A stretch of DNA of 64,000 nucleotides from Waterburya sp. (GTDB lineage: Bacteria > Cyanobacteriota > Cyanobacteriia > Cyanobacteriales > Xenococcaceae), in assembly GCA_965217895.1 (NCBI GenBank), contig CBDCJV010000002.1, positions 160,001 through 224,000 of the forward strand, read 5' to 3'. The notes under the pieces are model-generated. The model saw only the letters and a program-made list of their open reading frames with translations, did not search any database and had not been told where the DNA came from. Made by a program: the position numbers and the translations under genes. Shown in pieces: positions 1-64,000 of the stretch (positions are counted from its first letter, which is position 1; the number at the start of each line of letters is the position of its first letter).

Positions 1-351
1 AATACTATAGGGAGCTTTTCCTGCTCGCAAAACGTGCTGATTGGTGATGACAGTATATTTTTGATCTTCTTGCAGCACAATAAAGCCAGAACCCAAAAAA
101 TCACCGCTCAAGATTTTGACGCTGATGCTTGCTGCATGGTGGCTAATTTCTTTTACTAACTCTTGATTCGTAGTGCTACCAACAATTTTGGTTTTTGACT
201 TAGAAACATCTCCAGATAAAAACATCCCAGTGCCAATTAAACAGATCGTTAATTTTATTAGCTGGGATGTGGATTGTAAGAAGTTAATGTTTGCAAGGAT
301 TGTTCTCCTAAAGCCTTTGTTTTCTGACCCTTGATTAGGTAGCCATTTCAT
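1..351 (-). CDS. Trypsin-like serine protease, N-terminal part (runs off window start)
   Basis: Manual translation from ATG at 351 is open to the edge: ...SVKILSGDFLGSGFIV...YTVITNQHVL, a GSGF/TNxHV trypsin-like motif; lies next to a COP23 gene. Confidence 0.75.
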   Translation of the reverse strand, partial: MKWLPNQGSENKGFRRTILANINFLQSTSQLIKLTICLIGTGMFLSGDVSKSKTKIVGSTTNQELVKEISHHAASISVKILSGDFLGSGFIVLQEDQKYTVITNQHVLRAGKAPYSI

Positions 352-387
352 TAACTAGTCTTGATAAGTTTACGCTTATCTATATTT

Positions 388-924
388 TTAATTGTTTACG
401 GGTACAGCGTCGAGAAATTTTGCCATATCTACATAAAACTCGCCGCCAGAGTAGAAACCAGGATCGTCTCCACTTAAAGTTAAAGTCTGTCCACTAACGC
501 TACGGCGGAAATCTACCAGTTGGACTAATACTCCTTCTGGATCTGTGCCTTGCTTTAAAGTTACTAAGACGTTTTCTTCAGGACAAGTACCGCCTCGAGT
601 ATTGGCTACGCAAAGTACAGGCATTTCGTTTACATCACCTGTACGAATAAACTTGAGATTGCCTTGATCTAAAAATCTTTGGAAACGCTGTGAAACAGCA
701 CCGCATCGGTTTTTAGGGGTCCATTCACCAGAAAAGCTATTTTGCCAGTTAATTAAGGATATTCTGCCTCTGGGGGTATTAACAAAGGTGGTCCAATCTC
801 CATTGAGTTGAGCGCAATAATAGGTATTGGTGTCTTTAGTTTGTGCTTTGGCTGGAGAGGCGATCGCGCCGCCAATAACAACGCCTAATCCAGCAAGTAT
901 GACCGCTAACGATTTAATTTTCAT
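388..924 (-). CDS. COP23 domain protein (secreted)
   Basis: Signal peptide; WTPKNRCGAVSQRFQ and PVLCVA motifs typical of COP23. Confidence 0.75.
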   Translation of the reverse strand: MKIKSLAVILAGLGVVIGGAIASPAKAQTKDTNTYYCAQLNGDWTTFVNTPRGRISLINWQNSFSGEWTPKNRCGAVSQRFQRFLDQGNLKFIRTGDVNEMPVLCVANTRGGTCPEENVLVTLKQGTDPEGVLVQLVDFRRSVSGQTLTLSGDDPGFYSGGEFYVDMAKFLDAVPVNN

Positions 925-1091
925 GGTAATTTTTGAGATAGATAGTATGAGCTATAGAAAGTAAGGATACGTTCAGTATTTATATCTAATATTAATGTAG
1001 CAGAGTTTGTTTCGTAAGAGTTTTTCACCTTGACAAATTATAAACTGCACACTATCTAAAACTGAATTAAGTACAATGTCAATAATCGAAA

Positions 1092-2138
1092 CTAGATTAA
1101 TGCCTTGTCGCCTAAAATAGCTTGTTCTATTAAATCCCGCTTTAAGTTATGTCCAATCAGCACTAAGCGAGTTTGTCTGGGTTCATCGGCTGCCCATGGG
1201 CGATCGTAAAATGTATCAAAACGATTGCCTACTCCCTGCAACACCAAGCGCATTGACTTATTTGGCACATTGATAAATCCCTTAACGCGATAGATCTCTT
1301 GTTCTTGCAGCAATTGCTTGAGTTGTTTAGTTAAAGTTTCAGGCTCAAAGGCTTGTTCTGATATTAGTTCGATGGAGTTAATATCATCGTCGTGTTCATG
1401 TTCTGCTTCATGATCGTGATGGGAATGACGGCTATCTAAGTGATCTTCCACCGCAGCATTAAACCCTAATAAAAGATCGGGATCGATTTCTCCTTTGCTT
1501 ACAGTGACTATTTTTACCCCAGGCTGTAATTCTTGTTTTAGCCAAGCTTTGATTTTGCTCAATTTATCTTCATCAACCAAATCAGTTTTAGTCAGCAACA
1601 CCATGTCGGCACAGGCTAGCTGATCTTCAAAAAGCTCTTCAATTGGCGTTTCGTGTTCTAAATTAGGATCTGCCTGTCTTTGAGATTCTAAAGCGTCAAT
1701 ATCTCCTACTAAGTTACCTGTTGCCAAAGCATTGCAGTCTACCACGGTGACTACTCCGTCTACGGTAGCACTGTTGCGAATCGCGGGCCAACGAAATGCT
1801 TGAATTAAAGGCTTGGGCAAAGCCAATCCCGAAGTTTCAATCAAAAGACAGTCAATTTGATCGCGACGCTTCAGCAATTCCTGCATAACTGGATAAAATT
1901 CTTCCTGCACGGTGCAGCATAAACAACCATTGGTAAGTTCAACAATGTTGCGATCGCCATCTTCTTCATCACAAACTTGACACGATCGCAATAAATCACC
2001 ATCAATACCTACTTCGCCAAATTCATTAACTAGAACGGCAATGCGCCTTCCTTGGTTGTTTTGCAGTAGATGACGCACCAAAGTAGTTTTACCTGCGCCT
2101 AAAAAGCCTGAAATTACGGTAACGGGAATTTTGTGCAT
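1092..2138 (-). CDS. cobW: Cobalamin biosynthesis GTPase CobW
   Basis: GFLGAGKTT P-loop, GCLCCTVQEEF, ETSGLALPKPL, His-rich stretch. Confidence 0.93.
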   Translation of the reverse strand: MHKIPVTVISGFLGAGKTTLVRHLLQNNQGRRIAVLVNEFGEVGIDGDLLRSCQVCDEEDGDRNIVELTNGCLCCTVQEEFYPVMQELLKRRDQIDCLLIETSGLALPKPLIQAFRWPAIRNSATVDGVVTVVDCNALATGNLVGDIDALESQRQADPNLEHETPIEELFEDQLACADMVLLTKTDLVDEDKLSKIKAWLKQELQPGVKIVTVSKGEIDPDLLLGFNAAVEDHLDSRHSHHDHEAEHEHDDDINSIELISEQAFEPETLTKQLKQLLQEQEIYRVKGFINVPNKSMRLVLQGVGNRFDTFYDRPWAADEPRQTRLVLIGHNLKRDLIEQAILGDKALI

Positions 2139-2200
2139 GATTATTAAAATCTGATAAATAGTTAACTAGATAGAAAAAGCGATCGCTTTTTCTATTTATG

Positions 2201-3124
2201 TTATAAAAATGGCTTCCAGCTTTTACCCCGATGACCGAAATCAAATAATTGGGGATGGAAAATTTCTGCTAGAATTTCTGCCGAATCGATTAGCCGAGGC
2301 CCAGGACGATTGAAGTAGGCATTGCCGTCAACAACAAAAACTTTGCCATTTTTAACTGCCTTCAAACTCTTCCAGCCTGGGTGTTGGGTTAAAACTTGAG
2401 ATTCTTTTTCGGTACGTTCTAAATCGAAACCACAAGGCATTATAACAATAATCTCTGGCTCGATCTCGATTAAACTTTCCCAGAATAGGTAAGGGGAATG
2501 TTCGCCTTTGACACTCAAAAGCGGTCTGCCTCCAGCAATTTCAATTAGTTCGGGAATCCAGTTTCCCCCGACCATCAGCGGTTCAGTCCACTCTAGAGCA
2601 ATAACAGTGGGTTTTTCGTTGTCTTTAATTTTATTGGCGATCGCATCGAGACGAGACTGTAACTTATTTAAAACTAGTTGAGCTTCAACTCCCAGAGTTT
2701 GTGCTACTCGTTCGATATCTGTCCAGACTTGGTGTAATAAATTTGGCTGTAAAGAAATAACTTGAGGATGGGAATTAATTAGTTGAGCGATCGCACGCTC
2801 GACTTCAGGTAAATTAACCGCACAGACATCACATTGGTCTTGAGTCACGATCTGAGTTGGTTGAAGCTGTTCTAAGACTTCTGTTTTAATTTTGTAAATA
2901 CTTAGAGCTTGTTGCATCAGACTCTGAACGTCCGCATCAATTTCACCGCTTTTTTTACTACTATCGAGTCTGGCTTCGGTACAAACGGGCAAATCTTTAA
3001 CTTGGGGAGGGTAATCGCATTCGTGAGAGCGTCCTACTAAAGCCTCGGTCAAACCCAGACAGTCAATAATCTCCGTAGCCGAAGGAAGTAAAGAAACAAT
3101 TTTAAGATTAGCTGTGTCGCTCAT
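2201..3124 (-). CDS. Cobalamin/Fe-siderophore ABC substrate-binding protein (BtuF-like)
   Basis: IVSLLPSATEI, GRSHECDYP, YFNRPGPRL motifs. Confidence 0.85.
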   Translation of the reverse strand: MSDTANLKIVSLLPSATEIIDCLGLTEALVGRSHECDYPPQVKDLPVCTEARLDSSKKSGEIDADVQSLMQQALSIYKIKTEVLEQLQPTQIVTQDQCDVCAVNLPEVERAIAQLINSHPQVISLQPNLLHQVWTDIERVAQTLGVEAQLVLNKLQSRLDAIANKIKDNEKPTVIALEWTEPLMVGGNWIPELIEIAGGRPLLSVKGEHSPYLFWESLIEIEPEIIVIMPCGFDLERTEKESQVLTQHPGWKSLKAVKNGKVFVVDGNAYFNRPGPRLIDSAEILAEIFHPQLFDFGHRGKSWKPFL

Positions 3125-3332
3125 AAGAAATTGTCATTATGGGGTTAAATAGCTTATACCATTATTCTAAGAGCCATAACCATTATGGGAATTTATCAAA
3201 AGTGCGATCTGAATAATATTAGTCGTGTAATTGCGATCGCCATTTTATTATGTTTCCCATTTGAAATAAATATATAAAGGCGAACTATTACTCTATTGTT
3301 CACCTTTGCCTGACAATTATTTATTGCCCATA

Positions 3333-3872
3333 TTATTTTTTTAGCTTAACTGTATAATCCAACAAACTTTGAGCGAAATCATCAAATCTTTCTGCTAGTT
3401 TGGCATCTTTTAATTTGCCTTGGGGGTCAAAAGCTTGCCATGCTTGTCCCACTGCAATCTGTTCGGGGATAACAAAGCCATGTACCCAGCGAACAATAAT
3501 TCTTAGGTCATTTAGAGCGTTACTGTTAGATTGTCCTCCCAAGACGCTGATTGCTCCCGTTACTTTGCCTGATAAATGCTCAAAGCTCATTAAATCTAGG
3601 GCGTTTTTCAAAACTCCACTAACGCTACCATGATATTCAGGAGTTGCCAAAATCAATCCATCCGCAGCTTTTACTTTGTCTTGCAGCACATCTACATCTG
3701 GATAGTCTGGATATTCGTTACCACCATCACAAAAAGGTAATTTCATTTCTCTAAGATCGAGTATGTCTACTTCTGCGCCTAAAGCCTCAACTCGATCTGC
3801 TGCTTGCTGCAATGCCAATGCACTATAAGAATCAGTGCGAAGACTACCTATGATACCAACAATCTTTACCAT
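3333..3872 (-). CDS. NADPH-dependent FMN reductase
   Basis: GSLRxxSYS and TPEYHGSVSGVLKNALD motifs. Confidence 0.9.
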   Translation of the reverse strand: MVKIVGIIGSLRTDSYSALALQQAADRVEALGAEVDILDLREMKLPFCDGGNEYPDYPDVDVLQDKVKAADGLILATPEYHGSVSGVLKNALDLMSFEHLSGKVTGAISVLGGQSNSNALNDLRIIVRWVHGFVIPEQIAVGQAWQAFDPQGKLKDAKLAERFDDFAQSLLDYTVKLKK

Positions 3873-3969
3873 ATTTCGCTAACTCGTACTCATTATGATT
3901 ATGTATAAGCTAACAAAAAATTTCTCTATATGGCAAATAACGTAAATTTCATGGTTTAATAGCTCTAGG

Positions 3970-4542
3970 CTATAAGCTTTTAAGATAAGCTCGCGCCATA
4001 TAAAAACAGGCAATGGTTTTTCCATCTATAGGTTTTCCCGCTAAGATAGCTTGTTCCAATTCTTCTTCCGTCATTAACACTACCTCTATATCTTCATCTT
4101 CGTCTTGCTGAGGTGGTGTTTCTAGCTTTTCTAAATCCTGCGCTAAAAAAGCATAAATGTATTCATCAGAATATCCAGGGGCAAGAATAAATTTGCCCAT
4201 ATCTTGCCACTTGCTAGCTCGATATCCAGTCTCTTCTTCTATTTCTCGTTTGATTGTCTCAAATGGAGACTCGTTAGCTTCTACTGTCCCCGCGGGAAAT
4301 TCTAATAGTCTGCCATTAACGGTAAAGCGATATTGTTTGACCAGAACAAACTTACCATCTGAAGTCACAGGCACGGCTAAAGCTCCTCCAGGATGACGGA
4401 TACATTCCCATTCTCCCTCAACGCCATTAGGTAAACGCAATTTGATTACCTCGTAGTCAAATTTACGACCTTTATAAAAAAGTTTTTGTTCTAGAATTTC
4501 TGGTGGTTCGTTACCTACAGACATAATTACGTCTTGTGCCAA
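3970..4542 (-). CDS. NUDIX hydrolase (ADP-ribose pyrophosphatase-like)
   Basis: Nudix box EFPAGTVE...REIEEETGY. Confidence 0.9.
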   Translation of the reverse strand: MAQDVIMSVGNEPPEILEQKLFYKGRKFDYEVIKLRLPNGVEGEWECIRHPGGALAVPVTSDGKFVLVKQYRFTVNGRLLEFPAGTVEANESPFETIKREIEEETGYRASKWQDMGKFILAPGYSDEYIYAFLAQDLEKLETPPQQDEDEDIEVVLMTEEELEQAILAGKPIDGKTIACFYMARAYLKSL

Positions 4543-4637
4543 TTTTTTTTGTTCATATTAACTGTATCAAGCTTTTAGTTTTTAGCTTTTAGCTTTTAGC
4601 CTAAGAATTAACTAATTTACTATTATCTAGTCTTAGA

Positions 4638-5366
4638 CTAATCAGGTTCATGAAGTAAAAAATCAGCTAGTCCTAAATATCTAATTCCTTGCGGGATAAT
4701 TTCAAAACGGCAGGGCAAAACTTCAACTCCTTGGATTACAGCTTCACGGAGTAATTCACCATATAGAGGATCGCAGCGATCGCTGGGAGCAAAAACATCA
4801 CAGTCACTACGATTAATAAAATATAGCATTACTGGTTTTGCTTGGCTTACTAAAGCAGTCAATTCTTTTAGGTGCTTTTGTCCGCGAAGGGTAACTGTAT
4901 CGGGAAATAAGGCTACATTATCGGTACTTAGGGTAACGCTTTTAACTTCGAGATATATTGGTAGTTGCGTATCTTCTCCCGTCAGTAAAAAATCAACTCG
5001 ACTTTTTTTATCCTTACCATAGGGAACTTCTGAACGCACGTAACTATATCTAGATGCTAATTCGGGAAACAGTTTTTGCTCTAAAGCAAGTTTAATCACC
5101 CGATTGGGCATTGCTGTGTTGACTCCTACCCAAGCAGAGTTTACCGCAATCATTTCCCAGGTATAGGCTAGCTTGCGTTTAGGGTTATTATTTTTAGAGA
5201 CCTGGACTAAACTTCCTGGGGTACAGTTACCCGTCATCGGACCGGTATTGGGACAATGAGCCGTAATTATTTCCCCTGTGGCCAACTCAATATCGGCAAG
5301 GAATCTTTTGTAGCGTTTGATTAGTTTGCCTGGAAGAAGAGGAGAATATTGATATATTAGGCTCAT
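4638..5366 (-). CDS. sfsA: DNA/RNA nuclease SfsA
   Basis: RYKRFLAD, HCPNTGPM, EVKS, FPDTVTLRGQKHL. Confidence 0.93.
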   Translation of the reverse strand: MSLIYQYSPLLPGKLIKRYKRFLADIELATGEIITAHCPNTGPMTGNCTPGSLVQVSKNNNPKRKLAYTWEMIAVNSAWVGVNTAMPNRVIKLALEQKLFPELASRYSYVRSEVPYGKDKKSRVDFLLTGEDTQLPIYLEVKSVTLSTDNVALFPDTVTLRGQKHLKELTALVSQAKPVMLYFINRSDCDVFAPSDRCDPLYGELLREAVIQGVEVLPCRFEIIPQGIRYLGLADFLLHEPD

Positions 5367-5500
5367 GCTTAATTATTAAACAAATATGAAGCTAATTTTA
5401 TCAGTATTTATATAATCTATTTAATATCTCGATCAAAAAGAAGATCTTTTGTTCGAGTAGGATAAAGTCATAGTAATAAAGATAGTATCAGCACTGATTC

Positions 5501-8122
5501 ATGCCCTCTGACAAGCATAATAAAACAGACAGAAACATCATTACCGACTGCCGTAACATTGATAAATCAAAGCTTTCACCGATGTATCAACACTATGTTG
5601 AAGTGAAAGAAAAGTATCCCAATGCTCTATTACTGTATCGAGTTGGAGATTTTTTTGAATGCTTTTTTCAGGATGCTGTCACCATTGCCAGAGAATTAGA
5701 GCTAGTTCAAACCAGCAAGGAAGGGGGAAAAGAATTAGGAAGAGTGGCAATGACAGGAGTACCCCATCATGCCTTGGAACGTTATAGTACGATGCTGGTG
5801 GAAAAAGGTTATGCGGTGGCAATTTGCGATCAGGTAGAGGATGCTGCTACTGCTACTGCGGAAAAACGCAACTTGGTAAAAAGAGAAATTCAAAAGCTGC
5901 TTACTCCTGGTACTTTAACCGATGATGGAATGTTGCAGGCGCGTCAAAATAATTTTCTGGCTGCCATCGTCGTTGCAGGAGAACATTGGGGTTTGGCTTA
6001 TGCAGATATCTCTACGGGAGAGTTTTCTACTAGCCAATCTAACGAATTGAGTTCTTTAACCTTAGAATTACTGCGTTTACAGCCATCAGAAGTATTATTA
6101 CCCACTAATGCCCCAGATGTTAGTGGTTTACTGCGTCCAGGAGAGAAATCTGAGTATTTAGCTGATTATTTGCCCGATAGCTTTTGTTATTCATTGCGAC
6201 CGCAACAGCCGTTTACTTTAGTTGAAGCTAGCCAAAGACTCAAAAATACATTTGGAGTAAGCTCGTTAGAAGGTATGGGTTGCGCCAATATGCCTTTGGG
6301 AGTTAGGGCAGCAGGAGGTTTATTGGAATATGTTGAGGATACCCAACAAGCCTATCAAGTGACCTTGCAACCTCTTCGCACCTATAGTTTGGCAGATTAT
6401 TTAATCTTAGATCATCAAACTCGCCGTAATTTAGAGATTACCCAAACAATTAGAGACGGAACGTTTCACGGTTCTTTATTATGGGCATTAGATCGTACCA
6501 ATACAGCAATGGGTGGTAGGGCGTTACGCCGTTGGATACTGCAACCCTTGATTGATATTAAAGGCATTGGCGCAAGACAGGATACGATTAAAGAACTGGT
6601 GGAAAATACTTCTATGCGCCAGGATTTACGCTCGATGCTGCGTAAAATATACGATATTGAAAGATTATCGGGTAGAGTAGGTTCTGGTACGGCAAATGCA
6701 CGGGATTTGCTGGCTTTATCTGAATCACTGATTAAATTAAGCGATTTATCGGCGATCGCCTCTTTTGGTTTTTCTCCTTATCTCAAAGCCTTACATAAAA
6801 TTCCTCCAGAGTTGGAACAGCTAGGGGCATATGTAGTCGAGCGTTTAGTTGAGTCTCCACCTCAACATCTTAAGGAGGGAGGAATTATCAAAGACGGTAT
6901 CGATTCCCGACTAGATGAAATTCGCCAAAGACTAGAAGATGATAAACAATGGTTAACAAACCTGGAAGTAACCGAAAGAGAACGGGTAGGTGTAGCTAAT
7001 ATCAAGGTGGGCTACAACAAAACCTTCGGCTATTACATTAGTATGCCGCGTTCTAAAGCTAGCCAAGCCCCAGATAACTATCAGCGCAAACAAACATTAA
7101 CTAATGAAGAAAGATATATTACTTCAGAGCTAAAAGAGCGGGAAACAAGAATATTAACGGCAAAAGATGACTTAAATAATCTCGAATACGATATATTTAC
7201 TGAATTAAGAGCTACCGTTGCCGAAAAAGCGCAAGAAATCCGCAGTATCTCCAAAGCCGTAGCAGCGATCGATGTTTTGGCAGGTTTAGCCGAAGTTGCT
7301 GTTTATCAAAACTACTGTTGTCCAGAAATGGTTGATGGACGAGAAATTAATATTATAGAAGGTAGACATCCTGTGGTTGAGCAATCTTTAGGAGAAGGCT
7401 TTTTTGTACCTAATTCGGCTCAAATGGGGGCAGAGTATCCAGATTTAATTATCTTAACTGGCCCAAATGCTAGTGGTAAAAGTTGTTATATACGACAAAT
7501 AGGCTTGATTCAGCTAATTGCCCAAATTGGTAGTTATATTCCCGCTACAGAGGCTAAATTAGCAATATGCGATCGCATTTTTACTCGTGTCGGTGCAGTA
7601 GACGATCTCGCTACAGGACAATCTACCTTTATGGTAGAGATGAACGAAACTGCTAATATTCTTAATCACGCTACACCCAAATCTTTAATTTTGCTCGATG
7701 AGATCGGCAGAGGGACAGCCACTTTTGACGGGCTTTCCATTGCTTGGGCGGTAGCTGAATACTTAGCCACAGAAATCCAGGGAAGAACGATATTTGCTAC
7801 TCACTACCACGAGTTAAATGAATTAGCTTCTATTTTGACTAATGTAGCTAACTACCAGGTAACGGTCAAAGAAATGGCTGATAAGATTATCTTTCTCCAT
7901 CAAGTATGTGCGGGTGGTGCTAGCAAATCCTACGGTATTGAAGCAGGAAGATTAGCAGGTTTACCTTCTTCCGTAATTAATAGAGCCAGACAGGTTATGG
8001 GTCAAATCGAGAAGCATAGTAAAATTGCTCTAGGTTTACGTAAAGGCATTGAACAGATACAACCTAAAAAAGATGCTGAAGGCAATACAATGGAACAGCT
8101 AGATATTTTTGAGGGTGAGTAA
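5501..8122 (+). CDS. mutS: DNA mismatch repair protein MutS
   Basis: [10 protein letters not shown] mismatch motif, [31 protein letters not shown]. Confidence 0.97.
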
Positions 8123-8316
8123 TTTATTCCCTTAAGATCGTATTTACACAATGGTAGAGACTGCAATTAATCTTGAACCTCTTTTACTCCCTGAATGAAC
8201 CAAATTTCGATAATTCAACAAAAATGGCGATCGCATTATTTCGATTTTCTCAAACCGCCCAATCTTTACAAATTCGCTTTCCATCTAGAATGAAATAAAA
8301 CCATATATGTACAAAT

Positions 8317-8583
8317 ATGGAGTTTGAGTTTGACGAAAATAAAAGTCAGTCTAACAAGATGAAGCACGGAATCGACTTTGTAGAGGCGCAAGTCCTTTGG
8401 AAAGATCTGTATCGCCTTGAGTTTCCAGTATTTACGTCATATGAATCGCGTGTGGTGCTTATCGGCAGAATTGGAGTAAAAATATGGGCAGCAGTCATAA
8501 CCTATCGAGGGCAAAATATCAGAATAATTTCAGTACGAAGGGCGCGAAAAAAAGAGGTAGAAATTTATGAAGAACTTTATTGA
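8317..8583 (+). CDS. BrnT family toxin
   Basis: FEFDENKSQSNKMKHGIDF and IRIISVRRA motifs. Confidence 0.88.
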   Translation: MEFEFDENKSQSNKMKHGIDFVEAQVLWKDLYRLEFPVFTSYESRVVLIGRIGVKIWAAVITYRGQNIRIISVRRARKKEVEIYEELY

Positions 8584-8812
8584 GGCAGAAGATTTCGATA
8601 AAAAATTCGATGACGGTAAAGAAGATATCATTGAGTATCTGGATTTTGCACAGATGAAACAACCTGGCAACGATCGCAAACAAGTTAATGTTAGTTTTCC
8701 ACTCTGGATGGTTGAAGCTCTCCAAGTTGAGGCGCATCGCCTGGGAATATCTTATCAGTCGCTGATTAACGTGTGGATCGCTGAACGGTTAGATCGCGTT
8801 GCCAAGAAATAG
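8567..8812 (+). CDS. CopG/BrnA-type antitoxin
   Basis: Overlaps toxin; FDKKFDDG and VNVSFPLWM...LGISYQSLINVWIAERL ribbon-helix-helix. Confidence 0.8.
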   Translation: MKNFIEAEDFDKKFDDGKEDIIEYLDFAQMKQPGNDRKQVNVSFPLWMVEALQVEAHRLGISYQSLINVWIAERLDRVAKK

Positions 8813-8931
8813 TAGGATTTTGCTGACCATAACTAGTACTGAGCGATTAAATGCCATGTGTGCCATAAATTATCCGCAAAATAGATGAACTATTGTTGTC
8901 CTGCGATCGCAAATAATAAAATAAAAACATT

Positions 8932-9124
8932 TCCTACGGTATTGAAGCAGGAAGACTCGCTAGTTTACCTTTTTCGGTAATTATCTCGGACAAAACAGGT
9001 AATGGGTCAAATCGAGAAGCATAGCAAAATTGCTTTAGGTTTACGTAAAGGCATTGAACAAATGCAGCCTCAAAAAAATGACGATGGCAATACAATAGAA
9101 CAGCTAGATATCTTTGAAGATTAA
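8932..9124 (+). pseudogene. mutS: Degenerate duplicate of mutS 3' end
   Basis: Aligns by eye with 7928-8122 (TCCTACGGTATTGAAGCAGGAAGA...GAACAGCTAGATAT), with substitutions and indels. Confidence 0.85.
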
Positions 9125-9180
9125 AAACTTAGTTATTACAGCAGTTAAAAAAGTTTAATGTAATCACATCGATCTAAATA

Positions 9181-10279
9181 ACCTGAGTTCGGGTTAGGCA
9201 GATTGAGGTAAAAGCCAATCAAGACGCAGACTAGGTTTTTTTGGTTGATGACAATAAGCGATTAATCCACAGAGAACATTGACGCAAAAATTGACTGGCG
9301 ATGCCTTCGGCTAGCTTCGCAATCGATGACGAGAATGTTCGATCTGAGAAATATTTTTCAGTTGGTCATTAATAGTTTCAATAATAGAGCGTTGACGGGA
9401 AAGAAGTTTGTCATGAAGACGCATCAGCTTGTTCTTCGTGTTACGCCGAGGTTTAGCAAAAAACTGAATCCCAAATTCTTCTAGTAATTGATTAGCGAGC
9501 TTTTGGGAGACATAGCCACGAGCTGCGAAAAATTTACCAAAAAGACCTTTGAGTAATAGATGCGGACAAGTCCTTTCTGGAATAGGGCGACGATCATCTA
9601 CATTGCCAGGAGTTAATTGAGCATTTAATAATTGACCAACTTCATTAACAATTAGATGAAGTTTGAAACCAAAAAACCAATCGACTGATGTTTTGCCACG
9701 AGCAGCTAAACCGTCAAAGACTTTATGCCGTTTGATTCGGCGATTGTGACGGTGGGGAAACCCCAGCATACCCCACCGTCACAATCGCCGTGTTGACAAA
9801 CTTTGAGGCTAGTCGCATCAACAAAGCCAATACCTGTCGGGCTTCCAAAACAATGTTTGAGATAGACACATAAGGGAACGAGAGTTGAAGGAGTCCATTC
9901 GACAAACCTTTGATAGCTAGGAAGTCCTGGAAAAGCCGTATTCCAATGCTGTTTTACATAGTCGAGATAGAAATGCTTGAAATTGCGAGTCAGCGCGTTG
10001 CGGGTCTGTGACCCGTTGTAGCGACTGATGAGGGTACGATAATGATTCTGATGAAAGGCAATTAAAATTGTCATAATCTCGCTCAGACAGAGACTTTTTG
10101 CCCTAACTCTTTTAATTCCTCCATGATGTAACAATCTTGCTTTCCATTGAGGCTCAAAATGATGACAAAAATCATCTACATCACAAAACAAAGCGTCTAG
10201 ACTAAACATAGGGCAGGTTACTGAATTTGTTGCTATTTTCAGCTTACTACCTGTCCCTTTCCTTATCCCGAACTCAGGT
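9181..10279 (-). mobile_element. IS982-family element, copy 1 (divergent, transposase frameshifted)
   Basis: TIRs ACCTGAGTTCGGG/CCCGAACTCAGGT; 6-bp TSD TAAATA at 9175-9180 and 10280-10285; Tpase pieces 9706-10209 and 9311-9769; ADRGY reads AARGY. Confidence 0.92.
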
Positions 10280-10317
10280 TAAATACTTTAAAACTCGCTC
10301 TAATACTTACGTTGATG

Positions 10318-11231
10318 CTACTTTAATTCGATGTCTACCCCAGGTAAATCATCTAATCGTTCCTCAGCTTGAACTTCTTCTTCCAGAGGAACAAAAACGC
10401 TCAAACTCCCAGGAATACATCTCACTTCAATTGGTGGTTTTGCCAATAATTTCCCCATCTAAAACCACTCTTTGAGGAGGATCTGTAGTCACTTTTACCC
10501 ATTCAGAACGCAGATAGCCTACACCTTCTCTTTCTGCTGCCTCTTCATTAGCAGCACTTTGCAATAAATGAAGGGAAGTGGCGATCGCTCCTGCTTTTGT
10601 TTGAGGAGCAAGAATTGTAATGTCTAATAGTCCATCATCAAAAATGACTTTTGCTGTACCCTGAGCCAATACTGAAGAAGGAGGCGCAGCATTAGCAATG
10701 GTAACGGCACTAGCATCAACCGTAATCACCTTATCTTCCGTTTCAATTTCGGCGGTAAATGTCTTGAAATCCTGTAATTGTTTTAAGCCAGATAAGATAT
10801 ATGCCAGCATACCAAAGCGATCCTTAGCCTCGCGATCGGCATCCTTTACTGTTTCGGCTTCAAAGCCAATTCCTGCTAGCAAAATCATCGGTTTATCGTT
10901 ACACATTGCTGCATCAATAGTAGTGGGAATGCCGATCGCATTGGCAAAAGCATTAGCTGTTCCTCTAGATATGATACCTAAGGTAATATCTGTTTCAATT
11001 AAAGCTTCAGTGACCGCAGAAACCGTACCATCACCACCAGAGGCAATAATTACTTGAGCATTGTTTTTAACCGCTTGACGGGCTAGTTTTCCTGCATCAA
11101 CTTCTTTGCTAGTAAATTGGATGTCTAAAGTCATCTCTGGCTCTAAACAGGCTTTAATTGTGGCTAAGTCTTGTTCTGAATCTCTTTGACCAGAAACAGG
11201 ATTAAAAATTTAGACAGGCTGTACGACTCAT
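10318..11231 (-). pseudogene. YegS/diacylglycerol kinase family lipid kinase, disrupted
   Basis: ASGGDGT and GTANAFA motifs; frameshift just after MSRTACL, apparent internal deletion at IDAA|MCNDKPM, frameshift after GEIIGKT. Confidence 0.75.
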
Positions 11232-11515
11232 ATTGTTGATTTTGGATGTTGCCAAAGTATGTAACTATCGATCATAAATTAATCTGAAGAAACTTAATTC
11301 TCTCTTTTTAGGTAAGTGCAATGAGAGTTGTGTAGCAAAAAACAGAAAAGAAAAGGCGTTTAAATACCCATCCTACTAGCTTACTAGTTTTGTATCTTTA
11401 TAATCTTAAGCTGTTCAACACTATCTTAAGGATGATGAATTTAAACTAAGTTTGTGTTGTTATTGAGGCAATGGTGGTCTAAGTCTAAAATTTCGTCGTT
11501 CAATTTAGTAAAAAA

Positions 11516-11848
11516 ATGAATATGAAAGATATATCACAAGGAAGTAAGAAGCTAATGAATCAAGTTACTAACGCCGTAGAAAAAACAGGAAAAAAAGTCG
11601 CCAACCAAGTTTCTAATATTGCCGATGGCAAGGCAGAAGAGATAACTGAAGAGGCAATTCAAGCTGCGGTCGATCAGGCTTTAGACGTGCTGCAAGTTGC
11701 TGGTCAAAGAGTAAGAGAAAAGAATATAAACGGCGAAAGAGTAACTTTGGAAGTTGGTGTTGGTGTCGTTAATGTAGTTCATCTAAAAATAACTACTGAT
11801 GTACCAGGAAAGGATGGCGTTGAAGAAGTTAGTACCGAACTAAATTAA
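11516..11848 (+). CDS. Hypothetical protein
   Basis: 110-aa ORF with protein-like composition; hairpin at 11866-11888 downstream. Confidence 0.65.
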   Translation: MNMKDISQGSKKLMNQVTNAVEKTGKKVANQVSNIADGKAEEITEEAIQAAVDQALDVLQVAGQRVREKNINGERVTLEVGVGVVNVVHLKITTDVPGKDGVEEVSTELN

Positions 11849-12033
11849 TAAACAGAAGCCTTAAGGCATTTATCGCTATGATAAATGCTATATTATTACC
11901 GCAAATGACTTTGTAAAAATAGAAGCTTAATAACTCAATGTCAAAATGTTTTATTGTTAGGCGGTTCAAGTACGTTAACGTTGACTAGAGGTGTAACATT
12001 AAAATTTTTTCGTATTAAGTAATTTTAAATTTT

Positions 12034-12215
12034 GTTCAAAAAGCGATCGCTTTTTGAACGGCGCATTCGCAAGGGGCTGTGGGCAGAAAGGCGTAAGTTT
12101 GCGAGACAAAACCGTTGCGGGGTTTCACCCCGTTGAGGTTATTGTCGAGGTTGCCGCATCTACCTGCGTCTGCCCTTTATAAGCCCTGCGCCAGCGATGC
12201 GGAGCAAGTCCTTAA
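12034..12215. repeat. HIP1-centred palindrome followed by nested GC-rich structured inserts
   Basis: GTTCAAAAAGCGATCGCTTTTTGAAC perfect palindrome; then GGGCAGA...TCTGCCC enclosing a CAAC-hairpin-GCAAC unit on the minus strand. Confidence 0.6.
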
Positions 12216-12317
12216 TCCTTATCTCTCATTCCTCATGCTTTAAAATTAGAGTATATTCAAAAAACACAATATATCAATCTAGTTATGTACGAGCATCTAT
12301 TCTAGATTTCTGAACAA

Positions 12318-13382
12318 TTGCTCATGAAAAGCAACTGCTATAAAAGACCGAATTCATTTGCTGAAGCAGTTCAGCTAGTGGAAAATTATGTTAAAGAAGA
12401 AATTGTCAAAGAGACAGAAAACAAGCAGCTTTTTTATCATACTCTTGACCATGCCTTAGCTGTTAAACGTCGAGCTAACCGTATTTTTGAGGCAATTGAG
12501 CCGACTCTAAAACAGAGTAAAACTGCTGATGAATTGGCAAGGTTAAAAAGCTTAATGGATCTAAGCGCGATCGCTCATGATATGGTACAAGTTTTTGTGA
12601 CTAACCAAGAAAAGCTTGAGCCTCGCAGACATCTAGTAGGAGTTAGCGAAACTGCTACTGCTGACAAGCTGATTGAATATATCCAAAATTTAAATCGCCA
12701 ATTAAGCAGCTATGAACTTGATGCCTCATTTCTTTTTAAGGATACAGATATAGATATTGTTCGAGATGCAATTCTAGCCACAATTTGCGATCTCGATCCT
12801 CAAGCGGGGAAAGCTAACTATAGTTTTTCTCCTTATTCAATCTATCAGCCTTATCTTTACGATTCTAAGCCAAAAATTTCTATTATTAGTAGCATAATTG
12901 CCTTGGCAGATCTTGGAACATTGGCTATGGATGGAATTAAGCCATATATCCAGGATGGAATTTTGATTTTTATAGAAGAGAATCTTGAGCTCAAAGATCT
13001 GATCTTAAATGGTGAGATTACAGCTTATTTGCCAAGTCATCATCCTCAAGGCAATAATAAAATCGATCTCAAAGTTCATGGTCTAAATAATCCGACAAAA
13101 CTTGAACTTAATTGCCTCGAGCTAGACTGCGATTTGATTAAGAACAGGTTAATCACTATGACTCAATTTATGGTTAATTTAGCCAGGGAAAGATTCGCTA
13201 GACTAGAGTTAGAAATTGCTGGATTTACGCCTCAAGCTCGCCAGATTTTAACCCAGACAATTTTCACTTATCTGAATCCAGAAAATATTAAGAAAATTGA
13301 AATGATAGTGCCGACTGATGAAGAAACTAGTTTGTCTGAATTGATCGATTTTTTCCATTTATATTTGAATGAAAATATTTAA
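12318..13382 (+). CDS. HD-domain-like hypothetical protein
   Basis: FYHTLDHA, AIAHDMVQ and ALADL motifs. Confidence 0.65.
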   Translation: MLMKSNCYKRPNSFAEAVQLVENYVKEEIVKETENKQLFYHTLDHALAVKRRANRIFEAIEPTLKQSKTADELARLKSLMDLSAIAHDMVQVFVTNQEKLEPRRHLVGVSETATADKLIEYIQNLNRQLSSYELDASFLFKDTDIDIVRDAILATICDLDPQAGKANYSFSPYSIYQPYLYDSKPKISIISSIIALADLGTLAMDGIKPYIQDGILIFIEENLELKDLILNGEITAYLPSHHPQGNNKIDLKVHGLNNPTKLELNCLELDCDLIKNRLITMTQFMVNLARERFARLELEIAGFTPQARQILTQTIFTYLNPENIKKIEMIVPTDEETSLSELIDFFHLYLNENI

Positions 13383-13433
13383 ACCTTGGCGATCGCCAGT
13401 AACAATAAACATTAAAGACTTGAGTAAAGATCG

Positions 13434-13850
13434 GTGTTAAAAATTTCCGAGCAAATTGCTATTCCCGACAACGAAATAGAGATCAAGGCGGTTCGCTCTC
13501 AAGGTGCGGGTGGTCAGAATGTTAACAAAGTTTCAACTGCTATACATCTGCGTTTCGACATCAAAGCATCTTCACTTTCTTATTTGCACAAGGATAAGCT
13601 TTTAAGACTAAAAGAGTCTAGAATCTCGAAAGATGGGGTAATTGTAATTAAAGCACAACAATTTCGTACCCAGCAGCAAAACAAAGAAGATGCTCTTCAG
13701 CGACTCAAACAAATTATCAAAAGTGCATCAATTCGTAATAAAAAAAGAATATCAACTAAACCAACTAAAGGAGCTAAAAGAAAGCGATTAGAGCGCAAAA
13801 CCAAACGAAGTCAATTAAAAGCACTAAGAAAAAAGGTTGACTATGATTAG
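13434..13850 (+). CDS. arfB: Alternative ribosome rescue peptidyl-tRNA hydrolase ArfB
   Basis: RSQGAGGQNVNKV GGQ motif and basic C-terminal tail. Confidence 0.92.
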   Translation: MLKISEQIAIPDNEIEIKAVRSQGAGGQNVNKVSTAIHLRFDIKASSLSYLHKDKLLRLKESRISKDGVIVIKAQQFRTQQQNKEDALQRLKQIIKSASIRNKKRISTKPTKGAKRKRLERKTKRSQLKALRKKVDYD

Positions 13851-14073
13851 CTTTGGAAAACAGTGAGATGGTCACGAATAATCTCTTGATGCGAGTACAG
13901 GCGGAAGTGCGCCTTTTTGTTGCTAGGGCAGCGTAGTTACGGCTAAAGCCTTACTTTAATTGTAGAAAAAGTAAGACTAAACAATTTAACTATTTTCGCC
14001 GTCTCTAGTTAGAAGCTGCAATATTATCAAGCTATGATTATATTAATTTCGCTATCTTCATGTTCGATCGCCC

Positions 14074-14517
14074 TTACCATAACTCCTGTATATTACCTAA
14101 TCTGCGAATGCCTTCTATTAGCTGTATCTCTGTTAGATTTGAGTAGCCAAAAATAAACTCTTTGTTCGTAGTAGTTTGAAGATAATAGGGTTTGAGACTA
14201 ATTATTCCCACACCTATTTTACTAGCAGCTTGAATAATCTCTTCTTCACTGGATTTAGTATGTAGTCGCACTATCAAATGAATTCCTGCATTTTCGCCTA
14301 AAATTGTGGCTCGTTCTCCCAAATATTTATTGATCGCTTCTACTAAAACTTGACGACGGCAGTTATAAAAGCGACGTATGCGCCGAATATGCCGTTCAAA
14401 ATGTCCCTCGGTAATAAAATCAGTCAGAGCATACTGTTCTAATAAAGGAGTAAAGCGATCGCACAACCATCTAGCCTGACAAACAATCGGTACTAATGCA
14501 GGTGGGACTACTAAATA
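14074..14517 (-). pseudogene. C-terminal fragment of MocR/GntR-type PLP-dependent aminotransferase regulator, cut by IS982
   Basis: YLVVPPAL...EQYALTDFITEGHFERHIRR...AGIHL; frame starts at the IS end; 5' part is not on the other side of the IS. Confidence 0.8.
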
Positions 14518-15598
14518 ACCTGAGTTCGGGATAAGAAAAAGGACAGGTAGTAAGCTGAAAATAACAACTTTCTTCAGTAAACCTGCCCTATGTTTAGTTT
14601 AGATGCTTTATTTTGTGATGTAGACGATTTTTGTCTTGTTTTTGAACCTGAATGGCAAAAGAAGTTGCTAAGTCATGGCGGAATAAAAAGACGCAGAGCG
14701 AAAAACCTCTGTTTGAGTGAAATAATGACGATTTTAATTGCGTTTCATCAAAATCACTATCGCAATTTTAAACACTTTTATCTTGACTATGTAAAACAGC
14801 ATTGGCATTTGGCTTTTCCAGGACTTCCTAGCTATCAAAGATTTGTGGAATGGACTCCTTCAACTTTAATTCCGTTGTGTGTCTACCTCAAACGTTGTTT
14901 TGGAAACTGTACAGGGATTGGTTTTGTTGATGCTACTAGTCTCAAAGTTTGTCAACACGGTGGTTGTATAAGCTGGGGAAACCCCAGCATACCCCACCGT
15001 CACAATCGCCGAATTAAACGCCACAAAGTTTTTGATGGTTTAGCTCAAAGAGGTAAAACTTCGGTTGATTGGTTTTGCGGTGCGACCCCGCTGGGGTTTC
15101 CCCAGCATGGGAACGCGCACCAAGATGGTTTTAAGCTCCACTTAGTAGTCAACGAGATCGGTCAACTGTTAAATGCTCAACTTACTCCTGGAAACTTTGA
15201 TGATCGTCGTCCTATTCCTGACTTGCTTCAAGGTCTTTTTGGTAAATTTTTTGCAGACAGAGGCTATGTCTCCCAAAAGCTTGCTAATCAATTGCTCGAA
15301 GAGTTTGGGATTCAGTTTTTTGCTAAACCCAGACGTAATATGAAGAATAAATTAATGCGACTTCATGACAAACTTCTATCCCGCCACCGATCAATTATTG
15401 AGACAATTAATGACCAACTCAAAAATATTTCTCAAATCGAACATTCTCGCCATCGATTGCGAAGCTAGCCGAAGGCATCGCCAGTAAATTTTTGCGTTAA
15501 TGTTCTTTGTGGATTAATCGCTTATTGTCATCAACCTAAAAAGCCTAGTCTCCGCCTTGATTGGCTTTTGCCTCAATCTGCTTAACCCGAACTCAGGT
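14518..15598 (+). mobile_element. IS982-family element, copy 2
   Basis: TIRs ACCTGAGTTCGGG; Tpase 14590-15585 (DATSL, ADRGY, IETINDQLK) with three inserts of 48, 48 and 21 nt, the last carrying TAG. Confidence 0.95.
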
Positions 15599-15645
15599 TA
15601 CTTACTACTTACGAGCAATTAGCTTTTCTGCCCCAACCGATTAAC

Positions 15646-16581
15646 TTAGTGCGATACAGGTTCGGTACTGCCAAAGCTGATGTCGTCTTCTTCGTAATCT
15701 GGTGGTTCAACGTGGATCACCACTCGTACTTGACCAAAACGTTTTTCTAAGTGTTCTTCTATTGTTTCTGTAATTTGGTGAGCAGCGATAATATCGTTAG
15801 TATCAACGACTAAGTGCATTTCAATAAATACCTGTCTACCTAGCATTCCTCGCGAAGCAATCTCATGACAGTTAAGTACTCCTGAAACTTGCATTACAGT
15901 ATCATGGATGGCTTCAGGAGCGATCGCCATTTCATCAACCAGCCAGGGTAAATTTTCTTTAATTACTTCCCAACCGCTATAAAATACCAATAAAGCTACA
16001 GGAAAAGCGAGAATTACATCGAGCCATTCTAGTTTAGGGATATTGAGATTTTTTGCTTGCCATACTCCCACTAATCCAGCAATCACAATTATTGTGACCC
16101 AAATATCGCTCATGGTATGCTTGGCATCAGCAATTAAAATGGGGCTATTAACTTTTCTGCCTATATTGCGCTCGTAAAAGGCGACAAAGATATTAACCCC
16201 TAAAACAAGCAACAAGAGCCATAGCTCAGTCGAAGTTACTTTGATTGCTGCATTTTCAGTATTTAAGAAGATTTTCTCTACAGCCCCACGTAAAATTTCA
16301 AAACAGGCAATTCCTAAAAAAGCGGCAATTCCCAATGCGCCTACCGCCTCAAACTTTTGATGCCCGTAGGGATGTTCTCGATCTGGTTTGGGAGAAGAAA
16401 AACGATTGGCGATCAAACCCAAAATGTTGTTGACACTATCGGTGATACTGTGCAACGCATCTGCCTGTAGACTCAATGAACCAGAGGCAATACCTAAAGT
16501 CAACTTGAGAGCCATGACAAACAAGTTTAAAAGTAATGTTAACCAAAGGACTTTGCGAACTTGAGAACGATTGTCTTGCAT
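15646..16581 (-). CDS. Cation diffusion facilitator transporter
   Basis: ADALHSITD, PDREHPYGHQKFE, ADAKHTMSD, IHVEP. Confidence 0.92.
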   Translation of the reverse strand: MQDNRSQVRKVLWLTLLLNLFVMALKLTLGIASGSLSLQADALHSITDSVNNILGLIANRFSSPKPDREHPYGHQKFEAVGALGIAAFLGIACFEILRGAVEKIFLNTENAAIKVTSTELWLLLLVLGVNIFVAFYERNIGRKVNSPILIADAKHTMSDIWVTIIVIAGLVGVWQAKNLNIPKLEWLDVILAFPVALLVFYSGWEVIKENLPWLVDEMAIAPEAIHDTVMQVSGVLNCHEIASRGMLGRQVFIEMHLVVDTNDIIAAHQITETIEEHLEKRFGQVRVVIHVEPPDYEEDDISFGSTEPVSH

Positions 16582-16787
16582 TATTTAAGAACAGAAAAGC
16601 AACCAGATACTTGCTTTATAATCATAATCCGAAACATATCTATAGTCGCGATATGTTAATGCTTGTAGACAAAGTTCATTGTTTATCAACAAAGAGTTAG
16701 TAGTTCTTAGTCTGTCGTTTGTAGTCGGATATAAACTACCAACTACTTACCACTAACGACGAACTTTGTCTGTTGTCGAACTATCCC

Positions 16788-17432
16788 TTAATCTTTGGGC
16801 AATAGTCTTTCTTGTCCGTATTCCCAAACAAAGTAGGCAACAAGAATAGCAATTACCAATAGCAGCGCAGCAACTCCAGCTTGAGCAGCCCAGGTAATGA
16901 TCTGCTCTAAAGAAACAACTCGTCCCAGGAAAAAAGCCAGGGTGACAATGGTAGTTGACCACAACGCAGCACCACCCAAATTACAGAGCAAAAATTGTTT
17001 ATAGGGCATTTTGGTAATTCCTGCCAAAGGTCCTGCAAAAATTCTCAACAAAGTAACAAAACGTCCAAAAAAGACAGCCTGAGCAGCATTTTTACTGTAG
17101 CGATCTTTTACCAGTTCTAGCTGCTGTTCTTGGATTCTGAAAATGCTGCCAATTTTAACTATAAGCTGCCAGCCGCCAATTCTGCCAACCCAATAACCAA
17201 AATTATCGCCTAAAACTGCTCCAGCGATCGCACTACCCAAAACCATTCCATAATTCAATTCATTGCTGCCAGCTAAAAAACCGCCAACTATGACGACGGT
17301 TTCTCCAGGTAGGGGAATACCCATATTCTCTAGAGCAATGCCAATAAACACTGCCCAATAACCGTAGAGGTGAGCAATTTCTTGTATAGTTTCTAATGTA
17401 AATAGCTCGATTGACATTCCACGGCTTAACAA
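16788..17432 (-). CDS. DedA family membrane protein
   Basis: ENMGIPLPGE, GDNFGYWVGR, FFGRFVTLLR. Confidence 0.9.
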   Translation of the reverse strand: MLSRGMSIELFTLETIQEIAHLYGYWAVFIGIALENMGIPLPGETVVIVGGFLAGSNELNYGMVLGSAIAGAVLGDNFGYWVGRIGGWQLIVKIGSIFRIQEQQLELVKDRYSKNAAQAVFFGRFVTLLRIFAGPLAGITKMPYKQFLLCNLGGAALWSTTIVTLAFFLGRVVSLEQIITWAAQAGVAALLLVIAILVAYFVWEYGQERLLPKD

Positions 17433-17507
17433 AGATTAACGCTATTACCCATACTGACGTAAATTAACCAATAGTGTCAACGTCAGAATGGGAGAACTAG
17501 TCAGGAA

Positions 17508-17756
17508 TTAAGTGGGAACAGCTTCTCCTGGACGTAGTTTTGACCATTTACCAGATTCTTCTACAAAGCTTTGACAGCCAACTACATCCCACTCCATTTC
17601 AATAATTTCGTCTTGGGTACGAATGTTGACGTTAATCGTCGGTTCAACAGGTTCAAAGGTTGGATTTTCGGTTAAATGGGCTTGTTGGTGTTGAGTTTCT
17701 ACTGCATTGTAGGTTTGGCAGTTATCAACATATTGGCAGTTGATACAGATACACAT
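17508..17756 (-). CDS. ycf34: Ycf34 family protein
   Basis: MCICINCxYVDxC start, EWDVVGC motif. Confidence 0.9.
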   Translation of the reverse strand: MCICINCQYVDNCQTYNAVETQHQQAHLTENPTFEPVEPTINVNIRTQDEIIEMEWDVVGCQSFVEESGKWSKLRPGEAVPT

Positions 17757-17840
17757 AATTTTTTAATTGAACTTCATGCTTTAATTGTTAATCTAGCTCA
17801 GATAACAGTACATAGTCACGATAAATTTAAATAAATTTAA

Positions 17841-19061
17841 ATGGTTGTAGAACAACTCAAGTCATATTTAAATAGGGTAAATTTCCCCTGTGACTTGAAT
17901 CAACTACCAGCAAACGCCTATTTAGTTGGGGGTTCGGTAAGGGATGCTTTACTAGAGCGTTATAAAACCCCGATAGATTTAGATTTTGTTTTACCCGCCA
18001 AGACAATTGAAACTGCTCAAGAAATTGCCAACTCCTATCATGGTGGCTTTGTGGTTTTAGATGCAGCTAGGGAAATAGCCAGAGTTGTTTTCCCTCAAGG
18101 AACTTTAGATTTTGCTCGTCAAGAGGGAAGCTTAGAAACAGATCTTAAAAGACGGGATTTTACGATTAATGCGATCGCTTTCAACCTGAAATCTCAACAG
18201 TTAGTCGATCCCTTGGGAGGCATAGCAGATCTCCAACAGGGAATCATCAGAATGGTTTCAGCTAGTAATCTAGAAGACGATCCCTTAAGACTATTACGGG
18301 CATATCGACAGGCAGCACAGCTAGACTTTAGCATTGAGGGTGATACGAGGCGAGCAATTGGCGATCGCACTTCTCTATTAAAGACTATTGCAGCCGAAAG
18401 AGTTCAAGCTGAATTAAATTATCTTTTTACTGCACCCCAAGGAAACAAATGGTTAGCAGCAGCAGATGATTTATTACAGTTTTGGCTACCTAGCATTAAG
18501 CTAGGAAAAATCGAGCAGCTAGAGACAGTAGAAGCTGCGCTTGAGGTTTGCCTTGATTCTGGTTTAAATCTGCCTGAATTGAACATTTTAGCCAAGCTGG
18601 CAACCTTAGTGTCTACAAATGCAACTAACGCTGAAGCTGAATTAATCCAGCTAAAATATTCCCGCAACCAGATCAAAGCCGTAACAAAAACCGTGCAGCA
18701 TTTACCCCAACTGCAAACTATGACAAGCTTAATGAGCTTGAGGGAACAGTATTTTTGGTTTTTAGCAGTCAAAGACTTTTTTCCTTTATTGGCAGTTAGA
18801 GCGATCACCACAGGAGTATCTTCAGTAATTATAGACCCCTTAATCGAGCGTTATTTAAACCCTAATGATCCTGTCGCCCATCCCCAACCCTTAATTACAG
18901 GCAACGATCTAATTCGTGAGTTTGAGCTTAAACCTTCTCCCCTAATTGGGACAATACTGACAGAAGTTCAAGTTGCCCAAATTGAATCAAAAATATCTAC
19001 ACCTCAGCAGGCTTTAAACTTTGCCAACTCGTTATTAAAATCAAATAAGCAAAAAACGTAA
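17841..19061 (+). CDS. CCA tRNA nucleotidyltransferase / polyA polymerase family
   Basis: YLVGGSVRD, DLDF, RRDFTINA, DDPLRLLRAYR. Confidence 0.9.
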   Translation: MVVEQLKSYLNRVNFPCDLNQLPANAYLVGGSVRDALLERYKTPIDLDFVLPAKTIETAQEIANSYHGGFVVLDAAREIARVVFPQGTLDFARQEGSLETDLKRRDFTINAIAFNLKSQQLVDPLGGIADLQQGIIRMVSASNLEDDPLRLLRAYRQAAQLDFSIEGDTRRAIGDRTSLLKTIAAERVQAELNYLFTAPQGNKWLAAADDLLQFWLPSIKLGKIEQLETVEAALEVCLDSGLNLPELNILAKLATLVSTNATNAEAELIQLKYSRNQIKAVTKTVQHLPQLQTMTSLMSLREQYFWFLAVKDFFPLLAVRAITTGVSSVIIDPLIERYLNPNDPVAHPQPLITGNDLIREFELKPSPLIGTILTEVQVAQIESKISTPQQALNFANSLLKSNKQKT

Positions 19062-19070
19062 GCAAAATTA

Positions 19071-19364
19071 TCAGCCAGCAAATCTGTTGCTTTTGCCTTT
19101 ATTACAGTCGCTACAAAGTGTTTGTAAATTACTCATAGCGTTGCTACCACCTTTAGAGAAAGGAATAATGTGATCTACTTCTAGTTCCGCTTTCTTAACT
19201 GATATGCCACAAAATAGGCAACGATAATTGTCTCTTCTCAATACATCAACGCGAGTTATAGCGGAAATATAACGCGATCGCTTTTGGGTATTTTGTATTT
19301 TCTTCTTCGTTATTTTTTTTTGGCGTTTAGATTGAGGAGATGAAGCGATTAATATTTGAGACAG
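19071..19364 (-). pseudogene. HNH endonuclease fragment (not in ORF track)
   Basis: Manual translation: RSRYISAITRVDVLRRDNYRCLFCG...LEVDHIIPFSKGGSNAMSNLQTLCSDCNKGKSNRFAG*; no ATG upstream of the domain. Confidence 0.8.
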
Positions 19365-19435
19365 CTATTAAGAAATGGCGTTTTGATAATGCTAAAATAA
19401 AGTACATACAAAGTAATTACTTAAACTGGCTAACA

Positions 19436-19681
19436 ATGAAGATTGACATTATCAAAATTGGCAATTCTCAGGGAATCCGTATTCCCAAAACAATTATTGA
19501 ACAATGTAAATTTCGAGATTCAGTAGAAATGGAAATAAAAGACGGGAATTTGGTTTTAAGTTCTCATCGAGTCAGAGAAGGATGGTCTAATTCTTTTCAG
19601 ACTATGGCAGCCAATAAAGATGATGAACTATTAATTGACGAGACTATTTCCACAGAATACGACCAAGAATGGGAATGGTAA
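19436..19681 (+). CDS. AbrB/MazE family antitoxin
   Basis: MKIDIIKIGNSQGIRIPK; ATG at 19436 is the likely start rather than 19340. Confidence 0.88.
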   Translation: MKIDIIKIGNSQGIRIPKTIIEQCKFRDSVEMEIKDGNLVLSSHRVREGWSNSFQTMAANKDDELLIDETISTEYDQEWEW

Positions 19682-19995
19682 GTCGAGGAGAAATCTATTT
19701 AGTAAATTTAGATCCCACAGTTGGTTCAGAAGTACAAAAAACTCGTCCTTGTCTAATAGTTTCTCCCGATGAGATGAATCAATATATCCGCACAGTAGTT
19801 ATTGCACCAATGACTACCAGACAAAGAAATTACAAAAGTCGTGTAGCAATTAAGTTTGATGGTAAACAGGGAGAAGTAATGCTCGACCAAATTAGAACTA
19901 TTGATAAAACACGTTTAATCAAAAAATCAGGAATCTTATCAGTTAAAAAACTAAAAGCAGTATTATCAGTTTTACAAGAGATGTTTGCTTATTAG
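19669..19995 (+). CDS. PemK/MazF family toxin
   Basis: RGEIYLVNLDPTVGSEVQKTRPCLIVS, DQIRTIDK. Confidence 0.92.
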   Translation: MGMVSRGEIYLVNLDPTVGSEVQKTRPCLIVSPDEMNQYIRTVVIAPMTTRQRNYKSRVAIKFDGKQGEVMLDQIRTIDKTRLIKKSGILSVKKLKAVLSVLQEMFAY

Positions 19996-20017
19996 TTTGG
20001 CTACACAATTTGGCAAT

Positions 20018-21034
20018 TTAGCGATCGCGTTCGAGTCTTTCTAAATCTAATTTGACTGGATTGTATGGTTGTTGAATCGCTTTGCCGTTAGTATTTTGAG
20101 CAATCACCGACTGTACTCCTTCGATAGTAGAAATCATGCTGCGAGGATCCATAAACATTACTTTGCTGCTTTCGCTACTGCCAATTTCTTTACCCATTTC
20201 TAAATAGTTTTGCGCCAGAAGAAACTGTAAAGCTTCATGAGCATTGGGATCGGACTTCAGTTTTTCCATGACAATTTTCATGGCTTCGGCTGTGGCTTGA
20301 GCTTTAAGAATTTGCTCTTGGCGTTCGGCTTCGGCTTTCAAGACGATTGACTGTTGTTCTGCCTCTGCATTTAAAATGGCTGCTTTTTTAGCTGATTCTG
20401 CCTCTAGTAATCTTGCCTGAGCATTTCCTTGAGCCGAGTTAATAGCAGAATCTCGATGTCCTTCTGAAGTTAAAATATTAGCTCGTTTTTGTCTCTCCGC
20501 TGCCATCTGCAATTCCATCGAATCTTGGACAGCTTTTGAAGGCATAATGTCTCGCAATTCTACCCTGGTTACTTTTACTCCCCAAGGATCGGTAGCAATA
20601 TCTAGCTCTCTTAAGAGAATCTCGTTGATTTCAGTACGAGCCGTAAAGGTTTGATCTAGCTCCAATTGACCCATTTCTGAGCGAATTTGCGTTAAAACCA
20701 TGTTTACCATGGCATCTCGTAGATTTTCTACTTTATAAAAAGCCTTGTACATATCCATGATGCGCCAGTAAACTACTGCATCGACAGTGATGCTCACATT
20801 GTCGCGGGTAATACAAGATTGTGGAGGTATATCTAAAACTTTTTCTTTAATGGTGTCGTGGTAGACAACTTTATCAATAAAAGGAGTAACAAAATTTAAG
20901 CCTGGTTCAAGCTTTTTTTTATAGTTACCTAAGCTTTCAACTAGATATTCCTCTTTCTCTTTAACAATTTTGACCGATCCTGCTAGGGTAGTTGAACCTA
21001 ACAACAATAAAGCTAAAGTTAAAAACTGTCCCAT
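20018..21034 (-). CDS. SPFH/stomatin-like protein
   Basis: [29 protein letters not shown]; paired with NfeD. Confidence 0.92.
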
Positions 21035-21118
21035 AATAAACTCCTATTAAAATATTTAATAATTGCCTTATTTATAACTCTTCTCTCAAAAAACAAACTT
21101 GTGCGAGCGATCTAACAC

Positions 21119-21559
21119 TTAACCATGATCCAGCATCCTCGATGGTAAGACAATTAAAGTATTGCCTTGTTTGCGAACTACGTGAACAGGTTCGTTAGGG
21201 GCAATATCTCTAGTCTCATCAGCACATTTTGCTCGCCAAGAATTTCCTTCATACAAAACTCTGCCTATAGACCCTGCGGGAATACCGCTAATTGCAGTAG
21301 CCTCTAAATCATCTCCTGTAATTGATATTCTGCGCTTAGGTGTGAATAAACGACGCGAAAAGATAGTTAAGACAGTGGAAAAGATTAACCACAAGCCTGT
21401 TAGTAAAGTATACTGTGGCAAAAATAGAGATGCGATCGCTACTAGAAAAGCAGCAATACCCATCATTAAGCTTACAAAAGCAGTAGGAAAAAGGAACTCC
21501 ATTAAACAGAGTATCGCCCCCGCAACTATCCAAAAAAGAGTAGGATCAACCATAAGCAA
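21119..21559 (-). CDS. NfeD family protein
   Basis: N-terminal TM helices, GRVLYEGNSWRA, GNTLIV. Confidence 0.88.
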   Translation of the reverse strand: MLMVDPTLFWIVAGAILCLMEFLFPTAFVSLMMGIAAFLVAIASLFLPQYTLLTGLWLIFSTVLTIFSRRLFTPKRRISITGDDLEATAISGIPAGSIGRVLYEGNSWRAKCADETRDIAPNEPVHVVRKQGNTLIVLPSRMLDHG

Positions 21560-21738
21560 TAGTTTTTACTATTAAAAAACCTGAAATTTTAGATTGATGT
21601 TAAATATTTAGCAATTTCCTTTAATTCTAACCACAGCCAAGCTTAAGATGCTCGTAAGTTATATATAAGTAATAAATAGACCAACACCATAACGTTTGCA
21701 TATTAAAATTTAATAGTTGTCTACAATATATTGATAAA

Positions 21739-22023
21739 ATGCCTAAAGCAATTTGGAATGGTCAAGTCTTAGCCGAAAGCGATCGCACTGAAGTAGTCGA
21801 AAACAATCAATATTTTCCGCCTGATTCTATTAATCAAGAATATTTTCGCGCCAGTTCTACCCACACTTCATGTCCCTGGAAAGGACAGGCTAGCTACTAC
21901 AACATCGTTGTTGACGACCAAGAAAACAAGGACGCTGCTTGGTATTACCCAGAAACTAAAGAAAAGGCAAACAATATCAAAGGTTACGTTGCTTTTTGGA
22001 AAGGTGTAAAAGTAGAAGTATAA
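21739..22023 (+). CDS. DUF427 protein
   Basis: AIWNGQVLAESD, CPWKGQASYY, AAWYYP. Confidence 0.88.
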   Translation: MPKAIWNGQVLAESDRTEVVENNQYFPPDSINQEYFRASSTHTSCPWKGQASYYNIVVDDQENKDAAWYYPETKEKANNIKGYVAFWKGVKVEV

Positions 22024-22118
22024 ATTAAGACCTCTTGCACGAATCATAAATCTTGGTTAGGTCAGAGGTCAGAAGTCAGCAGGAATTTACTGTAATTATT
22101 TATATCTATGTACTTAAC

Positions 22119-23516
22119 CTACTTGGAACTCAAAACCAGCTTGACTTTTGTATCGTCTGATATGGGCGAAATTTCTTGATAAGTCAAATTAAGAAACAAA
22201 TTAGGCTTAAGAGCAATAGAACTACTGGCGATTATACCTTTACCATGAGAACCTTGACCATAGCCAAGCTCAAACGTCCATAGACGCTTATTTTGGCTAA
22301 CTATTTTGCCCGAGTGTAGACTACCTCCCAAAATAGTAAACTGTTCCTGATTTTGGTTGACTAAGTGAGCCTCGTATTTAAAAAATGTAGAACATTGAAA
22401 ACCATAGACATCAGAGTCAAGTAGCCTGAGATTAAGTTCGGCTATACTTTTTTGTTGATTATTGCCATAGGCAATTTTTAAACGACCTATTTGCGAACTT
22501 AAATTCCAATGCAAGTTGTTTTTATTATCTACCACTGCATTAGCAGAAAGAGAAAGAAAATCATTATGTACTGCTACTTTAAGACCTGTGCTAAAGGATC
22601 TATCTTTACTGTTGCTTTTCGCCATCAAAGTTAAACCAGGAACAACACCCCAGTTTGCATCAAACCTATGCTTTTTCTCGTCGCTATAGTAGTTTAAGAC
22701 TAAATTTTTACCAGGCTGTAGACGAACATGGGAATGTAAATCGATACCAGATTCTTTTGCCAATAATGAAACGGTGGTTTTTACAGGCAAAAGATTGCTT
22801 TCGTAGGTTAGCTGAGTAAAACCGACTAACAAATCTTCGTAAACAAATCCTACTCCCACAGTTACCTGATCTGCTATGCCGTGGTGATAGGTTACTCCTC
22901 CCCGAAATTTGCCAAATTCGCGGGAAATATCGGCTTTTTTGGCAAAATTTTGATTTCCGCCTCCAGATACTGTTAAAGCTGAACTCCCTGAAGGCAATTT
23001 TGGTGCAGCATCTAAATAATTGAGTTTAGCAATGTTTAATTTTTGGTTTGGATTTCCCCCCCATTGTTCAATTGTAGTCAAACCCCAATATTTATGATTA
23101 TTACCACCAGACCAAAAAGTATTCTGAAAACCTAAAGCTAGATTAGCCTGGTCTTCTTTATAGGTATAAGAAAGCTTGTCTAAGGATATGTCTTGATTAT
23201 TTTGCAGATCGATCTTAGAACTGAAGTTAGAGATGATCTTTGAGCGTTGGTCATCAGACAAACTGATTTTTAGATTTTGATCGACAGCAAAACCAATATT
23301 ATCCCCTTTATTAACGGTTAAAATACGATCAACAAAGTTAATAAGCCGAGGTACAACAGGCAATTGATCGTATGATAAAAGTTTTGCTGAGATAATTGCA
23401 GGTGTCGGTTTTTGAGGTCGGTTCTCAGCAGCTTTTGGGTTGGCAAGGACTATACTAGGACAACCAAGGCAACCGAAAATGCTACCAAAAAGTAGGTTTG
23501 CTACAATGGCTTTCAT
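22119..23516 (-). CDS. Hypothetical secreted / beta-rich outer-membrane protein
   Basis: 465-aa ORF with signal-like N-terminus and alternating beta-strand pattern. Confidence 0.6.
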   Translation of the reverse strand: MKAIVANLLFGSIFGCLGCPSIVLANPKAAENRPQKPTPAIISAKLLSYDQLPVVPRLINFVDRILTVNKGDNIGFAVDQNLKISLSDDQRSKIISNFSSKIDLQNNQDISLDKLSYTYKEDQANLALGFQNTFWSGGNNHKYWGLTTIEQWGGNPNQKLNIAKLNYLDAAPKLPSGSSALTVSGGGNQNFAKKADISREFGKFRGGVTYHHGIADQVTVGVGFVYEDLLVGFTQLTYESNLLPVKTTVSLLAKESGIDLHSHVRLQPGKNLVLNYYSDEKKHRFDANWGVVPGLTLMAKSNSKDRSFSTGLKVAVHNDFLSLSANAVVDNKNNLHWNLSSQIGRLKIAYGNNQQKSIAELNLRLLDSDVYGFQCSTFFKYEAHLVNQNQEQFTILGGSLHSGKIVSQNKRLWTFELGYGQGSHGKGIIASSSIALKPNLFLNLTYQEISPISDDTKVKLVLSSK

Positions 23517-23881
23517 TCATCTATAGGGGGTAAAGGAAAAAAGCTGCTTGGCTAAAAAAACTAGTATTTAAACTAAGAATGTTGATAATACGTATTACTC
23601 GATCGGCGTAAATACTGAAATCAAATATTCGAGTTTTAAGATTGGCTTTTAGCTGGTTAACTATTAAGAAACATTAAAGTTATTAATGTCTTATCGAGTT
23701 TTTTACTTTCTTCACCATTCTATTGTGAGTCTTTTGCTATTGCCAATGGTGAAGATCACGTAAAGATTGCTGGTAAATATGATAAAGATAAGATGAACTA
23801 TAGATTGAGCCATTTAATCTAACCAGAAACGCCAGCAAAGTTTATCTGGGTATGTAAATTAACCTTAATTAAATTAAATAA

Positions 23882-24667
23882 ATGAAAAGATTTGCGATTG
23901 TTTTGTTATTAAGCGCAGGAATTATTAGTAGTGTTGCCAATGTAGCCCAAGCTGAAAGCGCAGCTAGCGCACCAGAAGAATTGACTAAGGCGATCGCTGA
24001 AATTGAGAAGGCTGCCAACGACCAAGATCTTGATGGCGTAATGGAGTATTACAGTAATAATTTTACTAATACAGATGGTTTAACTACGGATTCTTTAGCC
24101 AAAGGTCTAAAGCAGATGTGGCAAAGTTATCCTCAACTAGAATACACAACTAAGATTGATTCCTGGTCAAAACAAGGCAATCAATTAGTAGCAGAAACTA
24201 CCACTACTATTGCGGGAATGCAGGAAACTCAGAGCAGAGCAATGCGTTTGAACTCCACAATTAAATCTCGTCAGTATTTTCAAAACCAAAAATTAGTTCG
24301 GCAAGAAATTTTAGCAGAACAGTCTCGACTAACCTCTGGAAGCAACCCTCCTCAAGTTCAAGTTTCCGCTCCTGAAAATGTTATGACTGGCGAAAAATAT
24401 AACTTCGATCTGATTGTCAATCAACCTTTAAATGAGACGGTGTTGTTAGGAGCAGTTCAAGAAGAGAAAACCGCCAGTAATCTATATTTTAACCCCACGG
24501 CTTTAGAATTAGAACCATTACCAGCGGGAGGAATATATAAAACTGCCACTGCACCTTTGCTACCAGAAAGTGACTGGCTTTCAGCTATTCTAGTTCGTGG
24601 CGATGGAATTACAATGCTAACTCACCGAGTTAATGTTTTAGAAAAGCAAGCTAACCAAAAAAAATAA
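23882..24667 (+). CDS. NTF2-like (SnoaL fold) secreted protein
   Basis: Signal peptide; AANxxDLxxVMxYYSxNFxNxDG. Confidence 0.7.
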   Translation: MKRFAIVLLLSAGIISSVANVAQAESAASAPEELTKAIAEIEKAANDQDLDGVMEYYSNNFTNTDGLTTDSLAKGLKQMWQSYPQLEYTTKIDSWSKQGNQLVAETTTTIAGMQETQSRAMRLNSTIKSRQYFQNQKLVRQEILAEQSRLTSGSNPPQVQVSAPENVMTGEKYNFDLIVNQPLNETVLLGAVQEEKTASNLYFNPTALELEPLPAGGIYKTATAPLLPESDWLSAILVRGDGITMLTHRVNVLEKQANQKK

Positions 24668-24694
24668 AGCTTATTTTGCCAAACTTTTAAAAGG

Positions 24695-24881
24695 CTGTTT
24701 GTAAAAAGAAAATTAAATTCTCCTGCTGTCGGGTAGGGTCGTATTTGGAGTGATGAGAGTGATAGGAGTGATTGGGGTGTTTGAAGTAGTGAAGTTTCCA
24801 CTCTGTTTTCTCTAACTCCACTACTTCCCTACCTCTCCATCTTCAACACTTCTCCATCCTTAACATTTACTTTACAAACAG
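24695..24881. repeat. MITE-like element with internal degenerate short repeats
   Basis: Ends CTGTTTGTAAA...TTTACAAACAG; internal GGAGTGAT-type repeats opposite CT-rich repeats. Confidence 0.5.
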
Positions 24882-25039
24882 TTTCTTACTTCAGTGACAA
24901 TGTATTTAACAAAAGAAAAACAAATTAGCAAGCTTACTCAAGATAGAAAACAAGTTTGGCACTGTCTACCTAGCCTCTTTCTGGGCTTTGATTTAAATTA
25001 AAAAAAGGTGCAATTATCAGGAAAAACAATTTAATTATC

Positions 25040-25478
25040 GGCGTTGCTGAACGTGTAATGCTAAAACAAAATTTTACTTATCTATTCATCAACATGGCGA
25101 TTAGAGATGCTCTCTGACCGAGAGCCTCTCTCGCCATCAAGACAGATTGCTCAAAAGCTAATAGTAAGGGCGACCCCCGCGCATGGTTCAACAGTTTGAC
25201 GGGCGGCGGTATAAACGTCGCAGCAAAGCTACGACGACACGCCCTCCTTATGCCAGGAAACCCTTTCGACACTTTGCTCAACGGAGGATACCTCCGCAAC
25301 GCAAGTGTCTCACCACCGCAACTGCTTCACCGCAACGCAACTGTCTCACCGCGTCGTCCGAAGGCGCAAACAAAGGCTTTAGCCGCATGTACGCGCCCGC
25401 ACCCGAAGGGCTAACGGCTAAGAGCTAAGAGCTACGAACAAAATTATTATGTATGTCATTACTTAAATCAGCAACGCC
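25040..25478. mobile_element. MITE (TIR GGCGTTGCTGA) carrying nested GC-rich inserts
   Basis: GGCGTTGCTGA...TCAGCAACGCC with exact 8-bp TSD TAATTATC; GCTAAGA heptamer repeats. Confidence 0.85.
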
Positions 25479-25549
25479 TAATTATCTAGTAATATATTTA
25501 AGTATGCATTAATATCCCTGGTGTTGTTCTGAAGAGTAAAACCTATGAC

Positions 25550-26125
25550 ATGAATCAGAAGCATCACCTCCATAATTCGCGAGCGTCCCGTGTTTTGACT
25601 CCGCCAGAATATCCACCCAAATACATTAAGTCCCGTAGATCTAGAAAATTTTTGTGGCTAAGAAAGCCCCTGCGTTTTACCTACCTTAAACTATGGAGAT
25701 TGCGCGGTAGACCTAAGTTTGTTGCTAAGGGATTAGCAGTAGGAGTCTTCGCTGGCTGTTTTCCTTTTTTGGGAATGCAGAGTTTGATTGGCATTTTTTT
25801 GGCTACTATTTTTAAAGGCAGCAAAGTCGCAGCCGTCGCAGCAACTTGGATTAGCAATCCTCTAACTTACGTACCAATTTTTGTTTTTAACTATAAAATT
25901 GGCAAGCTGTTATTAAGAACCGAAGATACTGTCTCTTTACCGTTAGATATTAAATCTTTTACTGCTTTTAAAGAACAAGGTGCAACTTTTGCCATTACAT
26001 TGCTGACGGGAAGTTTTGTAGTGGGTATGATTTTGGCGGTTATCACTTATTTTTATGGTTTGGCTATTTTAGAGCGATGGCAAAATAATCGTCGCTTAAA
26101 TAAAAAAAAATCGAGAAGACTCTAA
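25550..26125 (+). CDS. DUF2062 membrane protein
   Basis: AKGLAVGVFAG, TWISNPLTYVP. Confidence 0.85.
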   Translation: MNQKHHLHNSRASRVLTPPEYPPKYIKSRRSRKFLWLRKPLRFTYLKLWRLRGRPKFVAKGLAVGVFAGCFPFLGMQSLIGIFLATIFKGSKVAAVAATWISNPLTYVPIFVFNYKIGKLLLRTEDTVSLPLDIKSFTAFKEQGATFAITLLTGSFVVGMILAVITYFYGLAILERWQNNRRLNKKKSRRL

Positions 26126-27753
26126 TTTGATGATGACCTACTCCATTTTTGTCCTTGAATAACTGTATGTCCTGACCATTCTGGCAGGGTATGAGGATAA
26201 TCGAGACGATAGTGTCCCCCTCTACTTTCAGTCCGAAAAGCAGCACTTTTGAGGATTAGATAGCCAGTATCAACTAGATTTAGCGTCTCGGCATATAATT
26301 TTAGCTGTGACTCGGCTGTACTGGAGTTTAGCTCGATTTGTTGTTGAGGAGATAAATTAAGAATATACTTATTTAAAGAAAGATTGGCTAACTGCGATCG
26401 CCAGTCTGTCACAGTGGCGATCGCTGTCTCCATGGTTTTCTCTGTACGGCAGATTCCCGCACTCTGCCAAACTAGATCTGGTAATTGATTTCTAATTAAG
26501 TTGACTAGCTCCATTTCTGTATCCCAGCTAAGGTCAATTTCTAGAGTTTGCGGGGGCTTAACTTGAGGCAAACTATTGGGCTGTAGCTGGGCAAGTTGAG
26601 AAGCATAAACAACACATTCTAGTAAAGAATTACTGGCTAAACGATTTGCACCATGAACTCCCGTACTTGCTGTTTCCCCTACAGCATATAAACCAGAGAT
26701 TGAAGTCTGATTCATCGTGTCTACCGCAATTCCCCCCATCCAATAGTGTGCTGCGGGAGTAACAGGAATAGGCTTAGTAAATAAATCTACGTCCCAATGT
26801 TGACATACACGAATAATATTGGGGAATCGATAGCGAATGCGATCTTCGGGTATAGGTCGAAGATCGAGATAAACATTGCTGGCTGACGTTGTTTGGAGAT
26901 GGGTAAAAATGGCTCGGCTGACTACATCTCTGGGGGCTAATTCTCCGTCTGGATGATAGTCAAAGGCAAAACGTCGTCCGTCTTCGTCTACTAAATGCGC
27001 TCCTTCGCCTCTTACAGCTTCACTGATTAGAAAGCGTGGTGCGCCAGGTACAGTTAAGGCTGTGGGGTGAAACTGCACAAATTCTGTGTCTCTAATGACT
27101 GCACCACTACGCCAAGCGAGCGCCACACCGTCTCCAGTACTAACTTCGGGGTTGGTAGTCTGAGAAAATACTTGACCTCCTCCTCCTGTTGCTAGAATCA
27201 CCGCAGGGGAATGAATCCAGGTTATTTTGTTTTCTTTTAAGACGCTAATGCCCTGACAGGTATCCGTTTGTGGATTTAACCATAATTGCAGGGCAAAAGC
27301 TTGAGACATTACCTCAATATTGCCTCGCTGTAATACTTGTTGGGCAAGAGTAGCTACAATGGCTCTGCCTGTAGTGTCGGCGGCATGAAGTACGCGGGGG
27401 CGAGAATGGGCAGCTTCTAAAGTCATGGCAAGCTGACTTTGATGACGATCAAACGCCACCCCCATTTCTACTAAAGATGCAATTGCCTCTGCTGCATTCT
27501 CAACCAAAAATTGAACGGAGTTGCGATCGCATAATCCTGCTCCCGCTTTTAAAGTATCCTCTAGATGCAGCACAGGAGAATCATTTTGGCTGATGGCTGC
27601 GGCAATTCCTCCTTGCGCCCAGTCGCTTGCCCCCGTATTTAGCTGATCTTTGGTAACTAGAGCAACTTTTAAGCTCTGGGGTAAACATAAAGCCCCGTAT
27701 AGCCCAGCAGCCCCCGAACCCACCACTACTACATCGAACTTAGAATAATTCAA
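26122..27753 (-). CDS. nadB: L-aspartate oxidase
   Basis: GSGAAGL, WAQGGIAA, QFHPT, SEAVRGEG, HGANRLASNSL, ESRGGHYR. Confidence 0.95.
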   Translation of the reverse strand: MNYSKFDVVVVGSGAAGLYGALCLPQSLKVALVTKDQLNTGASDWAQGGIAAAISQNDSPVLHLEDTLKAGAGLCDRNSVQFLVENAAEAIASLVEMGVAFDRHQSQLAMTLEAAHSRPRVLHAADTTGRAIVATLAQQVLQRGNIEVMSQAFALQLWLNPQTDTCQGISVLKENKITWIHSPAVILATGGGGQVFSQTTNPEVSTGDGVALAWRSGAVIRDTEFVQFHPTALTVPGAPRFLISEAVRGEGAHLVDEDGRRFAFDYHPDGELAPRDVVSRAIFTHLQTTSASNVYLDLRPIPEDRIRYRFPNIIRVCQHWDVDLFTKPIPVTPAAHYWMGGIAVDTMNQTSISGLYAVGETASTGVHGANRLASNSLLECVVYASQLAQLQPNSLPQVKPPQTLEIDLSWDTEMELVNLIRNQLPDLVWQSAGICRTEKTMETAIATVTDWRSQLANLSLNKYILNLSPQQQIELNSSTAESQLKLYAETLNLVDTGYLILKSAAFRTESRGGHYRLDYPHTLPEWSGHTVIQGQKWSRSSSN

Positions 27754-27805
27754 TTTTAATTATTTAGACACGTCTTAATTGGGATTTATGATGACATATA
27801 GTGAT

Positions 27806-27837
27806 AAAAAAACCACGTTTTTAGATTGAACGTGGTT
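27806..27837 (-). terminator. Probable intrinsic terminator downstream of psbU
   Basis: AACCACGTT/AACGTGGTT stem followed by T run on the minus strand. Confidence 0.55.
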
Positions 27838-27914
27838 AAAAAGTAACAGATTGCCCGATCTTTTCTGATTAGAAAAAATCTGCAACCGTTGATAGGTATG
27901 GTAATTATCGTTGT

Positions 27915-28328
27915 TTAATATAGACCAGGATTAATGCGATCGCCTCCTGCATTCATAGAAGCTTCTACGTCTGTAACAAAAAACTCGTCTATGTTTGCCT
28001 GTAAACGTTCAATTTGACTATCGCTTAAGCCAGGTATATCTAGCACGTCGTCAACTTTTTCGTAGGGTGCATTTTGAATTATTTTGCTGGCAAGATTAGG
28101 ATAAAATCCGCGTAATTTACGGAATTCTCTAACATCACTATTATTTAAATCAAGTTTTCCTCTAATTAACTCTTGGCGTTTGGCATCAGATGTATTGACG
28201 CGAGCTAATAGATTAGAGGAATGTACCGTAAATACTCCCATATCGCTTGCCTGCGCCACACCTGCAAAGCCCCACGAACCTACAATTAATAACAAGGCAG
28301 CCATAATGCCGATCAATCTCTTCATCAA
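27915..28328 (-). CDS. psbU: Photosystem II 12 kDa extrinsic protein
   Basis: KLDLNNSDVREF, GFYPNLASKII, APYEKVDDVL, DRINPGLY. Confidence 0.95.
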   Translation of the reverse strand: MMKRLIGIMAALLLIVGSWGFAGVAQASDMGVFTVHSSNLLARVNTSDAKRQELIRGKLDLNNSDVREFRKLRGFYPNLASKIIQNAPYEKVDDVLDIPGLSDSQIERLQANIDEFFVTDVEASMNAGGDRINPGLY

Positions 28329-28715
28329 TTTTAATTCCTCCTAATTTAAAGATGTTTTATTTACAGAAGAAGATAAGTTGCTTTTCTATAAATATTAATT
28401 TTTGTTTTCTATTTCTTCTCTAGTAAGGTTCTTATGCTTGTTGGCAAATTGAACTTTTAACAGATGGTATTGATATATATCATAATTCTTTCACTACATT
28501 TTTCAAATACTAAGTTTCATTTAAAGCTGTTCCCCTCGACAAAATGGGTCGATCATAGACATAATTAAACAGTTTGTCTGTTTGGTTTATTTAATTGAAT
28601 TTCTATTGTCTCTAGTTTTAGGTTGTGACCAGATCTTAATCATTATTGGTAAATTGATTGACAGTTACAACAAAACCCGATCGGCAGTATCACGGATACA
28701 TAATTTATAATTGTA

Positions 28716-29309
28716 ATGAGTAGCTATTATCGAAAGTCGGCAAGCAAAAAACCTATTTTGAAAGAATTTAAGATTTTAATCATTTCAGTCACTATATTTT
28801 GGGCGATTGAAATTCTTGATTTTTTTGTATTCAAAGGCAGTTTAGATAGTTATGGAATCCAGCCTCACAAAATCATTGGTTTACGAGGAATATTATTTGC
28901 TCCTTTTCTCCATGGAGGCTTTGGACATCTAATGGCTAATACTATCCCGTTTATTGTCTTGGGATGGTTAACTATGCTCCAAGAAATTAAAGATTTTTTT
29001 ATTGTTTCTTTTTTTAGTGCTTTGGTTGGCGGTATGGGTGTATGGGTATTTGGCGCACCTGGTTCAGTTCATATTGGTGCCAGCATTTTGATTTATGGAT
29101 ACCTGGGGTTTTTACTATTACGGGGTTACTTCCAGAGAAATTTTCCTTCTATCGCCCTTTCTATATTTGTCGCCGTAGCTTATGGTGGAATGATTTGGGG
29201 AGTATTTCCTGCTGATATGAGAGTTTCCTGGCAAGGGCATTTATTTGGCTTTATTGGCGGTGCGATCGCTGCCAAAATAATTGCTCAAGAAAAAAGATTT
29301 AATAAATAA
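28716..29309 (+). CDS. Rhomboid intramembrane serine protease
   Basis: PFLHGGFGHLMAN, GAS, SWQGHLFG. Confidence 0.9.
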   Translation: MSSYYRKSASKKPILKEFKILIISVTIFWAIEILDFFVFKGSLDSYGIQPHKIIGLRGILFAPFLHGGFGHLMANTIPFIVLGWLTMLQEIKDFFIVSFFSALVGGMGVWVFGAPGSVHIGASILIYGYLGFLLLRGYFQRNFPSIALSIFVAVAYGGMIWGVFPADMRVSWQGHLFGFIGGAIAAKIIAQEKRFNK

Positions 29310-29702
29310 TCTAAATGTTATTGTTCTTGACTTCAAATTTTAAGGTTGAATTTGGTATTGTCCAACTATTTATATGTACTTAAGATGTAGACGCAACAAA
29401 GATTTTATGAAGTTTGTTAGATTACAAAATGCTCATGAAATAATTGAATTGGTAGTGACAGACTAATCTCGTCATTATCATCAACTCGGTAATATAGTTG
29501 AAGAAGCACATCCTAATCAGATTGCTTCTTTTTCTTGTCTGATATTTAGATTGAGGCTTTGTTTGGCTATCTCTTCAGATAAATTAGTCTAAACTGGCGA
29601 TCGCTATATTTAAGAGAAACTGCCTATTCAGCCTCATGGCGATCGCTAATGAAGATAGTCTAAGCGATGAATATTACAGACTTCTTTTTCTTGCGCTTAC
29701 CA

Positions 29703-29998
29703 GCTCCTTCGGAGCTAAAGTAGCAAGTAACAGACGCGCTTCGCGTCTCGCCGTTCCTTTGGAACGTCGGCGAACTCCAGTTCGCGCAAGTAGCAATTAA
29801 GTAATAAGCTCCGAAGTTGGTATAAAGCCTCGCATCGCAGCGCATTTCCAAACGGCTTACAAAGCCGTGGGGTCGCTGCTCCTTTAAAGACGAAAAGAAA
29901 CAAATCACAACTCAATATTGGAATCCTTTTTCTGAAGAAAAAGGTAAAACTTGCTACTTGCTACTTGAGCGCAAAGCGCGATACTTGCTACTTGTGAA
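29703..29998 (+). repeat. Dispersed element with TGCTACT heptamers and structured inserts
   Basis: Starts CTCCTTCGGAGCTAAAGTAGCAAGTA, ends TGCTACTTGTGAA; homologous to 32251-32610 on the minus strand. Confidence 0.7.
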
Positions 29999-30151
29999 TT
30001 TTTGTATTCTCGGTCACAACTAATTTTTATATTGTCATCTATCTTAAGATATAAATAAATAGGTATTTTCCAGTGTGCATACTAAAAAAATATATCTTAT
30101 AGTAGATTTAAAAATTTATTAGTTATATAAATACTTATTAGTTATCAAATT

Positions 30152-30433
30152 ATGGAAAAAAAGCTTAAGGAACTCATTGGTCAATCGGATATTTGGCTTT
30201 TTATTAAAAGTAGTAATGGCTGGGTCAAGAACGTAGAGATTCTCGATGTAGAATCAGATACATTATCTTTCCGATATCAGCACGAATCTTCGGCAGAGGT
30301 AAAAGTTTGGGAAAAAACAACTAGATTAGATAATATTTTAGAAATTGATATTCGTGTCACGGCTGTTCCCAGATGTGAGCTAAAACTAAACGATATGCGC
30401 CATAAACTTAGTCGGCTATTAGAACAAGAATAA
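30152..30433 (+). CDS. Small conserved-looking cyanobacterial protein (DUF6679-like)
   Basis: 93-aa ORF; family resemblance from memory only. Confidence 0.55.
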   Translation: MEKKLKELIGQSDIWLFIKSSNGWVKNVEILDVESDTLSFRYQHESSAEVKVWEKTTRLDNILEIDIRVTAVPRCELKLNDMRHKLSRLLEQE

Positions 30434-30513
30434 ATGCAGTTGTCATAACTCAAATTAAGAATGGTACGCGCATTGAATTCATGCTCTAAATATAAATGGT
30501 AGATATTTTATAC

Positions 30514-30645
30514 TATAGTCATTCCAATTAATTTCCTCATGATTGACTGGTTTTAAGTCAGAGGTCAGAGGTCAGAGGTCAGGAGAGTTTGAGACACTTA
30601 TCACAGTTTTCCTTTTTCGTATGGTTTCTATTTGAAATGACTATA
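30514..30645. repeat. MITE with GTCAGAG heptamer repeats
   Basis: Imperfect TIR TATAGTCATTCCAA / TTGAAATGACTATA. Confidence 0.6.
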
Positions 30646-30833
30646 AATGCCAGAGCTATTTCATTCTCGATGGTAATGTAATGATGCTAGTTTGAAATAT
30701 ACTTCTTAAGAAATAGAGATTGTCAATATTTGCTGACTACACTGACAAAAAATATATACTCAGCAAGAGGTTAAGAAGTCTCAGTTTTGCCAAGATGTTT
30801 AAGAAAACAAAAAACAAAGCTTTACAATAACTT

Positions 30834-31289
30834 ATGTCTGCCAATGGATTAGCGGTATTTGACCGCACCACAGAAAAAACACATCAATTTATCAATGATG
30901 TCGCTCAACAAATTAATATAGAAGACAAACACCTTGTATTTATCGGTATTAAAGCAGTTTTACATGGTTTACGCGATCGCATTCCCCTTGAAGAAGCTGC
31001 TCAACTAGGCGCACAGTTTCCTGTACTATTAGCAGGTTTCTATTACCAGGGTTGGAAACCAGCAGCTACACCTACCAAAGAAAGATCTGTAGATGCTTTT
31101 GTAGATAAAGTCAGAGGTAATTTACCCCAGGGAGACTATCCCGTGGAAATAAAAGCTTTAATTCAAGGGGTTTTTGCCGTGCTGTCTGAGTGGGTAACTC
31201 AAGGAGAAATCCAAGACGTAGCTAATATGTTGCCTAAAGACGTGCAAGAATTTTGGCCACAAGCTATTGTTGCTCAATTGAATCAATAA
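30834..31289 (+). CDS. DUF2267 protein
   Basis: FDRTTEKTHQF, VLHGLRDR, LGAQFP, YYQGW, V(T)QGEI. Confidence 0.8.
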   Translation: MSANGLAVFDRTTEKTHQFINDVAQQINIEDKHLVFIGIKAVLHGLRDRIPLEEAAQLGAQFPVLLAGFYYQGWKPAATPTKERSVDAFVDKVRGNLPQGDYPVEIKALIQGVFAVLSEWVTQGEIQDVANMLPKDVQEFWPQAIVAQLNQ

Positions 31290-31585
31290 AAACAACAGAT
31301 ATGACTGTACGTAAATGCGTTTGAGAAAACGCCCGTACAAGAGTTGGAAGTTTATTTTAGCTGTGTTTAAATATTGTTGATGCGATCGCTTTTATAAATA
31401 CATTTAGCGATCGCTTTTTACAAGCGCAATAATTTGAGCATAATTTTGTTATGTTTAAAAATTATAGAATTAAACGTTTTATAAGTACTTAAACGATAAA
31501 TGTTGATTATGTTCTTAGTAAATCAGAAATTTCAGTTAATTAAGCAACTGATGCCGATATAGATAGGTAAGTACGTAACACTAGT

Positions 31586-33372
31586 TAAAACCTACGCACT
31601 CGCCCCCTAAATCCCCCAAGACGAGCGACCCCCCCTAAAGGGTTCAACAGTTTGACGGGCGGTATAAACGTCGCAGCAAAGCTACGACGACACGCCCTCC
31701 TTATGCCGGTGAAACCTTTCGACACTTTGCTCAACGGGTCTATGACCCGCAACGCAAGTGTCTCACCACCGCAACTGTCTCACCGCGTCGCCGTCAGAGG
31801 TCAGACCCCGCGTCGCCGTTAGGCGCAAGGGAATGCTGACCTAGCAAGGGAATGCGCGAGTGGGGGACTTTTAATTCTTGTTCCCCCAAGTTTGGTAGGG
31901 CTGTTTCATTCTCAAAATAGAAGATGCGATCGCGAATAAATCTATTCACTACACCTATCAGTGACACAAAGAAAGTAATAATGGCAAATTATGGCTTAAA
32001 TAACTGATTGCCTCAGTCATAGAATCAAAACCATGAACTCTCAGTAGGTTAATAACCCAACTTTTAATCAAAGAGATGTTTGTGGATGCTTTGCCGTGAA
32101 GTTGAGGGCTGTTATCTTCTTTCGTTACGACATCCTTAAACGGCACTCAATACGGCGACGCAGGTTCGCCGTCCGTGCCTCCCCAATGCCAACGATTCTC
32201 GATACCCCAATGTCGGCCAATACCTTGGGGAATAAGCCAAGAAGTTGCTGTTCACAAGTAGCAGATAACAAGTAGCGCAGCCTGGAGGCTGCCGACGTTG
32301 CTCCGCAACGGCCAGACGCGAAGCGCGTCTGCAAGTTCAACCTCTGCCACAGCAAGCAAAGCTTGCAAAGTCGTCGAAGACGACGACATGGAGCGATAGC
32401 TCCTGTGTCAGACAAAGGGCTTGCCCGCATGTATTCAAGAGTTGAATTATTTTTTCATCTTTTCCTCATCAATGAAGAGGCTGCATATCCAACTTCGGAG
32501 TTTTTCTTAATTGCTATCTGCTATTTGCACACGCTGGAGCGTGTCGCCATCGCGAAGCGATGTCGGCGTTCTCCAGAACGCGCTACTTGCTACTTAACTC
32601 CGAAGGAGTTGGGTAAAGAACTAATATAATAAGTCGCCGAATCCGATTCGTAATCGTGATTACCTCTTGTTCGCGAACGGAAAATTTTGATGATACTATG
32701 AACTCCAACCCATTGAGAATCAATGTTTGATGGAGGAGCCAATACTTCTACAGTTCGATGAGTTAGTCGATTTCTTGTCTTCTCGATCTGCTCAAAGCAA
32801 CTAATCGCCTTTGTACTTGTTGCTTGAAATTCAACAGCGGAGTGGAATAAGCGCGGGAAACCCACGCATTTCCTCCGCTCAATTTGTCGATGTAATGTTT
32901 TTTGATTTCTTTTGACCACAATTAGGTAGTTATTACCACTGTCGATAATTGCTGAGACTGTTTTTTTTGACAATGTAGAGCATCTATCGTGAACACCACT
33001 CCTTTTAAATGCAGCAATTCTAATAAGTCTTGCACGGCGACAATCTCACTTTGTTTCTTATTTTCCCTAACTTTTATGCCTAAAATTTCCCCGCCTTCAT
33101 GAGTCAAAGCCGAAACCATCATGACGAAGTTTTGCTGTTGTCCATAACAGTCGTTGACAGTATTTTTCAAACTTTTGCCATCAATTGCAATCCATTCACC
33201 TGCTTTTCGCTCATCAGGTATTTGTTTCAAATAGTCAATTAAGCTTTTATCCCAGTCTTTTAAAGTCATTGAGCGGTTAAATTAGGTTTTATATCAATTT
33301 ACCGCACTTTAGCTCTAGAATGAAACAGCCCTACCAGATTTGGGGGGCTAGGGGGCGAGTGCGTAAGTCCTA
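31586..33372. mobile_element. MITE (TAGGACTTACGCA family) interrupted by ISAs1
   Basis: 31592-31890 and 33340-33372 match the uninterrupted copy at 57168-57428; right TIR TGCGTAAGTCCTA intact, left degenerate. Confidence 0.8.
31896..33333 (-). mobile_element. ISAs1-family element with fragmented transposase
   Basis: TIRs TAGGGCTGTTTCATTCT/AGAATGAAACAGCCCTA; imperfect 10-bp TSD CCAAGTTTGG/CCAGATTTGG; motifs IAIDGKSL, TIDALHCQK, VKRNQKTL, RHWGIENRWHW, KDVVTKED. Confidence 0.9.
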
Positions 33373-33429
33373 TTTAAGATTCTTACCTTGCCCGAAACTT
33401 TAACCTAGTTGTAGTTCAAAGATTTAAAA

Positions 33430-35055
33430 TTGGCTAAATACACTTCTCTATTCTCAGAAAAAAAATTCAGCAGATCTCCTCTAAAATTTCTGGTTAGATT
33501 TTCCTCTATCTTCTCAATTGCGATCGCAACTTTGGTGACAGTAGCTGTATTTGAGCGTCCAACCATACCCGCAGAAAGAATTGATTTTAACTATAGTTTG
33601 CTCGGTTTTAAGATCCAGGTCGAAGACCTAGAAGCCTTTGCCAAACATGGAGAAATCAGCAGTAGTCTCAATTTTTATCTTAAGCGTATCTCACCGAAGC
33701 AAACTGAGAGATTACAAAAGCTTCTGCGCCAAAGCTACAATGTTAATCGAGTTTTGGTCTATCGCTATTCCCGTACTACCTCTGGGATTAAAATATTGCA
33801 GCGCATCGGCGAGATTATTCAATTACCTGGAGGCATCAATGGTTTTTATGGTTTGCGGGCTGCGGTGGTACAGAGTGCAGGATCTCCTGACGGGGTTAAC
33901 TTAGTTGATTTTTTAAAACGTTTCCCTACAGACGTTAACCTCAATCTTTCAGAATTACTCAAGCTGGTTAAGCAAGTCTCTAATGCCGAAGATGATACTC
34001 AAGAGTTTATTACCAGCTTAGACGAAGGGAAAACCTCAAAAGCAACTTCAGCAGATTTTAAAAAAGCTCCTAATTTTTCCAAGAAGGGTCAATTTCAAGT
34101 AACTAAACAGACATTAGACTTTTATGACCCTAAACGCGATCGCAATTTAGTTACCGATCTTTATCTACCTAAAAACAGCAAATCTACTCCTGTAATAGTA
34201 GTTTCTAATGGTTTAGGTGCAAAACGCGATCGCTTTCAAGATTTAGCAAATCATTTGGCTTCCTATGGCTTTGCGGTGGTTATTCCCGATCATCCTGGGA
34301 GCGATCGTCAACGACAATTAGACTTTGTTAGAGGTTTATACAAAGAGAATTTTGATGCCACAGAATATACAGATCGTCCCTTGGATATTAGCTATATTTT
34401 AGATGAATTAGAAAAAATCAATCAAAAACAGTTAAATAATAATCTTAATCTGGAACAGGTTGGTATTTTTGGTTATTCTATCGGCGGGACGACGGCTCTT
34501 TCTTTGGCAGGGGCAGAGATTGATTTTCCCCAACTAGAACATGATTGCGCTCAACAACTCGATCTGCTCAATATTTCCGTATTATATCAGTGTCGTGCTT
34601 TGGATATGCCGAGAAAAAAGCAGTCTCTAAAAGATAATCGTATCAAGGCTGCATATATGTTTGTGCCTTTTGGCAATAGTCTTTTTAATAAACAGAAGCT
34701 TAAAGAAATATCAATTCCTGTGATGTGGCAGGTTGTAGATCGAGATTTTTTAACTTCGCTGCTAAATGAACAGGTGCCTTTATTTAAATCTTTGGAAAAT
34801 AGCGATCGGCATTTGGTAATTTCCGAAAGATTACCCCATTCTAATGTCACTTTAGCAAACGAGCAGCGATCTTCGCAAGCAAAGGCTTTTAATGTGGCAA
34901 AAACTTATCAAAACATCCTCTCGTTGGTTTTCTTTGAAAACTACCTTACCCAAGATCGAAAATTTCGCCCTTACTTAAGCGCAGAATATATAAGGGCGAT
35001 CGCTCAAAAACCCTATAGTCTGCATATTTTAGCCAAATCATCAGACAAAAGCTAA
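33430..35055 (+). CDS. Alpha/beta hydrolase with DUF1400 N-terminal domain
   Basis: DLEAFAKHG N-domain; HLASYGFAVVIPDHPGS; GYSIGG nucleophile elbow. Confidence 0.85.
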   Translation: MAKYTSLFSEKKFSRSPLKFLVRFSSIFSIAIATLVTVAVFERPTIPAERIDFNYSLLGFKIQVEDLEAFAKHGEISSSLNFYLKRISPKQTERLQKLLRQSYNVNRVLVYRYSRTTSGIKILQRIGEIIQLPGGINGFYGLRAAVVQSAGSPDGVNLVDFLKRFPTDVNLNLSELLKLVKQVSNAEDDTQEFITSLDEGKTSKATSADFKKAPNFSKKGQFQVTKQTLDFYDPKRDRNLVTDLYLPKNSKSTPVIVVSNGLGAKRDRFQDLANHLASYGFAVVIPDHPGSDRQRQLDFVRGLYKENFDATEYTDRPLDISYILDELEKINQKQLNNNLNLEQVGIFGYSIGGTTALSLAGAEIDFPQLEHDCAQQLDLLNISVLYQCRALDMPRKKQSLKDNRIKAAYMFVPFGNSLFNKQKLKEISIPVMWQVVDRDFLTSLLNEQVPLFKSLENSDRHLVISERLPHSNVTLANEQRSSQAKAFNVAKTYQNILSLVFFENYLTQDRKFRPYLSAEYIRAIAQKPYSLHILAKSSDKS

Positions 35056-35132
35056 AAGTAATTTTTTTATAACATAATCCAAACATCTGCTTAATTTGAG
35101 GTAACTTTGATGAGTTAAGACTACTTTAGAAG

Positions 35133-36524
35133 TTGTTTATGAATCACGGTAGCTATGATGTAGTGGTAATCGGAGGTGGTCCTGCTGGATCGACTTTATC
35201 TACCCTGTTGGTCAAGCAAGGGTACGCGGTTTTGCTGCTAGAAAAAGGAAAATTCCCTCGTTTTCATGTAGGAGAGTCTTTATTACCCGCAACTCAAGCG
35301 ATTTGGCACAAGCTAGGTATTGCTGAATCATTAGAAAATTTAGCACAGAAGAGATATAAAGACAGTGCCGAATTTAGGATTGGACTTTCTCCTCATAGTC
35401 CAGATTATGAGTCTGCAAACATTGACTTTACCAAACCCGAAAACTGGTCGGCAAAAGATTTTCCGAATCATCCTTACGCCTATCAGGTTGAACGTAGTCA
35501 ATTCGATCTCTTGCTGTTAAATCATGCTCGCCAACAAGGAGTGAAGGTGTGCGAATCAGCAACGGTGCGAGAGATTATTTGGTCAGGGGATAAAGCGACT
35601 GGCGTGCGGTGGCGTGACGATGACGGACTTGAGCATCTTACCTCAGCTAAATGTATTGCCGATTGTTCTGGAAGACAAGCATTAATTGCCAAAAGTAAGA
35701 ATCTGCTAGTAGAAGATAAAACTATCAAAACCTCGGCGGTGTTTGGTCACTTTAGCGATGTTACTCCTAACCCTGGAAAAGAACAGGGTGCAATTAGCAT
35801 TTACTTTATTGCTAACGGCTGGATTTGGTTTATTCCCCTGCAGGCAAACAAAATGAGCGTGGGAGTAGTAGTCAACAAACCTGAAAGTGACTGGTGGCAC
35901 AAAAAAAATCCCCAGGATATTCTACTTACCTACATAAACCGCTATAAATTTTTGCAAACTAGATTTGAGTCAGCACAGCAAACCTCAAAAACTCGGCTGT
36001 TAAGCAACCTATCCTATGCTGCCAAGCAAACTGCGGGAGATGGCTGGCTATTGGTAGGGGATGCTAATTTCTTTGTCGATCCTTTTCTTTCTTCGGGGGT
36101 GCAGGTAGCCTTTAAAACTGCCGAAAAAGCGGCGATCGCCATTAACGAATATCTCCAGAATAACAGTAATTTAAAATCTTTCCAAAATTATGCAAAATGG
36201 TGTCAAAGCTATAAATTCCATGTTGTTGTGACCATGCGCTTGATGTATGGCTTGATGAAATATCAGTTTGCAATCCGCACATTTGTTACAGCAGTAAGGA
36301 ACAGTTTAAAGATCAAACCCAATCGATTAGAACGGGGGTTTATTGCCTGGACACTTGGTAACTTTGATCGCCATCATTGGTCACTATACTTTATGTGGCT
36401 TGTCTTTTACACACTTATTGTGGTTGCTAAAATACGCCAGTTTATACTGCGTCAAAATCCTTGGTCAGATTATTCAAAGTTTTGTCCCCTGATTAACAAG
36501 CCCATACCCAAACCTCATTGTTGA
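35133..36524 (+). CDS. FAD-dependent oxidoreductase, tryptophan-halogenase-like
   Basis: GGGPAGS, FPRFHVGESL, WIWFIP, GDANFFVDPFLSSGV. Confidence 0.8.
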   Translation: MFMNHGSYDVVVIGGGPAGSTLSTLLVKQGYAVLLLEKGKFPRFHVGESLLPATQAIWHKLGIAESLENLAQKRYKDSAEFRIGLSPHSPDYESANIDFTKPENWSAKDFPNHPYAYQVERSQFDLLLLNHARQQGVKVCESATVREIIWSGDKATGVRWRDDDGLEHLTSAKCIADCSGRQALIAKSKNLLVEDKTIKTSAVFGHFSDVTPNPGKEQGAISIYFIANGWIWFIPLQANKMSVGVVVNKPESDWWHKKNPQDILLTYINRYKFLQTRFESAQQTSKTRLLSNLSYAAKQTAGDGWLLVGDANFFVDPFLSSGVQVAFKTAEKAAIAINEYLQNNSNLKSFQNYAKWCQSYKFHVVVTMRLMYGLMKYQFAIRTFVTAVRNSLKIKPNRLERGFIAWTLGNFDRHHWSLYFMWLVFYTLIVVAKIRQFILRQNPWSDYSKFCPLINKPIPKPHC

Positions 36525-36749
36525 ATAATCGTGTTGTGAAGTTATGCTGTTAAAATTATCGCTACTAGCAAAAAAACCTAACTCTATATTGCGATCGCTT
36601 GTTGTTTTGAAGATCGACTTCAAGAAGTGGCGCATTTATCTGCATCTGTAAATTATTGACCAAATGGATAAATAAAACAAAGCTAATTCACATCAAGTAT
36701 GAGGTATCCTAGCATAGAGAATAAGCCAACCAAACTATGAAGAAAAGCG

Positions 36750-38030
36750 GTGTTAGATCTCAAACTAATTAGAGCCAACCCTCAGCACATTCAAGAATTA
36801 ATTAATCGTCGTAATGGTAGTTATGACATCCAGCCAATTATAAAATTAGATAGTGCTTCAAGGGAGCTAGAAACTAACCGCAGCCAGCTTAGCGCGCGGG
36901 GTAACGAAATTGGCAAACTGATTGGCAAAAAGATTGGTAGCGGTAGCGATCCTCAAGGAAATGAGATAAATCAGCTTAAGGCTGAAGGTAACAACCTAAA
37001 AACCCAGTTAAGTGAATTAGAACCCCAAGAAAGAGAATTAAAAGCCAAGATTGAAGCTCTTTTATTAGAATTACCTAATTTACCTGATGAATCTGTCCCC
37101 GTTGGTAAAAGCGAGGACGATAACGTAGAGATTAAACGCTGGGGCGATGAATATATAGCTAATAGCGAGAATGTATTGCCTCATTGGGAAATAGGCGAAA
37201 AATTAGGCATTTTAGATTTTAAACGGGCAGTGAAAGTAGCCCAGAGTCGCTTTGTTAATTTAGTTGGCGCAGGGGCAGCATTAGAAAGGGCTTTAATTAG
37301 CTTTATGCTGGATATGCAAATTGAAGCCGGTTATATTGAAGTAATGCCTCCTGTATTAATAAATAGTGCTTCTTTACAGGGTACAAGTCAGTTACCAAAG
37401 TTTGCCGAAGATAGCTTTAAATGCACCAACGATGATTTGTGGTTGACTCCTACATCCGAAGTACCTCTTGTTAACCTATATCGAGATGAGGTTTTAGAAG
37501 ATACCGAGTTACCGATCCGCCATTGTGCTTACACTCCTTGTTTTAGAAGAGAAGCAGGCAGTGCAGGTAGAGATAGCAGAGGTTTAATCAGGCTGCATCA
37601 ATTTAATAAAGTAGAGTTGGTTAAAATAGTTGCCCCTGAAACTTCTGATGCCGAACATCAAACTTTAGTAAAGAATGCCGAAGCTATCCTCCAAGCTTTA
37701 AAACTACCTTACCGTATCTTAGAACTCTGCACAGGGGATATTGGTTTTGGGGCTGCAAAATGCTTTGACCTAGAGGTGTGGTTGCCCTCGGCAAAAATGT
37801 ATCGTGAAATCTCTAGCTGTTCTAACTGTAAAGATTTTCAAGCCCGTCGCGCTAATATTCGCTTTAAACAAGCAGGTAAAAAAGGAACACAGTATGTTCA
37901 TACCCTTAATGGTTCGGGCTTAGCAATTGGACGCACTATGGCAGCAGTACTAGAAAATTATCAGCAGCCTGATGGCACAGTTAGAATACCTGATGTGCTG
38001 CAACCATATTTAAAGAGAGAAATTTTGTAG
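36750..38030 (+). CDS. serS: Serine--tRNA ligase
   Basis: [42 protein letters not shown]. Confidence 0.97.
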
Positions 38031-38039
38031 ATATTTATT

Positions 38040-38160
38040 TGTGGGCGAAAGAAAAGTGGGCGAAAAGCCCTTCGGGTTCGACATCGGAAAGCATTCCCTT
38101 GCGCCTTCGGACGACGCGGGGTCTCGACCCACCGCAACTGTCTCACCTTTCGCCCCTACA
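38040..38160. repeat. GTAGGGGCGAA-type palindromic repeat invaded by GC-rich inserts
   Basis: GGGCGAA...TTCGCCCCTACA ends as in the compact copy at 61991-62020; interior shares sequence with 31800-31850. Confidence 0.6.
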
Positions 38161-38174
38161 GTTATTAACTAACG

Positions 38175-38638
38175 TTATTTCTGTGCGTGAATTGTCCAGG
38201 CTGCCATTGAGACTGGGACAATTGGTTCAATTAACTCAATGATCGCACTGGCATAAGCTCCAATTTCGCTTTGCGCCCCTTTTCCTAAGCGTAAGCCAAT
38301 AAAATTCAAAAGAGCCTGTAAACTGACTGTCCAGACCCAAGACGTATAAACAGAAGGAACTAAAACCCCTCTAGCCTGCTCTCTACCTACGCCCAACTCT
38401 AAAAGCTCAGAATACGCCTGATAGCTATTTTCGCATTGTTCTTGGTATAGGTTGATCGCTTTTTGATTAACTTGGGGCTCTAAACTCCCAAGAGTCGCCT
38501 GTTTATTATTTTTTGACTGCTGCCTAAAGGTAAGAGGAATATAAAATTCGTTACTGTCATCAATTGATACATAGCGAAAACTTTTCTCATTCCAGCCAAG
38601 TTGCTCCTCATTGTGATTACTAGCTATGACGTGCTTCC
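38175..38638 (-). CDS. thyX: FAD-dependent thymidylate synthase, exon 2
   Basis: Reads (W)KHVIASNHNEEQLGWNEKSFRY...REQARGVL...AQSEI; in frame with exon 1 once the intron is removed. Confidence 0.92.
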
Positions 38639-39514
38639 CAGTTGTGTTACAAGTAACCCGATGCCGATTACTTTCTTACAGTTTCCTGCAAGCTCAGACT
38701 ATATCATAATCCTTCTATTACAGTTAGGATTCTCCGCGCTTCGAGTTCTCTTAAACCCTACTCCCCAATGGGATAGTCGTTGCGCCTTCCGATGGACTAT
38801 CGGCTTGGCTCAGGATTGCCATATTTTCTGCTTTGTCAACAGACAAACTGTAGGTGTCCCCTGAATTCACGGAGTACGCATCTAGAATTTCTTCTAAATG
38901 GGGCATTGTGTATTTTTCAGTAAGTATGTCAAATTGGATAATTCCCGCTTGTACTAACTGCATAGATATTGACTCTAGCCGATCATGAATTTCTCTATGA
39001 TGACCATTGCTTTGACAAATATAAAGATTGTTAGGCTGATTATTTAGTTTGTCTCCGTCAATGTGGTGAACTCTCTCATGTTTAGTAAGAGGACTACCTT
39101 TTTGAAGTTCTGCGACTAAACGGTGAATTAGACAATACTTGTCTTTTCTACTTGTGTAGTTATGCCCGCGACCCAAATAAACTTCTTTATATCTACTGCT
39201 ATTTATGTATGCTTTACCTATCTCAATCCTGTGCCTAGGTTTTACATTTCCTTTATTCCAAGCAGGTCTACCTTTATTTGCTTTGCCTATAGATCTATTC
39301 TTACAAGTTTTACAGGGGTGTATGTCTGATTCTCGAATCTTTTTAGAATAATTAACAACACGCTCATTCAGACAAATTTCACATCGGAGTTTTACTCGTC
39401 TAGTGTATCTGTATTTACGCTTTGCACCCAAACCCCTTAGAGTTCTTGCATTCTCCAAGATTTCGATGAGCATATTTACACCGTCATACGACACTTACCA
39501 ATCTTACACAGTTT
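38639..39514 (-). ncRNA. Group I intron (IA2-like) in thyX
   Basis: 5' exon ends in U, intron ends in G; P GAATTCAGGGGA (38857-38868), Q AATCCTGAGC (38808-38817), R GCAACGACTAT (38773-38783), S ATGATATAGTCT (38696-38707); P3 CTCCGT/GCGGAG. Confidence 0.9.
38751..39494 (-). CDS. Intron-encoded HNH homing endonuclease
   Basis: CEIC...CKTC, NKGRPAWNKG, HRLVAE...VHHIDGDKLNNQPNNL; alternative ATG at 39473. Confidence 0.88.
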   Translation of the reverse strand: MSYDGVNMLIEILENARTLRGLGAKRKYRYTRRVKLRCEICLNERVVNYSKKIRESDIHPCKTCKNRSIGKANKGRPAWNKGNVKPRHRIEIGKAYINSSRYKEVYLGRGHNYTSRKDKYCLIHRLVAELQKGSPLTKHERVHHIDGDKLNNQPNNLYICQSNGHHREIHDRLESISMQLVQAGIIQFDILTEKYTMPHLEEILDAYSVNSGDTYSLSVDKAENMAILSQADSPSEGATTIPLGSRV

Positions 39515-39767
39515 ACCATTGACGACATACATACAAAGGAGCTTTTACTTTAAATTTAAATACAACTCCACGAAAAGGGCTAGTATGTTCATGTTTGATT
39601 AAATAGTTGATTAGTTTAATATCTTTTTCACCAAGCTTATTAGAAGTCTTTTCAAAAGATGCTCTGGCATCATTCACTATACTTAAATCATTTCCCATAG
39701 AATCAATTAATTCAATTCTACTTTTGCCGTCATTTAAAGGATCTCTTGATATTAGAGTATTGTCCAT
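39515..39767 (-). CDS. thyX: FAD-dependent thymidylate synthase, exon 1
   Basis: MGNDLSIVNDARASF, LINYLIKHEHTSPF, KAPLYVCRQW. Confidence 0.92.
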
Positions 39768-39823
39768 AATTAAACTATTTGTATATATTTGCTTTTTTCA
39801 ATCTAGATTACTTTAGTTCGTAA

Positions 39824-40426
39824 TCAAACCTTCGGTAAGGTAACGCCAGAACCTTGATTTTGATATTTACCGCCTCGATCTGCGTAGGTGGTTTCGCAAG
39901 ACTCCCCCTCGAAAAATAATAACTGCACCACGCCCTCATTAGCGTAAATTTTTACATCCGCACTAGAAGCATTACTAAATTCTAAAGTTATACTTTCTCC
40001 CTGCCAAGAAGCCTCTAAGGGAGTCGTATTCGCTATCACACCAACACGAGCATAAGTAGATTTGCCAAGACAGATAGCGGTCACGTTGGCAGGCATTTTA
40101 ATACTTTCTAAGGATGCTCCTAAACCGTAACTATTTGCAGGGATAATAAAGTAGGATGAGCCATCATCATCATTGTGTAACTCTGCCTGTTCCAAGTTTT
40201 TGGGATTAAACTTTTTGGGATCGATAACAGTTCCTGGAATATGGCGAAATATCCGAAAATCGTGAGGAGACAGACGGATATCGTAGCCATAAGAACTTAA
40301 ACCCCAACTGATAGTAGATACTGCTTTTTCTGCACCCAAAACTGCTTTTCTGATTGATTTTTTCTCAAAAGGAGAAATCATACCTTGACAGGCTTGCTCG
40401 ATAATCCACTTATCATTTTTAATCAT
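39824..40426 (-). CDS. dcd: dCTP deaminase
   Basis: GLSSYGYDIRL, GKSTYAR, NTTPLE, YANEG, YADRGGKYQ. Confidence 0.93.
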   Translation of the reverse strand: MIKNDKWIIEQACQGMISPFEKKSIRKAVLGAEKAVSTISWGLSSYGYDIRLSPHDFRIFRHIPGTVIDPKKFNPKNLEQAELHNDDDGSSYFIIPANSYGLGASLESIKMPANVTAICLGKSTYARVGVIANTTPLEASWQGESITLEFSNASSADVKIYANEGVVQLLFFEGESCETTYADRGGKYQNQGSGVTLPKV

Positions 40427-40569
40427 CTTTGAGATACTGTTGCCAACCCTGACTATTTGTAAGCAGAGAGTATCTTAACAAGCAAAACGTTAATCTTAAT
40501 CTTTATTTTTTCTGAGGGATAAGGCGATCGCATAGCTAGATTAGGCATCGCCTTTGATGATTAGCTTGT

Positions 40570-40725
40570 AAATACTTCGTCTAACCCGACAACATCAAAT
40601 CTTCCCCTGACAACCTTTGAGGCGAACTAAGTGCTTCTACATCTTTGCCTAAACGGTAAATTTCTACTCTTTTCTCATCAGGGTGAATCAGCCAACCTAG
40701 TTTGACACCACATTCTTGATATTCT
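40570..40725 (-). pseudogene. Uma2-family endonuclease C-terminal fragment
   Basis: Manual translation EYQECGVKLGWLIHPDEKRVEIYRLGKDVEALSSPQRLSGEDL. Confidence 0.75.
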
Positions 40726-40740
40726 TTAATAGAGAAATTA

Positions 40741-40874
40741 ATATAGCGATTCTCAAATCAATAAGATACATTAGCTAAGTTCTGAAAAAAAGTGCAAAAC
40801 CTTTCCCCCTTTTACCTTTTCCCTTTAACTAGACACAACTAAGGTGTATCTCGTAAATAAGAGAAACGCTATAT
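40741..40874. repeat. MITE
   Basis: Imperfect TIR ATATAGCGATTCTC / GAGAAACGCTATAT plus inner AGATACA/TGTATCT. Confidence 0.6.
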
Positions 40875-40912
40875 TATTCGAGTGTTAATAATTTTGTTAG
40901 CTAAAAATTGTT

Positions 40913-42574
40913 CTAAAAAGAAAAAACCGTTCGTAGAGTCCCAGAGACAATTGTGCCATTACTATCCTGGTTGGCAGCATTAGTAATTACTTGAACTAAA
41001 GGTGTGATGCGAATATTGTCATTGACGGGAAAATTGTAGAATGCCTCAATGTTAGTTTGAGTAGCGTTACCAATCTTATCAGCAATAAAAGGTTGACCGA
41101 CAGCAACACCACTAATCGCACCAGACATAAACAAATCAGGAAAAGCGATTCCCACTATCCAGTAACTTGGATTAATATCCCCAAAGTCTGTATTGTTATA
41201 GCTGCCATAGCCGTAACGTCCAAAAACAGCAATTCGCTCTGAAATTGCCCACTCAAAGTTAGCTCCCACAACATCAAAGCGATCGCCCAATATTTCTCCG
41301 CCAGTGTACTGAAAACGCATGGTAAAATTATTAACAGGAGTGAATTCTACTTCAACTGCACCCTGATAGGGGTCGCCAAATAGCCCACCCTCGCTTTCAC
41401 CGTCGGGATAAAGAATATACCCGATGGGAAAAATACCAGGAACAAAAGACGAATTATCTGAGTTCGGTTCATTTGCCAATGCAGCTACATAAGCAGCTTT
41501 TACTCTAATACTTTCAACTGGATTCCAATCAATTACAGCACCCGCACCTAAACCTTGAATGGGAAAAAGAATGTAATTCTGTGATAATGACAGGGTGGAA
41601 AAGTTCAAAAAGCTAGGATTAATATAACTATTAGTATCTACATAATCAGTCAAACTAAGAGTAGAACCAAAGGTTAAATTAAGCTTATCAGACGGAGAAA
41701 AAGTATAGTAAAGACGAGAGATACCAAACTCTTCTACAGGTGGTTTTGCCGAGTAGTCTAGAACACTACCGAAAGTGGGTTCTAGAAAACCACCTGTATT
41801 ATCATCAATTCCATCGCTACCAATTTCTAGCCAGGTTACTAAAGAATCAGTACCATTAAAACTCGTATTGAGTTCCAAAGTAGTTCGATAAATTAGGGTG
41901 GCATTAGGATCGTCTGTGGTAATTTCTTCACCCGTTACATCAATAATGCGATCGCCCTCAAAGCCCCCTGCTGTTGCCCCTAAAACAACTAATGTTGTCA
42001 GTTTAGTAGTAGTAGAAAATTGATGGCGAGGCACGCTGCTTCGCAAGCAGCTTGTGCAATCGCCATGTTGATTTTCTTCTAAAAAAGCAGTTCGTTTTTC
42101 TAATTTGTCAACACGACTTTCTAAAGTAACTAGCTCGGCTTCAAATTCTTGTCTCAATCTTTGTAAGGTAGCTAAATCGTTACTAGATATTGATGTTTTC
42201 TCTTGAGCTATTAATTGCTCAACTTGTTTAAGCACCTTGTTTAAAGCTACTGCAAATTCATAGCGAGTTAGAGAGCGATCGCCTTTGAATGTATTATCTG
42301 GGTAGCCCGTGATTATACCGTAACGCTTAATTAAAAGCTGAAGTGCTTCATAAGCCCAGTCTGTTGGCTGAACATCTGAAAGTTTGCTCACAGGTGTAAC
42401 TTGCCCGACTAAAGCAGATACAGGCTCTTGAGAAATAACCTCTGGAACAGCTTGAGCAGGATAACTCTGAGTAATTAAAACTAGAAAGCTTAAACTATTA
42501 ACAAAATACAAATTGCAGAAAGAACACTGTAATTTCATTTGACTTAGACAGAGTTCGCTAATAAATGTTTTCAA
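40913..42574 (-). CDS. SLH-domain / OprB-type cyanobacterial porin (iron-uptake porin family)
   Basis: SDVQPTDWAYEAL, TRYEFA, QFSTTTKL, C-terminal TLRTVFSF; carries a 16-aa in-frame insert. Confidence 0.9.
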   Translation of the reverse strand: MKTFISELCLSQMKLQCSFCNLYFVNSLSFLVLITQSYPAQAVPEVISQEPVSALVGQVTPVSKLSDVQPTDWAYEALQLLIKRYGIITGYPDNTFKGDRSLTRYEFAVALNKVLKQVEQLIAQEKTSISSNDLATLQRLRQEFEAELVTLESRVDKLEKRTAFLEENQHGDCTSCLRSSVPRHQFSTTTKLTTLVVLGATAGGFEGDRIIDVTGEEITTDDPNATLIYRTTLELNTSFNGTDSLVTWLEIGSDGIDDNTGGFLEPTFGSVLDYSAKPPVEEFGISRLYYTFSPSDKLNLTFGSTLSLTDYVDTNSYINPSFLNFSTLSLSQNYILFPIQGLGAGAVIDWNPVESIRVKAAYVAALANEPNSDNSSFVPGIFPIGYILYPDGESEGGLFGDPYQGAVEVEFTPVNNFTMRFQYTGGEILGDRFDVVGANFEWAISERIAVFGRYGYGSYNNTDFGDINPSYWIVGIAFPDLFMSGAISGVAVGQPFIADKIGNATQTNIEAFYNFPVNDNIRITPLVQVITNAANQDSNGTIVSGTLRTVFSF

Positions 42575-42590
42575 TTATTTCTGTAATGAA

Positions 42591-43754
42591 TTAATGCCTT
42601 GATTTGATGAGAAAGGCAGAAAAAGCGATGAGCGATAGTAAAAGTCCGACAGTACAAACCCCACTCCATTGCCAGACTTTCCAGCCATAAGCACCGAGAA
42701 AAGAGCCGACTGCACCGCCGACAAAATAAAATGTGATAAATAGTGCATTCAAACGGCTGTGTTTCTCTTCGGGTAACTTGTAGAGCAATGCTTGATTAGA
42801 CACCGTTGTTACCTGAACTCCCAAATCCAATAAGATTACCCCAACAATTAGTCCCCATAAGTGATATCCAAACAACCAAAACACCAAAAAAGATACAGTT
42901 GTTGTAATCAAGCCCAATGCTATAGCGAGTCTGGGATTTCTGCGGTCGGCAAGTTTGCCAGCTAGCGGTGCTGCTGCTGCTCCTACTACTCCAATTAAAC
43001 CGAATAGCCCCGCTACCTCACTGCCATATTGGTAAGGTGGCTGCTCTAAGAGAAATATCAAAGTACTCCAAAAGACGCTAAATGCTCCAAAAGCCATCGC
43101 TCCTGCAATCGAGGCTTCTTGTAATACGGGTTCTCGCAGCAATTTCAACATGGAGCGAATTAATTGCTGGTAATTCAAGATGACCGCTGGCTGACTTTTG
43201 GGCAGAATTTTCAACACGGCGATCGCCAAGACTAGCATAACTCCACTAGCAATCCAATATATTGCCCGCCAGCCCAACTCTACACCTACAAAACCACTTA
43301 CGGTACGAGATAGAAGAATGCCAATAAGCAGTCCACTCATTACAGTACCTACTACCTTACCTCGGACGGATGGAGGAGCTAGCACAGCAGCAAAAGGAAC
43401 GGCGATTTGAGGTACGATTGTGGTTATTCCAATAATAAAGCTGGCAATTACTAACCAGGAGATCGTTGGAGAAACGGCTGCGGTAGCTAACGCTAGCGAA
43501 GTTCCAATTAACATGGTGACAATCAACCGCCTTCGCTCTAGAAGATCGCCAAGAGGGACGATTAAAAAGTTTCCTAGCGCATAACCAATTTGACCTAATG
43601 TTGGAATTAATCCTGTGTCTTGGGCGGAGGCATTAAGGCTTTTAGCGATCGCTGCGAGTAGAGGCTGATTGTAATATAAATTGGCAGCAGTAGCCCCGCT
43701 AGTAATTGCCATCAACCAGACAATTTTGCGATCTATAACAATGTTGCGATTCAT
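42591..43754 (-). CDS. MFS transporter
   Basis: ANLYYNQPLL, PLGDLLERRRL, about 12 hydrophobic segments. Confidence 0.9.
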   Translation of the reverse strand: MNRNIVIDRKIVWLMAITSGATAANLYYNQPLLAAIAKSLNASAQDTGLIPTLGQIGYALGNFLIVPLGDLLERRRLIVTMLIGTSLALATAAVSPTISWLVIASFIIGITTIVPQIAVPFAAVLAPPSVRGKVVGTVMSGLLIGILLSRTVSGFVGVELGWRAIYWIASGVMLVLAIAVLKILPKSQPAVILNYQQLIRSMLKLLREPVLQEASIAGAMAFGAFSVFWSTLIFLLEQPPYQYGSEVAGLFGLIGVVGAAAAPLAGKLADRRNPRLAIALGLITTTVSFLVFWLFGYHLWGLIVGVILLDLGVQVTTVSNQALLYKLPEEKHSRLNALFITFYFVGGAVGSFLGAYGWKVWQWSGVCTVGLLLSLIAFSAFLIKSRH

Positions 43755-43840
43755 AATAATTGGATTGGAAGCATAAAGGTTGAATCATTACAGGTAATGT
43801 AAAACTCAGCCGAAGCCTGCAAAGTTGAGGTGCAAAAGTA

Positions 43841-44485
43841 TTAACCTTTTCTATCAGTCTTGCTGTAGCTAGGCTGCCAAGTTTCTATAACTTGCAGTAT
43901 CGCTTTACGAGCTTGGGCTAGAGACTTTTGACGGGCTGACTCTCCCATCGCTAGATTCTCTGCATGGATAAAAGTAATATTTGTAACGCCAATAAGTTCA
44001 AAAATAGCCCTCAAGTATGGTTCTTGAAAATCAAGGGGGCTACCTTCGTAGCTACCGCCTCTAGTTGTAATTACTAAGATTTTTTTAGAGTCTTTAACTA
44101 AACCTTGATAGCTATTGGATGTTACGGCAAAGGTGCGTCCTACCCTAATAATCTGATCGATGTAAGCTTTGAAGTTAGCAGGAATACTGTAGTTATACAT
44201 GGGAATACCAAACACGCAGACTCGTGCAGCTAAAAACTCATCAATTAATTTGTCAGAAATTTCTATTGCCGACTTCAATTCTGGTGTTAGTTGTTCGGCA
44301 GAATTAAATGCTGCTGCAATCCATAATTCATCGACAAAAGGAACGGGATTATGTCCCAAATCACGATAAGTAATTTTGTCTTCAGGATAGGTTTCCTGCC
44401 AAATACGATTGAACTCATTAGTCAAGGCACGAGATAGAGAGCGATCGCCTCTTGGACTAGAATCAAGATGAAGTATGCAAGTCAT
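43841..44485 (-). CDS. azoR: FMN-dependent NADH-azoreductase
   Basis: LDSSPRG, PMYNYSIPANFKAYID, TRGGSY. Confidence 0.88.
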   Translation of the reverse strand: MTCILHLDSSPRGDRSLSRALTNEFNRIWQETYPEDKITYRDLGHNPVPFVDELWIAAAFNSAEQLTPELKSAIEISDKLIDEFLAARVCVFGIPMYNYSIPANFKAYIDQIIRVGRTFAVTSNSYQGLVKDSKKILVITTRGGSYEGSPLDFQEPYLRAIFELIGVTNITFIHAENLAMGESARQKSLAQARKAILQVIETWQPSYSKTDRKG

Positions 44486-44601
44486 TGATTAATGTGTCTT
44501 ATCGACTTTATAAAAATTTGTCTTTATAAAATCAATTATTATGAGTTTGAATCAATGCTGTCTTGCACAATCTCTCAATTTTCAGCACATTCTTATAGAA
44601 C

Positions 44602-45510
44602 TTATTGAAGTAGGCGAAACTGTTTGGGAGTTACACCAACTAACCGTTTAAAATGACGGCTGAGATGGCTTTGATGAGAAAACCCAAGTCTCAAGGCAAT
44701 GTCTGCGATCGTCAGATCGTTTTCTAGTAGTAATTGCTTGGCACGCTCTATGCGACACTGAATCACATACTGATGGGGTGGAATTCCAACTGCTTGTTTA
44801 AATAAAATAGAAAAATAGCTTGGACTTATCTGTACCAGTGTTGCTAATTCAGCTAAAGCTAAGTCTCGATCAAGATGCTGATAAATGTAGTCAATTACTT
44901 GTTGTAACTTCCGCTTTGACAAAGGATTTAAATCGTTTTGAGAACGGTGCTTTTGGTTTGAATAGTGCCGTACCAAGTGAGTCATTAAAACAGCAATTAG
45001 TGAATCGATGTAAAGACGGCTACCAAAGCCACTAGATTGCAGTTCCGATTTAAGTGCTAACCCGACACTGTGAATCAATGGGTCAGACTTACTAAAACAG
45101 GGGATAAATTCAATATCAGCTACATCAACCAGATCAAAACTTTGACGAGCCAATATACTAGGCTCAAAACTTAGAGTAATAAATTGATACTTTCTGTCCC
45201 AATACGCAGAGTTAAGTACATCATTTGGTACGAAAGTGATACTTGCATTGCCAAGCTGACTATTGTGCAAACGATGCTCGATCATTTCCTCAATTATTAA
45301 AGACGAAGGACTATGATCGTGAATAATAAGGCGATGCTGCTTGGAATAATTGCTAGAAAGTTTATGAGGAGGATGACAATGATAATGTAGCTGAATTCCA
45401 TTCCATCCTATTGGCTGGCTAGAGAGCAGAGGTAACTGCGGATAAAGCTGAAGAACATCATCCTCTTCAGCAAAATCGACTATTAAAGTTTTCTTTTCTA
45501 GCATCGCCAC
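44602..45510 (-). CDS. AraC family transcriptional regulator
   Basis: C-terminal double HTH: LAELA...SPSYF...IERAKQLL...GFSHQSHLSRHFKRLVGVTP. Confidence 0.92.
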   Translation of the reverse strand: MAMLEKKTLIVDFAEEDDVLQLYPQLPLLSSQPIGWNGIQLHYHCHPPHKLSSNYSKQHRLIIHDHSPSSLIIEEMIEHRLHNSQLGNASITFVPNDVLNSAYWDRKYQFITLSFEPSILARQSFDLVDVADIEFIPCFSKSDPLIHSVGLALKSELQSSGFGSRLYIDSLIAVLMTHLVRHYSNQKHRSQNDLNPLSKRKLQQVIDYIYQHLDRDLALAELATLVQISPSYFSILFKQAVGIPPHQYVIQCRIERAKQLLLENDLTIADIALRLGFSHQSHLSRHFKRLVGVTPKQFRLLQ

Positions 45511-45582
45511 AATTTCTCTGAGAATATTTTTAGATAGTATAGTATGCAGCTATTTTAGATTTTATAAGTATTATCAATCGAG

Positions 45583-46151
45583 TCAATGCTTATCGGCATG
45601 AATTCCGATATTAATAAGTAAAATATTGCTAATGGTCAAAATTGCCCAAAACCCAAACAGGGTATTAATCGTACCCAGATTTTCAGATAAAAAGCCGATC
45701 GCCACTACGGGTAAACCATAGCCAAGATAAGCACAGACAAAATAACCCGATGTCACTCTCGCCGACTGCGAACCGCCTACTTTTACTACTTGAGCCAATC
45801 CACCCAAATAAGTAAATCCATAACAAGCCGTTCCTGCGATCGCCACTCCTGCTATTACTAAAGCCAAAACATTAAGCCACGCCCCACAGGTAAAGCTAAG
45901 ATAGCCAATAACCAGTAAAACAGAGCCTAGTTTTAGCGATCGCCTCTCCTCTAACTTACGAGCAAAGGATTGAAGCAAAACCCCAGAAATCACAAAGATA
46001 AACAACATCACACCCGACCAATTGGGCAAACCGTATTGTTGTAACTGTTGTGGCAGAATGATGCCGACAATTCTCGCTAAAGACCAAGCTAAGGCGATCG
46101 CTAATTCCACCTAGTAGAATCAAAGTTGGTAATAAACCTGCGATATAGGTA
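45583..46151 (-). pseudogene. MFS transporter remnant (IS-truncated, internally deleted)
   Basis: TYIAGLLPTLILLGGISDR fused out of frame at a HIP1 site to the C-terminal half AIALAWSL... Confidence 0.75.
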
Positions 46152-47232
46152 ACCTGAGTTCGGGTTAAGCAGATTGAGGCAAAAGCCAATCAAGGCGGAG
46201 ACTAGGCTTTTTAGGTTGATGACAATAAGCGATTAATCCACAAAGAACATTAACGCAAAAATTTACTGGCGATGCCTTCGGCTAGCTTCGCAATCGATGG
46301 CGAGAATGTTTGATTTGAGAAATATTTTTGAGTTGGTCATTAATTGTCTCAATAATTGATCGGTGGCGGGATAGAAGTTTGTCATGAAGTCGCATTAATT
46401 TATTCTTCATATTACGTCTGGGTTTAGCAAAAAACTGAATCCCAAACTCTTCGAGCAATTGATTAGCAAGCTTTTGGGAGACATAGCCTCTGTCTGCAAA
46501 AAATTTACCAAAAAGACCTTGAAGCAAGTCAGGAATAGGACGACGATCATCAAAGTTTCCAGGAGTAAGTTGAGCATTTAACAGTTGACCGATCTCGTTG
46601 ACTACTAAGTGGAGCTTAAAACCATCTTGGTGCGCGTTCCCATGCTGGGGAAACCCCAGCGGGGTCGCACCGCAAAACCAATCAACCGAAGTTTTACCTC
46701 TTTGAGCTAAACCATCAAAAACTTTGTGGCGTTTAATTCGGCGATTGTGACGGTGGGGTATGCTGGGGTTTCCCCAGCTTATACAACCACCGTGTTGACA
46801 AACTTTGAGACTAGTAGCATCAACAAAACCAATCCCTGTACAGTTTCCAAAACAACGTTTGAGGTAGACACACAACGGAATTAAAGTTGAAGGAGTCCAT
46901 TCCACAAATCTTTGATAGCTAGGAAGTCCTGGAAAAGCCAAATGCCAATGCTGTTTTACATAGTCAAGATAAAAGTGTTTAAAATTGCGATAGTGATTTT
47001 GATGAAACGCAATTAAAATCGTCATTATTTCACTCAAACAGAGGTTTTTCGCTCTGCGTCTTTTTATTCCGCCATGACTTAGCAACTTCTTTTGCCATTC
47101 AGGTTCAAAAACAAGACAAAAATCGTCTACATCACAAAATAAAGCATCTAAACTAAACATAGGGCAGGTTTACTGAAGAAAGTTGTTATTTTCAGCTTAC
47201 TACCTGTCCTTTTTCTTATCCCGAACTCAGGT
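46152..47232 (-). mobile_element. IS982-family element, copy 3
   Basis: Same 1081-bp length as copy 2; ORF translations differ only at QIEH/QIKH. Confidence 0.95.
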
Positions 47233-47377
47233 TAAGTAATAAAATAAGATGAGGTCTAAAAGGTTGGGTTTTTTCTACCGTCAGAAAGGTGCAAAGATCC
47301 AAAGCTTAATTCTAAGATGAGATTATCCACAGCTTGAATTTTAATTCAAGTCAACAAAGAATGAGGGATAATTAATT

Positions 47378-48160
47378 ATGTCTGAATCAAATGAATCTAA
47401 AAAAGAAAGAATTATTGCCGATCTGCAACAGGCAAAACAAACAGGAGAATTAAAAACCGATAAAATTCGCGAGATTGTTAAAAATGCGATCGCTCAAACT
47501 ATTACCGAATATAAAGAAGGTAAAAGCGAAGTTGCTAACCTAATTGAAGATGCGATCGCTGCGGTTACAGAGACTTTTAAAGAAAAAAGCGGCGAGATAA
47601 AAGAAGAGGTAACTGCTTCTATTCAGGGAGCAATAGACGGTATTAGTGAAGCCAGAAAACAAAAAATTACCCAAACCCAATCAGAAATTACTACCCTAGA
47701 AGCAAAAGTAGTAGCCGAAGAACAAGAGCTACAGAATGATATTGATAACGCTCTGGCAAAAGTAAAAACCAAAAGCGAAACCGAACCAGATAAGCTTAAA
47801 GTTGCGATCTCCGAAGCTATTACTGGAATTAGTAATAGTGAAGAATTTGCCATTTTACAAAAACACTATGCTCGCTTGAAGGCACAAACTTCTGTATTGC
47901 AGGCAAACTTAGCTAACCGTTATGGAGAACAGTACGAAGAGGTAAACAAGCATTTAGAAGAAGCTAAAACTTGGTACGAAAAAGCCAAAGAAGATCCAGA
48001 GGTATTTACTGAGCCAGCTAAACGTAAAAGAGCCGAATTTGAGCAAAAATTAGGTGCAACTGGCGGTGCAGTAGCACGGAAGGAAAAAGAAGTTAAAGGG
48101 TTACTCAAAGAACTCTGGAAAGAAGTCAGAGAAATATTTCAAGAAAAAACAGCAAAATAA
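47378..48160 (+). CDS. Coiled-coil hypothetical protein
   Basis: 260-aa E/K/A-rich ORF. Confidence 0.7.
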   Translation: MSESNESKKERIIADLQQAKQTGELKTDKIREIVKNAIAQTITEYKEGKSEVANLIEDAIAAVTETFKEKSGEIKEEVTASIQGAIDGISEARKQKITQTQSEITTLEAKVVAEEQELQNDIDNALAKVKTKSETEPDKLKVAISEAITGISNSEEFAILQKHYARLKAQTSVLQANLANRYGEQYEEVNKHLEEAKTWYEKAKEDPEVFTEPAKRKRAEFEQKLGATGGAVARKEKEVKGLLKELWKEVREIFQEKTAK

Positions 48161-48204
48161 GTTTGCCCAGCCAAACCGTTAAATAGAATCCCAATATTGT
48201 AAAG

Positions 48205-48714
48205 TCAGTCTCTTGGTATAATCTCAAACTCCTGTAGTGCGGGAACAAAGTTTTGATTTTCGTGGCTAGGGCGACTAAGCTTAATCAAAGCAAAACGTTG
48301 TTCGGGTGATAAGTTTGACCATTGTTTTAGGGAAATATCAGCCTGACATTCTTGAGCTTTGATTTGGACACTATTGGGAACAGATTGAGCATCTAACCAA
48401 GGAGGTTCAGGATCTATAGTTAATTCCTTGGCTGGTTGTCCAGTTTTAACGGTGACCAAGTTTTGCAAATATTGTCTGTAAGCTTCAGTTTCTAATACGC
48501 TAAGGCAGGGCATATTTACCAATGTCTCGCGTTCTGAATGACTAAAATGATTCCAATCTACCAGTTTTAGCTTTATACCACAGTTATCTAGCTTCATTCT
48601 GACCTGCATCGGAATACATTGCAGTGAACCAACAAAATCTGCTTCAAATTGAAAATAGTTTGAATTTGTGCTTTCTCCATTTGAGAAGTGTGGTGTAATT
48701 TTTGAATTGTCCAT
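48205..48714 (-). CDS. narM: Nitrate reductase associated protein (NarM-like)
   Basis: FQFEADFVGSLQCIPMQVRMKLD, QRFALIKLSRPSHEN. Confidence 0.8.
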   Translation of the reverse strand: MDNSKITPHFSNGESTNSNYFQFEADFVGSLQCIPMQVRMKLDNCGIKLKLVDWNHFSHSERETLVNMPCLSVLETEAYRQYLQNLVTVKTGQPAKELTIDPEPPWLDAQSVPNSVQIKAQECQADISLKQWSNLSPEQRFALIKLSRPSHENQNFVPALQEFEIIPRD

Positions 48715-49022
48715 TGGTTTATATTGATTGCTATTGAATAGTTGGAAATTGACTATCTCACAAAGTAGAAAGTAATTAAGCGTATATCTAATCTAATATT
48801 TATTGCTTTAAGATTATTATGTTTACAGTCAGAGATTACTCCGCCATAAAACGACAGAGCAATCTCTGAGCGTCGATCAATATTGAATTTATACTTTTAA
48901 TCATATTAATTTAAAGAACTGAGATTGTATCAACGTAACTCGTAGTTTAGAAAAAGACGTGGTTAAGTATGATTTTAATAATGATGACTGTAAAATAACG
49001 ATAGAAAAAAAGCCTTTAGCAA

Positions 49023-49439
49023 ATGTCTAAGCCTACTCAAGCTCATCTTGAACGTACCGTAAATAAAAACGATCCTTTAGAAGTTAGGCAAAAAACCTTA
49101 AGCCAGATGCAGTACTATATGGGAGCAAAACTGGTTGAGGTTAGAGTAAATCCTCAAGCCGTTATGTATCGTTGGTCAATTGAAAATCGAGATGATCGAC
49201 AAATTTGCACTCTCAGTGCCTTTTGGGGTGACTCTAAACAAAAAATACTTTCTGGAGAAGAGCCTCTTCAAGGACAAGAGCTAACCAATTGTGCTAGGGC
49301 TAATGCTTCTAGTGGCGCAGAAATGGCAGCTATGGTTTGCGGTTTTGGTTCAGATATTGAACACTTTAAGTCTACATTAGAGGAAACGGTTCAAAAGCTA
49401 GAATTGTCTCCTGAATCCTTTAACAAGCTTTTAAGTTAA
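49023..49439 (+). CDS. Hypothetical protein
   Basis: 138-aa ORF, protein-like composition. Confidence 0.7.
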   Translation: MSKPTQAHLERTVNKNDPLEVRQKTLSQMQYYMGAKLVEVRVNPQAVMYRWSIENRDDRQICTLSAFWGDSKQKILSGEEPLQGQELTNCARANASSGAEMAAMVCGFGSDIEHFKSTLEETVQKLELSPESFNKLLS

Positions 49440-49544
49440 CAACCTAGCTGCCTGACACAAGTATCTCAAAAGTTTTCAGTGTATAGGTTTTATTTCTTGT
49501 ACCCCGAAGGTTGTTTTTATATTTGGAGGAAATCAACTTCATAT

Positions 49545-50282
49545 TCATTTAAATTCAATTTTTTCTATTTGGGATGAGTTTATTTTGGCAACCGCAGCTT
49601 CTGCTGCTTTTTTTTCAGCTTCTTGTTTGCGATGACCAACTCCTATACCAAAAACCCGATCTAAAACTAATACTTGCGCTGTAAATTGTTTAGCATGATC
49701 TGGACCTGATTCTGCAATAATTTTATAGATTGGTTTTGCCTGATAATGAGCTAATGTCCACTGTTGAAAACGATTTTTGCTATCGATAAATGTCTCTTGG
49801 GGTTGTGTCACATTGCCTGGTGTGTTTAAGTCTGAGGTTGATGAATCATTGACTAGCTTTTCTACCAGCGGTTTAAAAATATTGATAATATATAGGCGGA
49901 CTGGTTCAATTCCTGCATCCAGAAAATAGGCACCCAAAGTAGCCTCGAAGGTGTTGTTGAGTAAGGAAGGATTGTTTCTCCCACCGCCTTTTGCTGCACC
50001 TTTGCCCAAGCGCATTAGCTCTCCAAGACCAAATTCTGCACCTAGCTTACCTAGCTGTTTTTCGTCTACCAAGCGCGATCGCAGGTGAGTTAATTGAGCT
50101 TCATTGATGCTAGGATACATCTCATACAACATTTGGGCGATAACAAAACCCAGAATAGCATCTCCCAAAAATTCTAAACGTTCATTATCTGCTTGTAATG
50201 AATGTTCATTTGCATAAGAGCGGTGGGTCAATGCTAAATTGAGCAGTGCAGGATTTTTAAATTGCGGTAGTTTTCCCTTCAT
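49545..50282 (-). CDS. rnc: Ribonuclease III
   Basis: ALTHRSY, NERLEFLGDAILG, dsRBD SGPDHAKQF...KQEAEKKAA. Confidence 0.95.
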   Translation of the reverse strand: MKGKLPQFKNPALLNLALTHRSYANEHSLQADNERLEFLGDAILGFVIAQMLYEMYPSINEAQLTHLRSRLVDEKQLGKLGAEFGLGELMRLGKGAAKGGGRNNPSLLNNTFEATLGAYFLDAGIEPVRLYIINIFKPLVEKLVNDSSTSDLNTPGNVTQPQETFIDSKNRFQQWTLAHYQAKPIYKIIAESGPDHAKQFTAQVLVLDRVFGIGVGHRKQEAEKKAAEAAVAKINSSQIEKIEFK

Positions 50283-50499
50283 TTTTTACCCAGTTTTACT
50301 TTTATCGCCGTCAAAGCAAAGGTTAAGATTCTAAACAATTATTTCGCACAGAGACGCAAAGAAATTTAAGAAATGTCCTAATCTAGAATGCGATTGCTAT
50401 AACTATAATTAAATTACGATCCTGGCAACTTAGAGCGATCGCATCTGCTTTAGTTTTAGCAGTAACAATTAAATCAGTCAGCAATTATTAATCAATTTT

Positions 50500-50667
50500 A
50501 TGTTACTCGCGGTTATTCTCGGTGTGCTTTTAATCGCCAACTGGTTTATAACTAACGCTTTAGTGTTGTTCCCTATTAATCTAATGTTTCGCTTTGCTTC
50601 TTTTGGCTGCTGGGGACTAGTTTTATTAACTGTATTATTCTTTGTTTGGTGTATCGGTGAAGATTAA
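50500..50667 (+). CDS. Small two-TM membrane protein (55 aa, below ORF-track cutoff)
   Basis: MLLAVILGVLLIANWF...LVLLTVLFFVWCIGED*. Confidence 0.55.
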   Translation: MLLAVILGVLLIANWFITNALVLFPINLMFRFASFGCWGLVLLTVLFFVWCIGED

Positions 50668-50913
50668 CTTATTAGTAGTTAAATTGAAAATTTACTCTCA
50701 GTTTTGACAGCGATAAAGCTCGTATTTATCTTGATAGATCGATAAACCGATTTAAAGGAACATTATACGTCTGATGTGAATTAAAAGACCGAGAAATGCC
50801 TTCAAAACAAGTAACCAAAACTGAAATAGATTAACATTCTGAGGAAAAGAAAAGGCTAATCTTGCTGAATCTGCGTCTAGAGCGATCGCCTAGCTTAAAC
50901 TATTAGATAGGAT

Positions 50914-51696
50914 TCAAACATAACAAATAGGAACAACATCTAGGAATTTCTCACCATTCATAGCTAACCTTAAAGGGCAATCTTTAGTAGGCCAGTGACT
51001 ACGATCTTCATAGACATATAGCTGATGCTTGGCGGGTAAGCTATCTGAGTTAATTTGCTCAACTCGACTAAAGTGAGCTTTATAACGTTCAAAGTATTCT
51101 AAGCCAGGGGCGCGGACGTGATATTCTTCTTGAGGATTGGGTTCGGGATATTCAATGGTTTGCTCTGCCACTAAAGGTACAGGTAAGATGGCAATTCCTT
51201 TGGGTTTTAAAATACGATGAATTTCGGCGATCGCTTTTAAATCATCAGGAATATGTTCTAAAACGTGAGAAGCAAACACAAAATTGTAGCTTTGATCGGC
51301 AAAAGGCAGATTTTGGATATCTACCTGATGATCTACCTCTGGCATATAAAGATCGGCTGTTTCGTATCTGCCAAATTTATTAGCAAAGTAACCTCGGAAA
51401 AAATTCTCAGGCGCAAAATGAAGCATACTCAAAGTTGAAGTATCGAACTTTGATAATAAGCGATCAATTACTAAATATTGAATACGATGTCTTTCTAAAG
51501 CTCTACATTTAGGACATTGTGCGTGCTTGCGGTAGGCAACAGTAGCTTTCAAATCTTTAAAAGCACCAGTATAGTTACAGACTGGACAATTAAATTGTTC
51601 TTTGTTGAGATTTTGTAATTTAAAGATCCAAGATTTAACTTCTTTTTTTAATTCTCTTGCTTGGTTTTTTGGATTCATGATCTTGGCAAGTCGCAA
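50914..51696 (-). CDS. Class I SAM-dependent methyltransferase
   Basis: CPVC/CPKC N-terminus, LHFAPE, SHVLEHIPDD, RILKPKG. Confidence 0.85.
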   Translation of the reverse strand: MRLAKIMNPKNQARELKKEVKSWIFKLQNLNKEQFNCPVCNYTGAFKDLKATVAYRKHAQCPKCRALERHRIQYLVIDRLLSKFDTSTLSMLHFAPENFFRGYFANKFGRYETADLYMPEVDHQVDIQNLPFADQSYNFVFASHVLEHIPDDLKAIAEIHRILKPKGIAILPVPLVAEQTIEYPEPNPQEEYHVRAPGLEYFERYKAHFSRVEQINSDSLPAKHQLYVYEDRSHWPTKDCPLRLAMNGEKFLDVVPICYV

Positions 51697-51739
51697 ATTT
51701 GAGTTAAAAGTAATTTACGCTATTTTGACTTGATTTATA

Positions 51740-51933
51740 GGCGTTGCTGATTTGAATTATGAAACCGAGAAGTAATCTGTTCGTAGCTATCAGCTATCAG
51801 CTATCAGCCATTGGTGACAAGTTAAGAAAAAGCAATATTAGTCAACTTCTTGGTGCATTCGCTCTTTGCTGGAAACCAACAAGAGCGCGATGTACAGCTA
51901 CTACATATAGCGTCTTTTGTTTCGGACAACGCC
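51740..51933. repeat. MITE (GGCGTTGCTGA family), opposite orientation
   Basis: GGCGTTGCTGA...TCGGACAACGCC; GCTATCA heptamer repeats. Confidence 0.6.
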
Positions 51934-52178
51934 AAATATGGATTAGGAAGAGTTAGTATGGCAATCGCCATCAGATATTTAAAGTTCATGAACAACAGTT
52001 CAAAAGCTAAGAGCCAATAGCTGAGAGCTAATAGCTAAAAACCAGTTGACAAAAAGCGTAGTCCTTTAACTTGTCACAGATGGCTAATGGTTCATGGCTA
52101 ATTGAAGTGTATTTTATAAGTATGAGAATTGCTGTATGTGAGTTGATTCTCATTTTCGTCTTAAATTAGGGTCAATTT

Positions 52179-53708
52179 GTGTCACAGAATCAGAAATCTT
52201 CACAGACCAAATATCAAAATTACTTTGATACCGATAATTTAACTGCGGATTTGAAAAAGCGATCTATCCGTGGCGGGGCAATTGTTTTTGTTACCCAGTT
52301 TAGTAAGTTTTGGATTCAGATGGGGTCAACAGTAGTTTTAGCGAGGCTACTTACTCCCGATGATTATGGCTTGATTGGCATGGCGACGGTAATAATTCGC
52401 TTTGTGCAGCTATTTAGAGATCTGGGTTTATCTGATGCTACTATTCAGCAGTCAAAGGTCAATCATCAGCAAATTAGCACGCTTTTTTGGATCAACATTG
52501 CCTTTAGTTGTTTGATAGCTTCGATCATAGCTGCGATCGCACCACTGGTAGCTAATTTTTATCATCAGCCAAACCTAGAGGGAATTGTTTTAGCATTGGC
52601 GAGCATCTTTATTTTTAGTGGCTTAAGTGTTCAGCACCAAGCATTACTCAAGCGCAAAATGCAGTTTGCCATTTTAGCTAAAATCGAAATTATTTCTCTG
52701 ATTTCAGGGGTGAGTGCTGCTATTGTTTCCGCAGCTATGGGGGCTGGTTACTGGGCATTAGTCATTTTACAGTTAGCAACGGTTATAGCCAATACCTTCT
52801 GTGTCTGGATTTACTGTGACTGGCGACCTAGTTTGCCTAGTCCCAGGGCTGATATTGGTTCGATGTTGGCGTTTGGTGGCAATTTATCAGGCTTTAATGC
52901 GGTTAATTATTTTGCTCGCAATTTAGATAATATTTTAATTGGTCGAATTTGGGGCGTGCAGCCTCTAGGTATCTATGAAAGAGCTTATCAGCTAATTTTG
53001 CTGCCAATTCAGCAGATCAACAATCCTATAGGCAATGTGGCAGTTACCACCCTTAGTCGCTTACAAAATCAACCAGATCAATATCGCCGTTATTATTTTA
53101 AAGCTATTTTACTTATTACTACTATAGGTATGCCAATGGTGGCTTTTATGTTTGCCTGTACTAAACCATTAATTTTGGCAGTTTTGGGAGAACAATGGCT
53201 GGAGGCGGTGGTAGTCTTTCGCTGTTTAGCTCCTGCTGCCTTTATTGGTACAATCAACGTAGCCGAAGGCTGGGTCTATCAATCATTGGCGTTTACTGAC
53301 CGTATGTTTCGGTGGGGAATAGTTTTTGCTATCTGTAACGCACTGGTGTTTGTGTTCAGCGTGCGCGGAGGAATAGTTAGCGTCGCGATCGCCTACAGTA
53401 TTTTTATAATTGCGATCAAAATTCCCTCTATTGTCTATTGCTATCACAAAACGCCTTTAAAGCTTGCTGATTTGGTTCGTACAATCTATCGACCTGCTAT
53501 AGCGGCGATCGGCGCAGCAGGAATAATTATGCTTTTTGAACATTGGTCAGTGGTTGATATTCAAGCTGTCGTTAATTTATTAATTTACGCAGTTCTCTAT
53601 AGTTTTTGTTATATTGTCCTCTGGCTGCTTTTGCCTAATGGTCGCTCTACTTTATTAAACATGATCCATATAGCTAAAAACTTAAAATCAGACAAGCAAA
53701 TAACCTAA
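52179..53708 (+). CDS. Wzx-type polysaccharide flippase
   Basis: VLARLLTPDDYGLIGMA, DLGLS, NLDNILIGR, multi-TM. Confidence 0.88.
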   Translation: MSQNQKSSQTKYQNYFDTDNLTADLKKRSIRGGAIVFVTQFSKFWIQMGSTVVLARLLTPDDYGLIGMATVIIRFVQLFRDLGLSDATIQQSKVNHQQISTLFWINIAFSCLIASIIAAIAPLVANFYHQPNLEGIVLALASIFIFSGLSVQHQALLKRKMQFAILAKIEIISLISGVSAAIVSAAMGAGYWALVILQLATVIANTFCVWIYCDWRPSLPSPRADIGSMLAFGGNLSGFNAVNYFARNLDNILIGRIWGVQPLGIYERAYQLILLPIQQINNPIGNVAVTTLSRLQNQPDQYRRYYFKAILLITTIGMPMVAFMFACTKPLILAVLGEQWLEAVVVFRCLAPAAFIGTINVAEGWVYQSLAFTDRMFRWGIVFAICNALVFVFSVRGGIVSVAIAYSIFIIAIKIPSIVYCYHKTPLKLADLVRTIYRPAIAAIGAAGIIMLFEHWSVVDIQAVVNLLIYAVLYSFCYIVLWLLLPNGRSTLLNMIHIAKNLKSDKQIT

Positions 53709-53784
53709 AACAATACATATTTTTTTGTATTATTAACTTTAATCATCAATTTAAATACTTTCAGATTAACCATAACAAACTGAT

Positions 53785-54552
53785 ATGACTAGCTCTATTG
53801 AAGTTAAAGAATTTTATGATAATTTTACTAATACCAGAATGCTGCAATACAAGCTGTATGGTAATTTGCGTCTAGAAAAAGCAATTAGATTGATTACCAA
53901 TTATTCAACTCCTAATAGTAATGTTCTCGATCTTGGCTGTGGCATTGGTATTGTCCCCCAACAAGTAGCTAATAAGTTAGATCGGGGTAAAATTTTGGCT
54001 TGTGATTTGGGAGAAAATAATATTAAATACGCTCAACAGACTGTTAAGTCAAATAAAATTGAGTTTTTGAACGTTAATATTATTGAAAACTTTACAGAAA
54101 TTCGTAATAAATTGTCTTTTCCAGTGGACTTAGTAACTATGGTTGATGTAATTGAACATTTGCCGCCTGAAAGCTATGGTCAACTATTTAGTAATCTAAG
54201 TCAAGTAACAAGCGATCGCGCTAAACTAATTTTGACTTATCCCAGTCCTGAATATCAGCTTTATTTACAACAGCACGATCCTCAAGAATTGCAAATTATC
54301 GATGAAGTCATCGAAATTAAAACTTTGATGCAGTTTGCTTTGCAATCTGGATTTGGTTTAGAGTACTTTTCTTATATTGATGTTTGGAAACAAAATCAAT
54401 ACATTCACTGTGTATTTAGCAAAGAACGAGCCTGTAATCCCATTACCGAAGTTAGTTTGTTTGCAAAAGCAAAATGTAAAATAAAAGCCTATAAATCAAA
54501 ATTATTGCTGCCTTTTATAAAACGAAAATATAGCGATCAATCTAATAAGTGA
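53785..54552 (+). CDS. Class I SAM-dependent methyltransferase
   Basis: VLDLGCGIG, DVIEHLP. Confidence 0.85.
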   Translation: MTSSIEVKEFYDNFTNTRMLQYKLYGNLRLEKAIRLITNYSTPNSNVLDLGCGIGIVPQQVANKLDRGKILACDLGENNIKYAQQTVKSNKIEFLNVNIIENFTEIRNKLSFPVDLVTMVDVIEHLPPESYGQLFSNLSQVTSDRAKLILTYPSPEYQLYLQQHDPQELQIIDEVIEIKTLMQFALQSGFGLEYFSYIDVWKQNQYIHCVFSKERACNPITEVSLFAKAKCKIKAYKSKLLLPFIKRKYSDQSNK

Positions 54553-54659
54553 TTTAATTATTATACTTATTCCTTTAAGTACCTAAAATTGCTAATTGCT
54601 ATTAATTATTTGTTCGTTAGTGACTTGTAGTATTTAATTTAATTGTCTAAAAATAAGAG

Positions 54660-55904
54660 ATGAGAATTGCGTTTGTAGTAGATCAATTTCCAACTTTATC
54701 TGAAACCTTTATATTAGGACAAATTACAGGATTAATTGATCGCAATCATGAAGTAGATATATATTGTGATCGCTCTGGAAATATTAGCCAAATGCATCCC
54801 GAAATAGAAGAATATAAACTTTTAGAGCGCACTTATCAAACATTTATTCCTACAAACTTATTTGTACGCCTTTTTAAGGCAATTTTCTTATTTTGCTTAA
54901 ATTTTTTTAAAGCTCCCAGAATTTTGCTGCGAGCGATTAATTTTATTAAATATAATCGTTCTAATTATGGAGATCCAGCAGGTTTTTTAAAGCCTTTTTA
55001 TCTGGCTCTTCCTTGGCTGAATAAATCACCCTATGATGTTATTCTTTGCCATTATGGACGCAACGGTTTAAAAGCTTGTTTATTTAAAGATTTGGGTATA
55101 ACTCAGGGAAAAATTGCGGTCGCTTTTCATGGCTATGATATTTCTCGCTATCTAAACATACATGGACAAAATATTTACCAACATCTTTTTAATCAGGTAG
55201 ATTTACTTCAGTCAATTAGTCAACACTGGCAAAAAAAGCTAATCGAACTTGGATGTAATCCTGCAAAAGTAAAGATACATCATATGGGGATTGACTGTCA
55301 TAAATTTAAGTATATTGACAATCAAAATAATTCTTCGATTTGTTTAGTTAGTATTGCTCGCCTAGTAGAAAAAAAAGGGTTGCAATACAGTATTCAAGCG
55401 GTGGCTCAATTAATTCCTCGCTATCCTAATTTGCAATATCAAATTGTAGGTGATGGGGTTTTAAGAGCAGAATTGCAGCATTTAATTGAGAGTTTGCAGG
55501 TTGCTGACAACATCAAATTATTAGGCTGGAAAAAACAACAAGAGGTTGCAGCTATTATTAATCATGCCGATCTAGTTTTAGCTCCAAGTATCACTAGCCG
55601 TGATGGTGATTGCGAAGGTATTCCTGTATCTTTGATGGAATCTATGGCAAAGGGTTTACCCGTAATTAGCACCTATCACAGTGGCATTCCTGAATTAATT
55701 GAAGACGGTATGTCAGGATATTTGCTACCAGAACGAGATATTGACCAATTAGCTAATAAAATAGAGCATTTAATTACTAATCCTACGCTTAGAGTTGAGA
55801 TGGGTCAAAGAGGTCGTCAAAAAGTCGTCCAAGATTATAATATCGACTTACTTAACGATCGCCTGATAGAAATTTTACAACAGCTTATTTTAGTAAAGAC
55901 TTAA
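54660..55904 (+). CDS. GT4 glycosyltransferase (WcaL-like)
   Basis: FPTLSETFI, FHGYDIS, RLVEKKG, EGIPVSLMESMA. Confidence 0.88.
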   Translation: MRIAFVVDQFPTLSETFILGQITGLIDRNHEVDIYCDRSGNISQMHPEIEEYKLLERTYQTFIPTNLFVRLFKAIFLFCLNFFKAPRILLRAINFIKYNRSNYGDPAGFLKPFYLALPWLNKSPYDVILCHYGRNGLKACLFKDLGITQGKIAVAFHGYDISRYLNIHGQNIYQHLFNQVDLLQSISQHWQKKLIELGCNPAKVKIHHMGIDCHKFKYIDNQNNSSICLVSIARLVEKKGLQYSIQAVAQLIPRYPNLQYQIVGDGVLRAELQHLIESLQVADNIKLLGWKKQQEVAAIINHADLVLAPSITSRDGDCEGIPVSLMESMAKGLPVISTYHSGIPELIEDGMSGYLLPERDIDQLANKIEHLITNPTLRVEMGQRGRQKVVQDYNIDLLNDRLIEILQQLILVKT

Positions 55905-55949
55905 TTATAGTTTGGGTTGTCGTCTGCATGGCGAAAATAATTACAACGA

Positions 55950-56351
55950 TTAACCAACCCAGTTATCCAATTTCAAATTTGGGACGCGACTAAACTCTTT
56001 CATATTATTAGTAATCAAAGTTACCTTTAGGCTGAGCGCATGAGCAGCAATTAGAGTGTCTAATGAGCCTATAGAAATTCCTCCTTTTTCTAATGTAACT
56101 CTAACATCGCCGTAGATTGTGGCAGCAGTATGATCAAAATCTGCTATTTCTAAAGGCAATAAAAATTGTGCTAATGCCTGTTGATTTTTTGCGGGAAATT
56201 GGCTTTTTTGAACACCAAATTTCAGTTCAGCAACAGTAATGGAAGAGACTCCAACCTCACCTACTTGATATGCGTTAAATTTCTGCAATACTTCTGGAGG
56301 TTTGCGCTTAATTATATAAATGCAGATATTTGTATCAAGTAAAAATTTCAT
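55950..56351 (-). CDS. vapC: VapC PIN-domain toxin
   Basis: LLDTNICIY, DTLIAAHA, LITNNMKEF. Confidence 0.9.
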   Translation of the reverse strand: MKFLLDTNICIYIIKRKPPEVLQKFNAYQVGEVGVSSITVAELKFGVQKSQFPAKNQQALAQFLLPLEIADFDHTAATIYGDVRVTLEKGGISIGSLDTLIAAHALSLKVTLITNNMKEFSRVPNLKLDNWVG

Positions 56352-56398
56352 TCGCCAAGCTAGTTAGATATGCTGGAGGATGCTAATGTTCCGCTAGC

Positions 56399-56632
56399 TT
56401 AAAAGGCATTTTCTCGCTCTTGAGATTCTGGCTGCTGGCGTGGTTCACTCAAAAAATCATCGGAAAATTGTTCTAGGCTATCAAAAAGTGTTTCCCAAGA
56501 ATCTTCATAAGGTAAAAGTACTATTGCATTACCCACCCGTTTAATTAAGACTCTATCTCCAGCAAAACGATACTTTTTGGGTAGCCGAACCGCTTGGCTT
56601 CGACCATTTTGGAATAATTTAGCTGTTTCCAT
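56399..56632 (-). CDS. vapB: VapB (AbrB-type) antitoxin
   Basis: AKLFQNGRSQAVRLPKKYRF. Confidence 0.9.
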   Translation of the reverse strand: METAKLFQNGRSQAVRLPKKYRFAGDRVLIKRVGNAIVLLPYEDSWETLFDSLEQFSDDFLSEPRQQPESQERENAF

Positions 56633-56939
56633 AATTGATTTGATTTAAATATATATTTTTAGTATATATCTTTGGCAAAATTAGAGGAGGCGAAGCAGAT
56701 TGTATTGAGATTTATGGTTTGGAATATCGACTGCGTAGCGAAAATAACTAAAATTTTGACGAACTATAATTTAGATATCAATTATCCATCAACTCTTCTC
56801 CAAGGGTACTGCGACCATAGCACCAAGGATGTAGTGCTTGGTCGCAGGGGAATTGGAGACTAGGTTTTTCTTTTGAACGGTTAATTTAATATTCATCAAA
56901 TCTTTATATACAAAGGGATCTAGCTGTTATACAATCAAT

Positions 56940-57160
56940 CTTGTACCGACGAATAGGTATCTAACGGTGGTCAGCCGTAAAGTTACGACCAAACCTGAAT
57001 TAACAGGTTCTCAAATGAGGAAGGTATCACCTACTTTGGTAAGTGAGTCTGGTAATCCGATTAAACGGAATGCAGATGCAGTAATGTGTCTGAGAATCTG
57101 AAACCATAATTTTTAATTTGGTTTTAGAGCTTCAATGTCCATTGCTAAGTAAGTAGGCAG
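56940..57160 (+). ncRNA. Putative structured RNA, possibly a group II intron 5' fragment
   Basis: Stems ACGGT/GCCGT, AACCTG/CAGGTT, CAGATGCA-GTAA-TGTGTCTG, long-range CCTACTT/AAGTAGG. Confidence 0.35.
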
Positions 57161-57167
57161 AATTAAA

Positions 57168-57428
57168 TAGGACTTACGCACTCGCCCCCTAAATCCCCCA
57201 AGGCGAGCGACCCCCTAAAGGGTTCAACAGTTTGCTCAACGGGGGGAACCCCCGCACAACGCAACTGTCTCACCGCGTCGCCGTCAGAGGTCAGACCCCG
57301 CGTCGCCGTTAGGCGCAAGGGAATGCTGACCTAGCAAGGGAATGCGCGAGAGGGGGACTTTTAATTCTTGTTCCCCCAAACTTGGGGGGCTAGGGGGGGG
57401 CAAAACTCGTTAAACTGCGTAAGTCCTA
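57168..57428. mobile_element. MITE (TIR TAGGACTTACGCA) with nested inserts
   Basis: Perfect 13-bp TIRs; CCCCCTAAATCCCCCAA...TTGGGGGGCTAGGGGG inner repeat. Confidence 0.85.
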
Positions 57429-57486
57429 TTAAATATAAAACCAAATAAGCAAGATTTTACTTCCTACTTTTTACTTTTTACGAAGA

Positions 57487-58608
57487 CTATCTTCTAATTA
57501 ATTTCACCCACCTACTTAAATATCCTTCAATTAAAATATCTGAATCAATTACCTGAGTAGTTATTTGTTTTAATTGCAGTGCTTCTGTCATTTTGCTCAA
57601 GCCCAAATCGCCGACGGGGGATGGTGCAGATGTTCCACCGATGATTTTGGGAGCGATAAATGCCATTACTTTTTGAATTGTACCATCGGCGATCGCCTTA
57701 GCTGCTAATGTTCCTCCACATTCCCATAATATTTTAGATAGTTCTTTTTGATATAGATGTTTCATGACTATTTTGGGAGTGAGTTGAGCAACCTCGATAA
57801 TTTTTACTCCTTTGCTAGTTAGTTTTCTCTGAAGTACGGGGTTGCTGTTTATTTCCGTAAACACCAGAGTTGGGGCAATATCTGTCTGCCAAAGATTGCA
57901 CTCAGCAGGCAGATCTAGGCTGCGACTCATGACGACTCGTAGGGGATTATGTTCTGTCACACCATGAGTAGTTAAGTTGGGGTTATCTTGGCGTACCGTA
58001 TTTCCGCCGATAATTACCGCATCGCAGATGCTTCTTAGCTGATGCACTAGATGACGCGATGCTTTTCCCGTTACCCAAGCACTATGTCCTGTGGTGGCTG
58101 CGATTTTGCCATCTAAGGTCATGGCATATTTAAGTATGCCAAAAGGCTGTTGGTAATTAATACGGTGAATAAAGGCTTCATTTAGCTGACGACAGGCAGT
58201 TTCTTCCACACCGACAATGACTTCTATTCCCGCATTCTGTAGCTTTTTGATTCCGCCTCCAGCCACGCGCGGATCGGGATCTACCATTCCCGCAACTACC
58301 TTTGCTATCTGTGCCTTAATTAAAGCTTCCGTACAAGGTGGTGTTCTGCCATAGTGATTGCAGGGTTCAAGATTTACATATACTGTTGCGCCCTGGGCTT
58401 TTTCTCCCGCAGCCTGTAGAGCAAATACTTCGGCGTGGGGTTGTCCTACACCTGGATGAAAGCCTTCCCCCAGAATTTTGCCATCTTTAACTACAATTGA
58501 ACCTACTAAAGGGTTAGGTGACGTTTTCCCTGCTGCGCGCTGTGCTAATTGTATGCACTTGTGCATCATTTCGGCATCAAAAGCAGATATTTTCTGTTCA
58601 TCTTTCAT
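57487..58608 (-). CDS. ribD: Bifunctional riboflavin deaminase/reductase RibD
   Basis: TSPNPLVG, HAEVFAL, LEPCNHYGRTPPC, KYAMTLDGKIA. Confidence 0.96.
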   Translation of the reverse strand: MKDEQKISAFDAEMMHKCIQLAQRAAGKTSPNPLVGSIVVKDGKILGEGFHPGVGQPHAEVFALQAAGEKAQGATVYVNLEPCNHYGRTPPCTEALIKAQIAKVVAGMVDPDPRVAGGGIKKLQNAGIEVIVGVEETACRQLNEAFIHRINYQQPFGILKYAMTLDGKIAATTGHSAWVTGKASRHLVHQLRSICDAVIIGGNTVRQDNPNLTTHGVTEHNPLRVVMSRSLDLPAECNLWQTDIAPTLVFTEINSNPVLQRKLTSKGVKIIEVAQLTPKIVMKHLYQKELSKILWECGGTLAAKAIADGTIQKVMAFIAPKIIGGTSAPSPVGDLGLSKMTEALQLKQITTQVIDSDILIEGYLSRWVKLIRR

Positions 58609-58620
58609 AGTTAATTAGGG

Positions 58621-58848
58621 AGCGTTGCCGAATATGTAATGCTAAAACATTATTTATTCTAGCCGTTTGCAAACAAGAACTTCTTAAACGCTAATAGCTT
58701 AAAGCTACGGACAGTGTTCTTTTATGTGTCATTACTGTCTTGAACGAGTTGCTCATTGAGGGAAAGCCAAGGCGCGTTTTGAGTGAGAAGTTTCCCACTC
58801 AAAAGCCGCCGTCCCAAGACCGCACTCGTTCGCTAAATCAGCAACGCC
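58621..58848. repeat. MITE (GGCGTTGCTGA family) with a GC-rich insert
   Basis: AGCGTTGCCGA...TCAGCAACGCC; near-TSD AATTAGGG/AATTAGAG. Confidence 0.75.
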
Positions 58849-58937
58849 AATTAGAGCTTACTGAAAAACTTAGATTTGATAAGATATCTGCTTGAAAGCT
58901 AAAAGCTAAAAAGTCATAAATGACGGTGCTTGAAAGC

Positions 58938-60008
58938 TTATGATAATTGTTTAGGAAACCAAAAAGAAAAAGTAGTACCTTTACCGACTTCGGATGCCAC
59001 CGTAATTTGTCCTTGATGGGCATTAATGATTTGCCGACACAGATAGAGTCCTAAGCCTTTGCCAGATCGCCTATGGTTGCCTTGATGGTAGCGTTGGAAA
59101 ACAGCCTCTCGATCCTGTGGAGATATACCAATGCCTGTATCTTCAACCGTAACTAATACCTGAGAGTCATTTTGACCTAAAGATACTTTTACTGTACCCT
59201 TATCGGTAAACTTGATAGCATTGCCAATCAAATTAGTAAAAACTCGACGCAGTTCAAGGCGATCGCCCTTAATTTCTGGCACTTGCGAAGCTATATCCTG
59301 CTTTAGCTCTATTCCTTTTTCAATTGCTAATGGCTGAAGTTCAGTCACTACTTCGACTATTAGCTGCTGAAGATCTACGGGGATAAAGCTCAGGGTTTTT
59401 TGCCCCAATTCATATTGATGAGTTTCTAATAAAGTATTGAGCATTTGTAGCATATTTTGATTGCTGCTGAGGATATTGGCGATCGCTTCTTGCTGCTCAT
59501 CGTTAATATCACCAAATGCTTGCTGCCCAATTAAATCTAACATTCGGTTGGCAGCTACCAATGGTGTCCGAAGATCGTGAGTCAGACAAGATACAAAGTT
59601 TTCTCTTTGGTCTATTGTTTCTTTCAGCCTCAACATAGAGCGCACCCTCGCCTGTAGCTCATCTATCTGAAAAGGCTTGCGCACAAATTCATCTGCACCT
59701 GCATCCAATCCTTCAACTAGGCTAGATTCCTCTCTAGCTGTAACTAACAGTATGGGAATAAAAGGAATATTGCGGTCTTCGCGAATGCGTCGTGTAACTT
59801 CATAACCATCCATCCCAGGCATCATCACGTCTAATAAAATTAAACTGGGAGGAGCTTTTTTGATCTGTTTTAAAGCCGTTTTGCCGTCATGAGCTACAAC
59901 AACTTGATGACCTTCTTGTTCTAGGGAAAGCTGAATTAGTAAAAGATTATCAGGAATATCATCGACCGCTAAAATGTAGTTGCTTTTCGTGGGTTGTGTA
60001 ACAGACAT
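58938..60008 (-). CDS. Hybrid response regulator / histidine kinase
   Basis: REC (LLDVMMP), THDLRTPL, NLIGNAIKF, GxGLGL. Confidence 0.92.
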   Translation of the reverse strand: MSVTQPTKSNYILAVDDIPDNLLLIQLSLEQEGHQVVVAHDGKTALKQIKKAPPSLILLDVMMPGMDGYEVTRRIREDRNIPFIPILLVTAREESSLVEGLDAGADEFVRKPFQIDELQARVRSMLRLKETIDQRENFVSCLTHDLRTPLVAANRMLDLIGQQAFGDINDEQQEAIANILSSNQNMLQMLNTLLETHQYELGQKTLSFIPVDLQQLIVEVVTELQPLAIEKGIELKQDIASQVPEIKGDRLELRRVFTNLIGNAIKFTDKGTVKVSLGQNDSQVLVTVEDTGIGISPQDREAVFQRYHQGNHRRSGKGLGLYLCRQIINAHQGQITVASEVGKGTTFSFWFPKQLS

Positions 60009-60062
60009 TGATTAGTAAAAAATTTTCATAAATACGAATCAATCTAACTAACAATCTCAGAT

Positions 60063-61337
60063 TTAAGCATCATACCTGCGAGGTATTTCTATAGTAAAGG
60101 TCGAACCTTCATTCAGCTTGCTTTCTAGGTTAATTTTGCCACCCATCATCGTCACTAAAGACTGGCTAATAGCCAAACCTAAGCCTGTCCCTGCGTGTTG
60201 ACGGGTGAAACCTTGATCTGCCTGGCGAAAAGCCTGAAATACCTTCTCTCGATCTGCTGGAGCGATGCCAATTCCTGTATCCGTAATGGCGATCGCAATT
60301 TTGTCTGGGTCTAGTTCCCAAACCTTAATTTTTACTGTTCCTATGTCGGTAAATTTTATGGCGTTAGAAACTAGATTAACGATAATTCTTCTAATAAAAT
60401 TGGCATCCTGAACAACATAGGAATCTTTCAACTTTACTTCTGCTGTTAACGCAAGCTGTTTTTGAGCAGCCAAAGAGCATATCTCTTTAATAGATAAATT
60501 AACTAGATTGGCTAGATTGAATCTTTGGGGTTTAATTTCTAGTCTGCCTGCCTCTAGCTTAGAAAAGTCCAGCATTTCATTGATCATATCTAACAAATTT
60601 TTACTGTTGTTAAAAATGCGCTGAATAAGATTTTGCTGTTGCTCAGACAGTGAATTGTCATATTGACGTAATAAAAGCTGAGAAAAGCCCATAATAGAGT
60701 TCATGGGAGTCCGCAATTCGTGGGACATGGTTGCCAAAAACTCGGACTTAAGCTTAGAGGTTTCTTGTAGCTGGATATTCTGAAGCTTAATTTGTTCTTG
60801 CTGCCTTTCTAATTCTTGATTTTTGAACACTAATAATTCATTACTAATCCGCAGACGTTTATTTGCCAATTCAACTGCCAGTTCTGCTTTATGAATCCGA
60901 ACAGCACTATTTATTGCCTTAGCCAAACTTCCTGGTTCAATTTTGGCTTTTGATAAGTAATCTGCTGCTCCTGCCTTCATGATCTCGACGGCAATTTCTT
61001 CATCTCCTTGTCCCGTCAAAACTATGACAGGCAAATATAGACTAAGAGCTTTAATTTGAGACAGTAAATGTAAGCCATCAATATCTGGCAAACGATAATC
61101 GAGTAATACTAAATCAAAACTATGTTCGATATGATTTGAAGCTGAGTTGGAACAATTAGTTGGGACAACATCGTCAGAATTTTGCTTGACCTCTAGCTGA
61201 GATATGGCATCTGCGCCATTTTTAGCCTCAGTCAAACTGGCTGTCAAACCAGCTTTGCTTAAAGCTCGTCTAACCGCTAGGCGATCAACTTCGTCATCGT
61301 CAACCAACAATATAGAAAATCGTTCTTCACTCATCAC
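60063..61337 (-). CDS. Hybrid response regulator / histidine kinase
   Basis: REC (LLDYRLPD), SHELRTPM, NLVSNAIKF, GTGLGL. Confidence 0.92.
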   Translation of the reverse strand: MMSEERFSILLVDDDEVDRLAVRRALSKAGLTASLTEAKNGADAISQLEVKQNSDDVVPTNCSNSASNHIEHSFDLVLLDYRLPDIDGLHLLSQIKALSLYLPVIVLTGQGDEEIAVEIMKAGAADYLSKAKIEPGSLAKAINSAVRIHKAELAVELANKRLRISNELLVFKNQELERQQEQIKLQNIQLQETSKLKSEFLATMSHELRTPMNSIMGFSQLLLRQYDNSLSEQQQNLIQRIFNNSKNLLDMINEMLDFSKLEAGRLEIKPQRFNLANLVNLSIKEICSLAAQKQLALTAEVKLKDSYVVQDANFIRRIIVNLVSNAIKFTDIGTVKIKVWELDPDKIAIAITDTGIGIAPADREKVFQAFRQADQGFTRQHAGTGLGLAISQSLVTMMGGKINLESKLNEGSTFTIEIPRRYDA

Positions 61338-61350
61338 TTATCATTCACTA

Positions 61351-61779
61351 TTATGGCATCTCGCATAAAGTCCAATACTTATTGAGGGCAACCATCACCT
61401 CAGCAAAATTTGAAAAAGTGACTGGCTTGAGAATATAACCAGCAACATTTAGGTTGTAGGCTTCGATTCTATCTCTATCCTCATCAGAAGTAGTTAAAAC
61501 AATTACAGGGGTGCGCTTTAACTTTTCATCATTTCTCAGTTCTTGCAAAAATTCTAGACCATTCATCTTCGGCATATTTAGGTCTAGTAAAATTAATCTT
61601 CTGGTATCTGGTACGGTCGGCTGCCCATTTTGCGATCGCAACATTTCTAAACCCTCTAAGCCATTTCCTGCAACGTATAAGGGGTTAGATATTTTAGATT
61701 TTTTGAATGCCCGCTTAACATTCATTACATCAACCTCGTCGTCCTCCACCAATAAGATATTAATTACTTTACTTTCCAT
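61351..61779 (-). CDS. Single-domain response regulator (Rcp1-like)
   Basis: LLVEDD, LLDLNMPKMNG, VLTTS, YILKP, KYW. Confidence 0.9.
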   Translation of the reverse strand: MESKVINILLVEDDEVDVMNVKRAFKKSKISNPLYVAGNGLEGLEMLRSQNGQPTVPDTRRLILLDLNMPKMNGLEFLQELRNDEKLKRTPVIVLTTSDEDRDRIEAYNLNVAGYILKPVTFSNFAEVMVALNKYWTLCEMP

Positions 61780-61990
61780 ACCTGTCTTTGCTTTTGGTTA
61801 ATCATTGAATTTATAGTCACTTTGAGTTTTTGACTTAATTAAAATTAGGTTTATACTCTTTTAAAAGTCAAATTTGCTATACTATGAAAATTTCTTATAT
61901 TAATATTATTTATCATTATCTATAGTAATTCTTCCGCTCGTAGTTAATGTCTATTGAAAGTTATAGATCGTTAGGTGTAGTCAAAAGTTC

Positions 61991-62020
61991 TGTAGGGGCG
62001 AATAGCAGTTCGCCCCTACA
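61991..62020. repeat. REP-like palindrome
   Basis: TGTAGGGGCGAA TAGCAG TTCGCCCCTACA, perfect 12-bp inverted repeat. Confidence 0.75.
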
Positions 62021-62255
62021 GAAGTCAAAAGTTTTTAATTTTTAGGGTTTTTTAAAAATGGTTAGTTTGCTAAAGGCTAAAAGCTAAGAGCTAAAAGCTA
62101 AGAGCTAAGAGCTACGAACAATATTACTAACGGTTTCCTAACTTAAGTCAGCAACGTTAACTAAAAGATATACTTCTAAAGAAAGATGTTATCAATATTC
62201 AAATATTGCATAGTCTAAAAGGCATAGGTAAAAAATATTTTTTATTAAATTTAGA

Positions 62256-62993
62256 ATGAGCAAGATTAGTGTCGTCTTAATTGAAGATCATGACTTAAGC
62301 CGAATCGGTCTGTGTGCAGCCCTCAAGCAATACTCAGATATAGAAATTATTAATAATGCTGCAAATGGCGAAGACGGCTTCAAAAAGGTGACGACTCATC
62401 AACCTGATGTTGCTTTAGTGGATATAGGTTTACCCGACATTGACGGCATTGAGGTAGCTCAAAAACTCAAGCAGTACCAAGCAGAAAATTCTGACTTCAA
62501 TACTAAAATATTGATGTTGACCATGCACGATAGCGAAGATTCAGTGATGGCTGCTTTCGCTGCTGGGGCTGATTCCTATAGCCTCAAAGATGTGAGCATG
62601 GACAATCTGGTGGAGGCAATTCGCACCACTCACGAAGGAAACGCCTGGATCGATCCAGCGATCGCTCGTATTGTGCTTAAGCAGGCTCAATCTACCAAAG
62701 ATACTAGCGCAACCGTGGCTGAAAATATTCCTCAAGCTGAAGATGATACTCAAGCTATTACTGCTATAGCTGAAGAATATCAGCAGCTAATTGAAACTTA
62801 TCCGCTCACCGACAGAGAATTAGAAGTGTTGGAATTAATTGTAGCTGGCTGTAGCAACGCAGAGATATCAGCCAAGCTATATATTACCGTAGGCACAGTT
62901 AAAACTCATGTATGTCATATCCTTAACAAGCTGTGTGCTGATGACCGAACCCAAGCAGCGGTTAGAGCTTTACGGGCAGGGTTGGTTAAGTAA
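62256..62993 (+). CDS. NarL/LuxR family DNA-binding response regulator
   Basis: REC domain plus LTDRELEVL...TVKTHV...DRTQAA. Confidence 0.93.
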   Translation: MSKISVVLIEDHDLSRIGLCAALKQYSDIEIINNAANGEDGFKKVTTHQPDVALVDIGLPDIDGIEVAQKLKQYQAENSDFNTKILMLTMHDSEDSVMAAFAAGADSYSLKDVSMDNLVEAIRTTHEGNAWIDPAIARIVLKQAQSTKDTSATVAENIPQAEDDTQAITAIAEEYQQLIETYPLTDRELEVLELIVAGCSNAEISAKLYITVGTVKTHVCHILNKLCADDRTQAAVRALRAGLVK

Positions 62994-63068
62994 CTGGTAT
63001 TACGCATTAATTGATCTCTAAAGATTAGGTAGAGGGTAGTGGGTAATAACTTATAATAACTTATCTGT

Positions 63069-63189
63069 GGCGTTGCCGAATCGAGGGATGAATTATAAAA
63101 GTTTTAATTTAATACACGTCTGAAAAAGCTAAGAGCTAAAAGCTACGAACAGATTACTTATCAGTTTCATACTTTAAATCAGCAACGCC
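63069..63189. repeat. MITE (GGCGTTGCTGA family), short insert-free copy
   Basis: GGCGTTGCCGA...TCAGCAACGCC; GCTAAGAGCTAAAAGCTACGAACA core. Confidence 0.75.
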
Positions 63190-63318
63190 GAAAAATCTAT
63201 CATCAGAAGGATTTGCTTTATCTTCCTAAATCTATAAAAAGAAAGATGCAGTAGATAAGATTGGTGATATAAAATTAGTAGTCAATTGAAATAAAAAATA
63301 ACAAGGAAAATTAATTTT

Positions 63319-63501
63319 ATGAATCTTTTACTACAGATTGCCAACGCCGAGCCTCACTTTCCTTACCTAGCAGCAGGAGCATTGGTTGTAGGCTTTGTTG
63401 CTGCGGTGAGCATTGGTTCTATTGCTTGGTATAATTCTAAACGTCCTGCTGGCTGGGAAGATAAAGAGCGTCCTGATATTGTTCCCAAGGTTGACAAGTA
63501 A
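63319..63501 (+). CDS. psb35: Photosystem II assembly protein Psb35-like
   Basis: Single TM then IGSIAWYNSKRPAGWEDKERPD. Confidence 0.7.
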   Translation: MNLLLQIANAEPHFPYLAAGALVVGFVAAVSIGSIAWYNSKRPAGWEDKERPDIVPKVDK

Positions 63502-63563
63502 TCGTCGCCAAACCTTTGGTACTCTTAATGTACTATTATAACAAAATTTAAGAGGAAAATGAC

Positions 63564-63869
63564 ATGGAAAACAAAACGCCCAACGACGCTAACTATGACC
63601 GCGGTATTACCTCCGCAGAAACAGCAGCCAGAATGGAAAGAGAGGGAAAAGACTTTAAAGATACTTCTCAAGGTGAAGGCGATTTAGATGCAACTGATGG
63701 TCAAACAGTAGACAGAGAAGGTTTAGCTAATAATTATGCTGTTGAGCCTGAGATGTATATTGATGAACCAGGCGACTTGCGAGAAAAGCAAGAAGCAGAG
63801 AAACAAGAACGTGCCGAAGAATTAGAAGATATTAATACACCTGGCGGTAAAGGCACGGGTATCATCTAG
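63564..63869 (+). CDS. Small acidic protein with EGLxNNYAxEPxMY motif
   Basis: DREGLANNYAVEPEMY resembles the Psb34/Ssl1498-type N-terminal motif (from memory); no TM helix. Confidence 0.6.
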   Translation: MENKTPNDANYDRGITSAETAARMEREGKDFKDTSQGEGDLDATDGQTVDREGLANNYAVEPEMYIDEPGDLREKQEAEKQERAEELEDINTPGGKGTGII

Positions 63870-64000
63870 GGAATCTAAATGATGGTAGGTACATTTTGTT
63901 TACCGACATTGGCATCAAGTTGTCTGTAATGTAGGAATATCAAAGGTAAAACTATCTTTGAGACATTTATTAAAATTTGGTTTTTGATCGCAGCCTCGGA

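Follow-up and report, generated by a model that had tools for sequence, protein, structure and literature searches.

A 48-nt hairpin element of Waterburya sp. that is defined by its fold and whose target site probably pairs with its own stem

The small dispersed repeats SDR1-8 of the Nostocaceae, attributed to Elhai et al. in 2008, are reportedly 21-27 nt long. They are said to carry no genes, to insert precisely and often into other repeats, to keep their structure through compensatory change, and to fall into several target classes; to our knowledge, how they move has been an open question since 2008. The attC sites of integrons are conserved in their single-strand fold and unpaired bases, not in sequence, and in IS608 the target base at −1 pairs with the fourth base of the guide. 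PMC3201880 describes pairing of C−3 with G−35 and of T−4 with A−34 in IS608, leaves −2 unpaired, and places insertion 3' of a tetranucleotide via a single-stranded circle. SDR5 enters HIP1 between its third and fourth bases (PMC4390886), RAYTs cut at CT or CA (PMC8266576), and in-frame insertions are known for REP subclass 2.4 (PMC6006769); PMC5861425 reports no SDR-like repeat outside the Nostocaceae.

We analysed a window of 64,000 nt from Waterburya sp. (Xenococcaceae; GCA_965217895.1, contig CBDCJV010000002.1, positions 160,001 to 224,000), in which the original prediction had placed four 48-nt hairpins of one architecture. All four were present with the predicted positions, strands and letters (Table 1), and a fifth, identical copy and a rearranged sixth bring the number beyond the four first counted. 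Three copies had been described as in-frame inserts in proteins. Two of them are sense inserts, one in the intact OprB reading frame and one in the DDE reading frame, and the third is antisense in a frameshifted remnant. The intergenic copy recurs as four genomic copies with similar flanks and as one further copy at an unrelated site.

Table 1. Hairpin elements in the window and the features that carry them (a slash marks the insertion point within the target)
Feature	Position	Strand	Context
48-nt element, AC…CA ends	14955..15002	+	In frame, sense, in DDE transposase ORF; target GTCA/CA
48-nt element	25092..25139	+	Intergenic, within repeated non-coding unit; target ATCA/AG
48-nt element, TG-bulge form with G·T pair	32834..32881	+	Antisense, in frame, in broken transposase gene; target TTCA/AT
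48-nt element	42021..42068	-	Sense, in frame, in OprB/SLH porin gene; target ATCA/AT
Fifth copy, identical to 14955-15002	46748..46795	-	In duplicate of the same IS (1096 nt, 100%)
Rearranged sixth copy, inverted internal duplication	9741..9800 (approximate limits)		In third, split copy of the 14509..15604 IS
Host IS of 14955 copy, presumably IS982 family by name	14509..15604	+	ORF 14590-15468, Pfam DDE_Tnp_1_3
Second insertion (48-nt alignment gap), sister hairpin family	15077..15124	-	Same transposase gene as 14955 copy
Duplicate of sister-family insertion 15077..15124	46626-46673	+	
Frameshift-split transposase remnant, presumably ISAs1 family by name	32590..33269	-	Carries 32834 copy
OprB-family porin gene with SLH domain	40913..42574	-	553 aa including a 16-codon insert

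The predicted architecture of 7, 4 and 6 bp was recovered exactly when 20 genomic copies were folded jointly with RNAalifold. As a correction to the original prediction, the stems of the 32834 copy contain a C·A mismatch as well as a G·T pair (score 1.5). Covariation was seen in 16 of the 17 pairs among copies selected by a descriptor, a result that is circular because the descriptor chose the copies. A non-circular search was therefore made with a pattern that fixes the conserved bases and 3 of the 17 pairs, leaving 14 pairs free. It found at least 110 loci, 80 of them listed, and among the matches listed at least 11 of the 14 free pairs formed in 50 of 54 records with cyanobacterial titles versus 1 of 26 others, which upholds the covariation noted in the original prediction. 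The loop sequence is unconstrained and includes reverse-complement forms. These results show that fold, length and a few bases are retained while the letters of the stems change freely. In 18 of 19 sequences of the TG-bulge form, the displayed strand is the one that carries the G·T pair, which points to one active strand. An Rfam scan of the window matched a group I intron elsewhere and gave no hairpin match at gathering score; with 20 copies as queries at E values up to 5, the two matches obtained were both far below threshold.

The source genome contains 52 AC…CA-ended copies that share the fold, comprising 28 distinct sequences, after three AT-rich descriptor matches had been set aside as chance. 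A scan on pairing alone gave 75 matches in this genome versus 2 and 2 in two locally shuffled chromosomes. A covariance model, the approach proposed in the original prediction, detected the element in 56 of the 60 other family genomes and in 7 of 144 from elsewhere in the order, and family matches number more than 1000 in all; in the phylum sample, 148 other genomes were searched without finding it. Copies are plentiful in genomes g1, g15-g21, G089, G103 and G119. Folding matches bear the titles Xenococcaceae, Pleurocapsa, Hyella, Spirulina and Prochloraceae, and a single Brasilonema pattern match does not fold. As the original prediction expected, sequence-similarity repeat finders would miss most copies, given 113 distinct sequences at 120 sites. 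Among 50 sites, 4 are antisense and 3 sense in reading frames and 43 lie outside long ones, and a six-frame stop-codon check gave no clear sign of selection for open frames. The source chromosome has no GC skew usable for reading a replication-strand bias. A viral element was considered and rejected, none of the 21 IMG/VR pattern matches folding (at least 5.5 of 17 pairs broken); one copy used as query found no match in a phage collection, and plasmids yielded one matching record, from Stanieria, at 81%.

The clean empty sites that had been anticipated, exactly 48 nt shorter, were found in relatives for three of the four loci. At the 14955 site the 48 nt are precisely missing from paralogous transposases, a homologous IS in genome G069 is shorter by exactly 48 nt at the 32834 site, and exactly 48 nt are absent from all four aligned porin orthologues at the 42021 site. 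The empty paralogues of the 25092 site are only about 80% alike and differ at the junction. The empty sites already carry the target tetranucleotide. At the porin site, a contig of a diverged, co-occurring strain also skips the 48 nt (runs X1 and X2 of one sample, seen in contigs). This skip represents an empty allele and not an excision, because its depth of 6.8 versus about 25 marks a second, diverged strain; excision at the RNA level is unlikely in general, since copies lie both sense and antisense in reading frames. We regard the element as almost certainly mobile and structure-defined.

The target reads (N)TCA/AW, with insertion after (N)TCA and usually before AW, and the last four bases of the element, N45-T-C-A, mimic it. 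Match to the target was observed at 119, 118, 98 and 78 of 120 sites for positions −1 to −4, the first two being partly forced by the search pattern. The informative position is −4, which is complementary to base 4 of the element at those 78 sites versus 33.4 expected. Held-out sites gave 28 of 40 versus 11.3 expected, and when one site was taken per outer stem (37 stems) the mean was 22.6 matches versus 10.2. Likewise, −4 equals base 45 at 60 of 93 sites versus 25.1 after shuffling, a value reached in 0 of 5000 shuffles. Positions −5 to −9 carry little or no signal (best at −7, 196 of 5000 shuffles), and therefore the pairing window comprises four bases. At −3, T prevails (98 of 120), but the near-invariant A that faces it leaves covariation at this position powerless. 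Watson-Crick pairing at −4 fails at the remaining 42 of 120 sites. These mismatches favour neither strand, T facing G4 at 15 of 36 sites and C facing A4 at 6 of 22. Drift accounts for part of them, because in one orthologous insertion a C stands in place of the window's T. The rule was examined in AC…CA-ended copies, other end classes appearing looser by eye. On this basis, the target is probably chosen by pairing with the element's own stem. The original prediction recognised the hairpin and overlooked this element-encoded target base, along with the swapping of stem modules and the other end classes.

Compared with the described systems, the element may be counted as a variant kind of cyanobacterial SDR, the named SDR1-8 having been compared by description. 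Both are very small and gene-less, insert precisely and often into repeats or mobile elements, keep their fold through compensatory change, and have several target classes. In contrast to SDRs of 21-27 nt, however, the element measures 48 nt in the empty-site alignments and has three stems; it occurs in Xenococcaceae-titled and a few other records and is thus not confined to Nostocaceae, and it has a stem-encoded target base and swapped stem modules. With IS200/IS605 it shares insertion 3' of a tetranucleotide without duplication, a similar tetranucleotide at its own end, a bulged hairpin and one active strand, and the geometry of pairing at −3 and −4 is the same as in IS608 (PMC3201880). It differs in having one hairpin in place of left and right ends, with the stem foot as guide and a guide base that varies from copy to copy, and it has no counterpart of the −1 pairing of IS608, base 6 being mostly G and not T. 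Like REP/REPIN sequences it is a small bulged hairpin apparently spread in trans; its in-frame insertions have a parallel in REP subclass 2.4, and the two end dinucleotides of our element classes, CT and CA, have one in the cut sites of RAYTs. Unlike them, it has no GTAG tag (by alignment and base counts), does not form inverted doublets and does not flank RAYT genes, which have REPs of their own here. It resembles attC sites in being conserved in fold and unpaired bases, but it is itself the whole mobile unit, with fixed length, no paired R-box and no cassette arrays.

We tentatively favour a gene-less, non-autonomous 48-nt element recognised as a folded single strand in the manner of IS200/IS605. 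An enzyme supplied in trans would bind the bulged hairpin on single-stranded DNA, cut 3' of NTCA at both junctions and release a rod-shaped circle closed by a CAAC loop, which would rejoin into a new NTCA. Target bases −3 and −4 would pair with bases 3 and 4 of the element, displacing its own 3' arm. Such a cycle would be peel-and-paste of the IS200/IS605 kind, with a single hairpin doing the work of the two ends and also of the guide. That the enzyme is of HUH type and acts on single-stranded DNA is a possibility we would put somewhat short of an even chance, an HUH/Y1-type tyrosine transposase being the most likely class for the putative enzyme.

The original prediction of a structure-defined, non-autonomous 48-nt element moved in trans is supported by the many copies, the clean empty sites and a size above the SDR range; its link to an enzyme is the part that did not emerge. 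It had suggested correlating presence with TnpA(Y1), RAYT and IS110 genes, but none of the candidates tested adjoins the hairpin or follows its distribution. By covariance model, the hairpin bordered 0 of 30 IS200-type tnpA loci, the best-scoring 30 of several hundred matches, and none of 39 RAYT and IS110-like loci, and hairpin scores in 12 further RAYT loci did not exceed 12.6 bits. GTAG REPs of their own accompany the RAYTs inspected. Y1_Tnp matches numbered 0 in the element-rich genomes G069, G017 and G006, whereas G031, where no good copy of the element occurs, had 28; the blanks carry limited weight, because the same search missed RAYT genes in the source genome. A Y2 transposase was found in 0 of 5 genomes by a search whose positive control was equally silent. 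Tyrosine recombinases were present in 5 of 5 genomes and are uninformative. Neighbours of the source-genome copies, viewed by eye, include no recurring unknown gene. Near pairs of copies were rejected as the ends of an autonomous parent, since those seen in relatives either arose independently or travel with other repeats. Of 11 loci examined for separate left and right ends, mostly around near pairs, the 9 whose reading frames were listed enclose no shared gene.

Movement through RNA is unlikely. The transcribed hairpin would yield a linear or circular 48-nt RNA, copied by a reverse transcriptase primed at a nicked NTCA target through 4-nt microhomology. The conserved G·T pair suits RNA, the source genome has 8 reverse transcriptase matches, some of which have the size of the group II intron type, and target match falls with distance from the junction as given above. 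Against this, the loop sequence is free even to the point of reverse-complement forms, the match ends at −4 though the stem has 7 bp, and simple reverse transcription leaves the fixed length and fixed bulges unexplained.

We consider it quite improbable that a site-specific recombinase with a core of 2-4 bp is responsible, whether of the IS110/bridge type or an attC-like tyrosine recombinase acting on the folded strand. CA on both sides resembles a core dinucleotide (left-flank CA in 49 of 52 source-genome copies, unforced), a CT-ended class with the same fold occurs in genomes G103 and G119, and the source genome has divergent IS110-like genes. The distribution of the IS110-like family does not match, however: it is present in 24 of 61 family genomes, including the element-poor g14, and was not found in the element-rich G033, G036 and G037, nor in G103 and G119. 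No hairpin adjoins the IS110-like genes, the crossover would fall in an unpaired 4-nt junction and not in duplex, and the element lacks the GTT R-box that defines attC on both arms.

It is distinctly improbable that the element spreads with no dedicated enzyme, free hairpin DNA being captured at short homologies by template switching during replication, which would also repair the arms and leave covariation as a mutational by-product. Arm-copying and loop inversion clearly occur, as perfected palindromes and flipped loops attest, and compensatory changes are possible in one step. Yet template switching would erase bulges, which are kept in 154 distinct descriptor-selected sequences and in the pattern-only search, bulge-erased copies being seen, without formal count, as single copies only. 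The base at +2 agrees with the C of the element at only 3 of 120 sites, contrary to what homology would predict, and the blank in the 148 genomes of the phylum sample also speaks against this reading. A tiny classical MITE of 44 nt with a 4-bp NTCA target duplication, suggested by the frequent NTCA on both sides of the hairpin, is scarcely credible and already contradicted by the inequality of the two copies, the right one equalling the left at 60 of 93 sites at −4 and 73 of 93 at −3 and following the element stem (19-20 of 20 sequences paired at these two positions) and not the target.

The preferred reading, a folded single strand moved in trans, may extend beyond this element. The same outer, middle and apical stems turn up in exchanged combinations, 57 copies form a sister family that shares the general shape of the element and has different ends, and a scan with the distal hairpin alone recovered variants and the sister family and nothing else. 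Template switching between arms and stem exchange between copies would yield many such variants. It is conceivable, if doubtful, that these form a superfamily of self-guided single-stranded transposons of 48-51 nt with exchangeable stems and an enzyme-bound common distal hairpin, in which the target depends on the end dinucleotides together with the foot of the outer stem, so that a change of one base pair suffices to reprogram a copy.

Part of the landing site is specified by the stem of the element itself, within a four-base window like that of IS608, and held-out data replicate this clue. The −4 rule is thus a quantitative clue to how very small cyanobacterial repeats move, and the hairpin provides a defined bait for finding the enzyme. 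If our reading is true, a precise and scarless inserter of 48 nt whose target can be tuned would rank with the smallest self-guided mobile DNAs and would be a source of 16-residue protein insertions, and if the superfamily is real, its enzyme would also explain the movement of cyanobacterial SDRs.

The element is real and lineage-restricted. The four 48-mers of the original prediction were present in the window as written, and their fold matched the description. When the 17 base pairs were the sole requirement, a scan of the 5.3-Mb Waterburya genome picked up 75 places; 52 of these, with 28 distinct sequences, had AC…CA ends. The same scan on shuffled chromosomes gave 2 and 2 matches. Three AT-rich places among the 23 with other ends were discarded as chance; the remainder had the identical fold and different ends. 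The covariance model that had been proposed as a check was built from 20 copies, and gave at least 83 matches in this genome when 150 of the roughly 980 candidates were scored. Strong covariation was seen across the 20 copies (16 of 17 pairs), which is circular evidence because they were chosen by descriptor. The fold was examined independently with a pattern that fixed only conserved bases. Among the 80 matches listed, at least 11 of the 14 free pairs were formed in 50 of 54 with cyanobacterial titles and in 1 of 26 with other titles. Titles of the folding matches were mostly Xenococcaceae, plus some Spirulina and Prochloraceae records. Of 60 further family genomes, 56 had matches to the covariance model; outside the family, matches occurred in 7 of 144 genomes of the order sample and in none of 148 of the phylum sample. 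Since 38-94 candidates were scored per genome, a blank genome means that no match was found among these. One genus of the family (g14) gave no good copy by this model, and Rfam gave no match to the element.

The 48-nt element is an insertion. Four orthologues of the porin were shorter by exactly these 48 nt, and exactly 48 nt were also missing from paralogues of the transposase at 14590 and from the homologue, in a relative's genome (G069), of the transposase remnant at 32590. The expectation of clean empty sites was thereby borne out for three window copies; for the intergenic copy, the paralogous sites without it were too diverged to fix the junction. The target tetranucleotide was already present at empty sites. 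The crossover is placed within or directly after CA, because some right flanks are non-A and some left flanks are rare. Copies lay mostly outside long ORFs (43 of 50), and those within ORFs had both sense and antisense orientations. Many multi-copy sequences ride as passengers of IS or MITE-like hosts, and identical elements at unrelated sites were seen for 2 of 90 sequences.

Over 120 distinct sites, the target consensus was T98 C118 A119 to the left and A104 W111 to the right of the insertion point. The CA is imposed by the pattern in pattern-derived loci; where it was not imposed, 49 of 52 copies in the Waterburya genome had it. When all element positions were tested against all target positions, the single outstanding signal joined target -4 (counted leftward from the insertion point) with element bases 4 and 45, at 60 of 93 sites versus 25.1 expected. 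The rule was replicated in 40 new sites, drawn from 88 copies in 79 previously unused loci after removal of sites resembling earlier ones (28 versus 11.3 expected, reached in 0 of 5000 shuffles). It persisted when each outer stem was represented by a single site, and target signal faded over -5 to -9. The covariance model treats the -4 flank column as unpaired, so it could not have created the correlation. Non-Watson-Crick combinations at -4 (42 of 120 sites) speak against a strict rule; they were mainly C/T exchanges facing a purine, and later drift accounts for some of them. A 4-bp target duplication was ruled out, since right-hand bases track the stem rather than the target.

The element was not described in the literature searched, which included few subscription papers and not the text and supplements of the small dispersed repeat (SDR) paper, which may bear on novelty. 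The parts consulted of PMC5861425, PMC3184786, PMC3733652, PMC4390886, PMC6513891, PMC3116915, PMC3201880, PMC6006769 and PMC8266576 held no account of it, and as far as searched it is undescribed. It behaves like SDRs and has a self-guide in the style of IS200/IS605, yet on the tested features it fails membership in both, and also in REP.

According to parts of PMC3201880, IS608 inserts as a single-stranded circle 3' of a tetranucleotide, with target -3 and -4 pairing with the first two guide bases and -2 unpaired. The element fits this geometry provided that its bases 3 and 4 act as guide for its own end as well as for the target. The IS608 target also pairs at -1, where the element does not match. 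The dinucleotides at which RAYTs cut are CT or CA, and one group requires a bulge (parts of PMC8266576). This cutting and the IS608-like fit favour an HUH-type enzyme, which by analogy might move the element, a tentative reading that we put slightly below even chances; within it, a circular intermediate, the chemistry of cutting and the choice of DNA over RNA are inferred. Movement through a reverse transcriptase comes second and is unlikely, a short-core recombinase is less likely still, and enzyme-free capture is the least probable of the four. The proposed correlation with RAYT, TnpA or IS110 genes did not materialize, every enzyme test being negative or uninformative. Divergent IS110-like proteins of ~405 aa, barely above the Pfam threshold, were met in 24 of 61 family genomes.

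Related hairpins and other features met in the analysis. C2 is the contig of the Waterburya genome (G000) that holds the window; G038, G039, G069, G103 and G119 are relatives' genomes; L numbers are loci.
Feature	Location	Strand	Remark
Element copies	window 14955-15002; 25092-25139; 32834-32881	+	transposase ORF; intergenic; transposase remnant
Element copy	window 42021-42068	-	OprB porin
Hairpin insertions of 42, 45, 51, 73 nt (examples)	C2 923409; 2407378; 4336522; 169986 (window 9986); 336513		clean gaps between paralogous repeats
18-nt simple hairpin	window 25281-25298	+	after TCA, AC…CA ends as in element, within common repeat; possibly its minimal relative
72-nt forms	C2 2682404-2682475; 5104744-5104815; 4501318-4501389		element with 18 extra internal bases
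Element pair	L209 (G038)		75 nt start to start; both in frame within one transposase-like ORF
Element pair	L210 (G039)		64 nt start to start
CT-type ends, same fold	L250-L276 (G103, G119)
Sister family	window 15077-15124; about 57290-57350	-
Sister family	window 38090-38124; 31803-31837
Divergent IS110-like genes	L245-L249 (C2 2845708-2846925; 3922319-3923521; G069)		upstream non-coding stretch alike in three; small integrases near some
Tandem RAYT genes, subclass-2.4 type	C2 3519189-3521277 (L287)		one intact with REP inside, one frameshifted; overlooked by Pfam Y1 search
Group I intron (Rfam RF00028)	window 38675-38935	-	presumably tRNA-Leu intron
mutS 3' end, second partial copy	window 8932-9131 (versus 7928-8126)		86-88%, ~1 kb downstream

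The CT-ended class lands in heptamer repeats and other hairpins and is probably 49-50 nt long. In the Waterburya genome, 57 bulged hairpins (45 distinct) belong to a sister family that differs in its internal loop; they have several end types, a fixed middle stem and covarying outer stems.

Stems were counted in the 95 sequences whose outer and apical stems pair perfectly, giving 29 different outer stems, 17 middle and 25 apical ones. For two outer and two apical stems, the complete set of four combinations was seen in 22 cases, 6 of them with at least 3 differences in each; outer/middle and middle/apical pairs gave 12 and 6. The recurring combinations are most simply read as stem exchange between copies, and parallel change is a possible alternative. 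Perfected palindromes and flipped loops were found among copies, and show arm-to-arm template switching. Such switching can yield compensatory pairs in one step, so that covariation by itself overstates selection. The preserved bulges and length are a better sign, and suggest that the shape of the element is being read.
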